Assembly: GCA_025057645.1 (NCBI GenBank)
Contig: JANXBJ010000007.1
Span: 46,664 to 110,663, forward strand
Source of the DNA: Anaerolineales bacterium
Lineage (GTDB): Bacteria; Chloroflexota; Anaerolineae; Anaerolineales; UBA4823
Direction: 5' to 3'
DNA: 64,000 nucleotides
Part shown: piece after piece, positions 1 through 64,000 of the stretch
Numbering within the stretch: the first letter of the stretch is position 1
Layout: each line of letters begins with the position of its first letter
Made by a program: the position numbers and the translations under genes
The notes under the pieces: generated by a model
Databases searched by the model: none
Told to the model about the DNA's origin: nothing
Seen by the model: only the letters and a program-made list of their open reading frames with translations

Positions 1-216
1 CAGATTATCAAGAAATACTCCCACTGGATCACCGATGAGCGCAAGATGGCTTTGGCGAAACCCGACGCCATCTACATGCATCCTTTACCGGCCGATCGCA
101 ATATTGAGGTCACTGACGGGGTGATTGACGGCCCCCAATCGGTAGTTTACGATGAGGCCGAAAATCGCTTACATGTTCAAAAAGCAGTGATGGCTTTGAC
201 CATGGGAGGGATCTAA
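1..216 (+). CDS. Carbamoyltransferase, C-terminal fragment (gene starts upstream of window)
   Basis: Frame 1 is open from the window edge to TAA at 214-216. The translation ...[49 protein letters not shown] carries the HxLP and NRLHxQKA C-terminal signatures of transcarbamylase-fold enzymes. It is paralogous to 42987-43979 (66 of the last 84 nt identical by my count). Confidence 0.8.
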
Positions 217-217
217 A

Positions 218-1177
218 ATGGCCGAGAAGAAAGTTGCTGTAGTTGCAATCGGTGGAAACTCGTTAATCAAGGATGAACAGCGCAAGACTGTCGAGGATCA
301 GTACGAAGCCGCAAAAGAGACAACCTATCATATCGCCGACATGATCGAAGCCGGATGGGACGTGGCTATTGGCCACGGAAACGGGCCCCAAGTGGGCTTT
401 ATCCTGCGTCGGTCGGAGATTGCCGCAAAAGTTGAGGGTATGCACGAGGTGCCTTTGGATGTGTGTGGGGCAGACACGCAAGGCGCCATTGGTTACGCCC
501 TCCAACAAACGCTGCAAAACTGGCTGCACAAGCGCGGCATCAAGAAGCCCGTTGCCACAGTGGTCACTCAGGTCCTGGTGGACAAAGACGATCCTGCCTT
601 TAAGAACCCCACCAAACCCATTGGCAGTTTTATGGATGCCGAGGAAGCCCAACGGCGCGCCCGAGAAATGGGATGGAACGTAGTCGAGGATGCAGGACGG
701 GGTTGGCGACGCGTGGTTGCCTCACCCCTGCCAAAAGAAGTGGTCGAATTTGATGCGGTTAAGATCCTTATTGACGCCGGCGCAGTAGTAATCACCGTGG
801 GCGGCGGCGGCATCCCTGTAATCGATGTAGGTGACCGGGAATACCGCGGTGTGGCGGCAGTGATCGACAAAGACTATGCCAGCAGTTTGCTGGCCCGAAA
901 GCTGAACGCAGACCTCTTCCTGATCTCGACCGCCGTGGAGAAAGTGGCACTGAACTTCGGTAAACCCAATCAACAGTGGGTTGACCGCATGACTCTTTCC
1001 GAGGCAAAGAAATACCTTGACGAAGGCATTCATTTCGCAAAAGGCTCGATGGCGCCAAAGGTTCAGGCGATCATCTGGTATTTAGAGGCCGGCGGCAAGC
1101 ATGCGATCATCACCAATCCAGAAAACATCGGGCGGGCGCTGCGCGGCGAAACCGGCACTCATTTTGTGCCGGACTAG
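218..1177 (+). CDS. arcC: Carbamate kinase
   Basis: 319-aa ORF starting 1 nt after the upstream stop. The AVVAIGGNSL and GHGNGPQVG motifs and the overall length are typical of carbamate kinase (amino-acid kinase fold). Confidence 0.9.
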   Translation: MAEKKVAVVAIGGNSLIKDEQRKTVEDQYEAAKETTYHIADMIEAGWDVAIGHGNGPQVGFILRRSEIAAKVEGMHEVPLDVCGADTQGAIGYALQQTLQNWLHKRGIKKPVATVVTQVLVDKDDPAFKNPTKPIGSFMDAEEAQRRAREMGWNVVEDAGRGWRRVVASPLPKEVVEFDAVKILIDAGAVVITVGGGGIPVIDVGDREYRGVAAVIDKDYASSLLARKLNADLFLISTAVEKVALNFGKPNQQWVDRMTLSEAKKYLDEGIHFAKGSMAPKVQAIIWYLEAGGKHAIITNPENIGRALRGETGTHFVPD

Positions 1178-1441
1178 GGAGGCAGTAACCCAATCGGGAC
1201 CGGGCTTGAGAACAAGCGCTAAGGCTAATCAAGCTGGTTCGGGAACCCCGGTCCTCGTTGCGGGTTGTTGGCTTGGTAAAAAATCAAGTCGCATTAACAT
1301 AGTCTCCATAAAAGCGTTTATAATTTAGGTATGCTGGGAGAAAGGAGGTGCCAAGGCGAGAGAAAAGCAAGCATAGAGACTACTTTTCCCAAACCCTTTC
1401 GCTAGAAGTTCTTAGAGAGACTAGTAAGAGGAGAAGGTAAA

Positions 1442-2755
1442 ATGGCATCGAAAACACTTCTGCGTATCCTTGGTGTCTTTCTTGTGCTGAGCCTGCTTCT
1501 CGTGGCTTGCCAACCCCAAGCTCCTGCTCAGCCCCAGGAGGAGCCCCAACAATCGGAGCAAACTCCACCACCCGGCGCTCAACAAGCAGCCGAACAACCC
1601 CAACAACCCCCTCAACCAGTACAAGTAACTGAACCTGCCAAGAAAATCAAGGCATGCTATATCTACGTTGGCCCGATCGGCGACCTGGGTTGGACTCACG
1701 CTCACGATGTTGGTCGGCGTTATGTGGATGACCGTTACGATTGGCTAGAAACTCTCTACGTTGAGAGCGTTGCCGAAGCCGACTCGGCTCGTTTCATCGA
1801 TCGCTTTGTGGTCGAAGAGAAATGCGATGTCGTTTTCACCACTTCTTTCGGCTACATGGATGATACCCTGAAAGCCGCGCAAAAGTATCCGGACAAGATT
1901 TTCGTGCACGTCTCGGGCTTTAAGCGTGCTCCGAATATGGCTACCATGATGGCCGATTTCTACCAAATTTACTATCTGAATGGCCTCATGGCAGGGGCCC
2001 TAACCAAATCGGGCAAGATCGGTTACGTCGCCGCTCACCCCATCCCAGAGGTGGTGCGCCACATCAATGCGTTCACTCTCGGCGTGCGCGAAGCTAAACC
2101 CGAAGCCACAGTGGAAGTGCGCTGGCTCTACTCATGGTATGACCCGGCGAAAGCTCGAGAAGCCGCAGAATCTCTGATCGCAAACGGAGTGGATATCCTC
2201 GCTTTCACCGAGGATAGCCCCGCGGTCGTTCAGGTCGGCGAAGAATACACCACCCAGAAGAACCAACCCGTTTATACCTTCAGCCACTATAGCCCCATGC
2301 ATGACTACGGTCCGAACTCGGTAATAAGCGGACAGCTCGTTAATTGGGGCCTGATCTACGAAGATATTTTGACCAAAATCTACCTAGGGATCTATAACAA
2401 CACCAATCTAGAGAATGTAGATTACTGGGGGCTCCTCAGCGGTGGTTGGCAACTGGGAGCACCTTCGGCCGTCGAATTGGGCGCCCGTTTCGGAGAGCCG
2501 ATCAACCCCAAGTTCGAATCCGCCCTTAAGGAATACAAGGTCAACGAGAAGTATCTCGGTGAGATCAGCATCTATGACCTCGTCTTTAAGCGCATCGAGC
2601 AAATGCGCGACCCGGCCTTGCTCTTCGATCCGTTCACCGGCCCAATTAACGACCAGACTGGGACACAACGAGTCAAGGATGGACAACGCCTCTCCTACCT
2701 CGAGCTAACCACCATCGATTGGTTTGTCGAGGGCGTGATCGGAGAGCCGAAGTAA
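1442..2755 (+). CDS. BMP-family (PnrA/Med-like) ABC substrate-binding lipoprotein, probable nucleoside binder
   Basis: Signal peptide with lipobox LLVAC, then a Q/P-rich tether, then a BMP-type core (CYIYVGPIGDLGWTHAHD...). SD AGGAGAAGG lies just upstream of the ATG. Confidence 0.85.
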   Translation: MASKTLLRILGVFLVLSLLLVACQPQAPAQPQEEPQQSEQTPPPGAQQAAEQPQQPPQPVQVTEPAKKIKACYIYVGPIGDLGWTHAHDVGRRYVDDRYDWLETLYVESVAEADSARFIDRFVVEEKCDVVFTTSFGYMDDTLKAAQKYPDKIFVHVSGFKRAPNMATMMADFYQIYYLNGLMAGALTKSGKIGYVAAHPIPEVVRHINAFTLGVREAKPEATVEVRWLYSWYDPAKAREAAESLIANGVDILAFTEDSPAVVQVGEEYTTQKNQPVYTFSHYSPMHDYGPNSVISGQLVNWGLIYEDILTKIYLGIYNNTNLENVDYWGLLSGGWQLGAPSAVELGARFGEPINPKFESALKEYKVNEKYLGEISIYDLVFKRIEQMRDPALLFDPFTGPINDQTGTQRVKDGQRLSYLELTTIDWFVEGVIGEPK

Positions 2756-2775
2756 ATCTACAACAAGCGCTATTG

Positions 2776-2802
2776 GAGGGAGGGGAAGTTAGCCCCTCCC
2801 TC
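2776..2802 (+). promoter_or_regulatory. Intercistronic stem-loop after the binding-protein gene
   Basis: gagggagggg (2776-2785) pairs perfectly with cccctccctc (2793-2802) around a 7-nt loop. There is no strong T-tract. It sits between the SBP and ATPase genes. Confidence 0.5.
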
Positions 2803-2829
2803 ATTTCCTGACGCCACCCGGAGGCTTCA

Positions 2830-4359
2830 ATGTCTGAAGTTCCCACTGCAGTCTTGATGAAAGGGATTACCAAGCGCTTTGCTGGGGTTGTAGCGAATTC
2901 AAACATCGACTTTGAAGTGCGAGAGGGCGAGATCCATGCCTTGTTGGGCGAAAACGGAGCAGGGAAGACCACGTTAATGAATATTCTGTACGGCATTTAT
3001 CGTCCGGATGAAGGAGAAATTTATATTTACGGCAAGAAAGCCCACATTCACTCTCCCAAGGATGCAATCGCCCTCGGAATTGGGATGGTTCACCAGCAAT
3101 TTCGCCTTGTTCAAACCCACACGGTGGTTGAGAACATCGTTTTAGGGACCGGCAACGGCCTGAGGTTCGAGGAAGAGGAAGTCCGACAAAAAATCGTCGA
3201 TCTGGCTCAACGATACAGCCTTGCAATTAACCCTGATGCTCGGATTTGGCAGCTCTCTGCCGGCGAGCAGCAGAGGGTAGAAATTCTGAAGGCTCTCTAC
3301 CGGGGAGCAAAGATTCTCATTTTAGACGAGCCGACCTCAATGTTGACCCCGCTGGAAATCAAAGAGCTACTTCAAACTCTGAGACGAATGACCGAGGAGG
3401 GGAACACAATCATCTTTATTACCCACAAACTGGACGAAGTTACCGCGGTCAGCCACCGTGTGACTATCCTTAGACAAGGGAAAGTCACCGCCGTGCTCGA
3501 AACCGCCAAAACCAACAAAGTTCAGCTCGCCAATCTAATGGTAGGGAGGGAGGTGCTGTTCCGCCTAGAAAAGCCCTCTGTCGAGCGCGGTTCTGAGGTG
3601 CTGAGAGTGGAAGGGTTGGAGGCTCTAAGCGATAAAGGGCTCATTGCGGTGAATAATGTCTCTTTCACTGTGCATCGAGGAGAGATTCTGGGCATTGCGG
3701 GCGTAGCCGGAAACGGTCAGCGTGAGTTACTTGAGGTGATTGCGGGCCTGCGTCCCGCAACACGGGGGAAAATCTTTATCAACGGGGTCGAAGCCACTCG
3801 CTCTTCCATCAGGGAACGCATTAACATGGGCATGTCTTATGTCCCCGGTGAACGGATGACGGCTCTTGTCCCCAATATGAGTATCGCCGAAAACATGATC
3901 TTAAAGTCCTATCGCACTGCCCCGATTTCGAAAGGAGCGTTCATCGACCGCCGGGAAATGCTGAATTTAGCCCAGCGCTTAATCCAGGAGTACGAGGTAA
4001 TCACGCCGGGACCGGAAAAGCCGGTCAAGTTACTGTCGGGCGGCAACATTCAACGAGCGCTGATGGCGCGCGAGCTATCCCAGCAAGTGGATATCCTCGT
4101 GGCGGCTTACCCAACCAGTGGTCTCGACGTAGGCGCCATCGAGACGATATGGAGAATTCTGCTCTCGCAACGACCTCTGGGTAAAGCCATTTTGTTGGTT
4201 TCAGACGATCTTGAGGAAATCCTGACCTTGAGCGATCGAGTGGCAGTGATGCATAATGGCGAAATTATGGGCATTGTTGAACCCAAGGAGGAGAATCTGG
4301 AGAAAATTGGCCTCATGATGGCCGGCGCGCTGAAACTAGAGCAGGAGCAATGGGTATGA
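2830..4359 (+). CDS. ABC transporter ATP-binding protein with duplicated ATPase domains (nucleoside/sugar type)
   Basis: Walker A GENGAGKTT, signature LSAGEQQRVEI, Walker B ILILDEPT. The second half has LSGGNIQRALM. 509 aa. Confidence 0.9.
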   Translation: MSEVPTAVLMKGITKRFAGVVANSNIDFEVREGEIHALLGENGAGKTTLMNILYGIYRPDEGEIYIYGKKAHIHSPKDAIALGIGMVHQQFRLVQTHTVVENIVLGTGNGLRFEEEEVRQKIVDLAQRYSLAINPDARIWQLSAGEQQRVEILKALYRGAKILILDEPTSMLTPLEIKELLQTLRRMTEEGNTIIFITHKLDEVTAVSHRVTILRQGKVTAVLETAKTNKVQLANLMVGREVLFRLEKPSVERGSEVLRVEGLEALSDKGLIAVNNVSFTVHRGEILGIAGVAGNGQRELLEVIAGLRPATRGKIFINGVEATRSSIRERINMGMSYVPGERMTALVPNMSIAENMILKSYRTAPISKGAFIDRREMLNLAQRLIQEYEVITPGPEKPVKLLSGGNIQRALMARELSQQVDILVAAYPTSGLDVGAIETIWRILLSQRPLGKAILLVSDDLEEILTLSDRVAVMHNGEIMGIVEPKEENLEKIGLMMAGALKLEQEQWV

Positions 4360-5432
4360 GCGTCAAGGTCCGCATCGAGCGACGACTAGAGGTCTCCCGA
4401 ACGACTCAAATCGGATCCATTCTTCTCTCTCTGCTTCTCTCTTTCGTGGTGATTGCGGTCATTTTTTCTTTCCTTGGGGTAAATCCTCTGAACGCCTACC
4501 GGCGCATCTTGATCGGGGGCTTCGGCTCTCTTTACGGCTTATCCGAGTCGGTTGCCAAGTCCATTCCGCTCCTTCTCGCCGGGGCAGGGTTAGCGCTCTC
4601 CTTTAAGGCGCGGGTTTACAACATCGGAGCGGAGGGCCAAATTTTGCTCGGAGCGATCGTAGGAGGTGGAATTGGGCTGGCCTGGCCAGACCTACCTCGA
4701 GGATTGTTGTTGCCCCTGATGTTTCTCGGAGGTTTTCTTGGCGGAGCCCTCTGGGCGCTAATCCCCGCCCTGCTGAAGACCCGCTTCCGAGTTGATGAAG
4801 TTCTGACCAGCTTGATGTTGGTTTACATCGCTAGCGATCTGGTAAGATACCTCGTCTACGGTCCATGGCGAGGAGCGGAACAACGCGGGTTTCCCTATTC
4901 CTCTCCGTTTTCTCTCTCAGCACAACTTCCCCACTTGGGCACGACGCGAATTCACTACCCCACTCTAATCGTGGCTCTCCTTCTCACCCTGGCAATTTAC
5001 ATTTTGCTCTACTACACCAAGCTAGGCTACGAAATCCGCGTTGTAGGGGAGAACCCCGCTGCAGGACGTTATGCCGGGATGAGCGTAGAAAGAGTGATCC
5101 TCTTCGTGCTTGTGCTTAGCGGAGGCTTGGCCGGCTTAGCGGGAGTGGGTGAGGTTGCGGGTATCCACGCCCGCTTGGGCCCTCCGGAAGGGATTTCGCC
5201 CGGCTATGGCTTTACCGCTATCATCGTTGCGTGGCTCGCACGGCTGAATCCCTTGCTGACCGTACTCACGGCCTTCTTTATGGGAGGACTATTAGTCGGA
5301 GGAGACGCAATTCAGACAGCCTTGAACCTGCCTTCGGCAACCATTTTCATCTTCAATGGGGTTATCCTGTTCTTTATCATTGCTGCCGAATATTTGACCA
5401 ATTACCGCGTCAAAGTGGAGGTGGTCAAGTGA
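4350..5432 (+). CDS. ABC transporter permease (BMP/CUT2-type)
   Basis: 360-aa polytopic hydrophobic ORF. The start overlaps the upstream stop (ATG 4350, or ATGA overlap at 4356). Confidence 0.85.
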   Translation: MGMSVKVRIERRLEVSRTTQIGSILLSLLLSFVVIAVIFSFLGVNPLNAYRRILIGGFGSLYGLSESVAKSIPLLLAGAGLALSFKARVYNIGAEGQILLGAIVGGGIGLAWPDLPRGLLLPLMFLGGFLGGALWALIPALLKTRFRVDEVLTSLMLVYIASDLVRYLVYGPWRGAEQRGFPYSSPFSLSAQLPHLGTTRIHYPTLIVALLLTLAIYILLYYTKLGYEIRVVGENPAAGRYAGMSVERVILFVLVLSGGLAGLAGVGEVAGIHARLGPPEGISPGYGFTAIIVAWLARLNPLLTVLTAFFMGGLLVGGDAIQTALNLPSATIFIFNGVILFFIIAAEYLTNYRVKVEVVK

Positions 5433-6349
5433 TTGATTTTATCGTTTCGGTCTTGACTTTGACCATCCCCGCCGGGACGGCACTGCTGTTAGGTACCCTA
5501 GGAGAGGTCTACGCAGAGCGATCGGGGGTGCTCAACTTAGGTGTGGAAGGAATGATGATCATGGGGGCAGTAACGGGATTCGCCGTCACTTTTGCGACCA
5601 AGAACGTGGTGCTTGGAATCTTGGCAGCCAGCTTAGCTGGCATCCTGATGTCTTTGATCCACGCCTATTTCTCGATCACCTTACGGGTTAATCAGGTTGT
5701 CTCAGGGTTAGCCCTGACCATGCTGGGCTTAGGGATCAGCGGTTTGCTGGGCAAACAGTTCATCGGGATGCCACTTCCGGTGCGTCTTCAGCCGGTTCAC
5801 GTCCCCGTCCTAAGTGATTTGCCCATCCTTGGGGAATTTTTCAGGTTTAACATTTTGGTCTACATCTCTATTCTCCTTGTCCCTCTTCTCTCCTTTTTCC
5901 TCTACAAGACCAACTGGGGCATTGTGCTTCGATCGGTTGGAGAAAACCCAGCCGCAGCAGATGCCATGGGAGTGAATGTCTTCCTCGTCCGTTACCTTGC
6001 GGTGATGTTCGGCGGCCTGATGGCCGGATTGGCCGGGGCTTTCCTTTCTGTGGCTTACGCACCGGCTTGGATCGAGGGGATGACTGCGGGAGCGGGATGG
6101 ATCGTGATCGCTTTGACCATTTTCTCGCTCTACGATCCAACCCGAGCTATGCTCGGCGCTTACCTATTCGGCGGGGTGCGCGTCCTTCAATTTCGCCTCC
6201 AGCCCCTAGGAATCCCGGCGAATCTCTTGAACATGTTACCCTTCTTGGTGACGATTTTGGTTTTGGTCTTGATTTCAGAGCAGGCTTTTCGAAGACGGAT
6301 TGGTGTGCCCGCCGCTCTGATGCAACCCTACTCGCGGGAGGAGAAGTAA
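5429..6349 (+). CDS. ABC transporter permease (second subunit)
   Basis: The track ORF 5231-6349 is trimmed to the in-frame GTG at 5429, which overlaps the upstream TGA by 4 nt. From there the sequence VIDFIVSVLTLTIPAGTALLLG... is a typical permease N-terminus. Confidence 0.8.
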   Translation: MIDFIVSVLTLTIPAGTALLLGTLGEVYAERSGVLNLGVEGMMIMGAVTGFAVTFATKNVVLGILAASLAGILMSLIHAYFSITLRVNQVVSGLALTMLGLGISGLLGKQFIGMPLPVRLQPVHVPVLSDLPILGEFFRFNILVYISILLVPLLSFFLYKTNWGIVLRSVGENPAAADAMGVNVFLVRYLAVMFGGLMAGLAGAFLSVAYAPAWIEGMTAGAGWIVIALTIFSLYDPTRAMLGAYLFGGVRVLQFRLQPLGIPANLLNMLPFLVTILVLVLISEQAFRRRIGVPAALMQPYSREEK

Positions 6350-6352
6350 CCT

Positions 6353-7606
6353 GTGAGTCGCTTTCTCGGCTATCGTTGTTCCCTTTGTCAGCGTGAGTAC
6401 TTAGAAAGCCAAGTTCAGTACACCTGCCCGAAGGATGGTGGGAACTTAGATGTAGCCCTAGATGTAGACCACATTCGGAAGTTTGTCTCACCCGGCCAGA
6501 TCTTTGCCCAAGCTGAGCCTTCGATCTGGCGTTACCTTCCCTTGCTGCCGGTTGACGACCCCGGTTTTGAAGGGACTCCGCTGCATCGTGTTGGCTGGAC
6601 TCCCACCTTTGAAACTCCTCGCTTGGCCGAAGAATTGGGTTTGAAAACCCTGTGGGTCAAAGACGAGAGTCGCAACCCCACCGCCTCCTTTAAGGACCGC
6701 GCCAGCGCAGTCGTTGTCACCCGAGCAAGAGAGATCAAGGCAGAAGTGGTCGTAACTGCGTCTACGGGAAATGCAGGCGCAGCGCTGGCCGGGATGGCCG
6801 CGGCCATCGGGCAAAAAGCGGTCATCTTTGCACCGAGAACCGCTCCCCCTGCCAAAGTGGCTCAACTGCTGGTTTTCGGTGCACAGGTGATCCTAGTGGA
6901 CGGCAATTACGATAGCGCTTTCGATCTGACCATCCAAGCTGCCCGGGAATTCGGTTGGTATTGTCGCAACACCGGCTACAACCCCTTCACCGCCGAAGGA
7001 AAGAAGACCGCAGCCTTTGAAATCTGGGAATGGTGGGAGAAAACGCGTCGCCAACATCCTCAATTTAGCCGCTTGAATGTGTTTGTCTCCGTTGGGGACG
7101 GTAACATCATCTCCGGCCTCCATAAGGGCTTCAAGGACTTGCTCGCTCTAGGGTGGATCGAGCAAATGCCGCGCATCTTTGGCGTCCAGTCCACCGGTTC
7201 TGCGGCGATTTACAATGCCTTCCAAGCCGGCACGGAACAGATCACGCCTGTCATAGCGAACACCCTAGCGGATTCGATCTCGGTCGATCTCCCTCGGGAC
7301 GGAGTGCGCGCCGTGCGCGCAGCGCGAGAAACCGGCGGCCGTTATCTCGCCGTGGAAGACGAAAAAATCCTCGAAGCCATCGCCTCTCTGGGAAAGGTAG
7401 GGATTTTCGCCGAACCGGCCGGAGCCACCTCCTACGCCGGTTTAGTTCAGGCGGTTCAAGCCGGATGGATTGGGGAGGAAGACGCAGTGGTGGTGCTTAA
7501 CACCGGCAGCGGCTTGAAAGACATCAAAGCGGCCATGCAAGCAGTTCCCCAAGCACCCGTTATCGAACCGACTCTCAGCGCATTGACGAAGCATCTTTAT
7601 GGATAG
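6353..7606 (+). CDS. Threonine synthase-like fold-type-II PLP enzyme
   Basis: N-terminal Cys-x2-Cys...Cys-P zinc-ribbon-like segment. PLP-lysine motif TASFKDRAS. 417 aa. GTG start preceded by GGGAGGAG. Confidence 0.75.
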   Translation: MSRFLGYRCSLCQREYLESQVQYTCPKDGGNLDVALDVDHIRKFVSPGQIFAQAEPSIWRYLPLLPVDDPGFEGTPLHRVGWTPTFETPRLAEELGLKTLWVKDESRNPTASFKDRASAVVVTRAREIKAEVVVTASTGNAGAALAGMAAAIGQKAVIFAPRTAPPAKVAQLLVFGAQVILVDGNYDSAFDLTIQAAREFGWYCRNTGYNPFTAEGKKTAAFEIWEWWEKTRRQHPQFSRLNVFVSVGDGNIISGLHKGFKDLLALGWIEQMPRIFGVQSTGSAAIYNAFQAGTEQITPVIANTLADSISVDLPRDGVRAVRAARETGGRYLAVEDEKILEAIASLGKVGIFAEPAGATSYAGLVQAVQAGWIGEEDAVVVLNTGSGLKDIKAAMQAVPQAPVIEPTLSALTKHLYG

Positions 7607-8603
7607 AAGAGCAGAGACGACCCCAGAAATTTCCGTGATTGCACCGGTATATAACGAAGTTCAATCTCTGCCAGAATTCTACCGCAGAGTGCGACAAGTC
7701 CTGGATGGATTGGGCTTGAGCTGGGAGCTGCTTTTGGTCGACGACGGTTCGACTGACGGTTCAACCGAACTGATCCGCCACTTTGCTAAAGAGGATCGCC
7801 GGGTGCGCCCGCTGATCTTTGCTCGCAACTTCGGCCATCAACTAGCAGTGACGGCAGGATTGGATTATTGCCGTGGCCGAGCTGCGATTGTCCTTGACTC
7901 CGATCTGCAGGACCCCCCGGAAGTCATGGCAGAACTAATTGCCAAATGGCGTGAGGGATATGAAGTGGTTTACGCCATCCGCTCTGAACGGGAAGGAGAG
8001 AGCTGGTTTAAGCTGCTCACCGCTTCCCTCTTCTATCGGCTAATCTACCGGATTACGGATGTCAAAATCCCCCTGGACACCGGTGACTTCCGTCTGCTGG
8101 ACCGCCAAGTGGTCAAAGTATTAAGAAGAATGCGCGAGCGGCACCGCTTTCTGCGCGGTATGTCGGCTTGGGTCGGGTTCCGGCAGACTGGCGTCCACTA
8201 CCGCAGGGCAGCTCGATTTGCCGGGCAGACCAAATATCCTCTGCGAAAGATGATTAAATTCGCCAGTGATGCGATCACCAGCTTCTCCTATTTGCCGCTC
8301 CAGCTAGCCACCTACCTAGGATTTGCAGCAGCCGGCCTGAGCATCTTAGCCATCCCCATTGTCGTCATCTTGCGCCAATCGGGGATGCAGGCATTTCTAG
8401 GGCAAGCCACGACTCTGATTGCGGTCTTATTCCTAGGGGGAGTACAGCTTATCTCCCTCGGCATCCTAGGAGAGTACATCGGACGACTCTATGACGAAGC
8501 CAAAGGTCGACCATTGTATATTCTAAGAGAAGCCCCCGAGCAAGACGGGGCAAAAGAGCCTGAAGAGCTTGAAAATGAATTCTCGGCAACCGAGCTCTCT
8601 TGA
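7599..8603 (+). CDS. GT2 glycosyltransferase, polyprenyl-phosphate sugar transferase type
   Basis: ISVIAPVYNE, LVDDGSTDGS and DSDLQD (DxD) motifs, with two C-terminal TM helices. The start overlaps the upstream gene by 8 nt. Confidence 0.85.
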   Translation: MDRRAETTPEISVIAPVYNEVQSLPEFYRRVRQVLDGLGLSWELLLVDDGSTDGSTELIRHFAKEDRRVRPLIFARNFGHQLAVTAGLDYCRGRAAIVLDSDLQDPPEVMAELIAKWREGYEVVYAIRSEREGESWFKLLTASLFYRLIYRITDVKIPLDTGDFRLLDRQVVKVLRRMRERHRFLRGMSAWVGFRQTGVHYRRAARFAGQTKYPLRKMIKFASDAITSFSYLPLQLATYLGFAAAGLSILAIPIVVILRQSGMQAFLGQATTLIAVLFLGGVQLISLGILGEYIGRLYDEAKGRPLYILREAPEQDGAKEPEELENEFSATELS

Positions 8604-8632
8604 AACTCAATCTTGTGCAAAGGAGAAACTCT

Positions 8633-10099
8633 ATGGCGAAGATCGACTTGACGGTAATTCCCGAACGGCGCAAGCGAGCGGTGCAGCGTGTTCGCGAGCG
8701 CAATATTATCATCCCTACCTTTGCTCAAATGAAGGACCCCTCCCTGATCCCGGAAAAAATCAAGAATGAGCTAAAAGAAATTGGGTTATGGGACCTCAAC
8801 CCCCGCAACCTCTTCCGCATCACTTGGAAAAACGAGCCGGTGGAAAAGGGTGGGGGGTTTGGCAAAGTGAATTTCATCGAGCTGCCCTCTTCCCTAACCG
8901 GGGTGCCGGCGCGCATTATCGCTCTCGTAGGCAAATGGTTTCCCACGGGGGCACATAAGGTTGGCGCAGCGTTCGGTTGCCTCGTACCGCGTCTGGTTAC
9001 CGGGCAATTCGACCCCACCACGCAAAAAGCGGTTTGGCCATCCACGGGCAATTATTGTCGCGGCGGTGCCTATGACTCAGCACTTTTAGCTTGCGAGTCG
9101 ATCGCAATCTTGCCCGAGGGGATGAGCCGTGAACGTTTTGAGTGGCTCTCTAGAATCGCCGGTGAAGTCATTGCCACTCCCGGCAGCGAGTCAAATGTAA
9201 AGGAAATCTTCGATAAATGCTGGGAATTGCGCCGCTCTGGCCAAGACCTAATGATCTTCAATCAATTCGAGGAGTTTGGCAATTATCTCTGGCACTATGA
9301 GATCACCGGCCACGCTATGGAAGAGGTTCTCAAAGACACGATGCGCCCGAAAGATCGCTACTTCGGAATGGTCTCCGCTACGGGTTCGGCCGGGACCATT
9401 GCCAGCGGAGATTATATGAAACAGCTCTTCCCGGCAAGCAAGATTTGCGCCAGCGAGGCCCTTCAGTGCCCTACACTCCTCGAGAACGGCTTTGGCGCCC
9501 ACCGCATCGAAGGGATCGGGGATAAACACGTGCCTTGGATTCACAACGTCAAAAACACAGATTTGGTTGTTGCCATTGACGACAACGCAGTAGTCAACCT
9601 AGCCCGACTCTTCAACGAACCAGCAGGACGGGCATACCTTGTGAAAAGGGGTGTTCCGGAGCATATCGTCCAGAATCTGGACCTGCTCGGTTTTTCAGGC
9701 ATTTCGAACATTCTCTCTGCAATTAAGATGGCCAAATACTATGAATTAGGAGAGAACGACATCGTGTTGACTGTGTTGACTGACTCAATGGAGCTATACG
9801 GCAGCCGGCTGAAAGAGATGCGAGAGGAATTCGGCGAGTACACCGAACTCGATGCCGCAGCTCATTTTGCCCAATACTTACTCGGTCAATCCACCGACAA
9901 TATGCTGGAACTTCGTTATGTCGACCGACGACGGGTTCACAACCTCAAGTACTTTACTTGGGTTGAACAACAAGGGAAGACCTACGAGGAGATTCTCGAT
10001 CAGTGGTATCAGCCCACCTACTGGACCGACATTCAAAATCAAGTCGAAGAGATCGACGCTCTGATCGAGGAATTCAACCGAGATGTGGGGCTTATCTAG
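8633..10099 (+). CDS. Fold-type-II PLP-dependent enzyme (TrpB/CysK superfamily), specific function unknown
   Basis: PTGAHKVGAAF lysine motif and the glycine-rich SATGSAGT loop are typical of the tryptophan-synthase-beta/cysteine-synthase fold. The start is moved to ATG 8633, which is preceded by AAGGAG. Confidence 0.65.
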   Translation: MAKIDLTVIPERRKRAVQRVRERNIIIPTFAQMKDPSLIPEKIKNELKEIGLWDLNPRNLFRITWKNEPVEKGGGFGKVNFIELPSSLTGVPARIIALVGKWFPTGAHKVGAAFGCLVPRLVTGQFDPTTQKAVWPSTGNYCRGGAYDSALLACESIAILPEGMSRERFEWLSRIAGEVIATPGSESNVKEIFDKCWELRRSGQDLMIFNQFEEFGNYLWHYEITGHAMEEVLKDTMRPKDRYFGMVSATGSAGTIASGDYMKQLFPASKICASEALQCPTLLENGFGAHRIEGIGDKHVPWIHNVKNTDLVVAIDDNAVVNLARLFNEPAGRAYLVKRGVPEHIVQNLDLLGFSGISNILSAIKMAKYYELGENDIVLTVLTDSMELYGSRLKEMREEFGEYTELDAAAHFAQYLLGQSTDNMLELRYVDRRRVHNLKYFTWVEQQGKTYEEILDQWYQPTYWTDIQNQVEEIDALIEEFNRDVGLI

Positions 10100-10143
10100 G
10101 TAGTCCCTACGCCACCGGCATCGACCGATGCCCTAGGCAGCCC

Positions 10144-10178
10144 AAAGCGTCCGAAAGCTGTGCTTTCGGACGCTTTTT
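10144..10178 (+). terminator. Rho-independent terminator
   Basis: Perfect 14-bp stem aaagcgtccgaaag / ctttcggacgcttt with a 5-nt loop, running into T5. It begins 45 nt after the stop of 8633-10099. Confidence 0.85.
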
Positions 10179-10220
10179 CCTTATGCAGACAATGCCTTAT
10201 CTCCGAGTATAATAAACCCT

Positions 10221-10799
10221 GTGCTAGATCCAAGTGCTTTAATCCTCGTTGCCATTCTAAAATCACCCCGCGACCTAGAAATTGCTCGCGTATTAGGGTG
10301 GTACCGCATTCCGATGCGTTCGGCACCCAAAGTGATCCCGGTGGATTACTTGGCACTATATCAGACCGCTGCCTTCGGGAAGGCTAAGTGGCGCATCGAA
10401 TATATAGCCGAAATTCGCGGGGTAGAACTGACCACCCGAGGCGAGTTGTTGCAAAATGAGTTGGACCACCCCTACGCCAATCAAGAATACTACAAAGTCC
10501 AACTTGGACCGCTAGTTTCCCTTGAAAATCCGCTACCGGTGGGACGATGGAAGCGGATCACCTTCTTCTATACCCTAGGGGAGTACTTCCTGCGCGCAAA
10601 GAGTGTCGATGACCTAATTCTGGCGGAAGGAGACCGCGCCGGTGTATGGCGGGCTCTGCGTGAACGGAATACCCAAGCATACCCCAGTGGAAAGCCAGAG
10701 GAATCAGAAACCGAACTCTCCCCAACGTTACTAGCAGCTCTCCTGGGGATTGCTGGAGCCTGGAAGGTCTATTCCAAAAGTTCAGAGAGAGGTGTGTGA
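10221..10799 (+). CDS. Hypothetical protein (no family recognised)
   Basis: 192-aa ORF with a GTG start. No motif I can assign (…ARVLGWYRIPMRSAP…). Its stop overlaps the start of the hydantoinase gene. Confidence 0.6.
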   Translation: MLDPSALILVAILKSPRDLEIARVLGWYRIPMRSAPKVIPVDYLALYQTAAFGKAKWRIEYIAEIRGVELTTRGELLQNELDHPYANQEYYKVQLGPLVSLENPLPVGRWKRITFFYTLGEYFLRAKSVDDLILAEGDRAGVWRALRERNTQAYPSGKPEESETELSPTLLAALLGIAGAWKVYSKSSERGV

Positions 10800-12226
10800 T
10801 GAACGGTAGTCGACCAATCTTGATTAGGAACGTGGATGTCCTCACTGCGAGCGAAAAATTCCGCGCAGATATCTTGGTTGTAGGCGAGAAAATTCATACC
10901 ATAGGAGTAGACATTCCCACAGAAAATTGCGAAATAATCGATGGCAGTGGTCTCACAGCAATGCCGGGAGGAGTAGACGTACACACTCACTTCGATTTAC
11001 CGATGTTTGGGACGGTATCCAGCGATGATCACTATACCGGCCATAAGGCTGCAGCTTTCGGTGGAACCACCACGGTGATCGACTTCGTTCCCCTAGACAA
11101 GCCCACTCTAGAGGAAAGCATTGCTGCTTGGCGGGAGAAAGCCGACCCCAAAGCCGCCATTGACTTCAGTTTCCACATGAACATCTCCCGCTGGAACGAG
11201 ACTATCGCTAGGGAGATCCCCCGTTTGGTAGATTGGGGAATCCCTTCGATCAAGGTCTTCACGGCATACAACAACCGTTTGCGCATCAGCGATGGCGAAA
11301 TTTTCTCGGCTATGCGCATCGCCAAAGAGTACGGCATCCTAACTATGTTGCATGCCGAGAACGGCGACGTGATCGAAACCCTCGTCCAAGAGGCTTTGTC
11401 CCAAGGCAAAACCACCCCAGAATGGCATGCCCACACTCGACCAAGCTGGGGGGCTGTGGAAGCCACTCTGCGCGGTATTGCCCTAGCAGCGCAAAGCGGT
11501 GCTCCGCTCTATATCGTGCATATGAATGCCGGTGGCGAGGTTGACCAGTTAGCCTACGGACGTGAAAAGGGTGTGCCTGTGATGGGCGAAACTTGCCCTC
11601 AATACCTTTTCTTTACGGTAGAGCACCTGCGACGGCCGGATGGTGCCAAGTGGGTTTGTTCACCCCCGATGCGAACGCCAGAAGACAACGAAAGGCTTTG
11701 GCAGGGCTTAGCTCAGGGAATCTTGCAGACGGTAGGGACCGACCACTGTCCCTTCTTCTACGACGGCACTCGACCGATTCTTTATGAAGGAAAGCCAATC
11801 GCCATCCCTGGCAAGGAGTTAGGCAAGGATGATTTCACCAAGATCCCAAATGGCTTGCCCGGCGTCGGTGATCGCTTGCCCATCCTTTGGACCTACGGCG
11901 TGCGCACCGGAAAAATCTCCGAAAACCAATTTGTAGCCCTCAACTGCACTAACCCGGCGAAAATCTTCGGTCTATATCCTCAAAAAGGAGCTCTTCTTCC
12001 CGGCTCAGATGCCGACATCGTTCTCTGGGATCTCAACAAAAAGCTCACCTATGGGGTAGCGGTGGCACAACACCGCACCGACTACAATTTATACGAAGGA
12101 TGGGAGTTGGTCGGCTACCCCGTCAAGGTGTTCCTCAGAGGACAGTTGATCGTGGATGGCGATCAATGGCTCGGCAAAGCAGGACAAGGCCGCTTCCTTA
12201 AGCGCACACCCGGAACAGTGCTCTAA
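10796..12226 (+). CDS. Dihydropyrimidinase / D-hydantoinase (cyclic amidohydrolase)
   Basis: GGVDVHTHF metal motif, GGTTTVIDF, PSIKVFTAY (carboxylated-Lys region), HAENGD and GTDHCPF. The alternative ATG at 10799 overlaps the upstream TGA. Confidence 0.9.
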   Translation: MMNGSRPILIRNVDVLTASEKFRADILVVGEKIHTIGVDIPTENCEIIDGSGLTAMPGGVDVHTHFDLPMFGTVSSDDHYTGHKAAAFGGTTTVIDFVPLDKPTLEESIAAWREKADPKAAIDFSFHMNISRWNETIAREIPRLVDWGIPSIKVFTAYNNRLRISDGEIFSAMRIAKEYGILTMLHAENGDVIETLVQEALSQGKTTPEWHAHTRPSWGAVEATLRGIALAAQSGAPLYIVHMNAGGEVDQLAYGREKGVPVMGETCPQYLFFTVEHLRRPDGAKWVCSPPMRTPEDNERLWQGLAQGILQTVGTDHCPFFYDGTRPILYEGKPIAIPGKELGKDDFTKIPNGLPGVGDRLPILWTYGVRTGKISENQFVALNCTNPAKIFGLYPQKGALLPGSDADIVLWDLNKKLTYGVAVAQHRTDYNLYEGWELVGYPVKVFLRGQLIVDGDQWLGKAGQGRFLKRTPGTVL

Positions 12227-12236
12227 CTCCAAGTTT

Positions 12237-13784
12237 ATGATCCCCTCTTTCTTCCTAGCAGGCGCGGTTTTCCTGCCATTTCTGGCAGGGGTGGCGGTGA
12301 TGATTTCCCGAGCGAGCAAAGCTAGGCTGGGTTTGCAGTGGATGTTGGCTTTCCTAGGGGTCGCCCTAAGTTGGCTATTCCTATTTGGGTTGCGCTTTTC
12401 CTTGCCACACTCTCTTTCCCTGGCAACTTGGCAGCCTCAAATCCTCTTTCCGCTCTCTCCGGAGTTGCTGGCCGATGGGTTTTCGTGGGCTGTAGCTCTG
12501 GCCTTAGCCACTGCAGGGGGCGCGGTGCTCCTCACCGAAGCAACTAACCCTTCGGGGAGTCTGGTCTTCGGGTGGACCTCTAGCCTCATCTTACTTGGGC
12601 TGGGCTTGTTCGCAGTCTTTGCCGGCAACGAACTCACCCTTCTACTGGCCTGGGCGGCGATCGATCTGGTTGAGCTAGGAATTTGGCTCAGCCGACCTGC
12701 GCAACCGACCTTGCGCGAGCGGGTGATTTTGGCTTTTTCCTCTCGGACATTTGGGGTGATGCTCGCTTTGTGGGGGTTAGGCAGTCCCTGGGCCTACGGG
12801 CTTTCGATCTTGCTGCGTTGGGGAGTGTTTCCTTTTCACCTCCCTTATTTGGAGTCTCAAGAACTCCGCCGCGGCTTGGGCACAATAATCCGCCTCGTTC
12901 CGCCCTTGACAACCATTCCGCTACTTGCCCGCCTCGCAGACTACGCTTATTTCCAAACCCAAGAAGGCATTGGGCTATTGATCAGCCTAATTAGCCTTGC
13001 TGCAACTATCTTGTGGCTTAACAGCACCCAGCCTCTCGAGGGGCGCCCTTTTTGGATTATCGCCACTGCAGCGTTTGCCTTCTATGCTGCAACGATCAAC
13101 CGTCCCGAAGCCGTTATCGCCTGGGGGATGATCCTCGCCTTTTGTGGAGTTTTGTTATTCGTCTTCGAGAGTCGGCCCCGCCTTTGGCCGGTCGGCATTG
13201 GCGCGCAAATGCTTTTGCTGCTTGGTTTACCTTTCACACCGTTTTGGGACATACTCCGAATCTACCGTTCAGAATGGACTCTGCCCGAAGTCCTGCTTTC
13301 CCTTTCCCACCTGTTCCTAGCTGCGGGCTACCTACGATTCCTGCTGCAAAAGCCTGATGTGCCTCTTCCCGGAGAGCCTTGGGGAAAAGCCCTGTACCCG
13401 CTGGCTTTCTACGCTACGCTTGGAGTGTCTGTCGCAATCGGATACGGGGGTTGGAGAAGCACACTCGAAACAGCTCTGGAGAGTCCCTATCTCGTTCTGC
13501 GCACTCCGCTCGACTATCTTCTCGGACTCGGGCTAAGCCTTGCAGGGATCGGATTTGCGTTCGGTGCCAAGCAGCTCCACCTCAAACGGCAGTTTCCCGC
13601 AGCCTGGGTCGATCTCCTCTCCCTCGAGTGGATATACCAAGCCCTACGATGGAGCTTTCATCAACTCGGCACGCTTTACCGCCAAGTTGAAACGATTCTG
13701 GAAGGGAGAGGTGGGCTTTTGTGGGCATGGGTGGTCTTGCTCCTCCTTTTCCGAACTTTCTCCCTGCTGAGTAGAGGGGAATAG
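12237..13784 (+). CDS. Polytopic membrane protein, divergent NuoL/M/N (antiporter-like) fold suspected
   Basis: About 14 hydrophobic segments. GVFPFHLPYL resembles the PFHxWLP segment of proton-conducting subunits, but the usual charged residues are absent. The start at ATG 12237 is uncertain (no SD). Confidence 0.5.
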   Translation: MIPSFFLAGAVFLPFLAGVAVMISRASKARLGLQWMLAFLGVALSWLFLFGLRFSLPHSLSLATWQPQILFPLSPELLADGFSWAVALALATAGGAVLLTEATNPSGSLVFGWTSSLILLGLGLFAVFAGNELTLLLAWAAIDLVELGIWLSRPAQPTLRERVILAFSSRTFGVMLALWGLGSPWAYGLSILLRWGVFPFHLPYLESQELRRGLGTIIRLVPPLTTIPLLARLADYAYFQTQEGIGLLISLISLAATILWLNSTQPLEGRPFWIIATAAFAFYAATINRPEAVIAWGMILAFCGVLLFVFESRPRLWPVGIGAQMLLLLGLPFTPFWDILRIYRSEWTLPEVLLSLSHLFLAAGYLRFLLQKPDVPLPGEPWGKALYPLAFYATLGVSVAIGYGGWRSTLETALESPYLVLRTPLDYLLGLGLSLAGIGFAFGAKQLHLKRQFPAAWVDLLSLEWIYQALRWSFHQLGTLYRQVETILEGRGGLLWAWVVLLLLFRTFSLLSRGE

Positions 13785-13787
13785 GGC

Positions 13788-14414
13788 TTGAGCCAGCAAT
13801 GGGTAAGCTTTCTGGGTGTTCTCCTTGCTGTCGGGGCTGCCCTATATAATCTCATTTCTTCGGACTGGCGTTGGAGAATGCTAGCGCTTGGGGTTCAAGG
13901 GATCGGCTTCTTTCTGCTCTGTTTTCAAAGTCTCTCGCTTGGATTGTCTCTGGTGAAGTTCATCGAGAGTTGGACAGCGGTGGCGATCATCGGCACAGCT
14001 TTGGCGAATACAGCCCGTAATCCTGCCCGGGGAAGATCGGTGGAGAGAGAGACAAGCGGTCCTTTTCATTTTCCGTTTTCTGCGAGGGCATTCCGCCTTG
14101 CAATGGCCGTCCTTATCGGCATAGCGCTTCCCCAAGCAGTCTGGCACTTAATGTCTCTGTTCGGCGGCCTTGGCTTCTTCCATGCTATAGCTGCTCTCGC
14201 ACTCAGTAGCATTTCTCTGCTGATTTTGAGCTTTCGGACCTCCACCCTTTCGATTGCGATTGGACTGCTCACATTTTTCCAAGGTTTCGAAATCCTTTTT
14301 GCTGCGATCGAACCCTCGCTCATGCTTACCGGTCTACTGGCGGCTATCGTCTTGAGCACGGCCTTCCTTTGCGCTTATTTCCTTCGGGTGGAAGAGGAGC
14401 GTCAAGCCCGATGA
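13788..14414 (+). CDS. Small polytopic membrane protein, C-terminal half NuoK/MrpC-like (tentative)
   Basis: 208 aa with a TTG start 4 nt after the upstream stop. The GFEILFAAIE segment resembles the GLEIMINA helix of NuoK. Confidence 0.4.
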   Translation: MSQQWVSFLGVLLAVGAALYNLISSDWRWRMLALGVQGIGFFLLCFQSLSLGLSLVKFIESWTAVAIIGTALANTARNPARGRSVERETSGPFHFPFSARAFRLAMAVLIGIALPQAVWHLMSLFGGLGFFHAIAALALSSISLLILSFRTSTLSIAIGLLTFFQGFEILFAAIEPSLMLTGLLAAIVLSTAFLCAYFLRVEEERQAR

Positions 14415-15820
14415 ATGCCCCTTTAGTGTGGATCGGGCTGCCCACGCTCTTTTCCATCGCTCTGCTTCTCCTCCTCCGTTGGAGAAAGGTCGCCGCCCTA
14501 AGCGGAAGCATTTTCGCGCTCGGCCTGGCCAGCGCAGCTTGGGCGCTACCTGTCGGGGAAAGGGTACAAGTTGGGGTTCTGAGCTTTGAGATCGAGGCAA
14601 GCTGGCTCTTATTTGGAAGAAGCTTCATATTGGAGAGCTCCGACCGACCCTTGGTCATCCTGCTCAACCTCGCTATCGCTCTCTGGTTTGTCGGTACTCT
14701 CAGCAGTGAAGTTCATCCCTTCTTTTTCCCCCTGGGAATGGGCCTGAGCGTAGCTCTGATAGCCGCTGTTCTCATTCAACCCCTTTACTACGGCGCCATT
14801 CTCGTCCAGTTAGCCGCAGTGATTTCGCTCCTTTTGTTCGTCAGTGATTACCCAGAAATTGATCTAGGGATCAAGCGTTTTTGGGTCTTTCAGAGCCTTG
14901 CGATGCCTCCGCTGCTCTTTGCGGGCTGGTTGCTCGAGGGAAACGAAGCGAGTCCAGATGCAATTCCAAGCCTCTCTCTGCTGATTCCCCTTCTGCTCGG
15001 CTACAGCCTATTGCTCAGTGGAGTGCCTTTCCAAAGCTGGCTGCCTGCCGTTGCCCAGCACGCTAACCCCTTCTCCTTCGCCTTTACCCTCTTTGTTGCT
15101 TCCTTTACGACTGTCCTTTTTGCCTTTTCTCTCGTCCGGGAATTTGCTTGGCTGGTCTCCTCACCCTGGATAATCGCCTTTTTCAGCCTCCAAGGTCTGA
15201 TGATGAGCCTTATCGGCGGATTGGGTGCGCTCTATCATCGCCACCTAGGCCGGTTTCTAGGATATATCCTAGTTAAGGAGCTTGGGTTTAATTTTCTGAT
15301 CTTAGGCCTAGGGTTGCTCTCGTCGGAGAAGTCGCCCTTGCTTGCGCTCCTCTTTTTGCAAGCCTTGCCTCGCGGACTTGCGCTAGCTCTATTGACATTT
15401 GCCTCTAATATCTATCGGGACCAAAGGGGGAGTCTATCCATTCAGGACCTGGTTGGAATAGGGAGGCAGTATCCGCTGGCCACCTTCGCATATTTTGTTG
15501 CAGTGTTAACTCTGGCGGGCTTTCCACTGACCGCTGCCTTTCCGACACACCTTCCGATCTGGCAAGGTTGGTTTGAACGCTTCCCGCCAATCGCCATTAG
15601 CGCAGTGTTTGGGAGTATTGGAGTGATGATCGGCGGCTTGCGCACTTTAGCAGCCTTGATCCGCAGCACAGGCGAGCCGGGATGGGTCTCTTCTGAGCTT
15701 CACGGCCAAAGGGTTCTCTTGACCGTTGGAGGGCTTGGGTTGCTCCTAGCCGGCATCTTCCCCCAATGGTTCTTCCCGCTGCTGTTCCAAATGGGTTTGA
15801 CCTTCCTCCAAGGAGGATAA
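14411..15820 (+). CDS. Polytopic membrane protein, divergent NuoL/M/N (antiporter-like) family
   Basis: ATGA overlap with the upstream gene. GVPFQSWLPAVAQHANP, ALYHRHLGRFLGYILVKELGFNFLILG and LTLAGFPLTAAFPTH follow the spacing of conserved PF00361-type blocks, but the Lys/His/Glu positions are substituted. Confidence 0.55.
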   Translation: MNAPLVWIGLPTLFSIALLLLLRWRKVAALSGSIFALGLASAAWALPVGERVQVGVLSFEIEASWLLFGRSFILESSDRPLVILLNLAIALWFVGTLSSEVHPFFFPLGMGLSVALIAAVLIQPLYYGAILVQLAAVISLLLFVSDYPEIDLGIKRFWVFQSLAMPPLLFAGWLLEGNEASPDAIPSLSLLIPLLLGYSLLLSGVPFQSWLPAVAQHANPFSFAFTLFVASFTTVLFAFSLVREFAWLVSSPWIIAFFSLQGLMMSLIGGLGALYHRHLGRFLGYILVKELGFNFLILGLGLLSSEKSPLLALLFLQALPRGLALALLTFASNIYRDQRGSLSIQDLVGIGRQYPLATFAYFVAVLTLAGFPLTAAFPTHLPIWQGWFERFPPIAISAVFGSIGVMIGGLRTLAALIRSTGEPGWVSSELHGQRVLLTVGGLGLLLAGIFPQWFFPLLFQMGLTFLQGG

Positions 15821-15908
15821 GGCGGAGTTAATGGGCAGTCCAGGACTTGGACGATTCCTGTCCACCTCTATTTACCAAAGTCCAAAGGACTCTGAGGGGG
15901 TATGCCCG

Positions 15909-15917
15909 TGCTATAAT
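15909..15917 (+). promoter_or_regulatory. Extended -10 promoter element (TGcTATAAT)
   Basis: tgctataat at 15909-15917, about 40 nt upstream of the AAGGAG-preceded ATG at 15958. Confidence 0.45.
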
Positions 15918-15957
15918 CGACTCAAGAAACCTTCACCGCTTATGCCAAGGAGCCTTG

Positions 15958-17133
15958 ATGCAATCCGAACAAATCCTCAAGCAACTGAATTGGCTGGATG
16001 ACGAACGGCGTAAGGATAAAGCAACCATTGCCTCTCTTGAGGAAAAGGTCAAAGCCCTAGAACAAAGCCTGCAAATCGCCGATCAACAAATCAAAGAATT
16101 ATCCACCGAGTTGAGTCGCCTTAAGTCGTTGGGAGGCCGCGTCGAGCAAATCGACGAAGCTGTCATGAGATTCAGGCTCGAAGTCAAGCAGCAGTTTGAA
16201 GAGTGGGAAAAAGAGACCCAGCGACGCGAGCAGGAAGCGGAGAAGCTTCGCCAAGTCGAAATCAAGGGTCTAGACACCTCGATCCTCGAACTGCGCAAGG
16301 AACTGAGCACCCTCGCCGAGGTCCGCCGCAGCCTACAAACCCGTATTGAAGAAGAAATGCGCCTATCGCGCACAATAGGCCAACTTGAAGAGAAAATCGC
16401 TGAACTTCAACGAACAGAGGAGGAGTATAACCGTCTTCTTCGCCAAGCGGAGGAGAATCGACGTCAGGATGCCCGCAAGATCACCGATCTACAAGGGGAA
16501 GCCATGGCACTTCGCAAACTCTACAACGAGCTCCAAGCGCAGCTTGAATTGGCCAGTGTGGCTGCAAAGCGAATCGAAAATCGAATGGCTGAGCTGGAAA
16601 ACACCTTCGGCGAGCTCAAACAAGCACAGAGCAAGTTCATCGAAGAACAGGCTTTACTCCAACTCGAACGAGAACGACTGTGGAAAGAGTGGCAAGCGAA
16701 GATCGAACAATCGGAACAGATGAATGCCGAGGCGGAGAAGACCATTCAGACCGTAGACTCCACCAGCCGTGCAGTACAGAGGGCACACCAGGCTATTGAG
16801 GAACTGATCCAAAAGGTCGAGCGACGGGTTAGCGAACTCACCGAACTGCAGCGCCTAGGCGAAGAGCGGCTACGTCAAGAATGGGTGACTTTCAAAAGCG
16901 ATGATCAAAAGCGCTGGACGAATTACTCCCTTGTCCAAGAGGAGATCCGCTCCGATCTAGTACGCCAGATCGAAAAAATTACCGGCCAACTCAACGAACA
17001 CGAAGAAGGTCTCCGGACGATTCAGGAGTCGATGGCTCTTTTGAACGAACAACTGGAACGCAACCTGCGCAACATACTCAATGCTATCTATAGTTGGGCT
17101 GCGGAATACGACCGCACTAAACACACTCTTTAG
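15958..17133 (+). CDS. Coiled-coil protein, function unknown
   Basis: 391 aa of almost uninterrupted heptad-like E/K/Q/L/R-rich sequence with no TM segment. The start is trimmed to ATG 15958, which has an AAGGAG SD. Confidence 0.7.
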   Translation: MQSEQILKQLNWLDDERRKDKATIASLEEKVKALEQSLQIADQQIKELSTELSRLKSLGGRVEQIDEAVMRFRLEVKQQFEEWEKETQRREQEAEKLRQVEIKGLDTSILELRKELSTLAEVRRSLQTRIEEEMRLSRTIGQLEEKIAELQRTEEEYNRLLRQAEENRRQDARKITDLQGEAMALRKLYNELQAQLELASVAAKRIENRMAELENTFGELKQAQSKFIEEQALLQLERERLWKEWQAKIEQSEQMNAEAEKTIQTVDSTSRAVQRAHQAIEELIQKVERRVSELTELQRLGEERLRQEWVTFKSDDQKRWTNYSLVQEEIRSDLVRQIEKITGQLNEHEEGLRTIQESMALLNEQLERNLRNILNAIYSWAAEYDRTKHTL

Positions 17134-17142
17134 AGACAACAA

Positions 17143-19068
17143 ATGAAGGTCATCGGCACAGCCGGACACGTCGATCACGGAAAATCTTCATTGGTCGAGG
17201 CATTGAGCGGCATCAACCCGGATCGCCTTGCCGAAGAACAAGCGCGTCAGATGACCATCGATCTCGGGTTTGCTTGGTTCACCCTGCCGAACGGAGAGGA
17301 GATCGGTATTGTGGACGTGCCCGGCCACCGCGATTTTATCGAGAATATGCTAGCGGGGGTTGGAGGGATTGACGCAGTCCTTTTGGTGATCGCCGCTGAC
17401 GAAGGGGTGATGCCCCAAACCAAGGAACACCTGGCTATCCTCAATCTGCTGCAGATCGAGCGTGGCGTTGTCGCCCTAAATAAGATCGATCTCGTTGACG
17501 AGGAGTGGCTAACCTTAGTTGAAGAAGACATTCATCAGCTCCTAAAAAACACCCGTCTCGCCAAAGTGCCAATTGTGCACGTTTCTGCCAAAACTCGTCA
17601 GGGGCTGGATAAACTCGTATTTGCTCTACAAAACGAGCTGAGCAACCTTCCTCAGCGGGTCAACAGCGGCCGTCCCCGTTTGCCTATCGACCGTGTCTTT
17701 AGCTTGAGCGGTTTCGGAACCATCGTCACCGGCACGCTAATCGATGGGAATCTGGAGGTAGGAACCGAGTGCGAGATTCTGCCCAAAGGTCTGAAGACAC
17801 GCATTCGGGGACTGCAAACCCATAAAAGGAAAGAAGAAATCGCCTTTGCCGGAAGCCGCACGGCTGCAAATCTCAGCGGAGTCTCTGTGGATCAGATTCG
17901 ACGCGGAGATGTTCTGGTCGGAACCGGTTCGTTTCGACCCACCCAACGGTTAGATGTACGGTTTCGACTCCTCCCGGACGCCACGAGAAACCTGAAGCAC
18001 AACACCGAAGTAAAACTCTTTCTATACACCAGCGAAGTGCTAGGACGGGTGAGGCTCCTCGGTGCGGAAGAACTCCCTCCGGGGGAAGAGGGCTGGCTTC
18101 AGATCGAGCTGCAGTCCCCCGTTGTGGCTGCGCGGGGCGATCGATTCATCTTGCGCCGTCCTTCCCCTTCGGAGACTCTCGGGGGCGGAGTGGTGCTCGA
18201 TCCTTTCCCGCTCCGCCGCTACAGACGCTTTAGCAACGAATGGCGCGAACGCTTGGAGGCCCTATCGCTAGGCACTCCCAAAGAGGTGATCCTGAACCTC
18301 CTTCAACGCAACGCGTGGATGACCCTCACGCAACTCCTCCAAGAGAGCAACTTTGCCCCAGAGAAGGTTGAACAAGCGATCTCCTCCCTGCTCCAAGAAG
18401 GACTGATCATCGATCCCCAACAAAGGTTCTCTAAAGAAACAAAAGAGAAACTTGAAGCTCCTTTGATCGCTCGCTCAAGGTGGGAGGAATGGCAGAAGAA
18501 GGCCCAAATCCTCTTAGAGGAATACCATCAGTCTTATCCCTTGCGGCGTGGAATGCCGCGGGAAGAACTAAAAGCCCGCCTCAAACTGCCTTCCTCGCTT
18601 TTCCAAACCTTGGTGGAAACGCTGAAGAGCCAAGGGAAAGTAAAAGAAGAAAAGACTGCACTGGCTCTCTCGGAGTTTCAAATCCGGTTATCCCCCGGTC
18701 AACAAGAACAAGTCAACACGCTTTTGCGTTTGTTTGCCCAAGCTCCCTTTTCACCACCGAGCGTCAAGGAGTGCAAGCAAAAACTAGGAGAAGAGCTTTA
18801 CACAGCACTTTTGGAACTGGAAGAACTAATTCAAGTCTCAGAAGAAGTAGTTTTTCGCCGGCAAGATTATCTCAAAGCCAAGGAGACGGTGCGCCAACTG
18901 ATCACTAATCAAGGAGAAATCAGTGCGGCGCAGGTGCGTGACCACCTGCAGACCAGTCGCAAATACGCCTTAGCACTGCTAGAGTACCTCGACCAAATCG
19001 GTTTCACCGAACGGCGGGGTGATGTGCGTATCCTGAAATCAACAGCGCTCCCAGCAAGAGAAAGATAA
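17143..19068 (+). CDS. selB: Selenocysteine-specific translation elongation factor SelB
   Basis: EF-Tu-like GTPase motifs GHVDHGKSSL, DVPGH and NKIDL. The long C-terminal winged-helix region ends ...RKYALALLEYLDQIGFTERRGDVRIL, typical of bacterial SelB. 641 aa. Confidence 0.9.
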   Translation: MKVIGTAGHVDHGKSSLVEALSGINPDRLAEEQARQMTIDLGFAWFTLPNGEEIGIVDVPGHRDFIENMLAGVGGIDAVLLVIAADEGVMPQTKEHLAILNLLQIERGVVALNKIDLVDEEWLTLVEEDIHQLLKNTRLAKVPIVHVSAKTRQGLDKLVFALQNELSNLPQRVNSGRPRLPIDRVFSLSGFGTIVTGTLIDGNLEVGTECEILPKGLKTRIRGLQTHKRKEEIAFAGSRTAANLSGVSVDQIRRGDVLVGTGSFRPTQRLDVRFRLLPDATRNLKHNTEVKLFLYTSEVLGRVRLLGAEELPPGEEGWLQIELQSPVVAARGDRFILRRPSPSETLGGGVVLDPFPLRRYRRFSNEWRERLEALSLGTPKEVILNLLQRNAWMTLTQLLQESNFAPEKVEQAISSLLQEGLIIDPQQRFSKETKEKLEAPLIARSRWEEWQKKAQILLEEYHQSYPLRRGMPREELKARLKLPSSLFQTLVETLKSQGKVKEEKTALALSEFQIRLSPGQQEQVNTLLRLFAQAPFSPPSVKECKQKLGEELYTALLELEELIQVSEEVVFRRQDYLKAKETVRQLITNQGEISAAQVRDHLQTSRKYALALLEYLDQIGFTERRGDVRILKSTALPARER

Positions 19069-19109
19069 GTATAGGCGAAATATCCACCAGCTTATGTAGC
19101 ACACTTACT

Positions 19110-22100
19110 ATGAGAAACCGACTTATACGTCTTACTTTGCCTTTATTATTCGCTTTTGGGGGGATCATAGCGTTGGTAGCTGCGGTGCGCAGCGAGGCTT
19201 GGGCACAACAGGGCGCCCCGTCAACGATGTATCCAGTGCACCAAGGTTCTCTGCGGCCTCAAAGCGGTGGAGGGGACCTATCGATTACTAAAACCCACAC
19301 CACTCCCCTGATCCTAGGACAAGTGACTACCTACACGCTATTTGTCAAAAACGTCGGCGCAGCGATCACCCCCCCCTACCTCGTGAAAATCACCGATACC
19401 CTGCCGATTCCTTCCCTCGCTTATCAAGCCCATCAGGGCACAGGGTGGAACTGCACGGTGATCACCCCCACAATTGGGTGCCAGTATGCACTCACCCAAA
19501 CGCTAAATAGCAATGCTTTTCTCCCGCCGCTAAAAATTATTGTCTCGGTCAAGCAACCAACCCCTTCATCCTTCAACAACGTTGTCATAATCAGCGATAC
19601 CCTGGGCACCAATAATACCTTTACCGATCCAGCGATTATCAGCACCAATCTCTCGATCACCAAATCAGCCTTTCCGGGAGTGATCACACCTACCCGAACC
19701 GTGACTTTCACTCTTCAGGTGAAGAATAACGGGCCCAACGACGCCAGCAGCGTTAGGGTCACGGACACCCTTCCGAGTGTCTTCATCTTTTCCGCAGCTA
19801 AGCCGAGCGGCCAATATAACCCCGCAACCGGATTGTGGTCTGTGGGCAGCCTCGCCAAAAACGAGACGAAAACGCTCGAGATTGCTGCCGTTGTAAGAGA
19901 CCGAATTTGTGGTCAGCTCTATACCAACTCGGTTGAGGGGCTTTCCGCAGATCTAGTCGACCCAATTCTGAGCGATAATACAGCCTCGGCTTCCGTAACC
20001 GTCAGAAACACTTGTGTCGTAGGAAGAGTGGTCCGCTCAGACAACACGAGCATCCCTATTCAGAACGCCAGAGTGAGGATTACCGACAGTGGCAATCGGG
20101 TCTATACTATAACGGTCTCGGCTGATGGTGTGTTTACGTTCACCAACTCGACCACGCAGACGTTGGCTGCCGGCAATGCCACCTTCTTGGCCTCTGCGGT
20201 GGGGTTTCGTCCGAAAAGTGTCTCCAGCTCCCTCGTTGCCGACATCAAGAACGGGCCGATCATTATCCCCCTTGACCCTATTGCCCAACTCGACCTCCGC
20301 AAATCGGACGGCACTCTACACTTCATCCCCGGCGAGACGATCACCTATACCATCCCGATCACCAACCTAGGGGTGCTCAATGCACGCAATTTGGTCATCA
20401 GCGACGTCCTAGATAGTCAACTGATCTTTATTACCTATACGCTCAGAGACAAAAGCGGAAAAATCCCTCACGTTGTTCCCACGCCAGTGAACCGCGTCTA
20501 CACTTGGACGCTCTCCTCAAGCTACATACTAACCGCTACCGAAAAGTTGACCCTCGCCATTCGGGTAAGGGTTGCCGACCCCTTGGCAAGCGGCACAAAC
20601 CAAATCGATAATAAAGTGTCCTTGCGCTACAACGAGGACAACACTAGCCGGGTGAACAAAAGTGCCACCGACATCTCCTACACTCCTAATTTTGAGATCG
20701 TTCAGAACAGCGTCAATCCCACCGAAGCGAGAATCAACGAAAGGTTTACGTTTAGTTTCCGAGTCTATAACCGTCAACCTCAGGTAGCAGCAACAAATGT
20801 CGTCTTCACCAACACCTTTCCCGCTTACCTGAGCTTCTATTCAAGTAGCCCAACCGGGAGTTACAACAATAACAACCGGGTCTTCTCGGTTGATCTTGGG
20901 ACGATACCTCCCAATTCGTTCAAAGACGTCCAAATTGTCATGAGCGTCAGCAATGTGGCTGCTTCTACACAAACGCTCAATAATACGGGAACAGCTCGGT
21001 TTGAGCACGGGGGCAAACGGCAGTGGCGCAGTTCAAACACCGTGCAATACCGTATCTTGGGCACCTCAACCCTGCCGGGGACCGGGTTTGGGCCTCCTGC
21101 AGCAGTCAAGTCAGTGGGCAACCTCTTCGAACCCCAAGAATCGAAAGCCCCCCCTTTCGCCTTTTTGCAACTCTTCCAAGAGGCCAAGGGTAGAAAACCT
21201 CTCACCCACCCCCTCAACTTAACAGAGGGAAGGAATCCATCCCGGGACTCTTTAGCGCTCCCGCTGGCATTCTGGGTGGCTATGGGCATCGGGATTCTCT
21301 TGCTCGGCGGTGGGCTGCTGGGGGTGGCCTATAGCCTGCTCGACCGCAGCTCGGAGTGGTCGAGTTGGGCGAGACAAATGGGATTGGTGGTGATGTTCGC
21401 CAGCTTGTTCTTTTTTGGAGGAGCGTTGTGGCTAAGAAGCATCGCTGCGCCGGTTCAATCAGAAGAATTCATTCGGTCTCCTCAGCCCGTGCCCACGCTG
21501 CTCAGTCAGCTCCCCGAACCCGCTCTCCCTCCGCCCGAATGGTGGGCAGCCCAGCCTGAAAGCTTGCCGGATTATCCCATTCCCACTCCGACCTTAGCCG
21601 CCGACCAAGCAGGCGTAGAAGTGGACGATACCCCACCGGTTCGCCTGCTGATCCCAAAGTTGGGCGTAGATGCCGTAATCAAGTATGTGCCCTTCGATGG
21701 GTTCACTTGGCTGATCTCCGGCCTACAGGATGAGATCGCCTGGATGGGAAGCACCTCTTGGCCGGGGCTAGGGGGGAACACTGGCTTGGCCGGCCACGTC
21801 ACCCTGCGCAATGGCGCCGATGGTCCTTTCCGCTATCTGGACGCTCTACAAAAGGGAGACATTGTCCACCTCTACACCCAAGAAAGACTCTATACCTACC
21901 GCGTCCGAGAAAGCCTGATCGTTAAGGACGACGACTTTTCAGTTGTCCAACCCACTAGTGAGCCCACTCTGACGCTGATCACCTGTACCGGCTGGAATGA
22001 CGACTTCGGGCACTACTTAGAGCGGCTGGTGATACGCGCAACACTGGAGAAGTCCCAGCCTTTGAGCGGCGCAGGTCCGTTAGGATGGCCGATTTGGGGG

Positions 22101-22124
22101 TTTGGATGGTTAGGGGGAAATTAA
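19110..22124 (+). CDS. Surface protein with DUF11-type repeats fused to an LPGTG motif, two TM helices and a C-terminal sortase domain
   Basis: N-terminal signal/TM segment. Four DUF11-like repeats (DLSITK...VKNVG..., NLSITK...VKNNGPNDASSVRVTDTLP...). A CarboxypepD_reg-like beta domain. The remaining elements are listed as separate features below. Confidence 0.8.
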   Translation: MRNRLIRLTLPLLFAFGGIIALVAAVRSEAWAQQGAPSTMYPVHQGSLRPQSGGGDLSITKTHTTPLILGQVTTYTLFVKNVGAAITPPYLVKITDTLPIPSLAYQAHQGTGWNCTVITPTIGCQYALTQTLNSNAFLPPLKIIVSVKQPTPSSFNNVVIISDTLGTNNTFTDPAIISTNLSITKSAFPGVITPTRTVTFTLQVKNNGPNDASSVRVTDTLPSVFIFSAAKPSGQYNPATGLWSVGSLAKNETKTLEIAAVVRDRICGQLYTNSVEGLSADLVDPILSDNTASASVTVRNTCVVGRVVRSDNTSIPIQNARVRITDSGNRVYTITVSADGVFTFTNSTTQTLAAGNATFLASAVGFRPKSVSSSLVADIKNGPIIIPLDPIAQLDLRKSDGTLHFIPGETITYTIPITNLGVLNARNLVISDVLDSQLIFITYTLRDKSGKIPHVVPTPVNRVYTWTLSSSYILTATEKLTLAIRVRVADPLASGTNQIDNKVSLRYNEDNTSRVNKSATDISYTPNFEIVQNSVNPTEARINERFTFSFRVYNRQPQVAATNVVFTNTFPAYLSFYSSSPTGSYNNNNRVFSVDLGTIPPNSFKDVQIVMSVSNVAASTQTLNNTGTARFEHGGKRQWRSSNTVQYRILGTSTLPGTGFGPPAAVKSVGNLFEPQESKAPPFAFLQLFQEAKGRKPLTHPLNLTEGRNPSRDSLALPLAFWVAMGIGILLLGGGLLGVAYSLLDRSSEWSSWARQMGLVVMFASLFFFGGALWLRSIAAPVQSEEFIRSPQPVPTLLSQLPEPALPPPEWWAAQPESLPDYPIPTPTLAADQAGVEVDDTPPVRLLIPKLGVDAVIKYVPFDGFTWLISGLQDEIAWMGSTSWPGLGGNTGLAGHVTLRNGADGPFRYLDALQKGDIVHLYTQERLYTYRVRESLIVKDDDFSVVQPTSEPTLTLITCTGWNDDFGHYLERLVIRATLEKSQPLSGAGPLGWPIWGFGWLGGN
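21072..21086 (+). other. LPGTG sortase-recognition-like motif inside 19110-22124
   Basis: Codons ctg ccg ggg acc ggg read in frame as L-P-G-T-G (context TSTLPGTGFGPP). Confidence 0.6.
21630..22070 (+). other. Sortase catalytic domain of 19110-22124
   Basis: RLLIPKLGVDAVI, His in GLAGHVTL (21795-21797), Cys in TLITCTG (21984-21986) and Arg in LVIRATL (22035-22037). This is the canonical His-Cys-Arg triad order. Confidence 0.8.
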
Positions 22125-22312
22125 AAGGCTAAGCCGTAGCGCTACACCGGCTTGTTCGCCCAAGACGCTGGCCTCTCGGACGTAGGCAATCGAGATCGGC
22201 CGATTCCTCGGGGAGTCTGCAACCGCAGGCGTCAAGCGCAAGAGGTCTCTAAGCAAAGCATCCAACCCTCGGCAGCCTTAAACCACCGAGCCCCTATTCT
22301 ATGGGGGGAAGC

Positions 22313-23935
22313 TCATCCGCTTTGCTTCTCCTGCCATACCCAATTTCCTCCAATCATGGTCGCAACCGGGCTGAGCTCCCTGAGTTCGCTCGGTGGCACC
22401 TTGTAGGGGTCTTGATCCAGGAGGATCAAGTCGGCATAATAGCCGGGGCTGAGCTTACCTAACCGGTCTTCCATAGAAGCCGCAAAGGCAGCGCCGGTTG
22501 TATAGGCACGCAACGCCTCCGAGAGCGTGATTTTTTCCTCTGCTACCCACCCCTCAGGGCCAGGACTGCCATCTGCCCGCTGACGAGTGACGGCGGCATG
22601 GAGACCCCAGAACGGGTTAGGAAACTCGACCGGCGCGTCCGAGCCGAAGGCTAGAATGGCTCCATAGTCTAGTTGGGTTCGCCAAGCATAAGCATAGCGG
22701 ATACGCTCCGGTCCCCAGTAGCGCTCAGCCATCTCCATATCTGAGGTGGCATGAAGGGGTTGCATCGAAGCGATCAACTTGAGTTCCGCTAAACGCCCGA
22801 GGTCGTGAGGATGCAATGCTTGAACGTGCTCAATGCGGTGGCGCAATTGGGGAACTCTGGGATACACACTCTTCTCAAATTGGCGTATGTTTTGGAAAGC
22901 ATCGAGAACTTCCCGATTAGCGCGGTCACCGATGGCATGAACAGCCAGCGACCAGCCACTCCGGGTCGCCTTGACGCCCAACTCGGTTAGCCTTTCGGCA
23001 TCAAGAAGCAAGGAGCCTCGGTTATCAGGCTCGCCGATATAGGGATCAAGCATTGCTGCTGTATGCGGCCCTAAAGCACCGTCAGCAAAAAACTTCAAGC
23101 TGCCTAAGCGCAAACGATCGTCTCCAAAGCCGCTGCGCAGGCCCGAGGCAATCGCTTCCTCCATAAGCTCGGCAGGCAGATTCTTTACCACGCGCAGCTT
23201 CAGTCGTCCTTCGGAGTGCAGCTCCTGCAGGGAAAAGAAGCACTCTCGACCGTCAAAGTCGTGGACACAGGTCACACCGAGCCGAAAGAGCACCTCTTGG
23301 GCTTCCAAGATGGACTGCTTGATTTGGAGCAGAGTGGGCTGCGGGATTACCGCTGCCACCAACCGCATGGCATTTTCCAGAAGAATCCCGCTGGGTTTTC
23401 CATCGGATTGACGCTGAATAATCCCGCCCGGAGGATCGGGGGTGTAAGCGGAGATGCCCGCTTTTTGCAGAGCGAGGGTGTTTACCCATGCAGCATGCAG
23501 CGATTTTGCCGTAAGGTAAACCGGATGGGCAGGAGCAACCCGATCTAAAAGGCTTGCGTCGCCAAAGCCCTCTCTCCATGCATTTTGATTCCAACCGTGT
23601 CCCAAAATCCACTCGCCGGGAGGAAGCTTTTGCGCTCTCTCGGCCACCCGCTGGAGGCACTCTTCGATCGTGGTGGTCTCGCAGTTGATTTTTTGCAAGC
23701 TCGCACTGAAATGCTCCAAATGCAGATGAGCATCGATCAATCCGGGCAGCACGGTTTTCCCTTTCAGGTCAATGAACTCCGCCTCGAAAGGGTAAGCACG
23801 GTATCGAGCTAATAACTCCCGCTCCTCCCCGACCTCAAGGATGCGTTCGCCCAAGATCGCACAAGCAGAGGCTCTCGGTCGAAGATCGTCCAAGGTAATG
23901 AAGTGAGCATGATAAAGAACGAGAATCCGAGCCAA
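22313..23935 (-). CDS. Amidohydrolase-3 family metal hydrolase (YtcJ-like)
   Basis: 540 aa. PGLIDAHLHLEH metal motif and AVHAIGD. Length and architecture are typical of the YtcJ-type subgroup. Confidence 0.8.
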   Translation of the reverse strand: MARILVLYHAHFITLDDLRPRASACAILGERILEVGEERELLARYRAYPFEAEFIDLKGKTVLPGLIDAHLHLEHFSASLQKINCETTTIEECLQRVAERAQKLPPGEWILGHGWNQNAWREGFGDASLLDRVAPAHPVYLTAKSLHAAWVNTLALQKAGISAYTPDPPGGIIQRQSDGKPSGILLENAMRLVAAVIPQPTLLQIKQSILEAQEVLFRLGVTCVHDFDGRECFFSLQELHSEGRLKLRVVKNLPAELMEEAIASGLRSGFGDDRLRLGSLKFFADGALGPHTAAMLDPYIGEPDNRGSLLLDAERLTELGVKATRSGWSLAVHAIGDRANREVLDAFQNIRQFEKSVYPRVPQLRHRIEHVQALHPHDLGRLAELKLIASMQPLHATSDMEMAERYWGPERIRYAYAWRTQLDYGAILAFGSDAPVEFPNPFWGLHAAVTRQRADGSPGPEGWVAEEKITLSEALRAYTTGAAFAASMEDRLGKLSPGYYADLILLDQDPYKVPPSELRELSPVATMIGGNWVWQEKQSG

Positions 23936-23942
23936 GAGAGAC

Positions 23943-24797
23943 CTATCCTTCGTGCGGAAGGAGGCGTTGAATCAGAGCCTCTAGTTCCTCATCCGAGTAG
24001 TAATGGATCACAATTGTGCCGCCGCCCTTCTTGCGCTGCGAAAGCCTCACCTTTGTCCCCAGAGCTTGGGATAGCTGAGTCTCCAGAGAGCGGATCTCGG
24101 GAGCAGTCTCTCTGGGTATGCTCGAGGAGGGCTTTCTGCCCAAGAACTTGCGCACTAGCTCCTCGGTTTGACGTACGCTAAGCTCGTTTTGGAGCACAGT
24201 CTGCAAGGCAGCGAGCTGGGCTTGGGGACTAGGCAGAGCCAGCAAGGCGCGTGCGTGCCCCTCACTAATTCGGCGCTGGCGCAAGGCCTCTTTCACTGCC
24301 TCGGGGAGTTTGAGCAAGCGCAAAGTGTTGGTGATCGCCACCCGGCTTTTCCCCACACGCTCCGAAATCTTTTCATGGGAGAGATGGAAGTGCTCAATCA
24401 ACACTCGATAGGCCTCAGCCGCTTCAAGGGGGTCGAGGTCTTCACGCTGAAGGTTCTCGACCAACGCCAGCTCTAGGCGGGTGCGCTCGTCTACCTGACG
24501 TTGAATTACTGGCACAGCGCTCAACCCGGCTTGTTTGGCCGCCAGCCACCGCCGTTCGCCGGCGATCAAGACGTAGCGCTCCTGTTCCGGGTCGTAGCTG
24601 ACCACCAATGGCTGTAAAATCCCATGCTCCCGGATCGATTGCGCCAATTCCGCCAGTTGCCCGCTTTCAATCTGTGCGCGCGGTTGCAAAGGGTTGGGCA
24701 CGATCCGTTCAATCGGCACAAAACGCACCCCTTGGGAGTCCTCGCCGGCTGGAATGAGTGCATCTAGGCCGCGGCCAAGAACCGTTCGCTTGCTCAT
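23943..24797 (-). CDS. parB: Chromosome partitioning protein ParB
   Basis: LGRGLDALIP N-terminus, ParB box IAGERRWLAAKQAG, HTH region and a C-terminal dimerisation tail. Confidence 0.9.
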   Translation of the reverse strand: MSKRTVLGRGLDALIPAGEDSQGVRFVPIERIVPNPLQPRAQIESGQLAELAQSIREHGILQPLVVSYDPEQERYVLIAGERRWLAAKQAGLSAVPVIQRQVDERTRLELALVENLQREDLDPLEAAEAYRVLIEHFHLSHEKISERVGKSRVAITNTLRLLKLPEAVKEALRQRRISEGHARALLALPSPQAQLAALQTVLQNELSVRQTEELVRKFLGRKPSSSIPRETAPEIRSLETQLSQALGTKVRLSQRKKGGGTIVIHYYSDEELEALIQRLLPHEG

Positions 24798-24805
24798 CTT
24801 ATACC

Positions 24806-25609
24806 TCAGCTCTGCTGAATTGGCGTGGGAATGAACACCCCATCCCCCTGCAGAAGCTCTTGAGTGAAAGCTTCATAGGCAAGCGCTCCACTCGACTGAG
24901 GGGCATAGAGCACAATGGGCTTGCCGAAAGAAGGAGCCTCGGCCAGTCGAACGCTGCGGGGGATGATAGTCTGAAAGACGTTATTGGGAAAGAAGCGCTT
25001 GACTTCTGCCACAACTTCGTTGGAGAGGTTAGTGCGGCTATCGAACATGGTCAAAAGAACCCCGCGAATTGTCAGTTCAGGAAAGAGGGCGCTCCGAACG
25101 CGCCGAATCGTGTCCATAAGGCGTCCCAGCCCTTCAAGCGCAAGATACTCGCACTGGACAGGGATGATCAAGCCATCCTTGGCAGCCACAATTCCGTTGA
25201 GCGTCAGAAGCCCAAGGGAAGGGGGACAGTCGATCAGGATGTAGTCATACTTCTCGATCAAGCTGCGAATAGCAGAGCGCAGTTTGCTTTCGCGTGCGAT
25301 CTCGCTAACCAATTCGATCTCGGCACCAGCAAGCTCGGCGTTCGCTGGCAGAATCGACAACTTAAGCCGAGGATTATATAGAACGAACGCCTCCGGCGGA
25401 GAAGCACCGATCAATACCTGGTAGGTGCCGCCTTGGATAATATGACGATCGATATTTAAGCAGGAAGTGGCATTGGCTTGGGGGTCGAGGTCAATTATCA
25501 GAACCCTCAGACCAAATCTACCAAGATAGGCGGCAAGGTTAATGGCCGAGGTTGTCTTCCCAACTCCTCCCTTCTGGTTGACAAAGGTGTAAATGCGCCC
25601 CATCAGCAC
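24806..25609 (-). CDS. parA: Chromosome partitioning ATPase ParA/Soj
   Basis: Deviant Walker A NQKGGVGKTT. IIDLDPQANAT. 267 aa (the start may be the ATG at 25603). Confidence 0.9.
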   Translation of the reverse strand: MLMGRIYTFVNQKGGVGKTTSAINLAAYLGRFGLRVLIIDLDPQANATSCLNIDRHIIQGGTYQVLIGASPPEAFVLYNPRLKLSILPANAELAGAEIELVSEIARESKLRSAIRSLIEKYDYILIDCPPSLGLLTLNGIVAAKDGLIIPVQCEYLALEGLGRLMDTIRRVRSALFPELTIRGVLLTMFDSRTNLSNEVVAEVKRFFPNNVFQTIIPRSVRLAEAPSFGKPIVLYAPQSSGALAYEAFTQELLQGDGVFIPTPIQQS

Positions 25610-26457
25610 ACCTCAACCAAGCATTGCTCGATCTCCCTCTGCGTCGGGATGCTCTCTAAACCGGCCCGGGTGACAGAAAAGGAGGCTAACTGAGTAGCAA
25701 ACCGACCTGCCTCCCATGGATCGCGCGTCTCATAAAGGCGGATGAAGAAAGCAGCTGCGTAGATGTCCCCTGCACCTACCGGATCGACCTCAAGGATATT
25801 AGGCGGAGGACGAAAGCAGCGCACCTCTCCATTCCAAAAGACACGCGAACCCCCTGCGCCCTCTGTAACAGCCAGGATATGACACGAGGCCGCAAACTCG
25901 TTAATCATGTCTTCGCTACCTGCCACATCTTCGACACTGATCACAGTGGCATCCACATGGGGCAGCACAAAGGTAGATTCCGGCCACTCGGTCGGATAGA
26001 CGTTGCCTTCCGCATCCCAAGCGCGCAGCCAGCCCTGAGGGGTAACCCCGATAAACGAGTGCGCAAAGTGACGCACGAAGTCCGGGCTTACCTCTTGGGC
26101 GACCGGCGCAAGATGAACAATAAGCGGACGGCGCCAAATTTCCGGCACGAGATAATATTCTAGGGTTTCAGCGCAGTGGAAGATCCTTTGCACCCGTCCC
26201 TTAGGTGTTTCGTGATTGGAAAATGTGGTGCTGGCTAGCGCAGGGAGATGCACCACCGGAATCGAACCGAGTGGATCTAAGGATAAGTCATCCCCAAATG
26301 AGGAGATAATCCCTACACGCATGCCCAATGCTTGCGCCGTCAGGCCAGCATAGGCCACACTGCCCCCTAGCCGGACGCCGCCCTCAACTAAGTCTAGTGT
26401 GAGATGACCTACTAAAAGATAATCAATCGGTTTTAGATGCTCTAAGGAGTAAATCAT
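25603..26457 (-). CDS. PfkB-family carbohydrate/nucleoside kinase
   Basis: C-terminal DPVGAGD motif and a ribokinase-like layout. The stop overlaps the parA start. Confidence 0.8.
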   Translation of the reverse strand: MIYSLEHLKPIDYLLVGHLTLDLVEGGVRLGGSVAYAGLTAQALGMRVGIISSFGDDLSLDPLGSIPVVHLPALASTTFSNHETPKGRVQRIFHCAETLEYYLVPEIWRRPLIVHLAPVAQEVSPDFVRHFAHSFIGVTPQGWLRAWDAEGNVYPTEWPESTFVLPHVDATVISVEDVAGSEDMINEFAASCHILAVTEGAGGSRVFWNGEVRCFRPPPNILEVDPVGAGDIYAAAFFIRLYETRDPWEAGRFATQLASFSVTRAGLESIPTQREIEQCLVEVC

Positions 26458-26560
26458 ACCTGCATTATATCGAAAAACCCAAGACCGTGGGGCGTTAAGG
26501 CCGACCGAGAGACAGGGCTGAACGAAGGAAAATCATTACTTAACCTGTGTAAATCATCAC

Positions 26561-26588
26561 TTGAAAAATCTTTAAATTATGTTACACT
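26561..26588 (+). promoter_or_regulatory. Sigma-70-like promoter (TTGAAA-16-TGtTACACT)
   Basis: ttgaaa at 26561-26566, a 16-nt spacer containing TG, and tacact at 26583-26588. It lies about 115 nt upstream of ATG 26702. Confidence 0.45.
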
Positions 26589-26701
26589 AGGTTAAGTCAA
26601 GTCCCCAAGTCGGGTGGGTTCTCACCTATAGGTCGTCACGTGTAAGCCTTGGGTTCTCTCGAAACCTAAGAATTCAGGCAATTACTACGCAGCAAAGAAA
26701 G

Positions 26702-27454
26702 ATGGACATCCAGGGTAAGACAGCCCTCATCACAGGCGGAGCCCAGCGAGTGGGCAGAGCCCTTACTCTGGCCCTCGCCCGCGCAGGGGCCAACGTTGTG
26801 ATCAACTACCATAACTCAAAGGAAGCAGCTCTAGCAACTGCTCAAGAGGCCTCCACATTCGGAGTGCAGACGCTTGCCATTGGTGCGGATATCTCGGACC
26901 ACCGACAAGTGCTGCGCATGGCCGAAGAGGTGTCCGAACGCTTCGGCGGGGTCGAAGTTCTTGTGAACAGCGCTTCGATCTTCAAAGCCACCCCCTTCCC
27001 CAATCCCGACATTACTGATTGGTTGCGAGTCACCGGAGTCCTGATCAACGGCGCTTATTATTGTGCCAACGCTTTTGCGCCCTATATGCTCCAAAAAGGA
27101 GAGGGGGTGATTATCAACATTGTGGATCTGTCCGCTTGGGAGCCTTGGCCCGACTTTTCTGCCCACAGCGTAGGAAAAGCAGCGCTCTTGGCCTTGACAC
27201 GGCAGCTTGCCTTGGAGTTGGCTCCTAAGGTGCGGGTCAACGCCATTGCCCCGGGGCCGGTACTGCCGCCTTTGAATTATTCTCCAGAACGAATTGCCCG
27301 CACGGCCGAGAAGACGCTCCTCGGTCGTTGGGGCAGTCCCGAAGATGTGTGCAAGGCGTTGCTTTTCCTGATAGAATCAGACTACATTACCGGTCAGGCC
27401 ATCATCGTAGATGGCGGTGAGTTCTACGGTCATCGCAAACTTGAACCCGCCTAG
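26702..27454 (+). CDS. SDR oxidoreductase, FolM/PTR1 (pteridine reductase)-like
   Basis: ITGGAQRVGRA cofactor loop, NIVD (Asp at the usual Ser position, as in PTR1/FolM), VRVNAIAPG. His replaces Tyr in the YxxxK position (HSVGK). Confidence 0.65.
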   Translation: MDIQGKTALITGGAQRVGRALTLALARAGANVVINYHNSKEAALATAQEASTFGVQTLAIGADISDHRQVLRMAEEVSERFGGVEVLVNSASIFKATPFPNPDITDWLRVTGVLINGAYYCANAFAPYMLQKGEGVIINIVDLSAWEPWPDFSAHSVGKAALLALTRQLALELAPKVRVNAIAPGPVLPPLNYSPERIARTAEKTLLGRWGSPEDVCKALLFLIESDYITGQAIIVDGGEFYGHRKLEPA

Positions 27455-27463
27455 GAGCAAAGA

Positions 27464-28252
27464 ATGACCCTTGAAAGAAGACTCAGCCGAATTTTCCGCC
27501 AAGATGGCCGAGCTCTGATCGTAGCAATTGACCACGGCCTGATTGACGGTCCCACCAAGGGTTTAGAACAACCCGCCGAAACCATCCGCAAAATTATCGC
27601 TGGAGGAGCCGATGCGGTACTGACCTCCTATGGCTTGGCGCGGCGTTTCGCCAGAGAACTGGGCCCACTTGGGCTGATACTGCGCGCTGACGGGGCTGCG
27701 ACCAAACTAGGTGATAAAGAGCAGCCTACACCGCTCTTCTTTAATGTCGAAGAGGCACTGCGTCTTGGCGCTGACGCAATCGCTGTTTCGGGCTATCCCG
27801 GCTCACAGCGCGAAATTTCTTCTCTTGAGAACATTGCTCGAGCCGTCCAGAAGGCTCACGCCTGGGGAGTAGCGGTTCTTGCCGAGATGGTACCGGGAGG
27901 GTTTGACAGCGGGCCAGAGTTCCGCACCACCGAAAACATCGCCTTGGCAGCTCGCTTGGGAGCCGAACTCGGCGCCGACTTCATCAAGACCCCCTATGCC
28001 GAGAATTTCTCTCAGGTAACCCAGTCAGTTTTTGTTCCGGTTGTCATTCTGGGCGGAGCAAAGCGCGGCAAGGAACAGGAGATGCTTTCCGAGATTAAGC
28101 AAGCTGTCGATTGCGGCGCAGCAGGCGTGGCTATCGGGCGCAACATCTTTCAGGCTGAGGATCCGCGCGCCATGACCGCCGCTATCGCGGCCATCCTGCA
28201 CACGGGAGCCAGCGTAGAAGAGGCCTTGCACATTCTCCAAGGCGCAAAATGA
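27464..28252 (+). CDS. DhnA/LsrF-type class I aldolase family protein
   Basis: 262 aa. The IVAIDHG N-terminal strand and the GADFIKTPY Schiff-base lysine region are typical of DhnA-type aldolases. Confidence 0.75.
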
Positions 28253-28260
28253 GGTAAGTC

Positions 28261-28288
28261 CTGACCGCTTCGGGAGGGAAGTGGTCAG
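28261..28288 (+). terminator. Stem-loop after the aldolase gene (possible terminator or attenuator)
   Basis: ctgaccgcttc pairs with gaagtggtcag (11 bp, one G-U) around a 6-nt loop. A moderately T-rich tract follows after a few nt. Confidence 0.4.
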
Positions 28289-28409
28289 AGCGAGATCTTC
28301 TTGTAAGGAGGTGGTGGACAAGAGAAAGAAATGGAGAAAATAGCTGCGTCTCTTTTCAAAACTCCGTCTCTGTTGGAAGCCAATCCCGTGAATAGAAAGG
28401 AGAGGTAAC

Positions 28410-29549
28410 ATGAAACCGCGCTTTCTGATCGTCCTGCTTTCCGCAATCGCCCTTCTACTGCTCGTCCTGTCCGCCTGCCAGCAGCCACCGGCTACTCCGG
28501 AGAAGGTCATCGAGACCGTCACGGTGGTCGAAACAGTGATGGTTGAACCCGAAAAAGTGGTCGAGACGGTGGTGGTTGAAAAGCCGGCCGAGGACCCCTT
28601 AGCTGCGGCCCGAGAGTTTTTGAAAGGCAAGAAAATCTGCGCCGTCCTACCGGGGCCGGTGAATGACGCAGGCTGGACGACAACGGCTTACAATGCCCTA
28701 GTCAATCTGCGCGACAACTGGGGCATGGAGATCGCCTACCGCGAGGAGACCAAGGTTGAAGAAGCCGAAGCGGTTCTGCGGGAATTTGCTGAGGCAGGCT
28801 GTCATATTGTCTATGCCCATGGCTTTGAATACTTCGATGCCATCAACGCCGTTGCGAAAGAGTATCCGGAGATTCAGTTCCTACAAACCAGCCGCTGCAC
28901 CGGGCAAGAGCCTAATGTGGTCGGGGTTTGCTTTTCCACCGGCGAAGGTGGCTATTTTGTCGGGCTCAAAATGGCGGCTCTGACCAAAACCGGCAAGACG
29001 GCTTTCGTGGTCGGTCAGTCCTTCCCGCAAATCGAATGGTCGGTAGAAATGGCCCGTCAAGCTTTCAAGGATTCAGGCAAGGAAGGACAGGTCGATCTGG
29101 TTGCTGTCGGCTCCTGGAATGATCCAGCCAAGGCGAAGGAACTGACCAAGGCCCTAGTCGAACAGGGGTACGACGTGTTTGTTCTGCTGGCCGATGCCGG
29201 CGACATTGGAACAGTTGAGGCTCTGAAAGAAGCCCGCGAAGCAGGCAAAGAAGTGTGGGGCATCTCCTGGGTGAAGGACAAGAACTACCTCGCACCGAGT
29301 ATCGTGCTTGGCGGTTGGGAGGAAAGAGTCTGGAAACAAATTGAGAATGCCGCCGTTGCCTATGCTCAAAACGGCAAACCCCTGGGCAAAGGTATGCCTC
29401 AGGGTGTGGTAGATGAGGTCGTAACCTTGAATCCTTCTTATGGCCTCTTGCCGGAAGATGTCGAGAAACAAATCTTTGACCTATTCAATCGTTACAAGCA
29501 AGAAGGCCAGAAGGTAATCCCCAATTTGGTGGTTCGCACCGATCTCTAA
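28410..29549 (+). CDS. BMP-family ABC substrate-binding lipoprotein (second copy)
   Basis: Lipobox LVLSAC, a V/E/T-rich repeat tether, then a BMP core (ICAVLPGPVNDAGWTTTAY...). Confidence 0.85.
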   Translation: MKPRFLIVLLSAIALLLLVLSACQQPPATPEKVIETVTVVETVMVEPEKVVETVVVEKPAEDPLAAAREFLKGKKICAVLPGPVNDAGWTTTAYNALVNLRDNWGMEIAYREETKVEEAEAVLREFAEAGCHIVYAHGFEYFDAINAVAKEYPEIQFLQTSRCTGQEPNVVGVCFSTGEGGYFVGLKMAALTKTGKTAFVVGQSFPQIEWSVEMARQAFKDSGKEGQVDLVAVGSWNDPAKAKELTKALVEQGYDVFVLLADAGDIGTVEALKEAREAGKEVWGISWVKDKNYLAPSIVLGGWEERVWKQIENAAVAYAQNGKPLGKGMPQGVVDEVVTLNPSYGLLPEDVEKQIFDLFNRYKQEGQKVIPNLVVRTDL

Positions 29550-29567
29550 ACACAACCCTTCGACAAA

Positions 29568-29604
29568 AGTCAGGTGTTCCCTTGCTTACAGGGAACACCT
29601 GACT
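29568..29604 (+). promoter_or_regulatory. Intercistronic 15-bp perfect stem-loop after the binding-protein gene
   Basis: agtcaggtgttccct / agggaacacctgact with the 7-nt loop tgcttac. It is followed by ctcttcc (weak U tract). Confidence 0.6.
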
Positions 29605-29647
29605 CTCTTCCCTAATTACAAGAGAATACGTTGTCCTCGGAGACCAA

Positions 29648-31219
29648 ATGAGTGAACTGTTACGCCTTGAAAAGATGCGCAAGACCTTCCCGGGGGTATT
29701 GGCGAATGATGATATTGATCTCAGCATTGAACAGGGAGAAATCCATGCGCTGCTGGGAGAAAACGGCGCCGGCAAAACGACCTTGATGAACTGTGTATAC
29801 GGGGTCTACCGCCCCGACCGAGGCAGGATTTTTTGGAAAGGGAAGGAAGTGACGATTCACCAAGCGCGAGATGCGATCGCCCTGGGCATTGGGATGGTTC
29901 ATCAACATTTTATGCTCGTCCCTCCCCTAACTGTCGCTGAGAATGTGATCTTGGGCTTGCCTTCCCCGCGCGAACCCCTGTTGGACATAAAGGCAGTTGA
30001 GAAGGAAGTCGAGGAACTCAGTCAGAGATATGGCTTAGCCGTCAACCCAAGCGCACAAATTTGGCAGTTGCCTGTCGGCGTACAGCAACGAGTGGAAATC
30101 CTCAAGGCTTTGTACCGCAAGGCCGAATTGCTGATCCTGGACGAGCCCACCGCCGTTCTCACGCCGATCGAGGTCGACGAACTCTTTGCAGTGCTCAAAT
30201 CCCTTAAGGAAAAAGGGATTTCGGTGATCTTTATCTCCCATAAGCTGGAAGAGGTGATGAAGATCTGTGACCGAATTACCGTACTTAGAGACGGGCGCAA
30301 AATCGCAACTCTTAAGACCACCGAAACCACTCCGCGCGAGCTGGCAAAGATGATGGTGGGACGAGAGGTGTTTCTCAAAATCGACAAACCGCCCCTGAAG
30401 CCCGGCGAGATCGTCCTAAAAGTCGAAGCGCTCTCGGCAAAAGACAACCGCGGGTTACCGGCGGTGCGCAACGTAAGCTTCGAGGTGAGGCGCTATGAAA
30501 TCCTCGGCATCGCCGGAGTGGACGGCAACGGACAGGCGGAATTAGCCGATGTTTTATCCGGCATGCGTAGAGCCTCGAGCGGCAGAGTGGAAATTCTGGG
30601 CAAGGACGTGACTGACTGCACTCCCCTAGAGATCATCAATCACGGGGTAGCCTATATTCCCCCAGACCGCCAGCATACAGGACTTATTCTGGATTTCACC
30701 GTAGCAGAGAACTTAGTCGGAAAATCCTTTTTCAAATCGCCGCTTTCCAAATGGGGAATCCTACGCCGAGAGAGCATTGAGGAATTTGCTCAGCAAGCGA
30801 TTCAGGAATATGGAATCCGCACACCCGGTGCTCAGGTCAAAGCTAAGCTCCTTTCGGGAGGCAACCAGCAAAAGGTCGTTTTGGCACGCGAGCTAAGCGG
30901 AAATCCCGATCTGATTATCGCTTCTCAACCTACGCGCGGCTTGGACGTGGGAGCAACCGAGTACGTGCGAACAAAGATGGTAGAAGCACGTAACCGAGGC
31001 GCAGCCATTCTGCTCATTTCCACCGAACTCGAAGAAGTCTTGACTCTCTCCGATCGCATCGCCGTTATGTACGGAGGAGAAATTGTCGGAATTGTCCCTG
31101 CTGATCAAGCGGACATCCATGAAATCGGCGAGATGATGGCCGGGACGAAAAGGTTGGTTGACGGTACCCTCACTCTTAAAATCCAAGAGACCGAGAAAGC
31201 CTATGAATCGTCCGATTAG
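29648..31219 (+). CDS. ABC transporter ATP-binding protein with duplicated ATPase domains
   Basis: GENGAGKTT, LPVGVQQRVEI, LLILDEPT, and a second signature LSGGNQQKVVL. It is a paralogue of 2830-4359. Confidence 0.9.
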   Translation: MSELLRLEKMRKTFPGVLANDDIDLSIEQGEIHALLGENGAGKTTLMNCVYGVYRPDRGRIFWKGKEVTIHQARDAIALGIGMVHQHFMLVPPLTVAENVILGLPSPREPLLDIKAVEKEVEELSQRYGLAVNPSAQIWQLPVGVQQRVEILKALYRKAELLILDEPTAVLTPIEVDELFAVLKSLKEKGISVIFISHKLEEVMKICDRITVLRDGRKIATLKTTETTPRELAKMMVGREVFLKIDKPPLKPGEIVLKVEALSAKDNRGLPAVRNVSFEVRRYEILGIAGVDGNGQAELADVLSGMRRASSGRVEILGKDVTDCTPLEIINHGVAYIPPDRQHTGLILDFTVAENLVGKSFFKSPLSKWGILRRESIEEFAQQAIQEYGIRTPGAQVKAKLLSGGNQQKVVLARELSGNPDLIIASQPTRGLDVGATEYVRTKMVEARNRGAAILLISTELEEVLTLSDRIAVMYGGEIVGIVPADQADIHEIGEMMAGTKRLVDGTLTLKIQETEKAYESSD

Positions 31220-32471
31220 GTTGAAGTTCTTCTGGCAAGAGTACCTAGAGCGCTCTTTTAGCCTTACCATCCCTCTTGCGGCTATTTTGGCAGCGTTCGC
31301 CCTCAGCGGCCTCCTGATTTTAGCTTGGGGCAGCAGTCCACTCGAGGCTTATGTTGCTCTCTTTAGTGGCGCCTTTGGCAGTCCGAGTGCAATTGCGACC
31401 ACGCTACAACGCTTGACCCCTTTGGTTTTTACAGGGCTTGCCGTTACATATGGGTATCGCGGTGGGTTTTTCAACATCGGCGCCGAAGGCCAACTTTACA
31501 TGGGGGCCATAGCCGCAGTTTGGGTTGCAATCACCTTCCCCGATTGGCCGAGCTGGTTGTTAGTGCCCTCTTGTATCCTCGCCTCAGCGCTGATGGGAAT
31601 GGTCTGGGTTATCCTTCCAGCACTGCTCAAAGCGCGCCGAGGAATCAACGAAGTCTTATCTACCCTGCTGATGAACTATATCGCCATTCAATACTTCGAG
31701 TGGGTCATCCGGGTCGACCACGCTATGAGAGATTTTACGCCGCCCGGTGGCCTAGGATGGGCTTTCTACAACTGGCTAGGTCTCAAAGACCCCACCCAAC
31801 CCCATCCAAAGTCCCCCTTTCTGGTGGAAGCAGCGCACCTGCCTACTCTCAAATCGATTCTAGAGACTCCCTTGCTGCAAGGATGGCTCGGAGGAAGCGA
31901 GTGGTATCAACAACTTCTGAGCGTGACTGCACTGGGGCGCATCTCTCTGGCGCCCTTCCTAGGTTTGTTTGCCGCCCTGTTTATCTATTTCCTCATGTTC
32001 CGCACCGTTACAGGGTATCGGGCTCGAGCGGTTGGCATCAACCCTGAGGCAGCCAAGTTTATGGGGATCAATGTCCCACGGACACTGTTCACCACAGCGT
32101 TGGTCAGCGGCGCCCTGGCGGGGCTTGCTGGCGGGATGGAAGTGCTGGGCACCCAACATCGCGTGATCCCAAACTTTCTGGTCAACGCCGGCTTTGACGG
32201 AATACCAGTGGCCCTGATCGGACAACTCAACCCCCTGGCTGTGCTGCTAAGCGCCACTTTCTTTGGAGCCCTGCGCGCCGGAGCAAACAAAATGCAGGTT
32301 GTCTCTTCCGTTCCTGTTGCTGTGGTTTATGTCATCCAAGCCCTTGCTATTATGTTTGCAATCGCAGGGACGACAATCGATATCGGGTTGGCTCTCCGCA
32401 AGCGCCGAGTTGCCCAAATGCGCCGCGAACAAGAAACCCTCGAAGTGGAAAGCGAGGCCGCCAATGCTTGA
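31203..32471 (+). CDS. ABC transporter permease
   Basis: Polytopic ORF. The start is trimmed to ATG 31203, which overlaps the end of the ATPase gene. Confidence 0.8.
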   Translation: MNRPIRLKFFWQEYLERSFSLTIPLAAILAAFALSGLLILAWGSSPLEAYVALFSGAFGSPSAIATTLQRLTPLVFTGLAVTYGYRGGFFNIGAEGQLYMGAIAAVWVAITFPDWPSWLLVPSCILASALMGMVWVILPALLKARRGINEVLSTLLMNYIAIQYFEWVIRVDHAMRDFTPPGGLGWAFYNWLGLKDPTQPHPKSPFLVEAAHLPTLKSILETPLLQGWLGGSEWYQQLLSVTALGRISLAPFLGLFAALFIYFLMFRTVTGYRARAVGINPEAAKFMGINVPRTLFTTALVSGALAGLAGGMEVLGTQHRVIPNFLVNAGFDGIPVALIGQLNPLAVLLSATFFGALRAGANKMQVVSSVPVAVVYVIQALAIMFAIAGTTIDIGLALRKRRVAQMRREQETLEVESEAANA

Positions 32472-33420
32472 CCAACTTCTGTCGATTTTTGCGAATGTCG
32501 AATTCTATGCCGCCATCATACGAATGACTACCCCCTTGCTGCTCGCCGCAATGGGAAGCCTGCTCGCCGAGAAGGCCGGCGTGGTTACCTTCAGCATGGA
32601 AGGAATGATGCTAATGGGGGCGGTCGGGGGAATCATCGGTAGCGGTGTGACCGGGAATGTATGGATGGGCGTTCTGTTGGCGATCCTTTTCGGCATATCT
32701 GTAGGGTTGATCTACGCCATTATGGCCGTCTCTGTTGGTGCTCATCAGATTGTCACCAGCGTTGGCTTGAATCTCGGCGCCCTAGGACTTTCCGCCGTCC
32801 TCTACCCCTTAGTCTTCAAACGGGGTGAGGAGGTCATTCAAACGGTCATTCGAGTGCCCTCTATGCCCCTCCTCAAGATCCCCATCTTGGGGGATATCCC
32901 GTTTGTCGGGAACGTCTTTTTCAACCATCTCCCGCCCGTATACATCGGCTATCTTCTCGCCCCGGTAGTGTGGTTTATCCTCTACCGCACTTCTTGGGGT
33001 CTGAAAGTTCGCGCTGTGGGTGAACATCCCCATGCCGCCGACACAGTCGGGATCAGTGTGGCCAAAGTACGCTACGCAACGATCTTGTTTGCCGGAGCCT
33101 GCAGCGGCTTAGCCGGGGCCTTTTTATCCATCGGCTTGCTCGGCTCATACATGGAAAACATGACCGCTGGGCGGGGCTTTATCGCTTACACCGCAATTGT
33201 CTTTGGGAAGTGGGAACCAACCGGAGTGCTCCTAGGCACCTTGTTGTTCGGCATGGCAGACGCCTTGCAGTTACGCATTCAAGCCCTGGGTATCGGCATT
33301 CCCTATCAATTCCTCGTTATGTTTCCCTATGTAGTCACCATGATTGCTTTGATCTCCTTGGTAGGAAAGGCCAGTTGGCCGGCCTCTTATGGAAGTCCTT
33401 TTCGCCGAGAGGCTGGATAG
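32464..33420 (+). CDS. ABC transporter permease (second subunit)
   Basis: The start is trimmed to ATG 32464, which overlaps the upstream TGA (32469-32471). MLDQLLSIFANVEFYAAIIRMTTPLL is a typical permease N-terminus. Confidence 0.8.
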   Translation: MLDQLLSIFANVEFYAAIIRMTTPLLLAAMGSLLAEKAGVVTFSMEGMMLMGAVGGIIGSGVTGNVWMGVLLAILFGISVGLIYAIMAVSVGAHQIVTSVGLNLGALGLSAVLYPLVFKRGEEVIQTVIRVPSMPLLKIPILGDIPFVGNVFFNHLPPVYIGYLLAPVVWFILYRTSWGLKVRAVGEHPHAADTVGISVAKVRYATILFAGACSGLAGAFLSIGLLGSYMENMTAGRGFIAYTAIVFGKWEPTGVLLGTLLFGMADALQLRIQALGIGIPYQFLVMFPYVVTMIALISLVGKASWPASYGSPFRREAG

Positions 33421-33455
33421 AGCTTGTTTTCAATGCATTACTCGGAGGCATTGCA

Positions 33456-34241
33456 ATGGAACTAAAACGATTCACTGGCCAAGTGGCGGTAGTTACGGGA
33501 GCAGCTAAAGGAATAGGAAAAGCAGCCGCTATTCGCTTCGCCGAAGAAGGAGCGAATGTGGCCTGCTTGGACGTTGACGATCCGGCCAACGAAGATACAG
33601 CAGCTTCGCTGCGCCAGTACGGTATAGAGTCAATTGCCGTTCACTGCAATGTAGCCGATCCGGAGAACGTCTCGACAGCTATCTGCTTGGTTGTGGAAAA
33701 GTGGGGACGAATCGATATTTTAGTTGCGGCTGCGGGAATCTACACCGGGGCCCCGCTCAACGAAGTAACTCTGCAACAGTGGCAGCGCACGATTGACATC
33801 AACCTCACCGGCGTCTTTCTTTGCAATCAGGCCGTAGCTCCGATCATGATTCAACAACGCTCCGGGAGCATCATCAACATCTCCTCCATGGCCGGCAAAA
33901 CAAGCTGGCCTGGAACCATGGAATATTCTGCATCCAAAAGCGGGGTGATCGGACTGACGCGCTCGGTTGCCATGGAGTTAGCTCCCTATGGCATCACCGT
34001 GAACGCAGTTTGCCCAGGCAATACTCTCACCGAAATGGTGCGGGGAGTTGCGGAAAAGGTCGGCCCTCGGGAGGGAATGACGCCTGAGGAATGGTTAAGA
34101 AAGCGCGCCGAAGACTGTCCGATGAAACGTATCGCTGAACCTTGGGAAATCGCCGGCGTGATCGCCTTCCTAGCTTCAAAAGACTCTCGCTATATCACCG
34201 GGCAAGCCATCGAGGTGGACGGCGGAATGGTGCTTTGTTGA
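33456..34241 (+). CDS. Classical SDR oxidoreductase (3-oxoacyl-ACP reductase-like)
   Basis: TGAAKGIGKA, NISS and YSASKSG (YxxxK) motifs. The start is trimmed to ATG 33456, preceded by GGAGG. Confidence 0.85.
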   Translation: MELKRFTGQVAVVTGAAKGIGKAAAIRFAEEGANVACLDVDDPANEDTAASLRQYGIESIAVHCNVADPENVSTAICLVVEKWGRIDILVAAAGIYTGAPLNEVTLQQWQRTIDINLTGVFLCNQAVAPIMIQQRSGSIINISSMAGKTSWPGTMEYSASKSGVIGLTRSVAMELAPYGITVNAVCPGNTLTEMVRGVAEKVGPREGMTPEEWLRKRAEDCPMKRIAEPWEIAGVIAFLASKDSRYITGQAIEVDGGMVLC

Positions 34242-34263
34242 ACATAAACATAAACATAAAAGG

Positions 34264-35310
34264 TTGGATCTTATGCAGACACACACCGTAATCATCCCCG
34301 AACCGCGCAAAGTTGAAATTCGCAAAGTGGAACTCCCCCCTTTGGAGCCTCGTCAGGTTCTGGTCAAAGTCAAGAGCTGCGCCCTGTGCACTTGGGAGCA
34401 GCGCTTTTACCTAGGCGCATCACCACAATCCTATCCTTTTCGTGGAGGCCACGAAGTCTCCGGTGAAGTGGTGGAAATCGGCCGGGAGGCGGTACCCACA
34501 GCCCAGGTAGGGGATCGAGTGGCGCTGGCGATCATGACGCGCTGCGGCGCCTGCGAGAGTTGCCGTCGTGGTATGGACAATTTTTGCGAAATGGACTCTC
34601 ATGGGAACGAGCCCGGACAACCATGGGGACCTGGGGGCTTGAGTGAGTATGTGATCCTCGAAGATTATCAGGTGTACAAAGCCCATTCCCAAGCAGACCT
34701 CAATCACCTGGCTTTGTCCGAGCCCGTTGCCTGTGTGATCCGCAGTGTGTCTCTACCCCCTCTCGAGGGAGGGGATGCGGTGCTCGTGCAGGGGGCAGGA
34801 CTAATGGGGCTTATCCACGTGCTCCTTCTCAAGCGGCGCGGGATGAAAGTGATGGTAACCGAGCCGGATGAAAGGCGTCGTCAAAGGGCTGCGGAGCTCG
34901 GAGCGGATTTAGCCATAGACCCCAACGATCTCGCGTTCGGGGAAAGGATCGCCAGCTTTTGCGAAAAGGGCAAGTTCCGCGCAGTCTTTTTCACTGCAGG
35001 CGGTATCCCGGCAATCCGCCAGGCTCTCTCATTGCTGGACAAGGGAGCGTGGCTCTGTCTTTACGGCTCGGTGCACCCAAAGGGAACGCTAGAAATCGAC
35101 CCCAACGAGATTCACTACAACGAATGGGTGTTGACGGGCACTTATTCCCACACTAAGAAAAGCTTCCGTCAAGCCGTAGCGATGATCTCCGAAGGGTTGA
35201 TCGATCTGTCGCCTTTTATCAGTGAGCGAGTGGAGTTTCCGAAGGTGGACTACGCCTTCGAACGAGCCATCAGCCCCGATACCTACCGGGTAGTGGTCAC
35301 CTTTCCCTAG
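34264..35310 (+). CDS. Zinc-dependent medium-chain alcohol/polyol dehydrogenase
   Basis: GHEVSGEVVEIG catalytic-Zn motif, CGACESCRRGMDNFC structural-Zn motif and a GAGLMGL Rossmann loop. The alternative start is ATG 34273. Confidence 0.85.
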   Translation: MDLMQTHTVIIPEPRKVEIRKVELPPLEPRQVLVKVKSCALCTWEQRFYLGASPQSYPFRGGHEVSGEVVEIGREAVPTAQVGDRVALAIMTRCGACESCRRGMDNFCEMDSHGNEPGQPWGPGGLSEYVILEDYQVYKAHSQADLNHLALSEPVACVIRSVSLPPLEGGDAVLVQGAGLMGLIHVLLLKRRGMKVMVTEPDERRRQRAAELGADLAIDPNDLAFGERIASFCEKGKFRAVFFTAGGIPAIRQALSLLDKGAWLCLYGSVHPKGTLEIDPNEIHYNEWVLTGTYSHTKKSFRQAVAMISEGLIDLSPFISERVEFPKVDYAFERAISPDTYRVVVTFP

Positions 35311-35442
35311 GCGGCACAAGTTCGGGTTCAGTTCACCTCGGTAACGAGCGCTCTCCAACGCAAAGCGGACTCTTTTCAAGCCCGACTTAACTCAGAGAAA
35401 TTTTCTACCTTTCATTTGACTTGGCGAAGAAGGTGTATTTCG

Positions 35443-36951
35443 GTGACATCGAGGTTGCTCCTCGGACTGGATTTAGGCACTCAAGCAGTTAAGGGAGTTT
35501 TGGTAGACCTGAAGGGCAGGGTGGTGAGCGAAGCGCGCCACAACCGCCAGCCGCGCCATCCCCAACCCCATTGGGCAGAGATGGACCCCGAGCGAGATTG
35601 GTGGCTAGCCTCGGTCCATGTGATTCGCGAACTGCTCTCGAAAGCCAACCCGAGCCAATCTATCGAAGGGATTGGTGTCACTGCCCTTGCAAGTTGTTTG
35701 TGCCCCCTCGACTCAGAAGGCCGTCCGTTGCGGGCAGCTATCCTTTACTCGGACAACCGCGCTGTAGCAGAATTAGAGTGGGTCAACCGGCAACTGGGCA
35801 CAAAGCTGAGCGCCGAAGCCGTGGTGCCCAAATTGCTTTGGTTGAAGCATCATGAGCCCCAAGTGTTTGAGCGCACTGCCGTAAGCCTCACAGCGAACGG
35901 CTATGTGATCTATAAGCTAACCCGCATTCTCTCCATGGATTACGATAACGCTTCCATCATGGGGGGCGTCTTCGACCCCCACAGGCTGGTCTGGGATCAA
36001 GAGGCGCTGAGAGCGGTGGGGTTGCCTCCTTCTATTTTCCCCCAGCCCTTCCCGGCAACTGCAGTGGTCGGAAAAGTCACCAAAGAGGCAGCGGAGATGA
36101 CCGGCCTGCCGAGCGGCATTCCGGTCATTGCCGGCACCGGAGACACCTTTCCCACTATTGTCGGATGTGGAGCCATTCACCCTGGAGATGCGATGATCTC
36201 CTATGGGACGACCGGGTTACTCACCCTCACCGCCCGCCCACTGGTGGAGGTTGTCGCCGGCCCCCATTTTCAGGATGATGTTTCCGGCGGAGCCGTGCGT
36301 TGGGGGGCGAACGTACTCACCGCCGGGCGCCTCGCCCAATGGTTCCGAGACCAATTTGCCCAAGCGGAACTCTCCGTGGCACAAAGGCTAAAGTGCAGCG
36401 AGTTCGTGCTTTTGGAAGGAGAAGCGAAGGAGATTCCCCCGGGCGCCAATGGCTTGATCGCCCTACCGCATTTCTCGGGAAGAAGGACGCCCACTCCCAA
36501 TCCTTACTTACGAGGGGCGATCCTCGGCTTGACGCCTGCGCATACCCCCGCCCATGTCTATCGCAGCCTACTCGAGTCCTTCGCTTTCAATATTCGTCAA
36601 GGCTACGAGCCGTTGAGAGAGCAAATCCGCCGCCTGATTGCCACTGGCGGCGGCGCCTCCAGCGAGCTATGGCGCCAGATTATGGCAGACGTGCTAAATA
36701 CCCAGTTGATTTACTACCCGAAAGCCAGCGGCGCCTTGGGCATCGCCTATCTATGCGGATACGCTCTTGGGCTCATCCCGGACTTTGAGACCATTCAACA
36801 CGAGTGGCTCGCCGAAGCGAGTCTCACCCAACCAGACCCTCAGCAGGTTGGGCTTTACCAGCGGCTCTTTGAATATTACTGCAGGCTTGACCGAACCCTA
36901 GAAGGATTCTTCACCCAGATCGGTCAAGAACCGCATGGGATAACCTGCTAG
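35443..36951 (+). CDS. FGGY-family carbohydrate kinase (xylulokinase-like)
   Basis: LGLDLGTQAVKGVLVD N-terminal phosphate loop and GTGDTF. About 500 aa. The start is uncertain (GTG 35443 or TTG 35416). Confidence 0.8.
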   Translation: MTSRLLLGLDLGTQAVKGVLVDLKGRVVSEARHNRQPRHPQPHWAEMDPERDWWLASVHVIRELLSKANPSQSIEGIGVTALASCLCPLDSEGRPLRAAILYSDNRAVAELEWVNRQLGTKLSAEAVVPKLLWLKHHEPQVFERTAVSLTANGYVIYKLTRILSMDYDNASIMGGVFDPHRLVWDQEALRAVGLPPSIFPQPFPATAVVGKVTKEAAEMTGLPSGIPVIAGTGDTFPTIVGCGAIHPGDAMISYGTTGLLTLTARPLVEVVAGPHFQDDVSGGAVRWGANVLTAGRLAQWFRDQFAQAELSVAQRLKCSEFVLLEGEAKEIPPGANGLIALPHFSGRRTPTPNPYLRGAILGLTPAHTPAHVYRSLLESFAFNIRQGYEPLREQIRRLIATGGGASSELWRQIMADVLNTQLIYYPKASGALGIAYLCGYALGLIPDFETIQHEWLAEASLTQPDPQQVGLYQRLFEYYCRLDRTLEGFFTQIGQEPHGITC

Positions 36952-38330
36952 AACCAGTTTTGTGAACGCCAAGAACGAAATCCGGCGCGCTCCGCCATCC
37001 GTTCAGCCGCCCTCTGACAATCGGCAATCAGGCGTTCCTCATTGACCGTAAGCAACCTGCCTTGACGGACAACGATTTTGCCACCGACAATCACGGTATC
37101 CACATCGTTGCCGTTGGCATTGTAAACCAGAGCGGAAACGGGCGAATGCACCGGGGAGATGTGCGGCCGTTGCAGATTGACCAAAACAAGGTCGGCATAG
37201 GCTCCGGGAGCTAAACGGCCAATTTTATCGGACAAGCGCATCGCTCGAGCACCACCCTGGTAAACCATCTCGACAACTTGTTCCGGCGAAAGCACCGTAG
37301 CATCCAAGGTAGCCACTTTCTGCAAGCAAGCGGTGAACTTAAGCACTTCTAACAAGTCCTGAGAATTATTCGAGCCCGGTCCATCTGTAGCCAGGGCGAC
37401 AGGGATGTTCCGCTTGCGCCACTCAACCACCTTTGGGATGCCGGAGGCCAAATACATATTGCTTATCGGATTGTGAACGATTGTGGCTCCACTGCTTGCA
37501 ATCAAGTCCATTTCTTCTTCACTGACCCACACGCAGTGCACAAGCTGCCAACGTTCGTTCAACACCCCTAACTCATGCAGCCAACGCACTGGCGGCACGC
37601 CGTATTCATCTAAGCTCATCTGGACCTCAGGCTGAGTCTCGCTAACGTGAATATGGATTCCAACATCCCATTCCTTGGCAAGCTCATTAGCCTTGCGCAG
37701 CGTTTCCGCATGACATCCCCAGGGGATGAGAGGCCCAAATTCAACCCGAATTCGTCCATCCTCACGTTGGTTCCAAGTCTTGACAAGGCGCTCTGTTTCC
37801 TGAATAACAACATCAGCCGACTCTTGAAAGCGTGGATTATAGGGATCGCGCTCTGCATACCCTCTAGCTAACAAGGCACGCACACCAATTTCGTGAGCCG
37901 CATCGGCAACACGGTCCATATTCCTCTTCGAGACTTGGACATAATCCTGACTGAGCACCGAGGTGGCGCCACATTTCAGGTTTTCTGCAAAGCCGATCAA
38001 GGCAGAAAGGTAAATATCTTCTTCGGTCATTGCCAGAGCCCCCGGCCAGATGGCGCAGGCGAGCCATTCTAGAAGCGGCTTATCATCGGCTAAGCCACGC
38101 AAAAACGTTTGAAAGAGATGGGTATGGGCATTGATCAAGCCGGGAATGACCAAAAACCCCTTAGCCGAGATCAGCTCATCACACTCGTTCAAGAAGCGTT
38201 CCGGCGGCTCCCCCGCACCTACTGCTGCAATAGTTTCCCCCTGCACGTATACATATCCCGGGGTGAGAATCTCCTTATAACCTTGTTCGCCGGTCAAAAC
38301 TGCACCATCTCGAATCAGGATCTTTGACAT
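36948..38330 (-). CDS. COG0402-type amidohydrolase (nucleobase/nucleoside deaminase family, MtaD/GuaD-like)
   Basis: PGLINAHTHLFQTFLRGLADDKPLLEWL, HVSE and ATDGPGSNN metal and substrate motifs. 460 aa. Confidence 0.8.
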   Translation of the reverse strand: MSKILIRDGAVLTGEQGYKEILTPGYVYVQGETIAAVGAGEPPERFLNECDELISAKGFLVIPGLINAHTHLFQTFLRGLADDKPLLEWLACAIWPGALAMTEEDIYLSALIGFAENLKCGATSVLSQDYVQVSKRNMDRVADAAHEIGVRALLARGYAERDPYNPRFQESADVVIQETERLVKTWNQREDGRIRVEFGPLIPWGCHAETLRKANELAKEWDVGIHIHVSETQPEVQMSLDEYGVPPVRWLHELGVLNERWQLVHCVWVSEEEMDLIASSGATIVHNPISNMYLASGIPKVVEWRKRNIPVALATDGPGSNNSQDLLEVLKFTACLQKVATLDATVLSPEQVVEMVYQGGARAMRLSDKIGRLAPGAYADLVLVNLQRPHISPVHSPVSALVYNANGNDVDTVIVGGKIVVRQGRLLTVNEERLIADCQRAAERMAERAGFRSWRSQNWF

Positions 38331-38333
38331 GGA

Positions 38334-40793
38334 TCACCTCATTTCAGAATAAACTCCGCTGAAGTGCCAGCTCTCCCCGCGTGGAGCACCAAAACGGATA
38401 AACTTTCCTTCTCTCTGGTAAGAGATCGACTCCCCGTTGAGGGTAAGCAAACTCGGCGGTCCACCCAACCAATGAACTGCCACCGGGGCCCAGGCGTTCT
38501 CGACATAGAGGTCGAATCGCTCCGGGGAAACCCGATAGCGCACGAGAGATTCATGACCCTCGGGTGAGAGAAAAGTACGTAGCAGCTCCCCCTCTGCGGG
38601 ATAAACCTCTAGGGTCAGCGGATCGCAAGGTTTTTCCCCCACAAAGTTCATTTCCGGCCCGTAAGGAATTGCACTCCCGGCGCGCACATACAAGGGCAGG
38701 ATATCCAACGCAGCCTCAATATCCAGCCACGCTGGTCCAGCGAATTCCTCTTTTGTCCAGTAGTCCACCCACCGGCCTGGCGGCAAATACACCCTGCGCC
38801 TGTTCGTCTCATCTAAAATCGGAGCAACCAAAAAGCTGCTGCCGAAGAGGTATTCATCCTCAATGAAGGGAGCAACTGGGTCTTGCTGAAACTCAAGGAT
38901 CAGGGCACGCAAGAACGGTAAGCTGTTTTCGACACACTCTTTAGCTTCACTAAGGATATAAGGCAGCAATCGATAGCGCAACTTCATGTACTTGCGGAAG
39001 ATTTGTTCCGTCTGCTCCCCGTACTCCCAAGGTTCGCGCGGCGGCTGACCATGACAACGCACATGAGAGGTAAAGGCCCCAAGCTGAATCCATCGCGCAT
39101 AGAGTTCGGGGCTGGGCAAGCCACTGAATCCCCCGACATCGTGGCTGTAAAACACAAAACCGCTTAGGCCAAAATTTAAGGCCGACCGCACAACGCAGGC
39201 GAGGTCCTCGAACCGGGCAATTCCATCCCCCGACCAGTGCACTGGATATCGCTGGCAACCCGCCCACGCAGAGCGAGCCCAGATCACTGCATTCCCCTTA
39301 CCAAAAAACTCTTCGGTAGCCTCAAAAATCGCTTGATTATAGAGGAGGGGGAAGAGGTTGTGCACAGACGAGGCAGAAGCGCTGTGATAAACCGCTTCTG
39401 GTGGTGCCCCTTCGCCGAAATCCGCTTTGATCGCTGCTACGCCCAAGGCAAACAAATCCCGAAGTTTCTGTTTGATCCACTCGACCATCTGAGGGTTTGA
39501 GTAATCGAGCAAAGCAGCATCGCTGAGAAAGCCGCTGAAGAGATAAGGGGTGCCCACCGGCCGCTTGGCGAAAAAGCCCTTTTCGGCGGCTTCGGGGAAC
39601 AGCGGCGACTCGACAAGAATATTTGGCAACTGCCAAAGAGAAACGCGAAATCCCTTTTCTTTGAGCCTTTGGAGCATACCTTGCGGGTCGGGGAAATTCT
39701 GTTTACCGAACTTCAAATCACAGACCCACTCACGCTCATACCATCCTGTGTCAATATGGATCACGTCGCATGGGATGTCATGTTGGCGAAGTCGATCGGC
39801 CACTTCTTCCACTTGCTGCTGATTGGAATAAGTGACTCGCGACATCCACAGTCCGAAACTCCATGGGGGAGGGAGAGCAGGTCTGCCTGTGATGTCGGTA
39901 TACCCTTTTAGAATCTCCTTCAGAGTCTCGCCCACAATCACGAACAAGTCCATCCATTCGGCATCTTCCACCAACACAGACACAGCGGTGTGATCGCGGC
40001 AGCCAATATCAAAGCGAACGGCATTCGAGGTGTGAACGAAAAGGCCGTAACCGCGAGTGCTCATGTAAAACGGCGTCTGTTTATAGGCTGCCGGCGAAGC
40101 ATTACCGAAACACTCCTGAACCCACAAGCGGCGCTCGATATTACGCTTATCGAGGCGGCCAAAATCCTCTCCCAACCCGTAAACATGCTCGTCATAATGA
40201 AGCTGAAATGAGCCGAACACAGCAGAAGGCTTTTCTGCGGTTACGCCACAAGGGTAAGCATACCGGTGCAGAAACAGCCACCGTTCCTGAGGTGGACTCC
40301 ACTGATATGCTGGGCGACGCAGTGGCTCGATATCTACAGGGCGCGTTGCCCAAACCACGTTGCCTTTTCGGTCTTGGAGCAGTAGTTGCCAAGGCTCGCG
40401 AAGAACTTTGAGGGAAATGGCCGAGGTAGAGATAGTCAGCCCGTCCTCGCTCTCTTCAAGTTGAAACTCAACCGACTGCTCGAAATTTCCGACCACCATC
40501 GGCGAGTGGAACTCAGGAATCCTTTCCCCCCTCCCCCAGCAAACACGCAAGATCGAGGGGGTACAAAAATGAAGGAGGACTCTAAGATCAGCCGTCTCCT
40601 CGGGAGGGGCAAACGTAGTCTCACAGCGGGTACCGTAAAAGTTGTATACCACGGGATGGTAGCGTCCCGCTTTACAAGTCAACTCGATCCGATTGCCCTG
40701 CCGCTGATAGGTTTTGAGCTCTCGAACTAAGTCCACATCGCGGCTCACGCCAAGAAAGGGAGATAACTCATAGGTCGATGCCATAGGACTCAT
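38334..40793 (-). CDS. Glycoside hydrolase family 31 (alpha-xylosidase/alpha-glucosidase, YicI-like)
   Basis: 819 aa. The IKADFGE nucleophile motif matches the KTDFGE of YicI, and HWSGD lies downstream. A strong AAGGAG SD sits inside the 3' end of the AOR gene. Confidence 0.85.
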   Translation of the reverse strand: MSPMASTYELSPFLGVSRDVDLVRELKTYQRQGNRIELTCKAGRYHPVVYNFYGTRCETTFAPPEETADLRVLLHFCTPSILRVCWGRGERIPEFHSPMVVGNFEQSVEFQLEESEDGLTISTSAISLKVLREPWQLLLQDRKGNVVWATRPVDIEPLRRPAYQWSPPQERWLFLHRYAYPCGVTAEKPSAVFGSFQLHYDEHVYGLGEDFGRLDKRNIERRLWVQECFGNASPAAYKQTPFYMSTRGYGLFVHTSNAVRFDIGCRDHTAVSVLVEDAEWMDLFVIVGETLKEILKGYTDITGRPALPPPWSFGLWMSRVTYSNQQQVEEVADRLRQHDIPCDVIHIDTGWYEREWVCDLKFGKQNFPDPQGMLQRLKEKGFRVSLWQLPNILVESPLFPEAAEKGFFAKRPVGTPYLFSGFLSDAALLDYSNPQMVEWIKQKLRDLFALGVAAIKADFGEGAPPEAVYHSASASSVHNLFPLLYNQAIFEATEEFFGKGNAVIWARSAWAGCQRYPVHWSGDGIARFEDLACVVRSALNFGLSGFVFYSHDVGGFSGLPSPELYARWIQLGAFTSHVRCHGQPPREPWEYGEQTEQIFRKYMKLRYRLLPYILSEAKECVENSLPFLRALILEFQQDPVAPFIEDEYLFGSSFLVAPILDETNRRRVYLPPGRWVDYWTKEEFAGPAWLDIEAALDILPLYVRAGSAIPYGPEMNFVGEKPCDPLTLEVYPAEGELLRTFLSPEGHESLVRYRVSPERFDLYVENAWAPVAVHWLGGPPSLLTLNGESISYQREGKFIRFGAPRGESWHFSGVYSEMR

Positions 40794-40794
40794 C

Positions 40795-42717
40795 CTAATT
40801 CTCCTTCATATAGTCTAAGAGTTCGAGCTGCTCAACCGCTTGACGAGAAGGTATGCCCTGCTCATCCCAGCCCATGCGACGGTAGTATACGCCCAGCCAG
40901 TAGCGCATTTCCTCCGGGGTTAGAGCTCGGTTGGCGATCGGACCTTCTGAGAGCTTATAAAAAGCGCGGGCACTCAAGCGATCATCCTGAGCAGTAAAGC
41001 CTTCCCGCAACAAGTAGAGACGGCCCAGTGTGATCGCCCGAAGGCCGATGCGATTGATTTCATCTAGGGTGACATCCCACCCAGAAGCAGCGCTGAGGGC
41101 TTCCACCATATGTTGGTACAAATAAGGGTAGAAATGGCAGATCACTGCGCAGTCATAAAAGTTCTTGAAAGCGGTCTCATAGTAAAAAGCCTCGATCTTG
41201 AGTTCCGAAATCCCCCAAAGAGGCATCGGAACCGGAAGACCAACTTCCTTCAAGCGTGAGCAAATATCGCCCTCTTCAGCCGTGGCAAAGCTGTCATTAT
41301 AGTTATGCATGTGATCTGCCCCAGTGGCAGAGAGGGCATATCCCATGGCCATCGTTTGTTTCAGACGCGGATCGTGCATGGGCAACTCTTGCCCTCGACC
41401 GGTTGCTAACCACTCATGTGCCCTACCTCCAAGCCGATCCGCCAGTCTCTGGCTTCCCTCGGCCATCCAATCGCCTGGGCCCTCTCGATGAGCAATCTGA
41501 TGGATAGCCCTAATCAAGGACTCGCCATCCCCAAAGCGGGGTGCTATCTCCCGCCATTCGAGCGGCAATGCGCCCTGCTCAAGGGCTTCCATAGCAAAAG
41601 CAATGGTGCCGCCAGTCGAAATGCTATCCAATCCATAGGCGTTGCACAGCTCATTCGCCTTAGCGATGACCACCGGATCGGAAATATCACAAAGAGGACC
41701 CAGCGAGGCAATCGATTCGTATTCCAACCCGCCGTAGCGGGTATCGATTGGGGTTTCTTCGTCCTCGTATCCGACGACCAACTTGCAACGGACCGGGCAC
41801 TTGTTACAGGTATCTCGGTCTCTCACCAAGAGTCGAAAGAGCTGTTCTGGCTCTAATTGGTCAGCTCCGCTCAAAAGACCTCGAGTATAGTTTCGGATCG
41901 CCGTGGCGCCAGTAAGCACATTCCCCAACGCCGAGCCAGCCGTGCCATATTGGATCGCCCAAGCCATATCAGTCTTGTAGTGCACATTAATCCATTTCTG
42001 GACCGTCTGCATAAGGCTTTTGTTCTCCAATCCTACAGGGAGCGAGCCGCGCACAGCGACAGCCTTGAGATTTTTGCTCCCCATAACGGCACCGATCCCC
42101 GACCGCCCCGCTGCGCGGCTCACATCGTGCATCACGCTAGCATAGCGCACAAGATTCTCCCCGGCCGGCCCAATACAAGCCACACGCAGCTTCTCATCAC
42201 CTACTGCCTCTCGGAGCGCATCCTGCGTATCGGCGGTGGTTTTGCCCCAAAGGTGTTTGGCCGAGTGGAGCTCTACTTCCCGGTCGCGAATCAATAGATA
42301 GACGGGTTCTGCAGCCCTACCGTGAATCACCACCGCGTCATACCCAGCGCGCTTTAGCTCGCTCCCCCACCACCCTCCGGCCTCGCTCGAGGCCAACGCT
42401 CCGGTGAGCGGAGATTTAGCGCCGATGGCATGTCTCCCCGTTCCGGGGAGCACCGTCCCGCTCAGGACTCCGGCAGCAAAGATGAGCAAATTCTGCGGGC
42501 CTAGGGGATCAATTCTTGGGGGAGTTTGCGTCAGCAGATAGTGCAAAATAAAATTTCTGCCCCCCACAAAACGGCGATAAAATGCCTCGGGTGGAGATTC
42601 CACCCAACAACGGGGGGTGGTAAGATCCACATGCAACACCAAACCCGTATAAGCACTCTGCCCGTTTAGAAACTCCGCTCTTGGCAAGGGTAACGTATCA
42701 GCCTTGTAGACCAGCAT
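40795..42717 (-). CDS. Aldehyde:ferredoxin oxidoreductase family (tungstopterin/4Fe-4S)
   Basis: 640 aa. The N-terminal AOR_N-like region and the CNKCPVRC (CxxCxxxC) cluster motif are typical of AOR-family enzymes. Confidence 0.85.
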   Translation of the reverse strand: MLVYKADTLPLPRAEFLNGQSAYTGLVLHVDLTTPRCWVESPPEAFYRRFVGGRNFILHYLLTQTPPRIDPLGPQNLLIFAAGVLSGTVLPGTGRHAIGAKSPLTGALASSEAGGWWGSELKRAGYDAVVIHGRAAEPVYLLIRDREVELHSAKHLWGKTTADTQDALREAVGDEKLRVACIGPAGENLVRYASVMHDVSRAAGRSGIGAVMGSKNLKAVAVRGSLPVGLENKSLMQTVQKWINVHYKTDMAWAIQYGTAGSALGNVLTGATAIRNYTRGLLSGADQLEPEQLFRLLVRDRDTCNKCPVRCKLVVGYEDEETPIDTRYGGLEYESIASLGPLCDISDPVVIAKANELCNAYGLDSISTGGTIAFAMEALEQGALPLEWREIAPRFGDGESLIRAIHQIAHREGPGDWMAEGSQRLADRLGGRAHEWLATGRGQELPMHDPRLKQTMAMGYALSATGADHMHNYNDSFATAEEGDICSRLKEVGLPVPMPLWGISELKIEAFYYETAFKNFYDCAVICHFYPYLYQHMVEALSAASGWDVTLDEINRIGLRAITLGRLYLLREGFTAQDDRLSARAFYKLSEGPIANRALTPEEMRYWLGVYYRRMGWDEQGIPSRQAVEQLELLDYMKEN

Positions 42718-42720
42718 AGC

Positions 42721-42984
42721 CTACCCTCCGCTAATTTGTACAACTAGGCGGACCTCGTCGCCTGAGTGCAAAATGTAGGATAAGTCCTGCGTAATGCCGT
42801 TGACAACCGGCGTGAGGGCGTTGGGCAGGCGCACCCCCAATAGCTGCAAAGCTTCGCAGATCGAGATACCGGCAGGGACGGGCACCCGACAAGGAGCCTC
42901 CGCACATCCGGCGGGTTTTGCAGTGAGCAGGGAGTGAAGACGTTTATCTATAATAACGAACGCCTGTCCTTCGCCCATTTGCAT
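42721..42984 (-). CDS. MoaD/ThiS-like ubiquitin-fold protein ending in Gly-Gly
   Basis: 87 aa with C-terminus ...GDEVRLVVQISGG followed directly by TAG. It lies 3 nt upstream of the AOR start. Confidence 0.7.
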   Translation of the reverse strand: MQMGEGQAFVIIDKRLHSLLTAKPAGCAEAPCRVPVPAGISICEALQLLGVRLPNALTPVVNGITQDLSYILHSGDEVRLVVQISGG

Positions 42985-42986
42985 CC

Positions 42987-43979
42987 CTAAATCCTTCCAC
43001 CCATGGTCAAGGCCATTAAGGCCTTCTGAACATGAAGACGGTTTTCAGCCTCATCGTAAATCACCGATTGAGGTCCATCGACAACCGCATCGGTTGCCTC
43101 ATACCCGCGATCGATCGGCATACAATGCATGTAAATGGCCTGTTTTTTAGCCAAACCCATGCGCCGTTCATCACAGATCCAGTCCTTATGCTGGTCGCAC
43201 ATCGCCTGTACTTCCTTCGGATCCTCAGTGACCATAATCGGCCCCCAAGACTTGGCGTAAACGATGTCAGCGCCTTCACAGGCGGCATCCATCGAATCAA
43301 CGACTTCAAATTTAGTGCCATTCTCTGCAGCGTGGCGTCGAGCTGCCTCCAGACACTTTGGCATCAGCTCAAACCCTTTGGGATGCGCAAGGGTAACGTC
43401 CATCCCGAACCGAGTCATCAACATAATGAGCGCTTGGGGCACCGACAGCGGGCGGACATATTTCGGCGCATAAGTCCACGAGATCACGAACTTTAAACCG
43501 CGCAGGTTGTGGCCGAATTTCTCGCAGATGGTCATCAGATCAGCCATGGACTGACAAGGATGGTCGACATCGTCCTGCATCGAGATTACCGGGATATTCA
43601 CATATTTTGCCAGCTCATACATATAGGCCTGGCCGATATTGGTGCGACAATCGCGCACTGCGATTCCGTGACCGTAACGCTCCAAGACCATCCCAGTGTC
43701 TTTGGCGTTCTCGCCATGGCCTACTTGGGTAGCGCTAGGCGTCAGATAAATTGCATGGCCGCCTAGTTGAGTAATTCCCGACTCGAAGCTGTTGCGTGTA
43801 CGAGTCGACTCCTCAAAGAACAGCATGAATAGAGTCTTCGCCCGTAGAATATGGTCGTGGGGCTCACCACACGCAAAGCGGCGTTTTAGGTCCGCTGCCA
43901 TTTCGAGCATCGAGTTGAGCTCTTCGATACTCCAATCCTCTGTGGTAATGAAATCCTTACCGTAGAGATTCGTGAGCAT
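42987..43979 (-). CDS. YgeW-like carbamoyltransferase
   Basis: ESTRTRNSFE carbamoyl-phosphate motif, HPCQSMADL, PLSVPQALIMLMTRFGMDVTLAHP and YMHCMP. These blocks resemble E. coli YgeW as I recall it, rather than classical OTC/ATC. 330 aa. Confidence 0.75.
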   Translation of the reverse strand: MLTNLYGKDFITTEDWSIEELNSMLEMAADLKRRFACGEPHDHILRAKTLFMLFFEESTRTRNSFESGITQLGGHAIYLTPSATQVGHGENAKDTGMVLERYGHGIAVRDCRTNIGQAYMYELAKYVNIPVISMQDDVDHPCQSMADLMTICEKFGHNLRGLKFVISWTYAPKYVRPLSVPQALIMLMTRFGMDVTLAHPKGFELMPKCLEAARRHAAENGTKFEVVDSMDAACEGADIVYAKSWGPIMVTEDPKEVQAMCDQHKDWICDERRMGLAKKQAIYMHCMPIDRGYEATDAVVDGPQSVIYDEAENRLHVQKALMALTMGGRI

Positions 43980-43984
43980 AGCCT

Positions 43985-45205
43985 CTAAACCTCCTTTTGA
44001 TCAAAAATTTCGGCGTATACAAAAGGAAACAGAGCATAGAATAGCGCTGCTTCTTTCACTTTACGCAAGTTAACTTGGTCCTCGGGAGTATGCACGTATT
44101 GCTCCTCTTGAGGACCGAAACCCAAAGTGGGGATCCCAGCCCGGCCGGCAGAGTAGGTGCCATCGGTGCTAAAGCGCCAAATCCGAACCGGGGCTGCTCT
44201 TCCCCACAGAAGTTCGTAGGTGCGGCGCCCGGCTTGGACGAGCGGATGGCTTTCTTCGATCGTCCACCCCGGGAAGAAGGCCAAATCGTCTAGGCGCAAG
44301 CCGGTATGAGTGCGCACAGGTTGCACAGGAAGGCTCACTTTCGCTCCAAGTGGAGCGAGGGCTTCCTCATACTGTCTAAACAAGCCTTCGACAGTTTCAC
44401 CGGCCACTAGGCGGCGATCGATGGTGATCTCACACCATTCCGGGACGCTGTTAGGCGTATTGGGACTTCGAATTTGGGTGATTACTTGAGTACCTTGGCC
44501 AAGCAGCGGGTCAGAGGGCAAGTTTTGACCCATGGCCTCGACCCGCTCTATCACAGGGATCATTTTGAGAATAGCATTTTCTCCCTGCTCGGGCACGGAG
44601 GCATGAGCTGCTCTTCCCTTCGTAGTAATGCGAATCTCACATCGCCCGCGATGGCCGATACGGAGGGTGAGATCACTGGCTTCGGCAATGAGCACTGCGT
44701 CTGGCCGCAGTCCATCTCGCTCCACCAGCGAACGAAGCGCAAAACCCTCTGCCTCTTCTTCTAGGGTTGCGCCCATCGCAACCACCGTGCAAGGAGGCCT
44801 CAGATTCAAATGCCCAAGAATAGCCAAACCATAGACGATCGCAGCCACCCCGCCTTTGCAATCGGAGGCACCCAGACCATAAAGCGTCTCCCCCACTACT
44901 TGTCCTTCCAACGGAGGGAACGGATAGCTGCTTTCATCGCTAATTTCATTGGTATCTAGGTGGGCATCGTAAAGCAATAAAGGCCTGCCTTCCCCGATCT
45001 GACCGAGAGCATTGCCTGCTGTATCCATCCAGACTTTCTCGCAACCAATATGTCGCAGCTCTGTAAGGGTGCGCTCAACAGCCTCCGCCTCCTCGCCGGT
45101 ATAGGAACGAATGCGAATCAGGTCAACCAGAAAATTGACCATTTGCGGGTAAAGCTCCTCAGCAGCCCGTCTCAATTCATCCACGTAAGGATAACTACTC
45201 CCCAT
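43985..45205 (-). CDS. M20-family metallohydrolase, YgeY-like
   Basis: AHLDT, the GASDCKGG metal-binding block, the EEEAEG acid pair and IGHRG. 406 aa. It sits next to the YgeW-like gene, as ygeY does in E. coli. Confidence 0.75.
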   Translation of the reverse strand: MGSSYPYVDELRRAAEELYPQMVNFLVDLIRIRSYTGEEAEAVERTLTELRHIGCEKVWMDTAGNALGQIGEGRPLLLYDAHLDTNEISDESSYPFPPLEGQVVGETLYGLGASDCKGGVAAIVYGLAILGHLNLRPPCTVVAMGATLEEEAEGFALRSLVERDGLRPDAVLIAEASDLTLRIGHRGRCEIRITTKGRAAHASVPEQGENAILKMIPVIERVEAMGQNLPSDPLLGQGTQVITQIRSPNTPNSVPEWCEITIDRRLVAGETVEGLFRQYEEALAPLGAKVSLPVQPVRTHTGLRLDDLAFFPGWTIEESHPLVQAGRRTYELLWGRAAPVRIWRFSTDGTYSAGRAGIPTLGFGPQEEQYVHTPEDQVNLRKVKEAALFYALFPFVYAEIFDQKEV

Positions 45206-45208
45206 TTC

Positions 45209-46231
45209 TTAAGGCTCCCAATCGGCAAAGGCATCGACTACCGCTTTGATGTCGTCCATCATAGGGTACAAGATAGGACAGGTCACCCCGGCCTCAATAT
45301 ATTCCTTGACCTTGGCGCGGCATTCTTCAGTTGTCCCGACAGCCATCAGGTTGCGCACCACCTCATCCGGGATCACTGCGCTGGCGCGAATGTAGTCCTC
45401 CTCAGTAGCCGGCCAGCTCATCAAAGCTTGCACCTTTTCGAGCAATTCTTCGCTGACGCCCGAAGCCTTCATGATGTGAGGCTCGGTGGCTAGGTAGTAG
45501 GCCACTAATTTTTTGCCTTCAGCCATCGCTGCTGCCGGGTCTTCATCCGATAAAGAACACACCAACAACTCCGGGCGGTCGATGTCCTCCAACTTACGTC
45601 CGGCTCTTTCGGCACCCGCCTTAACCCGCTCTACTGCGCGACGGATATAGTCGGTTGAGACCACATAATTCAACACCACTCCATCGGCAATTTCACCAGC
45701 TAATTCAAGCATTTGATCTCCAGTAGCCCCAATATAGATGGGAATATCTCTAGGCGAGCGATCTCCAAAGGCCACATCTAAACGCACTCGATCGAGATGA
45801 ACAAACTCACCCTGATAGGTGACCTCTTCCATCGTAAACAATTGTCGTATAGCTTCGACATACTCGCGCATTGCTCTAAGCGGCTTAGTGCGCTTGACCC
45901 CCACGCGACTCGCAATCGGTTCCCACCACGCTCCCAGCCCGAGCATAACGCGGCTGCGCCCGTCCGCTTTTCCGGCCAACTCCCACATCGTGCTCCAAGT
46001 AGCCGCAATCACCGCTGGGTTACGCGTCCAAATCGGCAGCACTCCCGAGCCAATACGCAAGCGCTTCGTGCGCGCCAACAGAGCGCTCATCATGACAACA
46101 CAATCGCGCGCCAAACGGGTATCTGCTTGCCAGATCTCGCTAAATCCCCGTTCTTCCGCATATTGGGCCATTTCGAGTTCATATGAGATGTTATGCTTGT
46201 CCTGAAAATAGAGTGCCATCCGCTGTGCCAT
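45209..46231 (-). CDS. Luciferase-like (LLM) flavin- or F420-dependent oxidoreductase
   Basis: TIM-barrel LLM pattern (FSEIWQADT..., [14 protein letters not shown]). The start is set at ATG 46231, which has a GGAAGGA SD; the GTG at 46246 is the alternative. Confidence 0.75.
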
Positions 46232-46242
46232 ACTTTCCTTCC

Positions 46243-47616
46243 TCACAAATAGAGATTCAGGTCAACGACAGGGTATGCTACCCGTTGACCATATGCACGA
46301 ATTTCCGGTTTATACGTAGCGTCGATGATCACCTTAGTGTGCACGCCACGTTCGTTTGCGGTCGGATCCATCTCATGGCCCTGCGCGCCCTGAATGCGTA
46401 CAACATCTCTCCCCCAGTCCACTCGGTTGGTCAATGCCCAGTGGAGATCAGCCGGATCGTAAATATTGACATCCGGGTCGACAACAATCACCTTGGCGAT
46501 ATTGACATGGGCTGTAAAGGCTGCTAAGGCGACGTTTTTGGGTTCTCCGGGGTTGCTCTTTTCGAGCTGAATAACCGCCAAGAAGCCATTCCCATACGGA
46601 GGGATGTGCAAAGCGCGCACGTTTGGACTCACATGGCGAACAAAGCGCAGCAACAGCGGTTCACGCGGGAGAACGTTCCCGATATAGATATGCTCGTCCC
46701 AACCGGGCACGATCGTCTGATAAATAGGCCGATTGCGAAAACACACGGCGGTCACTTCAAAAACGGGTGAATCCCAAATTTCTCCATAGTAACCGTGAAA
46801 CTCGGCTAAAGGCCCTTCCGGGTGGCGTTTATGAGGAGGCAAATAACCCTCAATGACAATTTCCGCGTGATAGGGGATCAAAAGGTCAACCGTAACCCCC
46901 TTAGTGACCAGCACCCCTTCCCCACGCAGTGCTCCGGCGATGGCTAGCTCGTCTCCCTCGTATCGGGCCGCAGCGGCGATCATAATTGCCGGGTCGAGGC
47001 CGATGGCAACTGCAATGGGCAGCGGCTGATTCTGAGCTTGCTGGTGCTTATAGAACTGCATTACATGCCGCCACTCATTGACATTGAAGCCAAAAGTCCG
47101 CCGATCCAAAACTTGCATCCGATTGTAAGAAAGATTTCCCCGGCCGCTGACAGGGTCTCGGCTCACGGTTACCCCGCCTGTAATGAAGGCGCCTCCGTCA
47201 TATTGCCCGTGGATTGGGATAGGCAAATCGTAGAGATTGATTTGCTCTCCTGTCAATACGTTAGCTTGCCAAGGAGGAGCTTGTTCAGTTACCCTGGGCG
47301 CTATCCCTTGCGCCGGATCCAGAGCTCTGCCCATGCGCGCAGAAAGATCCTCAACTGAACACTCCAAAGCCAGTGCAGCCAAGCTCGGATTGACCAGTGC
47401 GTTCGTAAAAACGCCCCAAGGGTACAACTGCCCTTGCTGTGAGGGCGGACTGTCTCGTTTGATTTTCTCAAAGAAAATTGCATTGCCAAGGCGACGCGCC
47501 ACTGTTGCGGCGAGGTTCGCCAGTTCGTAATCCAGGTCGACATCTTTCCGGATGTGCAAGAGCCTCTGATTTTGTTCCAAGGTCTCAAGATAGCTTCGTA
47601 GATCGTATATTCCCAT
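46243..47616 (-). CDS. UbiD-family (prFMN-dependent) decarboxylase
   Basis: The start is trimmed to ATG 47616 ([33 protein letters not shown]...), a typical UbiD N-terminus. About 457 aa. Confidence 0.8.
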
Positions 47617-47648
47617 TGTTCTCGACCTCACACCTGAACATCTTGCGT

Positions 47649-48959
47649 TCAGTCCTCTAGACCGGCCTTCTGACGCAGCCACTTGAGCAACGCCGAGCCC
47701 TCTTTGATTAGGGTCTCCTCGTCAATGGTGAGGATTTTTCCGTCTCGGAGCACCCAGTCTCCTTCGATAAGCAAGCTTTCGACATTGCTGGCGCGTGCCG
47801 AAAGCACCAGTGCCGAGTCCAGATCATGAACAGGCGCTGTCCAGACCGTATCTAGGCGAAGAATAGCCAGATCGGCCGCCTCACCGCGCCTAAGACCGGG
47901 TTTCCCCCAGGCCACCTCCAATGCTAGACGAGGAGGAATCAAACTCGGTTTACAGTTAGCCGCCCGAGCCAGACAAAGCGCAAACTTCATAGTTTCAAAG
48001 CAATCCTGAACATCGTTGGAGGCCGGCCCGTCAGTCCCCAAACGCACCCGAATTCCCCGCTCGATAAAGTCGCCTAGCGGGGCTATCCCTGAACCTAGCA
48101 CCGCATTGCTAACCGGACAATGCACTACAAGCGCTTTTCGTTCGGCCAACAACTGAAGCTCAGGCTCTTGAACCCAAACCCCGTGGACAATTTGGATGTG
48201 CTCACCTAATATCCCCAAACTCTCAAGCCATTCGACCGGATGCTTCCGGTATTCATCCCAGGTGAGCTTTACTTCCTCTTGGGTTTCGCTAACATGGATA
48301 TGCGTAAAGGCTCCATACTGCAGCGCAAGCTGATGGGTGGCTTGGAGGGTCTCGGCAGAACAACGCCAGGGCGCCAACGGCCCGTTGGCAAACTTGACCC
48401 GCTGGTTCGCCTTGTTGTTGCTCAGCCATCGCTCGAGCTCTTCCATAACAGCCTTCGGGTTCTCGGCCCCGCTCCCCCGATCGGACCAAGCGCGGGCAAT
48501 CCAAACCCTCAAGCCACTCTGTTGCGCCGCTTTATAGACCTTTTCAGTAAAGGAGACATCGTGAGTGATCTTTTGGTGATCGACAACCAGTCCCGCTCCG
48601 CTACGAATGTTCTCCGCCAGCCCGAGCAGGGCAGCTACCTCGAGCACCTCCGGACTGAAGGCCTGTTGGAGCGGCCAAATGGCCTCTCTAAGCCAGCGCA
48701 GCAAAGGGCGATCCCCGACAAGCCCTCGCAAGAAGGTCTGGGAAAGATGCGTATGTCCGTTGATCCAGACAGGCGTAACTGCTCGGCTAGAGAGGTCAAG
48801 CACCTCAGCTCCATCCACTCTCTGCGGGGACAATGGGGAAGGGGAAATCTCCTCAATCACCCCTCCCTCGATCAGGAGGAAGGCTTCCTTCAGCCAGCCG
48901 GATGGCTCCATAGCAGGCTCAACGGCGATGGTAGCATGGATCAGGTATAGCTTTTCCAT
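47649..48959 (-). CDS. COG0402-type amidohydrolase (deaminase/chlorohydrolase family)
   Basis: The start is trimmed to ATG 48959. INGHTHLSQTFLRGLVGDRPLLRWL, HVSE and GTDGPASND motifs. It is a paralogue of 36948-38330. Confidence 0.8.
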   Translation of the reverse strand: MEKLYLIHATIAVEPAMEPSGWLKEAFLLIEGGVIEEISPSPLSPQRVDGAEVLDLSSRAVTPVWINGHTHLSQTFLRGLVGDRPLLRWLREAIWPLQQAFSPEVLEVAALLGLAENIRSGAGLVVDHQKITHDVSFTEKVYKAAQQSGLRVWIARAWSDRGSGAENPKAVMEELERWLSNNKANQRVKFANGPLAPWRCSAETLQATHQLALQYGAFTHIHVSETQEEVKLTWDEYRKHPVEWLESLGILGEHIQIVHGVWVQEPELQLLAERKALVVHCPVSNAVLGSGIAPLGDFIERGIRVRLGTDGPASNDVQDCFETMKFALCLARAANCKPSLIPPRLALEVAWGKPGLRRGEAADLAILRLDTVWTAPVHDLDSALVLSARASNVESLLIEGDWVLRDGKILTIDEETLIKEGSALLKWLRQKAGLED

Positions 48960-48987
48960 CCAAGACTGCTCTCTCAGCAAAGGAGCT

Positions 48988-51762
48988 TTATTCGAGACGT
49001 AATGGGAATCGAGTGAGGCGCCGGCCTGTGGCTTGGAAAACTGCATTGGCAATGGCAGGAGCAGTTGCCACGATAGGAGGCTCGGCCAAACCCTTTGCGC
49101 CAAAAGGCCCCTCGGGCTGAATGGTCGATAATAAATGCACCTCGATCTCTGGCACTTGGGTCGCCCGCGGAATCGTGTATTTGTTCAACTCCGGCTTCTC
49201 AGGATACCCATTCTTATACGTGAAGCCCTCGGTCAGGGCATAGCCCAGTCCCTGGACAATTGCACCGATCATTTGCCCCTTTGCGCCCTCGGGGTAGACG
49301 ATCATCCCCGCATCATGAGCTGCCCAAATATGGAGCACACGGATCTCCTTGGCCTTGAGGTTAACTTCTACTTCCGCCACCTGGGCACCATAGCAATAGG
49401 TGAAGTAGGGCTCCCCTTGTCCTTTTTCAAAATCCCAGTGGATTTGAGGGATTTGCCAATAACCCTCAACTGCCAGTTGGAAGCCCATCTTCAGGGCATG
49501 GGCTACAACCTCATCAAAAGTGGCTATTTCCTCGGTTCGAGGGTTCAAGAAGCGCTCGTCCAGACGTTGAACTTGCTCAGGCAAACAACCTAAGAGGTCA
49601 GCTGCTGCCAGATTGAGCAGATTGACCAATTTTTGGGCAGCAACTCGAACTGCATTGCCTCCCACGATGGTCGCACGCGAAGCCACAGTTGGGCCGGGCT
49701 CCGCTGCAGTCTGGGTATCTGGGCGCGGCATTCGGATGCGTTCTGGGCTAACTTGTAAAACCTCCGCTGCCAGCAAGGTAAAAACTGTGCGACTCCCTTG
49801 ACCATAGTCGGTCAAGCCGTGATTGATCACAATCGTGTGATCGGATTCGATGTGAATGCGCGCTGAAGCATAGTCCTTACCTTCGCCTCCTAAACCTGTG
49901 CCATGGAAGTAGCAAGCGACCCCGATCCCTCGCCGAATAAATTGGTCGGAGGGTTGCCGAGCATACTCCGCTCGCTTCGCATTCCAATCGCTCCTCTCCC
50001 GAACCCACCGGAGGCACTCCGCAATGTGGACGGGATGTCGAAGAATGTTTCCCGTAAACGCAGGCTTGCCTTGAACGATTAGGTTGCGCAAACGATACTC
50101 GATCGGATCCTCCCCGAAGCGATGGGCAAGATCGTCAATGAGAATTTCGCTCGCAGCACAAGCTTGCGGATTGCCAAATCCTCGAAAAGCCCCCGCATAG
50201 CCGTTGTTTGTATAGACGACATAGGTGTCTACTTTTGCTGCTTCATAGAGGTAACAACCTGCAACGTGCATTGTCGCCCGCCAAGAGGAGAGCGGGGTCA
50301 TCGAGGCATAAGCCCCACTATCCGCCCAAATTTGGGCTTGGGCCGCTCTCAGCCTCCCTTTCGCGTCCGTCCCCACTTTGAGATGGATCTCCATTCCTTC
50401 CCGCTTGTAGGAAGCCAACAGTGACTCTTTGCGGCTCAAAACGATACGCACAGGACGGCCGGTAATCAGAGCCAGCTTAGCGGCCTGAGCTGAAAGCTGA
50501 TACCCAATGTCGTCCTTCCCTCCAAACGAGCCTCCAACTGGGGGTTGAATCACCCGCACCAAGTTTGAGGGCAATCCCAGCACAGCAGCTGTATTCTCCC
50601 GGTTGATAAAGGGACTTTGATCGTTGGCATAAATTGTCACACCGCCGTCGGGCTCCGGGATAGCCAGTGCTCCCTCCGTCTCAAGATAAACGTGTTCCTG
50701 AGGGGCAAATTCAAAGCGGTGTTCAACAACATGAGCGCATTCACTCAGGATCGCCTCGGCATCTCCATTGCGCACGATATGGGTAACGCAAAGATTACTT
50801 CCCTTGCCGGCATTCTCTGGGATGATGACCGTCTCGGGTTTGAGCGCCTGGTGAACATCGGTCACCACTTCCAAAGGCTCAAACTCTACCTCGATTGCCT
50901 CAACCCCTTTTTTTGCAGCTTCCTCGGTTTCAGCAGCTACAGCCGCAATCGGATCCCCCACATAGCGCACCTTTTGATAAGCCAAGATGAAGGCATCTCG
51001 CACCGGCCACCCAAATTGGCCATTATCCACAAAGTCCTTGCTCGTGATCACCGCCTTTACCCCTTCAACTTCCAGAGCTGGTGCGGGGTTAAGGCGCACG
51101 ATGCGTGCATGGGGAAGGGGGCTTAAGAGCAGACGTGCATAGAGCATTCCCGGAACTCGTAAGTCCCCTACATAGCGAGCCCTTCCGGTGACCTTCTCGT
51201 AGCCATCAACGGGTTTGGCATCCAATTGATGGATATACCGATAGGGGGATTGGGGGCTCGGTTCGATGACCGGGGAGGGAGGTAGCCAGGGCAGGTTCTG
51301 GCGACGGTAGGCGGTCTCCTCGATGGCATCCACAATCTGCTGATAGCCCGTACAGCGACACAAAACCGAATTGATAGCCTTGCGGATCTCGTGACGAGTA
51401 GGCAAAGGCTTCTCGCGCAAGAGAGCCTCACCAGCCATGATCATTGCCGGAATACAGTAGCCGCACTGAACCGCACCGTGACGCACGAAAGCTTCTTGCA
51501 AGTCGGTCAAGCGCCCATCCTCAGCCAAACCTTCAATAGTCGTCACGGATGCGCCGTCAACTTCAACCGCCTTCGTCTGGCAGGACTTAACCAGTTGGTT
51601 ATCGACCCAAACCGAACACGTGCCGCAGGTGCCACTGCCACATCCCTCTTTGGTGCCGGTGAGACCGAACGTGTTTCGCAAAAGATGAAGCAAAGTGGTC
51701 TCGGGCTTGACCTCGCATTTCACTGGCTTTCCGTTTAGGGTAAACCCAACCGAGGGACTCAT
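48988..51762 (-). CDS. Fused [2Fe-2S] plus molybdopterin hydroxylase (XdhD / Mop-type xanthine dehydrogenase family)
   Basis: N-terminal CGSGTCGTC and CGYC...CRCTGY double [2Fe-2S] motifs, followed by an approximately 760-aa molybdopterin-binding portion. 924 aa. No FAD-subunit gene is adjacent. Confidence 0.85.
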   Translation of the reverse strand: MSPSVGFTLNGKPVKCEVKPETTLLHLLRNTFGLTGTKEGCGSGTCGTCSVWVDNQLVKSCQTKAVEVDGASVTTIEGLAEDGRLTDLQEAFVRHGAVQCGYCIPAMIMAGEALLREKPLPTRHEIRKAINSVLCRCTGYQQIVDAIEETAYRRQNLPWLPPSPVIEPSPQSPYRYIHQLDAKPVDGYEKVTGRARYVGDLRVPGMLYARLLLSPLPHARIVRLNPAPALEVEGVKAVITSKDFVDNGQFGWPVRDAFILAYQKVRYVGDPIAAVAAETEEAAKKGVEAIEVEFEPLEVVTDVHQALKPETVIIPENAGKGSNLCVTHIVRNGDAEAILSECAHVVEHRFEFAPQEHVYLETEGALAIPEPDGGVTIYANDQSPFINRENTAAVLGLPSNLVRVIQPPVGGSFGGKDDIGYQLSAQAAKLALITGRPVRIVLSRKESLLASYKREGMEIHLKVGTDAKGRLRAAQAQIWADSGAYASMTPLSSWRATMHVAGCYLYEAAKVDTYVVYTNNGYAGAFRGFGNPQACAASEILIDDLAHRFGEDPIEYRLRNLIVQGKPAFTGNILRHPVHIAECLRWVRERSDWNAKRAEYARQPSDQFIRRGIGVACYFHGTGLGGEGKDYASARIHIESDHTIVINHGLTDYGQGSRTVFTLLAAEVLQVSPERIRMPRPDTQTAAEPGPTVASRATIVGGNAVRVAAQKLVNLLNLAAADLLGCLPEQVQRLDERFLNPRTEEIATFDEVVAHALKMGFQLAVEGYWQIPQIHWDFEKGQGEPYFTYCYGAQVAEVEVNLKAKEIRVLHIWAAHDAGMIVYPEGAKGQMIGAIVQGLGYALTEGFTYKNGYPEKPELNKYTIPRATQVPEIEVHLLSTIQPEGPFGAKGLAEPPIVATAPAIANAVFQATGRRLTRFPLRLE

Positions 51763-51793
51763 AGCACTCTCAGCCTCCTCCTCAAGTTACGCT

Positions 51794-52534
51794 TTAGACT
51801 GCACTTCGGCCACCATCGATAAAGTACACCGCACCAGTAGCAAACTCATTTTCAATGAGAAAAGCAGCCAGCTGAGCCACATCGCTCGGCGAACCGATGC
51901 GCTTTAGCAGTGAGTTCTCAATCGCCCAACGTTTCTTCTCCTCGGTTGCGTTAGGGGGCAGCAGAACTGTGCCGGGTGCAATAGCATTGACCCGCACGTG
52001 AGGGGCAAGCTCTGCTGCCATTACTTTCGTCAGGGCAACCAAGCCCGCTTTGGAGGCGGAGTGATGAGCATACTCTCGCCATACTTGGAACGCCGAGAGA
52101 TCAGTGATATTCAAGATCACCCCTCTCTGCGCCTTGAGCATGTGAGGCGCAACGGCCTGAGAGCAGAGAAAGGGGCCCTTGAGGTTAACCTCTAACGCCA
52201 AGTCCCAGTCTTCTTCCGAGATCTCAAGAAACGGCGCCCGCAGCCATACCGAAGCGTTGTTGATCAAAACGTCAATCCTCGAAAAATGTTCGACACACTT
52301 TTGGATTGTTGTCCGCACCTGCGCTGCATCCCGCACCTCCAAGGGAAGAGCCAAGCAGCGAACTCCACACTGCTCGATTTCCGCTTTTGTCTCCTGCCAG
52401 GGCTCTTCGGCGAGATAATATGTGAAGGCAATGTGGGCTCCCTTTCTCGCCAAGTACAAAGCCACCTCGCGGCCAACTCGCGTAGCAGCCCCGGTGATCA
52501 AAACAACCGCCTCTTTGATCTCCATCTTCGCCAC
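51794..52534 (-). CDS. SDR oxidoreductase, FolM/PTR1-like (second copy)
   Basis: ITGAATRVGRE loop, NITD, HSASK in place of YxxxK, and VRVNAIAPG. It is a paralogue of 26702-27454. Confidence 0.65.
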   Translation of the reverse strand: MAKMEIKEAVVLITGAATRVGREVALYLARKGAHIAFTYYLAEEPWQETKAEIEQCGVRCLALPLEVRDAAQVRTTIQKCVEHFSRIDVLINNASVWLRAPFLEISEEDWDLALEVNLKGPFLCSQAVAPHMLKAQRGVILNITDLSAFQVWREYAHHSASKAGLVALTKVMAAELAPHVRVNAIAPGTVLLPPNATEEKKRWAIENSLLKRIGSPSDVAQLAAFLIENEFATGAVYFIDGGRSAV

Positions 52535-52575
52535 TTCCTCGTGCAGACGTTTTAGTTTTTCTCCCTAGTGCGTAC

Positions 52576-53925
52576 TCACCAGGCAAGCACAAACGGATTC
52601 TCGACCAACTGTTTGATACGCTGCAAGAAACGAGCAGCCGGAGCGCCATCTACCAAGCGATGGTCAAAAGAGAGACTCAAAGTAACTTGCTCGCGCAAAA
52701 CAAGCTGGCCCTCGCGAGCGACAGGCTTAGGGCGGATCTTGCCCACCCCGAGGATCGCCGTCTGAGGAGGATTGAGCAAAGGAGTAAAGCCATCAATATC
52801 ATAAGCACCCAAGTTAGTGATGGTAAATGTCCCTCCTTCAAGGTCCTCGGGCGTGCTACGATTGTTCAGGGCACGCTCAACCTTTTCAAGAAGCTCATAG
52901 TGGATTTGGCGCAAGCTTTTTCGCTGCACTTGGTGAATGACGGGGACGGTCAACCCCCGTTCGGTGTCAACTGCCAGGGCGATATTAATATCCTCAGGGT
53001 AAAGGATTTTATCCCCTTCGAGGTATGCGTTTAGCGCAGGATGTTCGACTAGGGCGATGGCACAGAGTTTGATCAACAAGGCATTATAGGAGACTTTCTG
53101 CCCCTCATTGCTCAAGACCTGATTGATCTGCTGCCGCGCCTGAACTAGATTGACCGCATCGACCTCGGTAAAGAGCGTGACTTGGGGGCGCTCCCGCCAA
53201 CTCTGAGCCAAGCGCTCAGCAATGACCGCTCGAAAACCACTCAGCGGCTGCTGTCTGATCGGTTTCGCCTCCGCCACAGCAACCCGGCGTTCGGCCAAAG
53301 CTCTCTCAACATCCTGACGTGTCACCCGCCCTTGGAGGCCGCTTCCCTTAACCAACGAAAGGTCGAGCCCGGCCTCTGCAGCCACCCGCTCAGCTACAGG
53401 CGTTGCGCGTCTCTTCAAGGTCGTGGCCTCCCGTTGCACGTCCCTTGCGATTATCATCCCTCGAATGCCGCTCCCCCTAACACTGCTTAGTTCCACCCCA
53501 AGCTCACGCGCCAGCCGCCGCGCTTTCGGGGTTGCAGCAATTCTTCCCCGCTCAACCGAAAACTTCGATTCGACAGATAGAGGAACTCCCTCACTGCGCT
53601 TTCCGTCTTCGCCCTCCGCAACCACAGCAATGCCCTGTGCTGGCGCGGCCGAAGGAGGGCTGGCCGCAATCGGCTTCGGAGAAAGTTCCCCAATCACGGT
53701 GAGCACAGGAAGGGTAACGCCTGTCGGTGCAAGGATATGCAAATAACCCGAGGCCGGGGATTCGATGTCGACCACCGACTTCTCGTTCTCCAGAGCAAAA
53801 AGTGGCTCCCCCTTGTTGACCCAATCGCCTTCCTTGAAGTACCACTCCACTATTCTCGCTTCAACCATTGTCAATCCTAAACGTGGGATGACAATCGGGT
53901 AAGCCTCCTCGGTTGAGTTAGTCAT
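52576..53925 (-). CDS. Dihydrolipoamide acyltransferase (E2) of a 2-oxoacid dehydrogenase complex
   Basis: The start is trimmed to ATG 53925. Lipoyl domain (LENEKSVVDIESPASG), a peripheral-subunit-binding domain, and the catalytic SLSFDHRLVDG motif. Confidence 0.85.
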   Translation of the reverse strand: MTNSTEEAYPIVIPRLGLTMVEARIVEWYFKEGDWVNKGEPLFALENEKSVVDIESPASGYLHILAPTGVTLPVLTVIGELSPKPIAASPPSAAPAQGIAVVAEGEDGKRSEGVPLSVESKFSVERGRIAATPKARRLARELGVELSSVRGSGIRGMIIARDVQREATTLKRRATPVAERVAAEAGLDLSLVKGSGLQGRVTRQDVERALAERRVAVAEAKPIRQQPLSGFRAVIAERLAQSWRERPQVTLFTEVDAVNLVQARQQINQVLSNEGQKVSYNALLIKLCAIALVEHPALNAYLEGDKILYPEDINIALAVDTERGLTVPVIHQVQRKSLRQIHYELLEKVERALNNRSTPEDLEGGTFTITNLGAYDIDGFTPLLNPPQTAILGVGKIRPKPVAREGQLVLREQVTLSLSFDHRLVDGAPAARFLQRIKQLVENPFVLAW

Positions 53926-54748
53926 CACTCGCCGCTCCCTTCGTGGAATAGTATTCGGAAAAAAGCTGTTGTACCTTTGCCCAAGCTTCTGCCTCAGTGG
54001 TAGAGGGGTAAAATTCCATCCCAACGAGCCCATCAAACCCAAGCTCGGCCAATTTACGAACTAAGTTGGGGAAGTTGATCTCCCCCGTTCCCGGCTCCTG
54101 CCGGGTTGGAACATCGCCGATGTGAAAAGTCGGGTATAGGCCGTAGCACTTCTCCAAATAGTAAGTCAGGTTTCCTCCACTACGCTGCTGATGGTAGCAA
54201 TCGAAAGCAAGGCGAAATTGGGGATGGTCCATGCGACGCACCCAATCCGCAGCCAATTCCAAGTCATGGACAAGCAAGTCTCCCTGGATGTGGTACTGGT
54301 TGAGCCCTTCCACCCAAATTTGAACCGAGGTTTGTTCAACCAATTTTAGAATCCGCTCCGTCTGCTCAAGAAGATTGGCATATTGCTCTGCGGCGCTAAT
54401 ATTGCGCGACAAGCGGCGCGTCCACTCCTTCCCATTGACGATCTCAACCTGATTCGAAAAGATAAATAAGTGGGGAATCTCGTATCGGCTGGCCATTTCC
54501 AAGCTTTCTTGCCAACTGCGGTAAGTCAGCTCATTGTCGGCTGGATCGGCCAACGAGCCCATCTGATCGTCAAAGGTCGAGTTAATGATCGCTCCACAGG
54601 CCTTGCATTCCCTGTATAGCTGTTCCATGGGGACTTGACGCCAACACCAAACATCGAAGCGACGGATCCCTAACTCAACAAAAGGGTGAACCCGCTCAAC
54701 GAAGGGACGGTCACGAAACCAGAAATCCAGATAGCCGCTAAACTCCAT
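53918..54748 (-). CDS. Xylose-isomerase-like TIM-barrel protein (hydroxypyruvate isomerase-like)
   Basis: 276 aa. The pattern of conserved acidic/His residues (…WVEGLN…, HIGD…) resembles Hyi/AP-endonuclease-2 fold proteins. It overlaps the E2 start by 8 nt. Confidence 0.6.
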   Translation of the reverse strand: MEFSGYLDFWFRDRPFVERVHPFVELGIRRFDVWCWRQVPMEQLYRECKACGAIINSTFDDQMGSLADPADNELTYRSWQESLEMASRYEIPHLFIFSNQVEIVNGKEWTRRLSRNISAAEQYANLLEQTERILKLVEQTSVQIWVEGLNQYHIQGDLLVHDLELAADWVRRMDHPQFRLAFDCYHQQRSGGNLTYYLEKCYGLYPTFHIGDVPTRQEPGTGEINFPNLVRKLAELGFDGLVGMEFYPSTTEAEAWAKVQQLFSEYYSTKGAASDD

Positions 54749-54793
54749 CTCGTGCTCCTTAGTGAAGTATCCGTATGCCCTGTGCCGTTTTTC

Positions 54794-55795
54794 TTACAGG
54801 GGTTCAGCGACCTTCACCCCTCTCATCAACTCATGGGCTGCTCTCAAGATATCCTCCTCCTGAGGCAGAACAGTTTGTTCAAGCGAAGGACTATAAGGAA
54901 TTGGCACATTCTTGGCTGCCACACGAAGGATCGGCGCGTCAAGATACTCCACCGCTTGCTCGGCTAGGATTGCCGCAATTTCGGCCCCGGGACCCGACCT
55001 TCGATGAGCTTCGTGGACGATCATGACCCTGCCTGTCTTGGCTACCGATTCAAGAAGAGTCGGCACATCCAGAGGCACCAGCGTCCTGGGATCGATCACT
55101 TCTGCTTGAATCCCCTCCTGGGCAAGCTTTTCCGCCGCCTGAAGGGCTTTGGGCACCATCCCACCGATGGCGATGATGGTTAAGTCATCGCCACTGCGAC
55201 GGATCGCCGCTTCGCCGAAGGGAACAGTGAAATTTTCATCTTCCGGCACCGGACCGCGCAAGGCATATAACATCTTATGCTCAAAGAACAACACTGGATC
55301 CCTGCCGCGCAAGGCGGTTTTCAACAGTCCTTTGGCATCTGCAGGTGTTGCGGGCACTGCGATCTTGAGGCCAGGCACATTCATAAACCAAGACTCGGCG
55401 CTTTGGGAATGCTGCGCTGCAGCGGAACCCGGTGCGCCGGTCGTTACTCGAATGACTAAGGGGACATCCGCTTTCCCGCCGCTCATATAACGCGCCTTCG
55501 CCACCTGATTGACAATCTGATCCCCGGCGCACATCAAGAAGTCGGCAAACATAATCTCAACAATGGGGCGCATTCCGCACAAAGCCGCTCCCAGCCCCAT
55601 CCCAACAATTGCGGTTTCCGAGATTGCGGTATCGCGCACGCGCTCTTCACCAAACTCTTGCAGCATTCCCGCAGAGACTCCCCAAACTCCGCCGAACACT
55701 CCTACATCCTCACCCATCAAGAACACCCGCGGATCGCGGCGCATCTCCTCGCTCATCGCTTCACGAATGGCTTCAGAGTAGGTGATCTCCCTCAT
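54794..55795 (-). CDS. 2-oxoacid dehydrogenase E1 component, beta subunit
   Basis: MREITYSEAIREAM... and VFLMGEDVG are typical of PdhB/AcoB-type transketolase-like beta subunits. 333 aa. Confidence 0.9.
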   Translation of the reverse strand: MREITYSEAIREAMSEEMRRDPRVFLMGEDVGVFGGVWGVSAGMLQEFGEERVRDTAISETAIVGMGLGAALCGMRPIVEIMFADFLMCAGDQIVNQVAKARYMSGGKADVPLVIRVTTGAPGSAAAQHSQSAESWFMNVPGLKIAVPATPADAKGLLKTALRGRDPVLFFEHKMLYALRGPVPEDENFTVPFGEAAIRRSGDDLTIIAIGGMVPKALQAAEKLAQEGIQAEVIDPRTLVPLDVPTLLESVAKTGRVMIVHEAHRRSGPGAEIAAILAEQAVEYLDAPILRVAAKNVPIPYSPSLEQTVLPQEEDILRAAHELMRGVKVAEPL

Positions 55796-55807
55796 AGTGC
55801 CTTTCTC

Positions 55808-56812
55808 CTAGAAAACTAAACCGTTGTGTATGTCAGCGTAGACGCCATAAAGGGCATCCTCCGACTGTGGTTGCGAAGCCTGCTTTGCGAACAAAACTGC
55901 CTCGTCAAGTTGAGCCATGATCTCGCCTTGAATCTCCTCCAAAGTCGACTCATCGACAAGTTGTTCCTGAAGTAACCGAGCACGAAAGCGCGGGATGGGG
56001 TCGCGCCGTTTCCACTCCTCGACCTCTTGAGGAGTTCGATATACTTGAGGATCCCCTTCGTAATGGCCACGCAAGCGATAGGTCTTGGCCTCGATGAGCG
56101 TTGGCCCTTCACCATTTCTGGCTCGCTCCGCCGCCTGTCGCACCGCCTCATACACCGCCACAACATCGTTACCATCGACAATCACGCCGGGGAACCCATA
56201 AGCCACGGCGCGGTCGGCTAAGTTCTGGATAGCTGTCGAGCGATGCATTGCTGTGCCTTCTCCATAGAGGTTGTTCTCACAGAAGAAAATCACCGGCAAT
56301 TTCCAGACCGCAGACTGATTGGCTGCTTCGTGAAAGGCCCCTTCATTTGCGGCGCCATCTCCGAAGAAAGCTAAGGCCACTCTCCTTTCCCCGCGCATCT
56401 TAAAAGCTAATGCAGCCCCGGCAGCGATGGGAATCCCGCCACCAACAATGCCGTTCGCCCCCAGAATCCCCAAATTGAAGTCGCTTATATGGAGAGAACC
56501 CCCTCGTCCGAGACAGTACCCGGGCTGCCTGCCCGCCAACTCGGCCATCATATATCGCGCTTCTCCCCCTTTGGCGATCAAGTGACCGTGCCCGCGATGG
56601 GTGCTGGTGATCACATCATCCGGGTTCAAGGCAAGGCAAGCCCCCACTGCCGTGGCCTCCTGACCCACGCAGGAATGGATAAAACCAGGGATAAGCCCCC
56701 GATGGCGTTCTTCGATAGCCCGTAGCTCAAACTCGCGAATTAGAGTCATCCTGCGAAACATCTCCAGCAGCAAAGAAGTTGGGTAACTCGAGAGACTCTT
56801 TGTTGCATCCAT
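55808..56812 (-). CDS. 2-oxoacid dehydrogenase E1 component, alpha subunit (TPP-binding)
   Basis: The start is trimmed to ATG 56812, which has a GGAGGG SD. The TPP motif is GDGAANEGAFHEAANQSAVWKLPVIFFCENN. Confidence 0.9.
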   Translation of the reverse strand: MDATKSLSSYPTSLLLEMFRRMTLIREFELRAIEERHRGLIPGFIHSCVGQEATAVGACLALNPDDVITSTHRGHGHLIAKGGEARYMMAELAGRQPGYCLGRGGSLHISDFNLGILGANGIVGGGIPIAAGAALAFKMRGERRVALAFFGDGAANEGAFHEAANQSAVWKLPVIFFCENNLYGEGTAMHRSTAIQNLADRAVAYGFPGVIVDGNDVVAVYEAVRQAAERARNGEGPTLIEAKTYRLRGHYEGDPQVYRTPQEVEEWKRRDPIPRFRARLLQEQLVDESTLEEIQGEIMAQLDEAVLFAKQASQPQSEDALYGVYADIHNGLVF

Positions 56813-56831
56813 GGTTCCCTCCACACACAAG

Positions 56832-58172
56832 TTAAGAAGAATGGTGCACCTTCTGCCAAAGCTCCAGGGCAGCTTGATGAGCTCTCTGGGTGAGCGACTC
56901 CGCATCTCCCTTCAGGTAGAACCCATCTCTCATCAGCCACTCACCCCCGACCATTACACTGCGAACCTGGGAGCTATTCACGTAAAGTAAAGTCTGCTCA
57001 TAGAGATTATGCTCCTCGAGAGGAGTTGGCAGGTTGACCTGAAAGAGCTGTAAATCCGCATACCACCCTGGAGCCAATCTTCCGACGCCTTCGAGGTTCA
57101 GAGCGCGAGCGCCACCCTCGGTAGCCAAATACCACACTTGCCAAGCCGGCATTACTTGAGGATTTTGTTTTGCCGCCTTATGGATCAGAAACGCCCCGCG
57201 CATGACCTCAAAAAAGTCCGTAATATATCCGTCGCTCCCCAAGCCTACCTGCACCCCAGCGGCGACTAAATCCGGAATCGGAGCGATCCCCCCTCCCACC
57301 TCACAATTGGAGAGAGGCATGTGAGTGACCTTCACACCCGCCTTTGCCAATCGTTCAATTTCTGCCGTATCAAGTTGGACGCACTGAGAAGCGAGCATCC
57401 TATCGCCGAGCACGCCTAGTTTTTCATAGTAAAAGACAGGCCGCATCCCAAAATGCTCGAGACAATACTCAGGCTCAAACGTTCCTTCAGAGAGATGGCA
57501 GTGGGTTAGGACACCATAGCGCTCCGCCAAATCAAAAGCCTGACGGATAAAGGCTTCGCTACAGGTGAAGGTGGTGTGGAAGCACATTAAGCCCCTCAAG
57601 CGCTCCGAGGATGCACAGGCTTCGATGCACGCAACATTCTCCCGTAACCCCAGCTGACCGTTCTCTGGAGAAACGCGCTCGGTGGCTTCAAAAGAGAGGA
57701 CACCGCGCATTCCACTCTGCGCAACCACTTCGGCTTGCGCTCGGAGCACTCCTGGGAGAGCAAATGGAGCTTCGGTGCAGTCATAAAAACAGGTGATGCC
57801 CGAGCGCGCCATGCGGTACATTTGCACCGCAGTCGCTGCGCAAATCATCTCCCGCGTCAGTTGATCTTCAACCTTCGGCCACCAGAAATCGACCAAAAAA
57901 GACCAAAAGCCGCTCGGGGCATTCTCCAAGGGAATCCCATGAGCTAAAACCCCGTAAAGGTGAGTATGGGCATCGACAAACCCTGGAGCACACACCTGCC
58001 CTTTCGCTTGCACAATTTCGGCGCTAGGGTAACGTTCAAGCAGGACTTCGTGGGTTGCAATCTCTTTGACTTTCCCCTGTTCAACGCACACCCCATACCC
58101 GCGGTAAGGAGGCTCTAGGGGGGTGGAGATCAACCAATCGGGCAAGATTAGCATCAAGTCAGATTGACTCAC
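56832..58172 (-). CDS. SsnA-like amidohydrolase (COG0402 family)
   Basis: PGFVDAHTHLYGVLAHG..., followed by FLVDFWWPKVEDQL. This parallels the HxHxY...LWWRLD arrangement I recall for E. coli SsnA. 446 aa. Confidence 0.7.
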   Translation of the reverse strand: MSQSDLMLILPDWLISTPLEPPYRGYGVCVEQGKVKEIATHEVLLERYPSAEIVQAKGQVCAPGFVDAHTHLYGVLAHGIPLENAPSGFWSFLVDFWWPKVEDQLTREMICAATAVQMYRMARSGITCFYDCTEAPFALPGVLRAQAEVVAQSGMRGVLSFEATERVSPENGQLGLRENVACIEACASSERLRGLMCFHTTFTCSEAFIRQAFDLAERYGVLTHCHLSEGTFEPEYCLEHFGMRPVFYYEKLGVLGDRMLASQCVQLDTAEIERLAKAGVKVTHMPLSNCEVGGGIAPIPDLVAAGVQVGLGSDGYITDFFEVMRGAFLIHKAAKQNPQVMPAWQVWYLATEGGARALNLEGVGRLAPGWYADLQLFQVNLPTPLEEHNLYEQTLLYVNSSQVRSVMVGGEWLMRDGFYLKGDAESLTQRAHQAALELWQKVHHSS

Positions 58173-58189
58173 AGCACTACTCTCCTTGC

Positions 58190-59017
58190 CTATCCCTTTA
58201 CCGCACCTTCAATCATCCCTTGGAGGAAATAATCCCGCAAACGCAAGAACAGAACTAGAGCCGGAACCATAATAACCACGCAGGCAGCTGCCAACAGCTC
58301 GTCTTGATTGCCTTCCAAAACATGCTGGAAGTCAAATAGACCTACGGTAGCCATTTTCATACTGGTCTTGTTGATCAAGATCAAGGGAGTGAGAAAATTG
58401 TTCCAGTTATACACAAAGTTGATCAGCAGAGTGGCAATTAGGCCAGGCGTAGTGATTGGCAAGACAACGCGGAGAAAGGTCTGCACAGGCGTTGCCCCGT
58501 CAATCGCTGCTGCCTCTTCAAGAACTCGGGGGATGCTCTCAAAGAACCCCTTCATAATCCAAATGCTTAAAGGAACGCCGTAGGCCCCAAAAACCAAGAT
58601 CATTAAGGTATACGTATTCAACAAGCCCAAATCGCTTGCAATTTTCAGGATAGGGATCAGATTGGTCAGACCCGGTAACATCATCATGCCGAGGATAAAG
58701 GCCTCAATGGCTCCCTTGCCTTTGAAATCAAACCGCGCCAAAGCGTATGCCGTCAACGTGGCGGCAATCGTAGTAACAACCGCCCCACCCACTCCATTGA
58801 TAATGCTATTCAAAATATAGCGCGGAAACTGCCCATAGCGGAACAGGCGAGCGTAATTCTCAAGTGTCCACCGTTGAGGCAAGATGCTCAAGAAGGCCGT
58901 TTTTGGCTCATGGAAAGAAACCAAGAACGAATAGACCACGGGAAAAAGAATAATCAGACAAAACAGCAGAAGGAAGGCATTAATCAACACAGATTCAACC
59001 AGTTTTCTCCGACTCAT
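58190..59017 (-). CDS. Carbohydrate ABC transporter permease (CUT1, MalG-like)
   Basis: 275 aa with six TM segments and the EAA-type loop EAAAIDGATPVQTFLRVVLP. Confidence 0.9.
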   Translation of the reverse strand: MSRRKLVESVLINAFLLLFCLIILFPVVYSFLVSFHEPKTAFLSILPQRWTLENYARLFRYGQFPRYILNSIINGVGGAVVTTIAATLTAYALARFDFKGKGAIEAFILGMMMLPGLTNLIPILKIASDLGLLNTYTLMILVFGAYGVPLSIWIMKGFFESIPRVLEEAAAIDGATPVQTFLRVVLPITTPGLIATLLINFVYNWNNFLTPLILINKTSMKMATVGLFDFQHVLEGNQDELLAAACVVIMVPALVLFLRLRDYFLQGMIEGAVKG

Positions 59018-59026
59018 CTTGCACCC

Positions 59027-59893
59027 CTATGCTGCTAAGGCGCTTTCCTGACGTAAAGCCCGGAGGTAGAAAGCTGCCAGAATTGCATTAATGATCAGCA
59101 GGAGGACAGCAATAGCCGCTGCATAGCCGAAGTTATAGTATTGAACCGCTTGGCGATACATCATGATCCCTAGCACCTCGGTGGCTCTCCCTGGTCCCCC
59201 CTCTGTTATGGACAGAATCATGCCCACACCGTTAATGCCCTGAATGAGGATAAACACAGCCGTAACCACAACAGTAGGTAACATCAGGGGCCAAGTGATG
59301 TAGCGAAACACACCGAAGCCGCTTGCCCCATCGATCTGGGCTGCCTCGGTGATTTCGGTGGGAATGGTTTGCAAGCCGGCAAGGAGAAGAAGCATCGCAA
59401 AGCTGATTGAACGCCACACCGTGGCAGCAATCACAATAATCATTGCCCCCCACGGGCGGGTGATAAGGGCAATGTTATTGATCAAGGGCGCAATTAAGTT
59501 CTGAATAATCCCTTCCTTGGGGTAAAACATCCAACGCCAAACAACACCGGTGGTGATCTCCGAAAGCACCCACGGGAGAAAAATAATGGTCATATAGAAG
59601 CCCGTAAGTCGAAGGCCGCGATTCAACATCAAAGCAATTGCGTATGCGATCGTAATCGTGAACAATACATAGAAAGCAGTGAAGATCAACGTTGCTTGCA
59701 GACTCTGGTAGAAATCTGTGGTATTCAGAATCCGGCGAAAATTGTCCAGACCGACAAACTCCGTCACGCCATGTTTGGAACGAGTGAGCGACATGTAAAT
59801 ACTGTAGAGAGAGGGATAAAGAGTCACTGCAAAGATTAAGAGAAGGGAAGGAAGAGTCAAAAGATAGGGGTAGATACCACCGCGGCTTTTCAT
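59027..59893 (-). CDS. Carbohydrate ABC transporter permease (CUT1, MalF-like)
   Basis: EAA loop EAAQIDGASGFGVFRYITWP. The start is trimmed to ATG 59893, which has a GGAG SD. Confidence 0.9.
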   Translation of the reverse strand: MKSRGGIYPYLLTLPSLLLIFAVTLYPSLYSIYMSLTRSKHGVTEFVGLDNFRRILNTTDFYQSLQATLIFTAFYVLFTITIAYAIALMLNRGLRLTGFYMTIIFLPWVLSEITTGVVWRWMFYPKEGIIQNLIAPLINNIALITRPWGAMIIVIAATVWRSISFAMLLLLAGLQTIPTEITEAAQIDGASGFGVFRYITWPLMLPTVVVTAVFILIQGINGVGMILSITEGGPGRATEVLGIMMYRQAVQYYNFGYAAAIAVLLLIINAILAAFYLRALRQESALAA

Positions 59894-59971
59894 TCTTGTC
59901 TCCAGATGCACACAAAAACAGGCCTGTGGGGCAATCCTTCTGCCCCACAGGCTCCTTTATGCTTTGAGCTC

Positions 59972-61324
59972 TCACTTGAAGTATTGATTGAGCAGTTGCT
60001 CCTGAAGCTTGCTCATCTCTTGCAAGATATCGAGATCAGGATTGAGCATTAGCTCCTGCACCTTGGCCGAGAGCGCATCCATGGTCTCGTTGTAGTAAGG
60101 GCTAACCTCAGTCGGGTGGGCATTGCGGGTCAGGTTATCCAGCGAGTCCTTGTAGAATTGGGAAGCAAAGATCGGGTTGTCCATTGCGCTCTTGGTAGGT
60201 GGGACTCCGTAGTTCGCATCAGCCCAAGGCGCTAGAACCGCTGGAGTAAAGAAGAAGTTAATGAATTTGATAGCGTTCTCCACATTCTTTGCGCCGGCAG
60301 TGACCGCCCAGTTATCCGAGCCCATAAACACATACCCTTGCTTTCCACCGCTTAGCGCAGGCGGATTCCCGATCTTGACCGTGCCGGCCTCAAAGCGCTC
60401 CTTCAGCCCGGGGATGTAGATATACGACCAAGTTCCACCCCGCACCGCCCCGGCGGTTCTCTCGATGAAGGGACCCTCGGTAGCGGTCCAGTCGCCCGTG
60501 AAGGCGATCTCAGGAACGCACTTTTTCTCTAGCAGAGTGCGCCAGAAGGTCAAGGCCTTGACCATTTCCTCTGAGGCAAAATTCGGTTCGCCCTTCTCAT
60601 TGAAGATAGTACCTCCGAGCGACCACACAAGAGGTGCTAGCCCTTGAGCCATTGCAGCGGGATGTCGGCCGGCAAAGAAGGTGGCAACATATTTCCCTTG
60701 AGGCGCCAGTTTCTCGCAGGCACTGAACCAGCCTTCTTCGGTATCCGGGAAGCCCTCCGGGTAGAATTCGGTATCGTAATACCACTGACCGCCATTAATG
60801 AAGGTGCTGACGGCAAAGCGGTCGCCGGTCTTCTCGTTCAGTTTCTTTTCGAATTCGTTCAAGTCGTTATAGAAAGGAGTCCCCTCAATCTCTTTCTTAA
60901 TGCTGCGTAGAGCTCCAGCGTTAATCAGGCCATCCAAGTACTCTGCCCCAATGAGGATCAAATCGGGCAGATCCCCCCCGGCTTGATGGGCAAAGGCTAC
61001 CTTGGTTGCCATCTGATCCCAGGCCACTTGCTCATACTCGACTTTCACACCAGTTGTAGCCTGGAACGCCTCGATAATTTGCTTCAATTGCACAGGTCGG
61101 CGATCCTGTGTATCTGTCAGGTCAAAGAATGCCCACATACGTAACGAGCCGGGCTCTGCAGGGACCTCGACCTGCACCTCCTTGGTTACCTGAACCTCGA
61201 CAGTTTTGACCACTTCCTTCGGGACTTCGACCGTCTGCACGACAGTCTGAGGGGCACACGCAGCCAGTAGCAAGCTAAATAAGACGGCAAAAGCGAGTAG
61301 CTTCGAAAAAACTCTCCGTAACAT
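59972..61324 (-). CDS. Extracellular solute-binding lipoprotein, family 1 (sugar/oligosaccharide)
   Basis: Lipobox LLLAAC, a V/E/T/K-rich tether, then a typical SBP_bac_1 body. GGAGGAG SD. Confidence 0.85.
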   Translation of the reverse strand: MLRRVFSKLLAFAVLFSLLLAACAPQTVVQTVEVPKEVVKTVEVQVTKEVQVEVPAEPGSLRMWAFFDLTDTQDRRPVQLKQIIEAFQATTGVKVEYEQVAWDQMATKVAFAHQAGGDLPDLILIGAEYLDGLINAGALRSIKKEIEGTPFYNDLNEFEKKLNEKTGDRFAVSTFINGGQWYYDTEFYPEGFPDTEEGWFSACEKLAPQGKYVATFFAGRHPAAMAQGLAPLVWSLGGTIFNEKGEPNFASEEMVKALTFWRTLLEKKCVPEIAFTGDWTATEGPFIERTAGAVRGGTWSYIYIPGLKERFEAGTVKIGNPPALSGGKQGYVFMGSDNWAVTAGAKNVENAIKFINFFFTPAVLAPWADANYGVPPTKSAMDNPIFASQFYKDSLDNLTRNAHPTEVSPYYNETMDALSAKVQELMLNPDLDILQEMSKLQEQLLNQYFK

Positions 61325-61427
61325 GGTTCCTCACTCCTCCAAAAAAGTTTAGGGTTTTTGTTTTAGATCAATGTGCACCTAGCGCCAGACTCCCTCGCCC
61401 AATGGCTTTTTACAACTCCCCTCCTTT

Positions 61428-62837
61428 CTATCCCACAAAGGGGCTACGGGGTAAAAACTTTCCCCATGCTTCGCTCACGATGGGTTGACCTTCCATGACC
61501 ACCAGATGTCCTCGCAGGAAGACCATTTTGGGCCAACCCTGAATCTCCCACCCCTCGTAGGGGGTGTAATCCACCGCCTCGTGCAATCGGTAATCCCCCG
61601 GCTGCGCTTCTCTCTGAGTAAGGCGCACCATCCAATTGGGATCAAAGATTACCACATCTGCGTCGCTTCCCGGCTCAAGCGTTCCTTTGCGGGGATACAA
61701 TCCCATAATACGCGCGGGTTGCGTACAACAGATTTCCACCCAGCGCGAAAGAGAAATTTTATTCCTCCCAACTCCAAATGTGTGAATTAGGCTAAGCCTA
61801 GGCTCTAACCCGGGCAATCCTGGTGGGCACCGCCTGAAATCTTCTTCTCCACGGCTTTTTTGGGTTTTAAGATTGAACGCACAGTGATCGCTGCCGATGG
61901 AGTGAATCACACCCCTAGCGAGATCATTCCAGAGTTTTGCCTGCTCCCCTTTTGGTCGCAGAGGCGGGGCACAGACAAAACCCACCCCACCGCCGTAATG
62001 ATTCGCGCTAAAAACCGAATCGTCCAAGAGCAGATATTGAGGGCAGGTCTCCGCAAAAACCTGCCACCCAAGCTGCCGAGCCCGCTCGACTGCCCGCACA
62101 GAGGCCTCATGGGTTAGGTGAACCAGATAGAGCGGAACCTGAGCGATGTGCGCCAGATGAAGAACACGCTGGACTGCTTCGGCTTCGGCCTCCATTGGAC
62201 GGCTCAGAGGGTAGTGCTGGACGGAAAGTTGCTTTCTCTCAACCAATCGGTTTTGAGACCAACGAATAATGGCATCGTTTTCAGCATGTACGAGCACCAG
62301 CCCACCCGACTCCCGGACAGCCGCAAAGGCCTTCAGGAGTTCTTCATCGGACAAACCGAAACCCACATAGGTGGTGTAAAGCTTGAAGGAGGGGATTCCT
62401 CGTGCAACGACCTGCGGGATCTGCTCAAGACACTCTGGGACAGCCGAAATCAGGGTCATGTGGAAACTAAAATCCACATAGGCCTGCTTCTCTACCAGAG
62501 AGAGCCTCTCCTCAAGAGCTTGGATCAGGGGTTGGTCAGGGGCTGGCTCGACAAAGTCAATAATCGTGGTCGTGCCCCCGCAGGCCGCAGCTCGGCTGGC
62601 AGAGAACCAGTCATCGCTGGTGTATTCCCCGTTATAGGGCATTTGAGGGTGCACGTGAACATCCACTCCCCCGGGCAGGACATAGCATCCGCGAACATCC
62701 CACTCTTGGGGAGCTCTCAGATCCTTGCCGATCGCAACGATCTGCTCACCCCGGATGGCTAGATCCGCCTCAACAGTGGATTCACTTGTGATGAGCAGCC
62801 CGTTCCTGATAACGATGTCCGCCTCTACTGCTGCCAT
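61428..62837 (-). CDS. Dihydropyrimidinase / D-hydantoinase (second copy, HyuA-like)
   Basis: GGVDVHVHP, GGTTTIIDF, PSFKLYTTY, HAENDA and GSDHCAF. It is a paralogue of 10796-12226. Confidence 0.9.
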   Translation of the reverse strand: MAAVEADIVIRNGLLITSESTVEADLAIRGEQIVAIGKDLRAPQEWDVRGCYVLPGGVDVHVHPQMPYNGEYTSDDWFSASRAAACGGTTTIIDFVEPAPDQPLIQALEERLSLVEKQAYVDFSFHMTLISAVPECLEQIPQVVARGIPSFKLYTTYVGFGLSDEELLKAFAAVRESGGLVLVHAENDAIIRWSQNRLVERKQLSVQHYPLSRPMEAEAEAVQRVLHLAHIAQVPLYLVHLTHEASVRAVERARQLGWQVFAETCPQYLLLDDSVFSANHYGGGVGFVCAPPLRPKGEQAKLWNDLARGVIHSIGSDHCAFNLKTQKSRGEEDFRRCPPGLPGLEPRLSLIHTFGVGRNKISLSRWVEICCTQPARIMGLYPRKGTLEPGSDADVVIFDPNWMVRLTQREAQPGDYRLHEAVDYTPYEGWEIQGWPKMVFLRGHLVVMEGQPIVSEAWGKFLPRSPFVG

Positions 62838-62852
62838 CTGTTTCTCTCCTCG

Positions 62853-63407
62853 CTAGAAAACGGGCGGCGTGATTACGGAAATCCAGCGCACCGTGCCTTG
62901 ACAATTGTTTGAGATATGAGTTAGCTGGCTGCCGTTGAAGTAAATTGCATCTCCCGCATATAAATCGTAATAGGTAGCTCCTAGGCCTACCTTCAAGGAG
63001 CCCTCAAGGACAAAGATCCACTCTTCGGTCTCCACTGGCAAGCGTCTCGCAATGTTTTCTCCACAAGCTTCCTTAATCTCGCCGATGAAGGCCTCCATTT
63101 TACGGTTGATATCGGGAGTGAGAAGCTGGTATCTCACCCGATGATCGTCGAATTCCAAAAGAGAGCGATTTTGAGCCCTCACCACGGGGGACTGAGCTGG
63201 CGCCTCACTGAGAAAGTACATAATCGGAATACACAGGGCATCGGCAATACGTTGCAAGGACTTGAGTGAAGGTTCCGACTTATTATTCTCTAGTTGGCTA
63301 AGAAAAGCAGCCGTCAGGTCGGTCTTTTTAGCCAAATCTCGTAGGGTAAAATTCAGTTCTTTGCGTCGCTTTCTAAGCTTCTCTCCGAGAGTTTGTGGAG
63401 AATTCAT
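62853..63407 (-). CDS. XRE-family HTH transcriptional regulator with C-terminal cupin domain
   Basis: HTH_3 region LRDLAKKTDLTAAFLSQLENNKSEPSLKSLQRIADAL. Cupin-like C-terminus ...GDAIYFNGSQLTHISNN. It ends 15 nt upstream of the hydantoinase gene. Confidence 0.85.
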   Translation of the reverse strand: MNSPQTLGEKLRKRRKELNFTLRDLAKKTDLTAAFLSQLENNKSEPSLKSLQRIADALCIPIMYFLSEAPAQSPVVRAQNRSLLEFDDHRVRYQLLTPDINRKMEAFIGEIKEACGENIARRLPVETEEWIFVLEGSLKVGLGATYYDLYAGDAIYFNGSQLTHISNNCQGTVRWISVITPPVF

Positions 63408-63441
63408 CCCTTTGACCCACTCGCTCCCATGGTTGAGAGCA

Positions 63442-63470
63442 TTGACTTCTTAACTTTTGTTAGGTATATT
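63442..63470 (+). promoter_or_regulatory. Sigma-70-like promoter facing xylA (TTGACT-17-TATATT)
   Basis: ttgact at 63442-63447, a 17-nt spacer, and tatatt at 63465-63470. Confidence 0.55.
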
Positions 63471-63477
63471 TTAACTT

Positions 63478-63505
63478 AGTATAACTCAGATTGACATTTT
63501 GTCAA
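63478..63505 (-). promoter_or_regulatory. Sigma-70-like promoter facing the XRE-led array (TTGACA-16-TATACT on the minus strand)
   Basis: The reverse complement of 63500-63505 is TTGACA and that of 63478-63483 is TATACT, with a 16-nt spacer. Confidence 0.5.
63491..63505. promoter_or_regulatory. Perfect palindrome TTGACAtttTGTCAA, candidate operator
   Basis: 6-bp arms with a 3-nt spacer. It overlaps the -35 of the minus-strand promoter and lies in the predicted xylA leader. Confidence 0.45.
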
Positions 63506-63543
63506 TGGGTTTTTGCCCAATCTTCCTGAAAGAGAGGGAAAAA

Positions 63544-64000
63544 ATGGCTGAATATACCCCTAAACCGGAACACAAATTCACCTTTGGACTCTGGACCGTG
63601 GGCTCGAGAGGGGCGGATCCCTTCGGGCAACCAGTGCGTCCTACTAGAAGCCCAGCCGAACTGGTTTACCTCCTTGGAGAAGTGGGCGCCTACGGAGTCA
63701 ACTTCCACGATAACGACTTGATCCCCATCGATGCAACACCCGCTGAAGCCGAAGCGATTAAGAAAGCATTCCGCAAAGCCCTCCAAGATACGGGTTTGGT
63801 CGTGCCGATGGCAACAACCAATTTGTTTAGCGACCCAATCTTCAAGGATGGCGCTTTCACAAGCAACAACCCCAAAGTGCGCGCCTACGCCTTACAGAAG
63901 ACAATGAAAGCCATTGATCTAGGGGTGGAGTTTGGCGCAAAAATCTATGTGTTCTGGGGAGGTCGGGAAGGTACTGAAACCGACTCCAGTAAAAGCGCAG
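63544..64000 (+). CDS. xylA: Xylose isomerase, class I (N-terminal part; gene continues beyond window)
   Basis: ATG 63544 preceded by [40 protein letters not shown]...NFHDNDLIP...FTSNNP...VFWGGREG matches the actinobacterial/Thermus-type XylA N-terminus. The frame is open to the window edge. Confidence 0.9.

Follow-up and report, generated by a model that had tools for sequence, protein, structure and literature searches.

A conserved Chloroflexota gene array that may join a new catabolic front end to a reductive ring-cleavage module

The reductive urate (2,8-dioxopurine) pathway of the E. coli cluster was reconstituted in 2025 (PMC12507026; bioRxiv 10.1101/2025.04.24.650524), and the wording of an earlier note on this locus, that the cluster had been "linked" to urate breakdown, is therefore outdated. 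In Chloroflexota neighbourhoods a luciferase-family F420 reductase has been reported instead of YgfK, the alternation of YgfK, UacX and LLM reductases has been described, and neighbourhoods combining SsnA-family proteins with PF00296 were read as uricolytic variants (PMC12507026). For pterins a single catabolic pathway has been described, and it brings together a deaminase of the cog0402 group, a hydroxylase of the XOR family and a decarboxylase of the UbiD type (PMC12391406).

We analyzed a 64,000-nt stretch of an Anaerolineales genome (the window) containing an array with features of both systems. On the one hand, it shares with the E. coli urate pathway a Mo hydroxylase, a ring reductase, an SsnA-like amidohydrolase, a hydantoinase, YgeY and a carbamoyltransferase, but it has an F420-type LLM and no YgfK, and it lacks YgeX. 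Genes for ygeX, ygfK and yqeB/C were absent from the window and from ~85 related loci, and the lack of these genes and of ygfM claimed for the array holds, while four related loci carry an XDH FAD-binding (YgfM-type) subunit. On the other hand, the array shares the combination of cog0402 deaminase, XOR-family hydroxylase and UbiD with the described pterin pathway (PMC12391406), but none of its enzymes is an orthologue of the characterized ones: UbiD is closer to HmfF, the Mo subunit and the lumazine dehydrogenase orthologue share 33% identity, and neither the Amidohydro_2 isomerase nor the GTPase was found in the window.

Organization and conservation of the array

Twenty-one genes lie on the minus strand from 63407 to 36948 (Table 1), as the earlier note had claimed and as the ORF listing, SD-based start refinement and independent gene calls on an identical public contig agree. 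They span 26,460 nt (98.3% coding) with a median gap of 13.5 nt, and the gap table returned the values given before for the largest intergenic distance (103 nt, hydantoinase/SBP, followed by 78 nt, SBP/permease) and for junctions of 5 nt or less or overlapping (seven, including an 8-nt E2/Hyi-like overlap). The random-orientation expectation for 21 co-oriented genes is ~1e-6. All families previously named were found, at superfamily level.

Table 1. Genes and sequence elements of the array and its surroundings (model scores in bits against cut-offs where given)
Feature	Position	Strand	Evidence or remark
Carbamate kinase (YqeA/ArcC type), context gene	218..1177	+	TIGR00746 382.5 vs 358
FGGY kinase gene	ends 36951	+	converges on array 3' end
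cog0402 amidohydrolase (amidoh_A), deaminase type	36948..38330	-	last gene of array
GH31 alpha-glycosidase, YicI (alpha-xylosidase)-like	38334..40793	-	NF007940 530 vs 606
Aldehyde:ferredoxin oxidoreductase (AOR), tungstopterin type	40795..42717	-	Pfam AFOR_N 264 bits, AFOR_C 328 bits
ThiS/MoaD-like protein, 87 aa	42721..42984	-	C-terminal Gly-Gly (...ISGG)
Carbamoyltransferase, not YgeW	42987..43979	-	N-acetylornithine/ornithine carbamoyltransferase best, 272/263 bits
YgeY-family M20 hydrolase	43985..45205	-	NF009555 377 vs 321; TIGR03526 345 vs 321.5
Luciferase-like (LLM) oxidoreductase, F420 type, closest to Mer	45209..46231	-	80-88% identity across loci
UbiD-family (prFMN) decarboxylase	46243..47616	-	TIGR00148 302 vs 245
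cog0402 amidohydrolase (amidoh_B), deaminase type	47649..48959	-	always adjoins UbiD in this cluster type
Fused [2Fe-2S] + molybdopterin hydroxylase	48988..51762	-	no FAD domain; every best model below cut-off
SDR with pteridine-reductase (PTR1/FolM)-type motifs	51794..52525	-	NF006598 best, 209 vs 288
E2 dihydrolipoyl acyltransferase	52576..53925	-	lipoyl, E3-binding and catalytic domains
Xylose-isomerase-like TIM-barrel (Hyi-like) protein	53918..54748	-	Pfam AP_endonuc_2
E1 beta subunit	54794..55795	-	NF006667 (pyruvate dehydrogenase subfamily) 386.6 vs 321
TPP-dependent E1 alpha, pyruvate/acetoin dehydrogenase type	55808..56812	-	TIGR03182 364.6 vs 393.9
SsnA-like cog0402 amidohydrolase (amidoh_C)	56832..58172	-	SsnA models top in NCBIfam, below cut-off
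ABC permease 2 (UgpE/MalG-like)	58190..59017	-	NCBIfam
ABC permease 1 (UgpA/MalF-like)	59027..59893	-	NCBIfam
13-bp G+C-rich hairpin, then T-run	59922..59952	-	SBP-permease gap; sole strong hairpin within array
CUT1-type ABC substrate-binding protein (SBP)	59972..61324	-	Pfam SBP_bac_8, SBP_bac_1; lipoprotein-like N-terminus
Hydantoinase/dihydropyrimidinase, HyuA-type cyclic amidohydrolase	61428..62837	-	TIGR02033 479.5 vs 393
XRE-HTH + cupin regulator	62853..63407	-	first gene of array; Pfam HTH_3, Cupin_2
Candidate promoter, sigma-70-like TTGACA-16-TATACT	63505-63478	-	5' of array; strong match
Candidate operator, perfect palindrome TTGACAAAATGTCAA	63491-63505	-	overlapped by promoter-like site
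Class I xylose isomerase (xylA), context gene	63544..64000	+	divergent from regulator gene; cut by window end

The top NCBIfam match of the regulator is PuuR-like, below cut-off. The promoter/palindrome site is single copy in the window, a count not above chance (at least one match in 86 of 100 shuffles), and a search of related loci found it in none of them, so that promoter and operator are candidates. The hairpin is possibly an attenuator or mRNA stabilizer.

Related loci were gathered using UbiD as query, and the gene set was present in dozens of Chloroflexota metagenome contigs with varying gene order. Five loci have the identical order with orthologues of 60-92% identity; elsewhere these families are arranged in at least four further ways, among them a pair of divergent operons meeting at the XRE gene, which occupies the junction between the halves in five loci. 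Across the 35 loci of at least 12 kb around UbiD, co-occurring genes were E2 and the SDR (23 loci each), LLM and carbamoyltransferase (21 each), amidoh_B (20), E1 (18), hydantoinase and amidoh_C (16 each), YgeY and AOR (14 each) and XDH (13); within 10 kb of UbiD, GH31 was found in just four of the 35 and the importer in two. This recurrence indicates that the set is a single functional unit rather than an accidental neighbourhood, and we consider it likely that the 21 genes together serve the catabolism of a decorated N-heterocycle, with a reductive ring-cleavage module as the foundation of this conserved unit. That unrelated operons without a common pathway were packed and co-oriented by chance is hard to credit: promoter and terminator scans of the array gave counts no different from shuffles, so that internal starts are possible, and the two widest gaps, the hairpin and the division into divergent operons in relatives could mark unit borders, but the families have remained linked across at least five rearrangements and in loci with 60-79% UbiD identity, the halves of the split versions diverge from one common XRE-cupin regulator region, and seven junctions are tight or overlapping.

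The ring-cleavage genes and the purine alternative

Five families had been named as signatures of the E. coli region; curated models bear this out for YgeY and D-hydantoinase (Table 1) and not for the carbamoyltransferase (225 against the YgeW cut-off of 453), the SsnA-like protein or the XdhD-like hydroxylase. The hydantoinase shares 39% identity with E. coli HyuA. Amidoh_C, a candidate ring-opening hydrolase, scored 250 against 444 and 242 against 455 with the SsnA models and shows 25% identity to E. coli SsnA. The Mo hydroxylase scored 585 vs 830 with the Se-dependent XDH model and 302 vs 1102 with the XdhD-type model, and shares 28% identity with XdhD and 31% with XdhA; aligned with R. capsulatus XdhB it keeps Arg310, Phe344 and Glu730 and has Asp at Glu232, which points to a heterocycle, not an aldehyde, as substrate. 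The six closest solved structures to the LLM are all methylene-tetrahydromethanopterin reductases (138 bits vs 54 for the next family), and in four sister loci a DHO_dh+Fer4 (PydA/UacX-like) protein takes its place, the same alternation as in PMC12507026; the LLM is a candidate ring-dearomatizing reductase. A paralogue fragment of the carbamoyltransferase (positions 1-192, 68% identity) adjoins the carbamate kinase, which lies 36 kb from the array, has 57% identity with E. coli YqeA and likely consumes carbamoyl phosphate. Taken together, these genes make up a back end that is similar to the reductive urate module at the level of distant homology.

These genes could also belong to a Chloroflexota reductive urate/xanthine pathway for purines only, in which the Hyi-like protein, SDR and E1/E2 would act on no side chain and instead convert a C3 product (hydroxypyruvate, tartronate semialdehyde or pyruvate) to acyl-CoA, replacing YgeX; the extra amidohydrolases would be guanine/adenine-type deaminases, and GH31, CUT1 and xylA a same-strand alpha-xyloside module nearby. 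The uricolytic reading of comparable neighbourhoods (PMC12507026) and the purine-hydroxylase-like active site of the Mo enzyme agree with it, as do E1 beta (above the pyruvate dehydrogenase subfamily cut-off), the C3/C4 keto acids used by the closest named relatives of the Hyi-like protein, and a 2-hydroxyacid dehydrogenase recurring in 11 related loci. We nevertheless hold it unlikely, since scores with the SsnA, XdhD and YgeW models lie below the cut-offs, AOR is left without a role, and so is UbiD, present in every sampled locus (as expected of the query). Nor is there a nucleobase transporter, the importers being of CUT1, MFS or ECF types.

Front-end, import and sugar genes

The E1 subunits are indistinguishable from pyruvate dehydrogenase by sequence, and the source names of their homologues are split between PDH and acetoin oxidoreductase; no E3 gene was found within the window. 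The Hyi-like protein is weakly similar to hydroxypyruvate and 2-oxo-tetronate isomerases (NCBIfam 87 and 85 bits, far under cut-offs). The SDR (runner-up NCBIfam match 178) contains the motifs TGAATRVGR and ITD, which we take to be marks of PTR1/FolM, and its top PDB matches are FabG-type enzymes, not PTR1. The solved structure closest to UbiD is HmfF (6h6v), and identity with a xanthine-8-carboxylate decarboxylase orthologue is 31%; UbiX adjoins the cluster in five relatives, which makes an active UbiD likely. Orthologues of amidoh_A (41-52% identity) lie beside UbiD in L061 and L070-L087. Four orthologues of the ThiS/MoaD-like protein gave weak PF02597 matches, one above the gathering score, and its structure model was uninformative. 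No described pathway with the front-end families was found in the literature, in agreement with the earlier claim of an undescribed composition.

The importer comprises one SBP and two permeases, without an ATPase gene in the array, and SBP orthologues (42-76% identity) occur in three related loci. Among solved structures GH31 matched PDB 5f7c with 504 bits and YicI with ~410. More distant GH31 genes stand beside XRE, hydantoinase and importer genes in L032, L054, L074 and L097, and other cluster variants carry GH13 or 5'-nucleotidase instead. In L096 xylA is likewise divergent from the regulator (87% identity), and genes for an FGGY kinase and UbiX come next. The recurrence of GH31 with importer and regulator, its substitution by GH13 or 5'-nucleotidase and the conserved position of xylA next to the regulator gene hint at a decorated substrate. 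With xylA adjoining the array and GH31 closest to alpha-xylosidases, GH31, xylA and CUT1 could be a self-contained xyloside module, as the purine-only alternative has it, but chance adjacency is hard to accept when varied GH31 subfamilies lie between regulator and hydantoinase genes in four loci.

Hints of a pterin substrate come from the SDR family, the LLM-Mer kinship, Pterin_bind proteins inside L065 and L097, an ECF vitamin-type importer in place of CUT1 in L097, and the enzyme combination of PMC12391406. The pterin-like, glycosylated substrate suggested before thus gains independent hints (SDR, LLM, Pterin_bind, GH31, xylA), although the assignment is still one that we infer. A different cofactor-type heterocycle bearing a polyol or glycosyl tail (riboflavin/FMN/FAD, 6,7-dimethyl-8-ribityllumazine, deazaflavin F420, or folate/methanopterin fragments), whose uracil-like ring would be opened reductively and whose post-cleavage ring carboxylate UbiD would remove, seems improbable. 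The ECF importer and the 5'-nucleotidase (eight related loci) would suit vitamin or nucleotide-cofactor substrates, URO-D-like, B12-binding and Pterin_bind genes among L006, L065 and L097 suggest methyl transfer to tetrahydrofolate in some variants, and Mer, closest to the LLM, is a methanopterin enzyme; yet URO-D, B12, ECF and nucleotidase genes are absent from the window, no flavin-specific enzyme (riboflavin hydrolase, lumichrome-forming enzyme) is recognizable, and a ribityl chain offers E1/E2 no obvious role.

A proposed pathway

Our favoured reading, tentative as a whole with the pterin assignment included, is that the 21 genes are one Anaerolineales regulon for catabolism of an imported alpha-glycosylated N-heterocycle, for which a glycoside of a 6-substituted pterin such as biopterin or neopterin would be the likeliest candidate. 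Gene content, family assignments, conservation and co-variation of the set and the exchange of LLM for a PydA-like protein are observations; substrate, step order and every single reaction are what we infer. The glycoside would enter through the CUT1 transporter and GH31 would take off the sugar, to be processed via the divergent xylA gene. The polyol side chain may then be converted to an acetoin-like alpha-hydroxyketone by the PTR1/FolM-like SDR and the ketol-isomerase-like TIM-barrel protein, and this ketone cleaved, in the manner of acetoin dehydrogenase, to acyl-CoA and a ring aldehyde by the TPP-dependent E1 alpha/beta and lipoyl-E2. The tungsten-type AOR, with its ThiS/MoaD-like partner probably serving cofactor maturation, would oxidize the aldehyde to a ring carboxylate for decarboxylation by UbiD. 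Two amidohydrolases of the deaminase type, together with the Mo hydroxylase, would turn the stripped ring into an oxo form that could enter the reductive 2,8-dioxopurine-type module in its Chloroflexota variant, where the F420-type LLM, in the role of YgfK/UacX, would dearomatize the ring. The SsnA-like amidohydrolase and the hydantoinase may open the ring(s), YgeY would hydrolyze one ureido group, and the carbamoyltransferase would phosphorolyze another to carbamoyl phosphate, a source of ATP via the carbamate kinase. Carbamoyl phosphate and acetyl-CoA are plausible end products. The reductive urate module and the exchange of LLM and YgfK are known; what would be new in these bacteria is a front end joined to a variant of that module.

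Array organization and genomic context

The earlier note had described the 21 minus-strand genes as one packed array, and this layout was confirmed: the ORF listing, the refinement of starts by Shine-Dalgarno sites and the independent gene calls taken from the identical public contig (L001) agree with one another. The array spans 26,460 nt, of which 98.3% is coding, and the gap table bore out both the largest intergenic gap of 103 nt (median 13.5 nt) and the seven junctions that overlap or measure 5 nt or less. In the direction of transcription, the genes encode an XRE-cupin regulator, a hydantoinase, a CUT1 substrate-binding protein (SBP), two permeases, an SsnA-like cog0402 amidohydrolase, the E1alpha and E1beta subunits of a 2-oxoacid-dehydrogenase-type enzyme, an AP_endonuc_2 TIM-barrel (Hyi-like) protein, the corresponding E2, a short-chain-type enzyme (SDR), a fused 2Fe2S-molybdopterin hydroxylase (Mo enzyme), a second cog0402 amidohydrolase, UbiD, an F420-type luciferase-like oxidoreductase (LLM), YgeY, a carbamoyltransferase, an 87-aa protein, an enzyme of the aldehyde:ferredoxin oxidoreductase (AOR) family, GH31 and a third cog0402 amidohydrolase. 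No importer ATPase gene was found among the CUT1 genes of the array.

The 3' end of the array is convergent with a plus-strand FGGY kinase gene, and its first gene is divergent from a plus-strand class I xylose isomerase gene. The best sigma-70-like site of the region lies 5' of the first gene, and the sole strong RNA signal within the array is a 13-bp hairpin followed by a T-run between the SBP and permease genes; promoter and terminator counts overall were no different from those of shuffled sequences. As far as the sequence goes, this organization is compatible with one or a few transcripts. A perfect palindrome (TTGACAAAATGTCAA), present as a single copy in the window, overlaps the -35 element of the promoter-like site 5' of the regulator gene; it is missing from all fetched loci and was discarded as a conserved operator.

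Several other groups of genes occur in the window (Table). The first 12 kb form a second possible N-heterocycle or nucleoside cluster, which also contains a GT2 glycosyltransferase and a 192-aa ORF without assignment. The presence of a SelB elongation factor means that the host organism probably uses selenocysteine. The window also encodes a 540-aa protein of Amidohydro_3 (PF07969, 356 bits), the Pfam family used for UacY, a hydrolytic substitute for YgeW (PMC12507026). The sugar/polyol-type cluster convergent on the array comprises a PfkB kinase (minus strand), an SDR, a DeoC/LacD aldolase, a second Bmp-type ABC transporter, a further SDR, a Zn-ADH and the FGGY kinase. The latter was rejected as a xylulokinase, being 28% identical to XylB versus 26% to GlpK and thus not assignable.

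Table. Coordinates of features in the window and in related loci.
Feature	Sequence	Position	Strand	Remark
Array	Window	63407-36948	-	21 genes
Third cog0402 amidohydrolase (amidoh_A)	Window	36948-38330	-	
Second cog0402 amidohydrolase (amidoh_B)	Window	47649-48959	-	
Mo enzyme	Window	48988-51762	-	
SDR	Window	51794-52525	-	
Hyi-like protein	Window	53918-54748	-	
SsnA-like cog0402 amidohydrolase (amidoh_C)	Window	56832-58172	-	
Hairpin with T-run	Window	59952-59922		
Perfect palindrome	Window	63491-63505		
Sigma-70-like site	Window	63505-63478	-	
Class I xylose isomerase	Window	from 63544	+	
Second possible N-heterocycle or nucleoside cluster	Window	1-12226	+	
Carbamoyltransferase, C-terminal fragment	Window	1-192	+	
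Carbamate kinase	Window	218-1177	+	
Bmp/PnrA-type ABC transporter	Window	1442-6349	+	
Threonine-synthase-like PALP enzyme	Window	6353-7606	+	
Cysteine-synthase/SbnA-like PALP enzyme	Window	8600-10099	+	
Second dihydropyrimidinase	Window	10796-12226	+	517 > 393; 37% identical to that of the array
SelB selenocysteine-specific elongation factor	Window	17143-19068	+	
1004-aa DUF11-repeat protein with C-terminal sortase domain; ParB, ParA partition genes near	Window	19110-22124; 23943-25609	+; -	
Amidohydro_3 protein	Window	22313-23935	-	
Sugar/polyol-type cluster	Window	25603-36951		
SDR of sugar/polyol-type cluster	Window	26702-27454		43% identical to array SDR
FGGY kinase	Window	35416-36951	+	
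Mo enzyme and amidohydrolase region	L002	151-4830		60% identity
ORF without Pfam match	L061	5777-7078		
ORF without Pfam match	L006	6396-7511		
ORF without Pfam match	L016	8180-9370	-	
xylA, then FGGY kinase and UbiX	L096	548-3243		87% identity
URO-D-like (MtaA-type), B12-binding and Pterin_bind proteins	L006; L065; L097	L006 8811-9977, 18376-19455, 21093-21386; L065 4670-5545, 8896-9969; L097 15872-16738		

Conservation of the cluster across Chloroflexota

An NCBI entry derived from an Anaerolineales MAG matches the UbiD protein of the window exactly, and the matches listed included more than 100 UbiD protein clusters at 65-79% identity, almost all of them from Chloroflexota MAGs or metagenome contigs. 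A total of 299 metagenome stretches were confirmed for the cluster family. Neighbourhoods were retrieved by exact-protein look-ups and by scanning metagenomes with an alignment of UbiD (80 loci), and were mapped with the 21 window proteins. Conservation of the gene order nowhere else would have counted against the earlier note, and the order of the window is kept in five related loci (L004, L013, L015, L020 and L096) at 60-92% identity. Other loci are rearranged. In one variant, the Mo enzyme and the Hyi-like gene are not within reach (L019 and L023-L027), and in another two divergent operons are joined at the XRE-cupin gene (L007, L032, L048, L053 and L054). A compact form consists of carbamoyltransferase, YgeY, hydantoinase, SsnA-like amidohydrolase, UbiD, in some cases a PydA-like reductase, M20 and amidohydrolase (L071, L072, L076, L080 and L085), and a fourth form of UbiD, E2, amidohydrolase, SDR, E1alpha and E1beta (L061, L073 and L084).

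Among the 35 loci of at least 12 kb, and counting matches of at least 40% identity, the most frequent families were E2 and the SDR (23 loci each), followed by the LLM and the carbamoyltransferase (21 each), amidoh_B (20), E1 (18), the hydantoinase and the SsnA-like amidohydrolase (16 each), YgeY and AOR (14 each), the Mo enzyme (13) and the Hyi-like protein (12). Since these families co-occur despite rearrangement, and since the split forms share one regulator junction, the comparison of sequences provides strong evidence that the cluster is one functional unit. A scan of species-representative genomes with the Mo enzyme yielded one useful relative, the Anaerolineales MAG BS150m-G17 (L002), which shares the Mo enzyme (60% identical) and the amidohydrolase only; a URO-D-like gene comes next, and the LacI/sugar genes after it are unrelated. 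This gene content indicates that a minimal three-gene module exists too.

ORFs of about 360-430 aa with no Pfam match recur beside the cluster (Table), and one such family is present in 8 loci. They may represent novel components of the pathway.

Putative ring-cleavage genes and the reductive urate module

Biochemical reconstitution of the E. coli ygeW-xdhD region was achieved in 2025. In this pathway, urate is reduced by XdhD to 2,8-dioxopurine, the ring is then dearomatized by YgfK in E. coli or by the PydA-like UacX in C. difficile, and SsnA and HyuA carry out ring opening. One ureido group is phosphorolysed by YgeW to carbamoyl phosphate, which gives ATP via YqeA, or is attacked hydrolytically by UacY; the other is cleaved by YgeY, and YgeX converts 2,3-diaminopropionate to pyruvate (PMC12507026; bioRxiv 10.1101/2025.04.24.650524). 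The cluster is known from E. coli and Clostridia and consists of XdhD-YgfM, YgfK/UacX, SsnA, HyuA, YgeY, YgeW/UacY, YqeA and YgeX (PMC12507026; bioRxiv 10.1101/2025.04.24.650524). In Chloroflexota, SsnA-family neighbourhoods are without YgfK and UacX and have instead a putative F420 reductase of the luciferase family (PMC12507026).

The earlier note had assigned five array genes to families of this region. Two assignments passed the curated models: the YgeY-type M20 hydrolase (NF009555, 377 vs a cut-off of 321; TIGR03526, 345 vs 321.5; 36% identity to E. coli YgeY) and the HyuA-type hydantoinase (TIGR02033/IPR011778, 479.5 bits vs 393; 39% identity to HyuA). The other three fell short. The best family for amidoh_C is SsnA, yet it reaches 242-250 bits against cut-offs of 455 (TIGR03314) and 444 (NF005540), with 25% identity to SsnA. 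The carbamoyltransferase scores 213-225 bits against 500 (TIGR03316) and 453 (NF005538) for YgeW, to which it is 36% identical; it has 330 aa versus 396 aa in YgeW, and its best matches are the N-acetylornithine (AOTCase, 272) and ornithine (OTCase, 263) carbamoyltransferases, both under cut-off. The Mo enzyme has the fused 2Fe2S-Mo layout of XdhD and is 28% identical to it, with 302 bits against a TIGR03313 cut-off of 1102, and it remains under cut-off in all models. The interpretation given in the note was supported in part, for one conserved unit, and not for the SsnA, YgeW and XdhD assignments.

On the one hand, the array draws on the enzyme superfamilies of the urate module and apparently follows its logic: besides a Mo enzyme and a ring reductase, there are two cyclic amidohydrolases and an M20 ureido hydrolase, as well as a carbamoyltransferase that would feed carbamate kinase. 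On the other hand, it differs from the urate cluster in several respects. It is without YqeB/C; the window contains neither the FAD subunit YgfM nor YgfK or UacX, the slot of the latter two being taken by the LLM; and no YgeX homologue was found in the window or in about 85 related loci, the two PALP genes of the window scoring as threonine synthase-like and cysteine synthase-like. Nucleobase transporters are absent here, and at least 11 array genes have no counterpart in the urate cluster (UbiD, E1alpha/beta, E2, SDR, Hyi-like protein, AOR and its ThiS-like partner, two further amidohydrolases, GH31 and the CUT1 importer). Carbamate kinase is not in the array but 36 kb away within the window (TIGR00746, 382.5 vs 358; 57% identity to YqeA), where it adjoins a carbamoyltransferase paralogue 68% identical to the copy of the array, a pairing which supports carbamoyl phosphate as a product.

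The LLM, which is 80-88% identical across loci, is exchanged for a UacX-like DHO_dh+Fer4 protein in L071, L076, L080 and L085. This alternation in the reductase slot independently mirrors that described in PMC12507026, whose loci may be other ones. Given its recurrence here, we consider that the second half of the array most plausibly represents a Chloroflexota form of the reductive ring-cleavage module.

Front-end enzymes and candidate substrates

No combination of the reductive module with UbiD, E1/E2, AOR, GH31 and a sugar-type importer was found in the literature searched. The ring-cleavage module itself is of a known kind, and the front end, for which these searches gave no earlier description, is widespread in Chloroflexota. 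Relative to R. capsulatus XDH, the Mo enzyme keeps the equivalents of Arg310, Phe344 and Glu730 and has Asp at Glu232, and these XDH-like active-site residues favour a heterocycle hydroxylase over an aldehyde oxidoreductase. The nearest structure to the full-length protein is D. gigas MOP; a MOP-type aldehyde oxidoreductase is unlikely, as 4-hydroxybenzoyl-CoA reductase and XDH are closer to the Mo domain than MOP is, and the Arg that binds substrate in XDH is kept. The only close solved relatives of the LLM are methylene-tetrahydromethanopterin reductases. Among curated families, the SDR scores best against pteridine reductase (NF006598, 209 vs a cut-off of 288), and its top PDB matches are FabG-type. 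It carries TGAATRVGR and ITD, i.e., a TGX3RXG cofactor motif and an Asp for the usual Ser before the YX3K region, which we take to be marks of PTR1/FolM-type pteridine reductases. The YxxxK region itself (about residues 150-165) reads YAHHSASK, and alignment with FabG puts His at the catalytic Tyr position; a Tyr three residues upstream may fill in for it.

The AOR matches Pfam AFOR_N (264 bits) and AFOR_C (328 bits). The neighbouring 87-aa protein ends in ...SGG, and weak ThiS-family matches were obtained for four family members, one of them above the gathering score; given this Gly-Gly end and these matches, the MoaD-like AOR partner proposed previously is reasonable. Its single-sequence AlphaFold model was poor (pLDDT 66) and gave no Foldseek matches. 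E1beta passes the PDH subfamily model, the curated PDH E1alpha and E2 models were missed, and homologues of E1alpha are named PDH in some public entries and acetoin oxidoreductase in others. As in acetoin and pyruvate dehydrogenases, there is a heterodimeric TPP E1 and a lipoyl E2 with a standard catalytic domain; unlike in those systems, the genes belong to a heterocycle cluster rather than to central metabolism, and no E3 gene was found in the window. Acetoin-type cleavage of an alpha-hydroxyketone would give acyl-CoA and an aldehyde, which fits with a downstream AOR.

UbiD passes its family model (302 vs a cut-off of 245). UbiX is absent from the window and adjoins the cluster in five relatives, which supports UbiD being an active prFMN enzyme. 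The xylA gene is kept beside the regulator gene and is followed in L096 by an FGGY kinase and UbiX, an arrangement suggesting that UbiX may sit just past the end of the window, at a distance of about 3 kb. The nearest solved structure to UbiD is HmfF (6h6v, 251 bits), a 2,5-furandicarboxylate decarboxylase and hence an enzyme acting on a heteroaromatic acid, which is closer than the xanthine-8-carboxylate decarboxylase orthologue; likewise, the nearest plasmid-borne relatives are hmf-cluster genes (35-37% identity). An HmfF function was rejected because furoyl-CoA synthetase, furoyl-CoA dehydrogenase HmfABC and the hydratase are missing here and a shared substrate cannot be deduced at so low an identity. 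Other plasmid matches (Paracoccus L010 and Agrobacterium L011) lie in ubiquinone-related or unrelated contexts and were set aside.

The nearest precedent for a UbiD that accompanies a cog0402 deaminase and an enzyme of the XOR family comes from the pterin/lumazine pathway of Cupriavidus sp. LA-1. Its cluster I encodes pterin deaminase, lumazine dehydrogenase, 6,7-dihydroxylumazine isomerase and xanthine-8-carboxylate decarboxylase with UbiX; 6,7-dihydroxylumazine is contracted to xanthine-8-carboxylate, which is decarboxylated to xanthine, and the pathway is aerobic, NAD-linked and proceeds via ordinary oxidative xanthine catabolism (PMC12391406). Like the array, cluster I brings together a deaminase of the cog0402 type, a hydroxylase of the XOR family and UbiD, a prFMN decarboxylase for a ring carboxylate, and it feeds a pteridine into purine-type catabolism, as the array may do. 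A true homologue of cluster I was located on an Ensifer plasmid (L012), and identities to its orthologues (UbiD, 31% over 346 aa; Mo subunit, 33%) led us to reject orthology. The array resembles the Cupriavidus pathway in logic and not through orthology. Lumazine dehydrogenase is a three-subunit NAD-linked enzyme, whereas the fused Mo enzyme lacks a FAD subunit, and the Amidohydro_2 isomerase pair, GTP-binding (GTPase) chaperone and NCS2 transporters of cluster I were not found in the window. The Amidohydro_2 gene 5' of UbiD in L073 was dismissed as a dihydroxylumazine isomerase, since its 23-28% identity to the Ensifer proteins is a superfamily-level likeness only. None of the three cog0402 amidohydrolases lies closer to one of the MTA/adenosine, 8-oxoguanine and isoxanthopterin deaminase structures than to the others.

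The uptake and decoration-removing genes vary among loci. Importers are of the CUT1 (window, L032, L074 and L096), MFS (L007) or ECF vitamin type, the last with a multi-TM S-component-like protein (L097), and the decoration-removing enzymes are GH31 of differing subfamilies, GH13 or 5'-nucleotidase. Pterin_bind proteins occur in L065 and L097, URO-D-like genes in 11 + 3 loci and a B12-binding protein in L006. As a set, they are reminiscent of a corrinoid system for methyl transfer, which suggests a methylated substrate for some variants.

In the scheme that we tentatively propose as the most likely one, an alpha-glycosylated 6-substituted pterin would be imported and its sugar removed. The polyol side chain would be oxidised and isomerised to an alpha-hydroxyketone, which E1/E2 would cleave in the style of acetoin dehydrogenase into acyl-CoA and a 6-aldehyde; AOR would oxidise the aldehyde, and UbiD would remove the resulting carboxylate. 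Deaminases and the Mo hydroxylase would then produce an oxo-ring, to be reduced by the LLM and opened by the SsnA-like amidohydrolase and the hydantoinase, after which YgeY and the carbamoyltransferase would strip the ureido groups, yielding carbamoyl phosphate for ATP formation. This scheme accommodates all array genes. It would also account for compact variants that have UbiD and are without E1/E2, AOR and GH31, as these could start from ring carboxylates. The chief alternative would be a purine-only pathway beside an adjoining xyloside module, in which the SDR, E1/E2 and the Hyi-like protein (weakly similar to hydroxypyruvate or 2-oxo-tetronate isomerases) would form a C3-acid branch. Such a pathway leaves UbiD and AOR without a role, and we consider it less likely. 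Returning to pterins, a more sweeping version of the scheme is possible although doubtful: a pathway widespread in Chloroflexota would dismantle 6-substituted pterins through deglycosylation, ketol formation, thiamine/lipoyl C-C cleavage to acyl-CoA and 6-formylpterin, a tungsten AOR, UbiD, F420-dependent dearomatisation and hydrolytic cleavage to carbamoyl phosphate, with biopterin/neopterin glycosides of phototroph necromass as possible substrates and folate/methanopterin fragments in variant loci.

Members of the Anaerolineae and related lineages abound in sediments, mats and digesters, yet few have been cultured and their diet is mostly guesswork. The cluster family is common among them and points to nitrogen-rich cofactor or pigment heterocycles of necromass as a substrate class. 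Through it, the range of the reductive ring-cleavage module, worked out for gut bacteria in 2025, grows by a new phylum, a new reductase (the F420 LLM) and a new feeder route, and orphan members of four large enzyme families (UbiD, AOR, E1/E2 and cog0402) receive candidate functions. If true, the pterin scheme would be the first anaerobic route of pterin catabolism, the sole described pathway being aerobic, and would place an acetoin-dehydrogenase-type complex in series with an AOR and a UbiD enzyme, which would be a new use of these enzymes.

Follow-up and report, generated by a model that had tools for sequence, protein, structure and literature searches.

A conserved UbiD decarboxylase gene paired with a predicted dearomatising reductase gene in a Chloroflexota purine/ureide cluster

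In the genome of an Anaerolineales bacterium, we found that the genes of a COG0402 amidohydrolase, a UbiD-family decarboxylase and a luciferase-like (LLM) oxidoreductase adjoin on the minus strand, within an array of 21 co-directional genes (~26 kb, 36948-62837, each gap ≤103 nt) in a window of 64,000 nt, the whole stretch of DNA analysed. In it we recognise the form that the reductive 2,8-dioxopurine (urate), or anaerobic purine-ureide degradation, cluster takes in Chloroflexota. What is new here is the conserved UbiD in the cluster, tightly paired with the gene of a predicted dearomatising reductase. Our main reading is that UbiD decarboxylates an N-heteroaromatic carboxylate and that the reductase of the next gene dearomatises the product, within a purine/ureide island; taken whole, we give it about an even chance.

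Gene array and its purine/ureide context

Reading of the junctions gave the order XDH-family gene, amidohydrolase, UbiD, LLM and M20 hydrolase, with gaps of 28, 32, 11 and 3 nt. The XDH-family gene stops at 48988, 28 nt from the amidohydrolase ATG at 48959; the amidohydrolase stop at 47649 is separated by 32 nt from the UbiD ATG at 47616, which has GAGG upstream. UbiD stops at 46243, 11 nt from the LLM ATG at 46231 with GAGGAAGG upstream, and the LLM stop at 45209 is followed after 3 nt by the M20 ATG at 45205. Longer listed ORFs overlap only through upstream GTG or TTG starts. For the same contig of the MAG (GCA_025057515.1, JANWXT010000214.1), NCBI's independent annotation gave 457 aa for UbiD, 340 aa for LLM and 406 aa for M20, and this agreement in length confirmed the chosen starts. 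Thus the packing between the M20 and molybdenum hydroxylase genes described in an earlier, sequence-only reading was borne out, and family and profile matches agreed with its three gene identities. Its picture of a trio "inserted" between ygeY and xdhD was not, as conservation extends to the entire array, a cluster specific to the lineage.

The M20 hydrolase (43985-45205, minus strand) belongs to the YgeY family (NF009555 equivalog, 377 bits, cutoff 321) and is 36% identical to E. coli YgeY over its full length. The array also encodes a YgeW-like/OTCase-like carbamoyltransferase (42987-43979, minus; PF02729 and PF00185), 36% identical to EcYgeW and ~82% conserved across related loci, which fell below the cutoffs of all NCBIfam equivalogs (N-acetylornithine carbamoyltransferase, 272 vs 288; YgeW, 225 vs 453). 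A HyuA-type D-hydantoinase/dihydropyrimidinase (61428-62837, minus; TIGR02033, 480 bits, cutoff 393) is 39% identical to EcHyuA, and a second copy lies at 10796-12226 on the plus strand (517 bits). The XDH-family molybdenum hydroxylase (48988-51762, minus; PF00111, PF01799, PF01315, PF02738, PF20256) has fused N-terminal 2Fe-2S domains and no FAD domain; it scored 585 bits on the Se-dependent XDH model (cutoff 830) and 302 on the XdhD-type model (cutoff 1102), with 31% identity to EcXdhA and 28% to EcXdhD. The carbamate kinase (YqeA equivalent; 218-1177, plus; TIGR00746, 382 bits, cutoff 358; 53% identical to EcYqeA) is located outside the array. Together with two Bmp ABC systems, DeoC and SelB, it gives the window a purine/nucleoside setting.

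Further members on the minus strand are an SDR, PDH-like E2, hydroxypyruvate-isomerase-like TIM barrel and PDH-like E1 beta and E1 alpha (51794-56815), all recurring in UbiD neighbourhoods, and a tungsten-type aldehyde:ferredoxin oxidoreductase (AOR) family protein (40795-42717; PF02730 and PF01314), whose gene is conserved after the carbamoyltransferase in many related loci. The window also encodes an HTH-cupin regulator (62853-63407, minus; PF01381 and PF07883); in 23 related loci a homologue is the gene next upstream of UbiD and is read in the opposite direction, away from it.

Three COG0402 amidohydrolases were distinguished in the array. AmhB, which adjoins UbiD (436 aa; 47649-48959, minus; PF01979, E 2e-44), gave its best scores, none reaching the cutoff, on models of 5'-deoxyadenosine deaminase, chlorohydrolase and 8-oxoguanine deaminase, and its PDB relatives are 8-oxoguanine and MTA/SAH deaminases. 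Its motifs HTHLSQTFLRG and DGPASN, a deaminase-type HxHxxQxxxRG/DGxxSN signature, are common to the deaminase-type paralogues and absent from EcSsnA. With this signature and a weak score on the SsnA model (155 bits), AmhB was ruled out as the ring-opening enzyme it had been taken for. A candidate for that step is the paralogue AmhA (56832-58172, minus), which scored best in NCBIfam on the two models of SsnA (250 and 242 bits; the cutoffs, 444 and 455, were not reached). Among the window's proteins AmhA matches EcSsnA best (25% identity), and the two have HxHxY..GI, WW and short-loop motifs in common. The amidohydrolase adjoining UbiD-LLM in outgroup L086 is 49% identical to AmhA. AmhC (36948-38330, minus; PF01979, E 8e-67), the last gene of the array, carries deaminase-type motifs and is 36% identical to AmhB.

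UbiD and its reductase partner

The UbiD protein (457 aa; 46243-47616, minus) matched PF20695, PF01977 and PF20696 as well as TIGR00148 (302 bits, cutoff 245), and aligned full-length with HmfF and AnInD. With residue numbering anchored on the published AnInD R155, D169 and E266 (PMC8988006), it keeps N161, H184 and E223 at the metal/phosphate positions, and R166 and E267/E272 of the Glu-Arg-Glu set. In an alignment of 25 subfamily members, N161, R166, E223, E267 and E272 were invariant and H184 nearly so; most catalytic and cofactor residues persist in outgroups. UbiD is apparently intact, judged by the retention of all prFMN/metal and Glu-Arg-Glu residues. It shares the three-domain fold, metal/prFMN ligands and triad of HmfF (PDB 6H6V), whose H296 and R304 equivalents are kept as H309 and R318. 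The subfamily is tight and specific to Chloroflexota, with 59-79% identity among members and 46% to the next relative, and it has its own invariant motif, FNVNEWRH. AnInD (indole-3-carboxylate) and HudA/PA0254 (pyrrole-2-carboxylate) likewise apply prFMN chemistry to electron-rich heteroaromatic carbons, and AnInD D169 and HudA N318 are polar residues that read the ring N-H. UbiD is ~30% or less identical to these enzymes, and the Asn of its invariant NEW motif (N180-E181-W182) occupies the AnInD D169 position.

The LLM oxidoreductase (340 aa; 45209-46231, minus; PF00296, E 1e-66) is of the F420 class: F420-dependent LLM families account for all of its top 15 NCBIfam matches, led by Mer (167 bits, below cutoff), and its best PDB matches are F420-dependent methylene-H4MPT reductases (1Z69, E 3.5e-39). 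It has the same TIM barrel as Mer, its closest structural and HMM relative, which delivers hydride to a carbon flanked by nitrogens. A true Mer was rejected on scores of 167/161 bits against cutoffs of 276/349; the gene lies in a bacterial catabolic cluster rather than a C1 pathway.

LLM, at ~82% identity, directly follows UbiD in 45 of 75 related loci, and in six of the 75 this place is taken by a DHO_dh plus 4Fe-4S (PreA/PydA-like, UacX-like) gene. The two never occur together (49 loci with LLM, 8 with the UacX-like gene, 0 with both), and neither was within the fetched flank in 24 of 81 loci. UbiD and LLM are often bicistronic, remaining tight even where no other pathway genes adjoin; a 5'-nucleotidase gene comes after LLM in 12 loci.

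UbiD relatives were found in 289 species genomes. In the best 80 loci, of which all except one carry the label of a Chloroflexota lineage, UbiD co-occurs with HyuA-like, SsnA-type, COG0402, YgeW-like, YgeY and XDH genes, which supports the earlier reading, and also with SDR, PDH-like E1/E2, AOR and HTH-cupin regulator genes. Gene order around UbiD varies among them, with several arrangements. This gene company is shared by UbiD orthologues of ~80 other species-level genomes, so chance is a very poor explanation for the arrangement. In P0121, the closest outgroup (46%), the SsnA-type hydrolase, UbiD and a Mer-like LLM are retained, accompanied by a Bmp ABC transporter and a hydrolase of the creatininase family. 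In outgroup L089, a lumazine-binding-domain protein is encoded and a deaminase-type amidohydrolase overlaps the UbiD start. Weak pteridine hints were thus seen in the L089 protein, in the Mer match of LLM and in the SDR, whose best NCBIfam match is pteridine reductase (209 vs cutoff 288).

The window was said to lack ubiX, and no PF02441 (UbiX) match occurred among its scanned ORFs of at least 90 aa, a few transporter ORFs being outside the scan. This is no refutation, because UbiX is encoded within 10 kb of the UbiD orthologue in eight related genomes (NF004685, 241 bits, cutoff 188).

Proposed role and alternative explanations

In the reading we prefer, UbiD, with the rest of its lineage-specific subfamily, would be active as a prFMN-dependent decarboxylase, taking CO2 off an N-heteroaromatic carboxylate intermediate. 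Its product would pass to the dearomatising reductase of the next gene, the Mer-like F420-dependent LLM here and a PydA/UacX-like FMN/Fe-S enzyme in other lineages. The SsnA-type hydrolase and hydantoinase would later open the ring, and cleavage of the ureido group would fall to the YgeW-like transferase together with YgeY and carbamate kinase, as in the known 2,8-dioxopurine pathway. AmhB may act as a deaminase on an amino-heterocycle, before or after decarboxylation. We infer this reaction order as well as the UbiD substrate, for which an imidazol(on)e-carboxylate is our leading guess; the likeliest would be 4-amino- or 4-ureido-imidazol(on)e-5-carboxylate, formed via hydrolytic pyrimidine-ring opening of xanthine or urate. 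On imidazole, electrophilic substitution of the UbiD type is more favourable at C4/C5 than at C2 (PMC7976604). Heteroaromatic carboxylates derived from purines or pterins, the substrate class named earlier, are still a reasonable proposal.

A tentative alternative, about half as probable, is that LLM or its UacX-like counterpart serves as yanthine (or uracil-type) reductase in a reductive pathway that is canonical in other respects, into which UbiD and the deaminase funnel another carboxylated heterocycle, such as pterin-6-carboxylate or lumazine carboxylate released when folate/pterin (or methanopterin) is broken down, or orotate on its way to uracil. The COG0402 relatives include structure 2PAJ, which we take to be an isoxanthopterin/pterin-6-carboxylate deaminase. 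The SDR match, the methylene-H4MPT reductase matches of LLM and the L089 locus point the same way, a DHO_dh-family partner fits a pyrimidine product, and Li et al. assigned yanthine reduction to the LLM (PMC12507026). However, every pteridine hint is a below-cutoff best match, the Bmp transporters, DeoC and carbamate kinase indicate a nucleoside/purine context, and orotate C6 and pterin C6 are electron-poor. The tight UbiD-LLM pairing, often bicistronic without other pathway genes, argues for consecutive steps. That pairing would also suit UbiD running in reverse as a carboxylase of a C-H heterocycle (uracil to orotate, or yanthine at C6), an unfavourable step pulled by the F420H2- or Fe-S-dependent reduction directly after it to a dihydroorotate-like intermediate, whose ring a cyclic amidohydrolase would open before carbamoyltransferase phosphorolysis yields ATP via carbamate kinase. 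UbiD enzymes are reversible, and anaerobic UbiD carboxylations have been proposed for benzene and naphthalene (PMC8988006); the alternative DHODH-family partner and the presence of both carbamoyltransferase and carbamate kinase fit as well. The idea is nevertheless improbable: the carbamoyltransferase scored 263-272 bits on ornithine/N-acetylornithine-type models against 148 on aspartate carbamoyltransferase, and the SsnA-type and hydantoinase pair is left unexplained. We also know of no precedent for pyrimidine or purine carboxylation.

Equally improbable is a service role, in which LLM, or the flavin/Fe-S partner, would oxidatively mature or recycle prFMN for UbiD under anoxia. No other gene is as tightly linked to LLM as UbiD is, and this holds out to the 46% outgroup. 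Moreover, LLMs are flavin- or deazaflavin-binding proteins, and enzymes dedicated to prFMN maturation are known, among them the HpaC-like flavin reductase homologue PhdC (PMC13040415). Yet this LLM is of the F420/Mer class, its mutually exclusive replacement is homologous to the established substrate reductases PydA/UacX, and the cluster would otherwise lack the reductase that its pathway needs. The 2,5-furandicarboxylate decarboxylase (HmfF) label that JGI gives many members ("furandicarboxylate decarboxylase 1") is very unlikely to describe UbiD. HmfF is its closest solved relative (6H6V, E 2e-73), but identity is ~40% or lower, and the HmfF CRYH motif (R331), which HmfF-like outgroups retain, is deleted or Gly in the subfamily, whose own motif is FNVNEWRH, with its distinct N180-E181-W182. 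No furoyl-CoA pathway genes were seen near UbiD, whose ureide/purine context is entirely different.

Relation to known purine pathways

The 2,8-dioxopurine (yanthine) urate clusters of E. coli, C. difficile and C. sporogenes comprise XdhD, YgfK/UacX, SsnA, HyuA, YgeW/UacY, YgeY, YgeX and YqeA (PMC12507026; bioRxiv 10.1101/2025.04.24.650524). The array and window have in common with them the above-cutoff YgeY equivalog and the HyuA-type, YgeW-like, carbamate kinase, SsnA-type and XDH-family proteins. Unlike them, the array adds UbiD and two deaminase-type COG0402 paralogues, and has the genes of PDH-like E1/E2, SDR, AOR and isomerase-like proteins as integral parts. Comparison with the E. coli proteins found no YgfK and no clear YgeX, and the SsnA and XdhD counterparts are 25-28% identical. 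Orthology to this pathway is therefore partial, the SsnA-type and XDH proteins being only 25-31% identical to E. coli enzymes and YgeX missing. UbiD has no assigned step in the characterised pathway, because no heteroaromatic carboxylate occurs there.

The clostridial "xanthinase" pathway (Rabinowitz) runs from xanthine via 4-ureido- and 4-amino-imidazole-5-carboxylate to 4-aminoimidazole, imidazolone and formiminoglycine. By description, its hydrolases and decarboxylase on an imidazole carboxylate follow the same family and chemical logic, and the proposed UbiD step would be the same chemistry as that of its prFMN decarboxylase. Unlike the Chloroflexota cluster, it is known from Clostridia and Bacilli and has no reductase step; no named clostridial relative was among the nearest UbiD clusters. 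Since this classical route needs no reductase after decarboxylation, neither known pathway alone explains the UbiD-reductase coupling. Tong et al. (2023) reportedly described xanthinase-pathway genes and a prFMN-dependent decarboxylase in anaerobic purine degradation, a precedent that lessens the "new enzymology" once claimed for this locus. That claim was likewise overstated in view of Li et al. 2025, who found that Chloroflexota SsnA neighbourhoods have a PF00296 enzyme but no YgfK/UacX and proposed an F420 LLM in these uricolytic clusters as the substituting yanthine reductase; PF01180 was their marker for UacX, the characterised C. difficile yanthine reductase (PMC12507026). UbiD is unmentioned both there and in Liu et al. 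2025 (bioRxiv 10.1101/2025.04.24.650524). Beyond those two descriptions, UbiD would add a conserved decarboxylase step to the Chloroflexota purine cluster.

The UbiD gene and its array

Reading of the gene junctions showed that the sequence-only reading had correctly placed three minus-strand genes, namely a COG0402 amidohydrolase (AmhB, 48959-47649; PF01979), a UbiD-family decarboxylase (47616-46243; 457 aa) and a luciferase-like oxidoreductase (LLM, 46231-45209; 340 aa; PF00296). AmhB lies 28 nt from the stop (48988) of a minus-strand XDH-family gene and 32 nt from UbiD, UbiD is 11 nt from the LLM, and the LLM is 3 nt from the start (45205) of a minus-strand M20 hydrolase that scored 377 with the YgeY equivalog (cutoff 321). 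The identities of UbiD, LLM, amidohydrolase and YgeY hydrolase were all borne out by family searches. GAGG-type ribosome-binding sites precede the ATG of UbiD and that of LLM, and the NCBI gene calls on a matching MAG contig (Anaerolineales bacterium, GCA_025057515.1) gave the same lengths (457, 340 and 406 aa). The XDH-family neighbour upstream carries 2Fe-2S and Mo-cofactor domains, without an FAD domain.

These genes are part of an array of 21 co-directional genes running from 62837 down to 36948, with no gap above 103 nt and an HTH-cupin regulator directly upstream. It includes, in order, a HyuA-type hydantoinase, a three-gene sugar ABC transporter, an SsnA-type hydrolase (AmhA, 56832-58172), PDH-like E1 alpha and E1 beta, an isomerase-like TIM barrel, E2, an SDR, XDH, the deaminase-type AmhB, UbiD, LLM, YgeY, a YgeW-like carbamoyltransferase, an 87-aa ORF, an AOR, a GH31 protein and a third COG0402 amidohydrolase (36948-38330). 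The 87-aa ORF (42721-42984), with gaps of 2-3 nt to the carbamoyltransferase and the AOR, matched no Pfam or NCBIfam family; in a related locus (L001) the corresponding place is taken by a gene of 95 aa. The rest of the window holds a carbamate kinase (218-1177, above cutoff), a second hydantoinase, two Bmp/PnrA-type ABC uptake systems (1442-6349 and 28410-33420), DeoC, a PfkB kinase and the selenocysteine elongation factor SelB (17143-19068). As a whole, the region looks like a selenium-linked nucleoside/purine catabolic island.

An intact UbiD subfamily in Chloroflexota

The decarboxylase has the architecture PF20695 (UbiD_N), PF01977 (Rift-related prFMN domain) and PF20696 (UbiD_C), all above gathering scores, and reached 302 bits with TIGR00148 (cutoff 244.85), while phmmer gave full-length matches to 40 solved UbiD chains. 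Judged by these matches, its membership of the UbiD fold is unambiguous. Among solved structures HmfF (6H6V, E 2e-73) is the nearest, and the indole-3-carboxylate decarboxylase AnInD comes next. The active-site and prFMN-binding residues N161, H184, E223, R166, E267 and E272 are all present; by comparison with the Fdc1 ligands N168, H191 and E233, we take N161, H184 and E223 to be metal/phosphate ligands. Among 25 family members N161, R166, E223, E267 and E272 were invariant and H184 nearly so, and the same five were invariant in outgroups down to 36% identity. Residues were numbered by counting through an alignment to AnInD, which recovers the published R155, D169 and E266 (PMC8988006); on this alignment R166 corresponds to the catalytic Arg, E272 to the catalytic Glu and E267 to the first acid of the E(D)-R-E triad. 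In AnInD, D169 reads the indole N-H (PMC8988006), and the equivalent position in the subfamily is Asn, within an invariant FNVNEWRH motif. The nearest outgroup (46% identity) has N-Q-W at this position, and HmfF-like sequences are without the motif.

H296, R304 and R331 of PtHmfF were reportedly given roles as HmfF-branch residues by Payne et al. in 2019. The window UbiD keeps equivalents of H296 and R304 (H309 and R318); the R331 position, which lies in a CRYH motif that HmfF-like outgroups have kept, is deleted or Gly here. Because of this loss, the JGI label '2,5-furandicarboxylate decarboxylase' is probably an over-transfer. We rejected that activity on the same loss together with the gene context, which is ureide/purine and not furan: the protein differs from HmfF both in the R331 position and in having no hmf/furoyl-CoA genes around it.

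An exhaustive HMMER scan of 1.8 billion representatives showed that the subfamily is sharply bounded. Members of 59-79% identity form one 50% cluster (705 bits), and the next full-length relatives scored 401 bits (46%) and then 316 bits (42%). A one-genome-per-species scan found a UbiD relative in 289 genomes, and the best 80 of these carried Chloroflexota labels (Anaerolineae, Promineifilaceae, Caldilineales, Ardenticatenaceae) with one exception. This was a 3.5-kb contig labelled Wenzhouxiangella (Gammaproteobacteria; L014, SKXY01000041.1), whose UbiD and LLM are 68% and 87% identical to those of the window; it is probably a mis-binned Chloroflexota contig. No named relative from purinolytic clostridia was found among the nearest 50%-identity clusters, where the only names were Acetonema longum and Actinomycetota, Bacillota and Burkholderiales MAGs, with different contexts. 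Taken together, residue conservation and distribution suggest a catalytically intact subfamily apparently restricted to Chloroflexota, and we infer that it decarboxylates an N-heteroaromatic acid.

Relatives at 36-42% identity occur in other contexts, one (L089) with a deaminase-type amidohydrolase and others (L087, L090, L092-L094) with XDH-family hydroxylases, PucR, DHO_dh/Fe-S proteins and meta-cleavage-type genes; they look like members of other N-heteroaromatic acid pathways. Two such loci from Bacillota/Actinomycetota (L093:8536-11356; L094:10001-11374 and 14315-15718) have paired UbiD genes of ~37% identity amid several XDH-family hydroxylases, a PucR regulator, a DHO_dh/Fe-S protein and meta-cleavage-type genes, and probably encode anaerobic N-heteroaromatic (di)carboxylate pathways.

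UbiX was said to be missing from the window, and indeed no scanned window ORF of at least 90 aa matched PF02441. Eight related genomes have a bona fide UbiX (NF004685, 241 bits, cutoff 188) at ~10 kb or less from their UbiD orthologue. Given the 64-kb scope, a lack of ubiX cannot be held against the window UbiD, and the related-genome evidence points the opposite way.

Neighbourhood and reductase partners of UbiD

Neighbourhoods were surveyed by tblastn of the window proteins against all loci, and unassigned ORFs were clustered and annotated. Across the 44 loci that extend 8 kb or more to each side of UbiD, the nearby genes were SDR (30 loci), LLM and E1 beta (25 each), E2 (24), HTH-cupin (23), hydantoinase and E1 alpha (22 each), SsnA-type hydrolase (21), carbamoyltransferase and XDH (17 each), deaminase-type AmhB (16), AOR (15) and YgeY (13). 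Thus, the same heterocycle-catabolic gene set, including YgeY and XDH, surrounds the orthologues in many gene orders, and the UbiD subfamily is a fixed member of a Chloroflexota purine/ureide catabolic cluster. Since the order varies so widely and the set recurs, the idea that three genes had been inserted between ygeY and xdhD was abandoned.

The gene immediately 3' of UbiD was scored in 75 loci with enough flank. It was an LLM in 45, with ~82% identity and better conserved than UbiD itself; in 6 it encoded a DHO_dh plus 4Fe-4S protein, best matched by PreA/dihydropyrimidine dehydrogenase and sharing the architecture and Pfam marker of UacX/PydA; and in 3 it was a divergent AOR-family gene. 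LLM alone was found in 49 loci, the UacX-like gene alone in 8, and both together in 0, a mutually exclusive pattern that amounts to non-homologous replacement of the reductase beside a constant UbiD. UbiD is coupled genetically to the dearomatising reductase in use, and this differs between lineages. In many genomes UbiD-LLM forms a two-gene unit that is transcribed away from the divergent HTH-cupin regulator. In the nearest outgroup (P0121, 46%) UbiD overlaps a Mer-like LLM, beside an SsnA-type hydrolase (49% identical to window 56832-58172), a creatininase-family hydrolase and a Bmp ABC transporter.

Several further genes were seen around UbiD. The creatininase-family hydrolase of that outgroup (L086:199-993), in a minimal cluster with SsnA-type hydrolase, UbiD and LLM, could take the place of the hydantoinase without being homologous to it, with a five-membered cyclic amide as its substrate. 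At four loci (match starts L060:12103, L067:3715, L075:11462, L081:11493) a divergent gene of the AOR family (tungsten enzymes), 30-34% identical to the window AOR, lies directly 3' of UbiD where both LLM and UacX-like gene are absent, and may be a third kind of redox partner. A URO-D/MtaA-like (methyltransferase-type) gene is immediately 5' of UbiD in 15 related loci (e.g. L005:8814-9992) and absent from the window; the L001 locus (8811-9977, 18376-19455 and 21093-21386) has two copies, the second of them near a B12-binding protein. This gene hints at a corrinoid-dependent branch that would demethylate, for instance, methylated purines. A 5'-nucleotidase (Metallophos and 5_nucleotid_C) directly 3' of LLM in 12 loci (e.g. 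L003:12556-14337) ties the module to nucleotide scavenging.

The LLM scored 225 bits with PF00296, and its top 15 NCBIfam matches were all F420-class LLM families; FMN monooxygenase models gave at most 50 bits. Its top PDB matches were Mer, which ranked first, and FGD, both with F420, and it stayed below the cutoffs of the Mer equivalogs (167 against 276 and 161 against 349 bits). The LLM is thus predicted to be of the F420-dependent class. The carbon to which Mer passes its hydride is attached to ring nitrogens and, by analogy, such a transfer would suit reduction of an amidine- or imine-type heterocycle carbon by the LLM. Chloroflexi are documented F420 producers (PMC8498797).

AmhB had been proposed as a ring opener, a role that did not hold: it scored 155 bits with the SsnA model (cutoff 455), carries the HxHxxQxxxRG and DGxxSN motifs common to deaminase-type paralogues, and has 8-oxoguanine and MTA/SAH deaminases as PDB relatives. 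It is 56832-58172 that has the SsnA-type motifs (HxHxY...GI, a WW pair and, behind the DG motif, a shortened loop); the best match of this gene is the SsnA model at 250 bits, below cutoff.

Substrate and relation to known purine pathways

Proteins of the E. coli K-12 ygeW-xdhD region were compared with the window. YgeY (36%), YgeW (36%), HyuA (39%) and YqeA (53%) have clear homologues, whereas those of SsnA (25%, best 56832-58172) and XdhD (28%) are weak; XdhA matched at 31%. By family models, the YgeY, HyuA-type and YqeA counterparts were above cutoffs and the YgeW-like, SsnA-type and XDH proteins below. YgfK, UacX and a convincing YgeX were absent from the 64-kb window, in which the LLM is present. 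Two PALP proteins (6353-7606 and 8600-10099), one threonine-synthase-like and one cysteine-synthase-like, lie beside a Bmp ABC system, and neither matches YgeX convincingly.

The xanthinase pathway of Tong et al. (2023) is said to comprise four hydrolases and a prFMN-dependent decarboxylase. We take that decarboxylase to be of the UbiD family, so that its likeness to the window enzyme is one of enzyme family. Tong et al. are cited by Li et al. for the clostridial xanthinase pathway genes (PMC12507026). In the reductive urate pathway reconstituted by Li et al. in 2025, XdhD converts urate to 2,8-dioxopurine, and YgfK or UacX with SsnA couples reductive dearomatisation to ring opening; on the basis of SsnA neighbourhoods they state that YgfK/UacX are lacking in Chloroflexota (PMC12507026). 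The LLM in place of YgfK/UacX in the window is as they describe for Chloroflexota, so this substitution is already in the literature. Li et al. (PMC12507026) and Liu et al. (bioRxiv 2025) are both silent on UbiD and on decarboxylases in general, and a full-text literature search for prFMN with xanthine or aminoimidazole gave no match. The conserved UbiD-reductase module, described in neither paper, is the new part of the finding, and we class the system as the Chloroflexota form of the gene cluster for anaerobic purine degradation.

The proposal of a ring-opening amidohydrolase followed by UbiD and a reductase stood in part: the intact UbiD and its conserved context speak for it, but the ring-opening neighbour, the insertion and the novelty of the LLM do not hold. 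No aromatic carboxylate occurs in the 2,8-dioxopurine pathway as characterised, so that a UbiD in the cluster implies either different early chemistry or a feeder substrate. Our preferred substrate is a 4-ureido- or 4-amino-imidazol(on)e-5-carboxylate, which would arise by hydrolytic opening of the purine's pyrimidine ring; UbiD would then decarboxylate it, the LLM or UacX-like reductase would take the product, and ring opening and ureido cleavage would follow. This compound is preferred because it is the sole purine-derived aromatic acid with classical precedent, because of the nucleoside/purine gene context, and because its carboxylate sits on an electron-rich carbon of the imidazole C4/C5 type, which is favoured in UbiD chemistry (PMC7976604). 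Taken alone, it leaves the need for a following reductase without explanation.

A feeder route, in which UbiD would act on a pterin-carboxylate or orotate, has weak hints in its favour from a pteridine-reductase-like SDR, the Mer-like LLM and a lumazine-binding protein in an outgroup (L089), all from below-cutoff matches. Xanthine-8-carboxylate, which comes from the tetraoxypteridine isomerase reaction, was also considered. It was downgraded since imidazole-2-carboxylate is not a substrate for decarboxylation by HudA and carbons of the C2 type are poor in electrons (PMC7976604). Two readings would assign the pair other functions, with UbiD running in reverse as a carboxylase or the LLM serving as a prFMN-maturation factor for UbiD, and both appear less likely.

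It is possible, though we regard it as doubtful, that the UbiD-reductase module marks a third, hybrid anaerobic route for purines (or pteridines) that is widespread in Chloroflexota. In such a route the pyrimidine ring would first be opened by hydrolysis and the former C6 then lost as CO2 in a prFMN-dependent step; the ring that is left, an imidazol(on)e or pyrazine, would be reduced with F420H2 (or by an Fe-S/FMN enzyme), and hydantoinase-type cleavage would follow. If true, its enzymology would match neither the xanthinase nor the 2,8-dioxopurine pathway. To our knowledge, anaerobic purine and urate degradation was worked out only in 2023-2025 and only in Firmicutes and E. coli, and we know of no earlier catabolic role assigned to a Mer-like F420 enzyme coupled to a UbiD decarboxylase; the hybrid route, if true, would be the first for such a pair. 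The Anaerolineae and their relatives in the Chloroflexota dominate digesters, sediments and sludge, and their route therefore matters for nitrogen and nucleic-acid turnover in these places. That a conserved prFMN decarboxylase is tied so firmly to a dearomatising reductase suggests either a carboxylated intermediate not recognised so far or an unrecognised substrate class that feeds the pathway, and UbiD, UbiX and the F420 LLM make a concrete, clonable enzyme set that is directly testable. The UbiD-reductase pair could reveal a third anaerobic purine (or pteridine) route, and would give the UbiD family a new substrate class and Mer-like F420 enzymes a role in catabolism.
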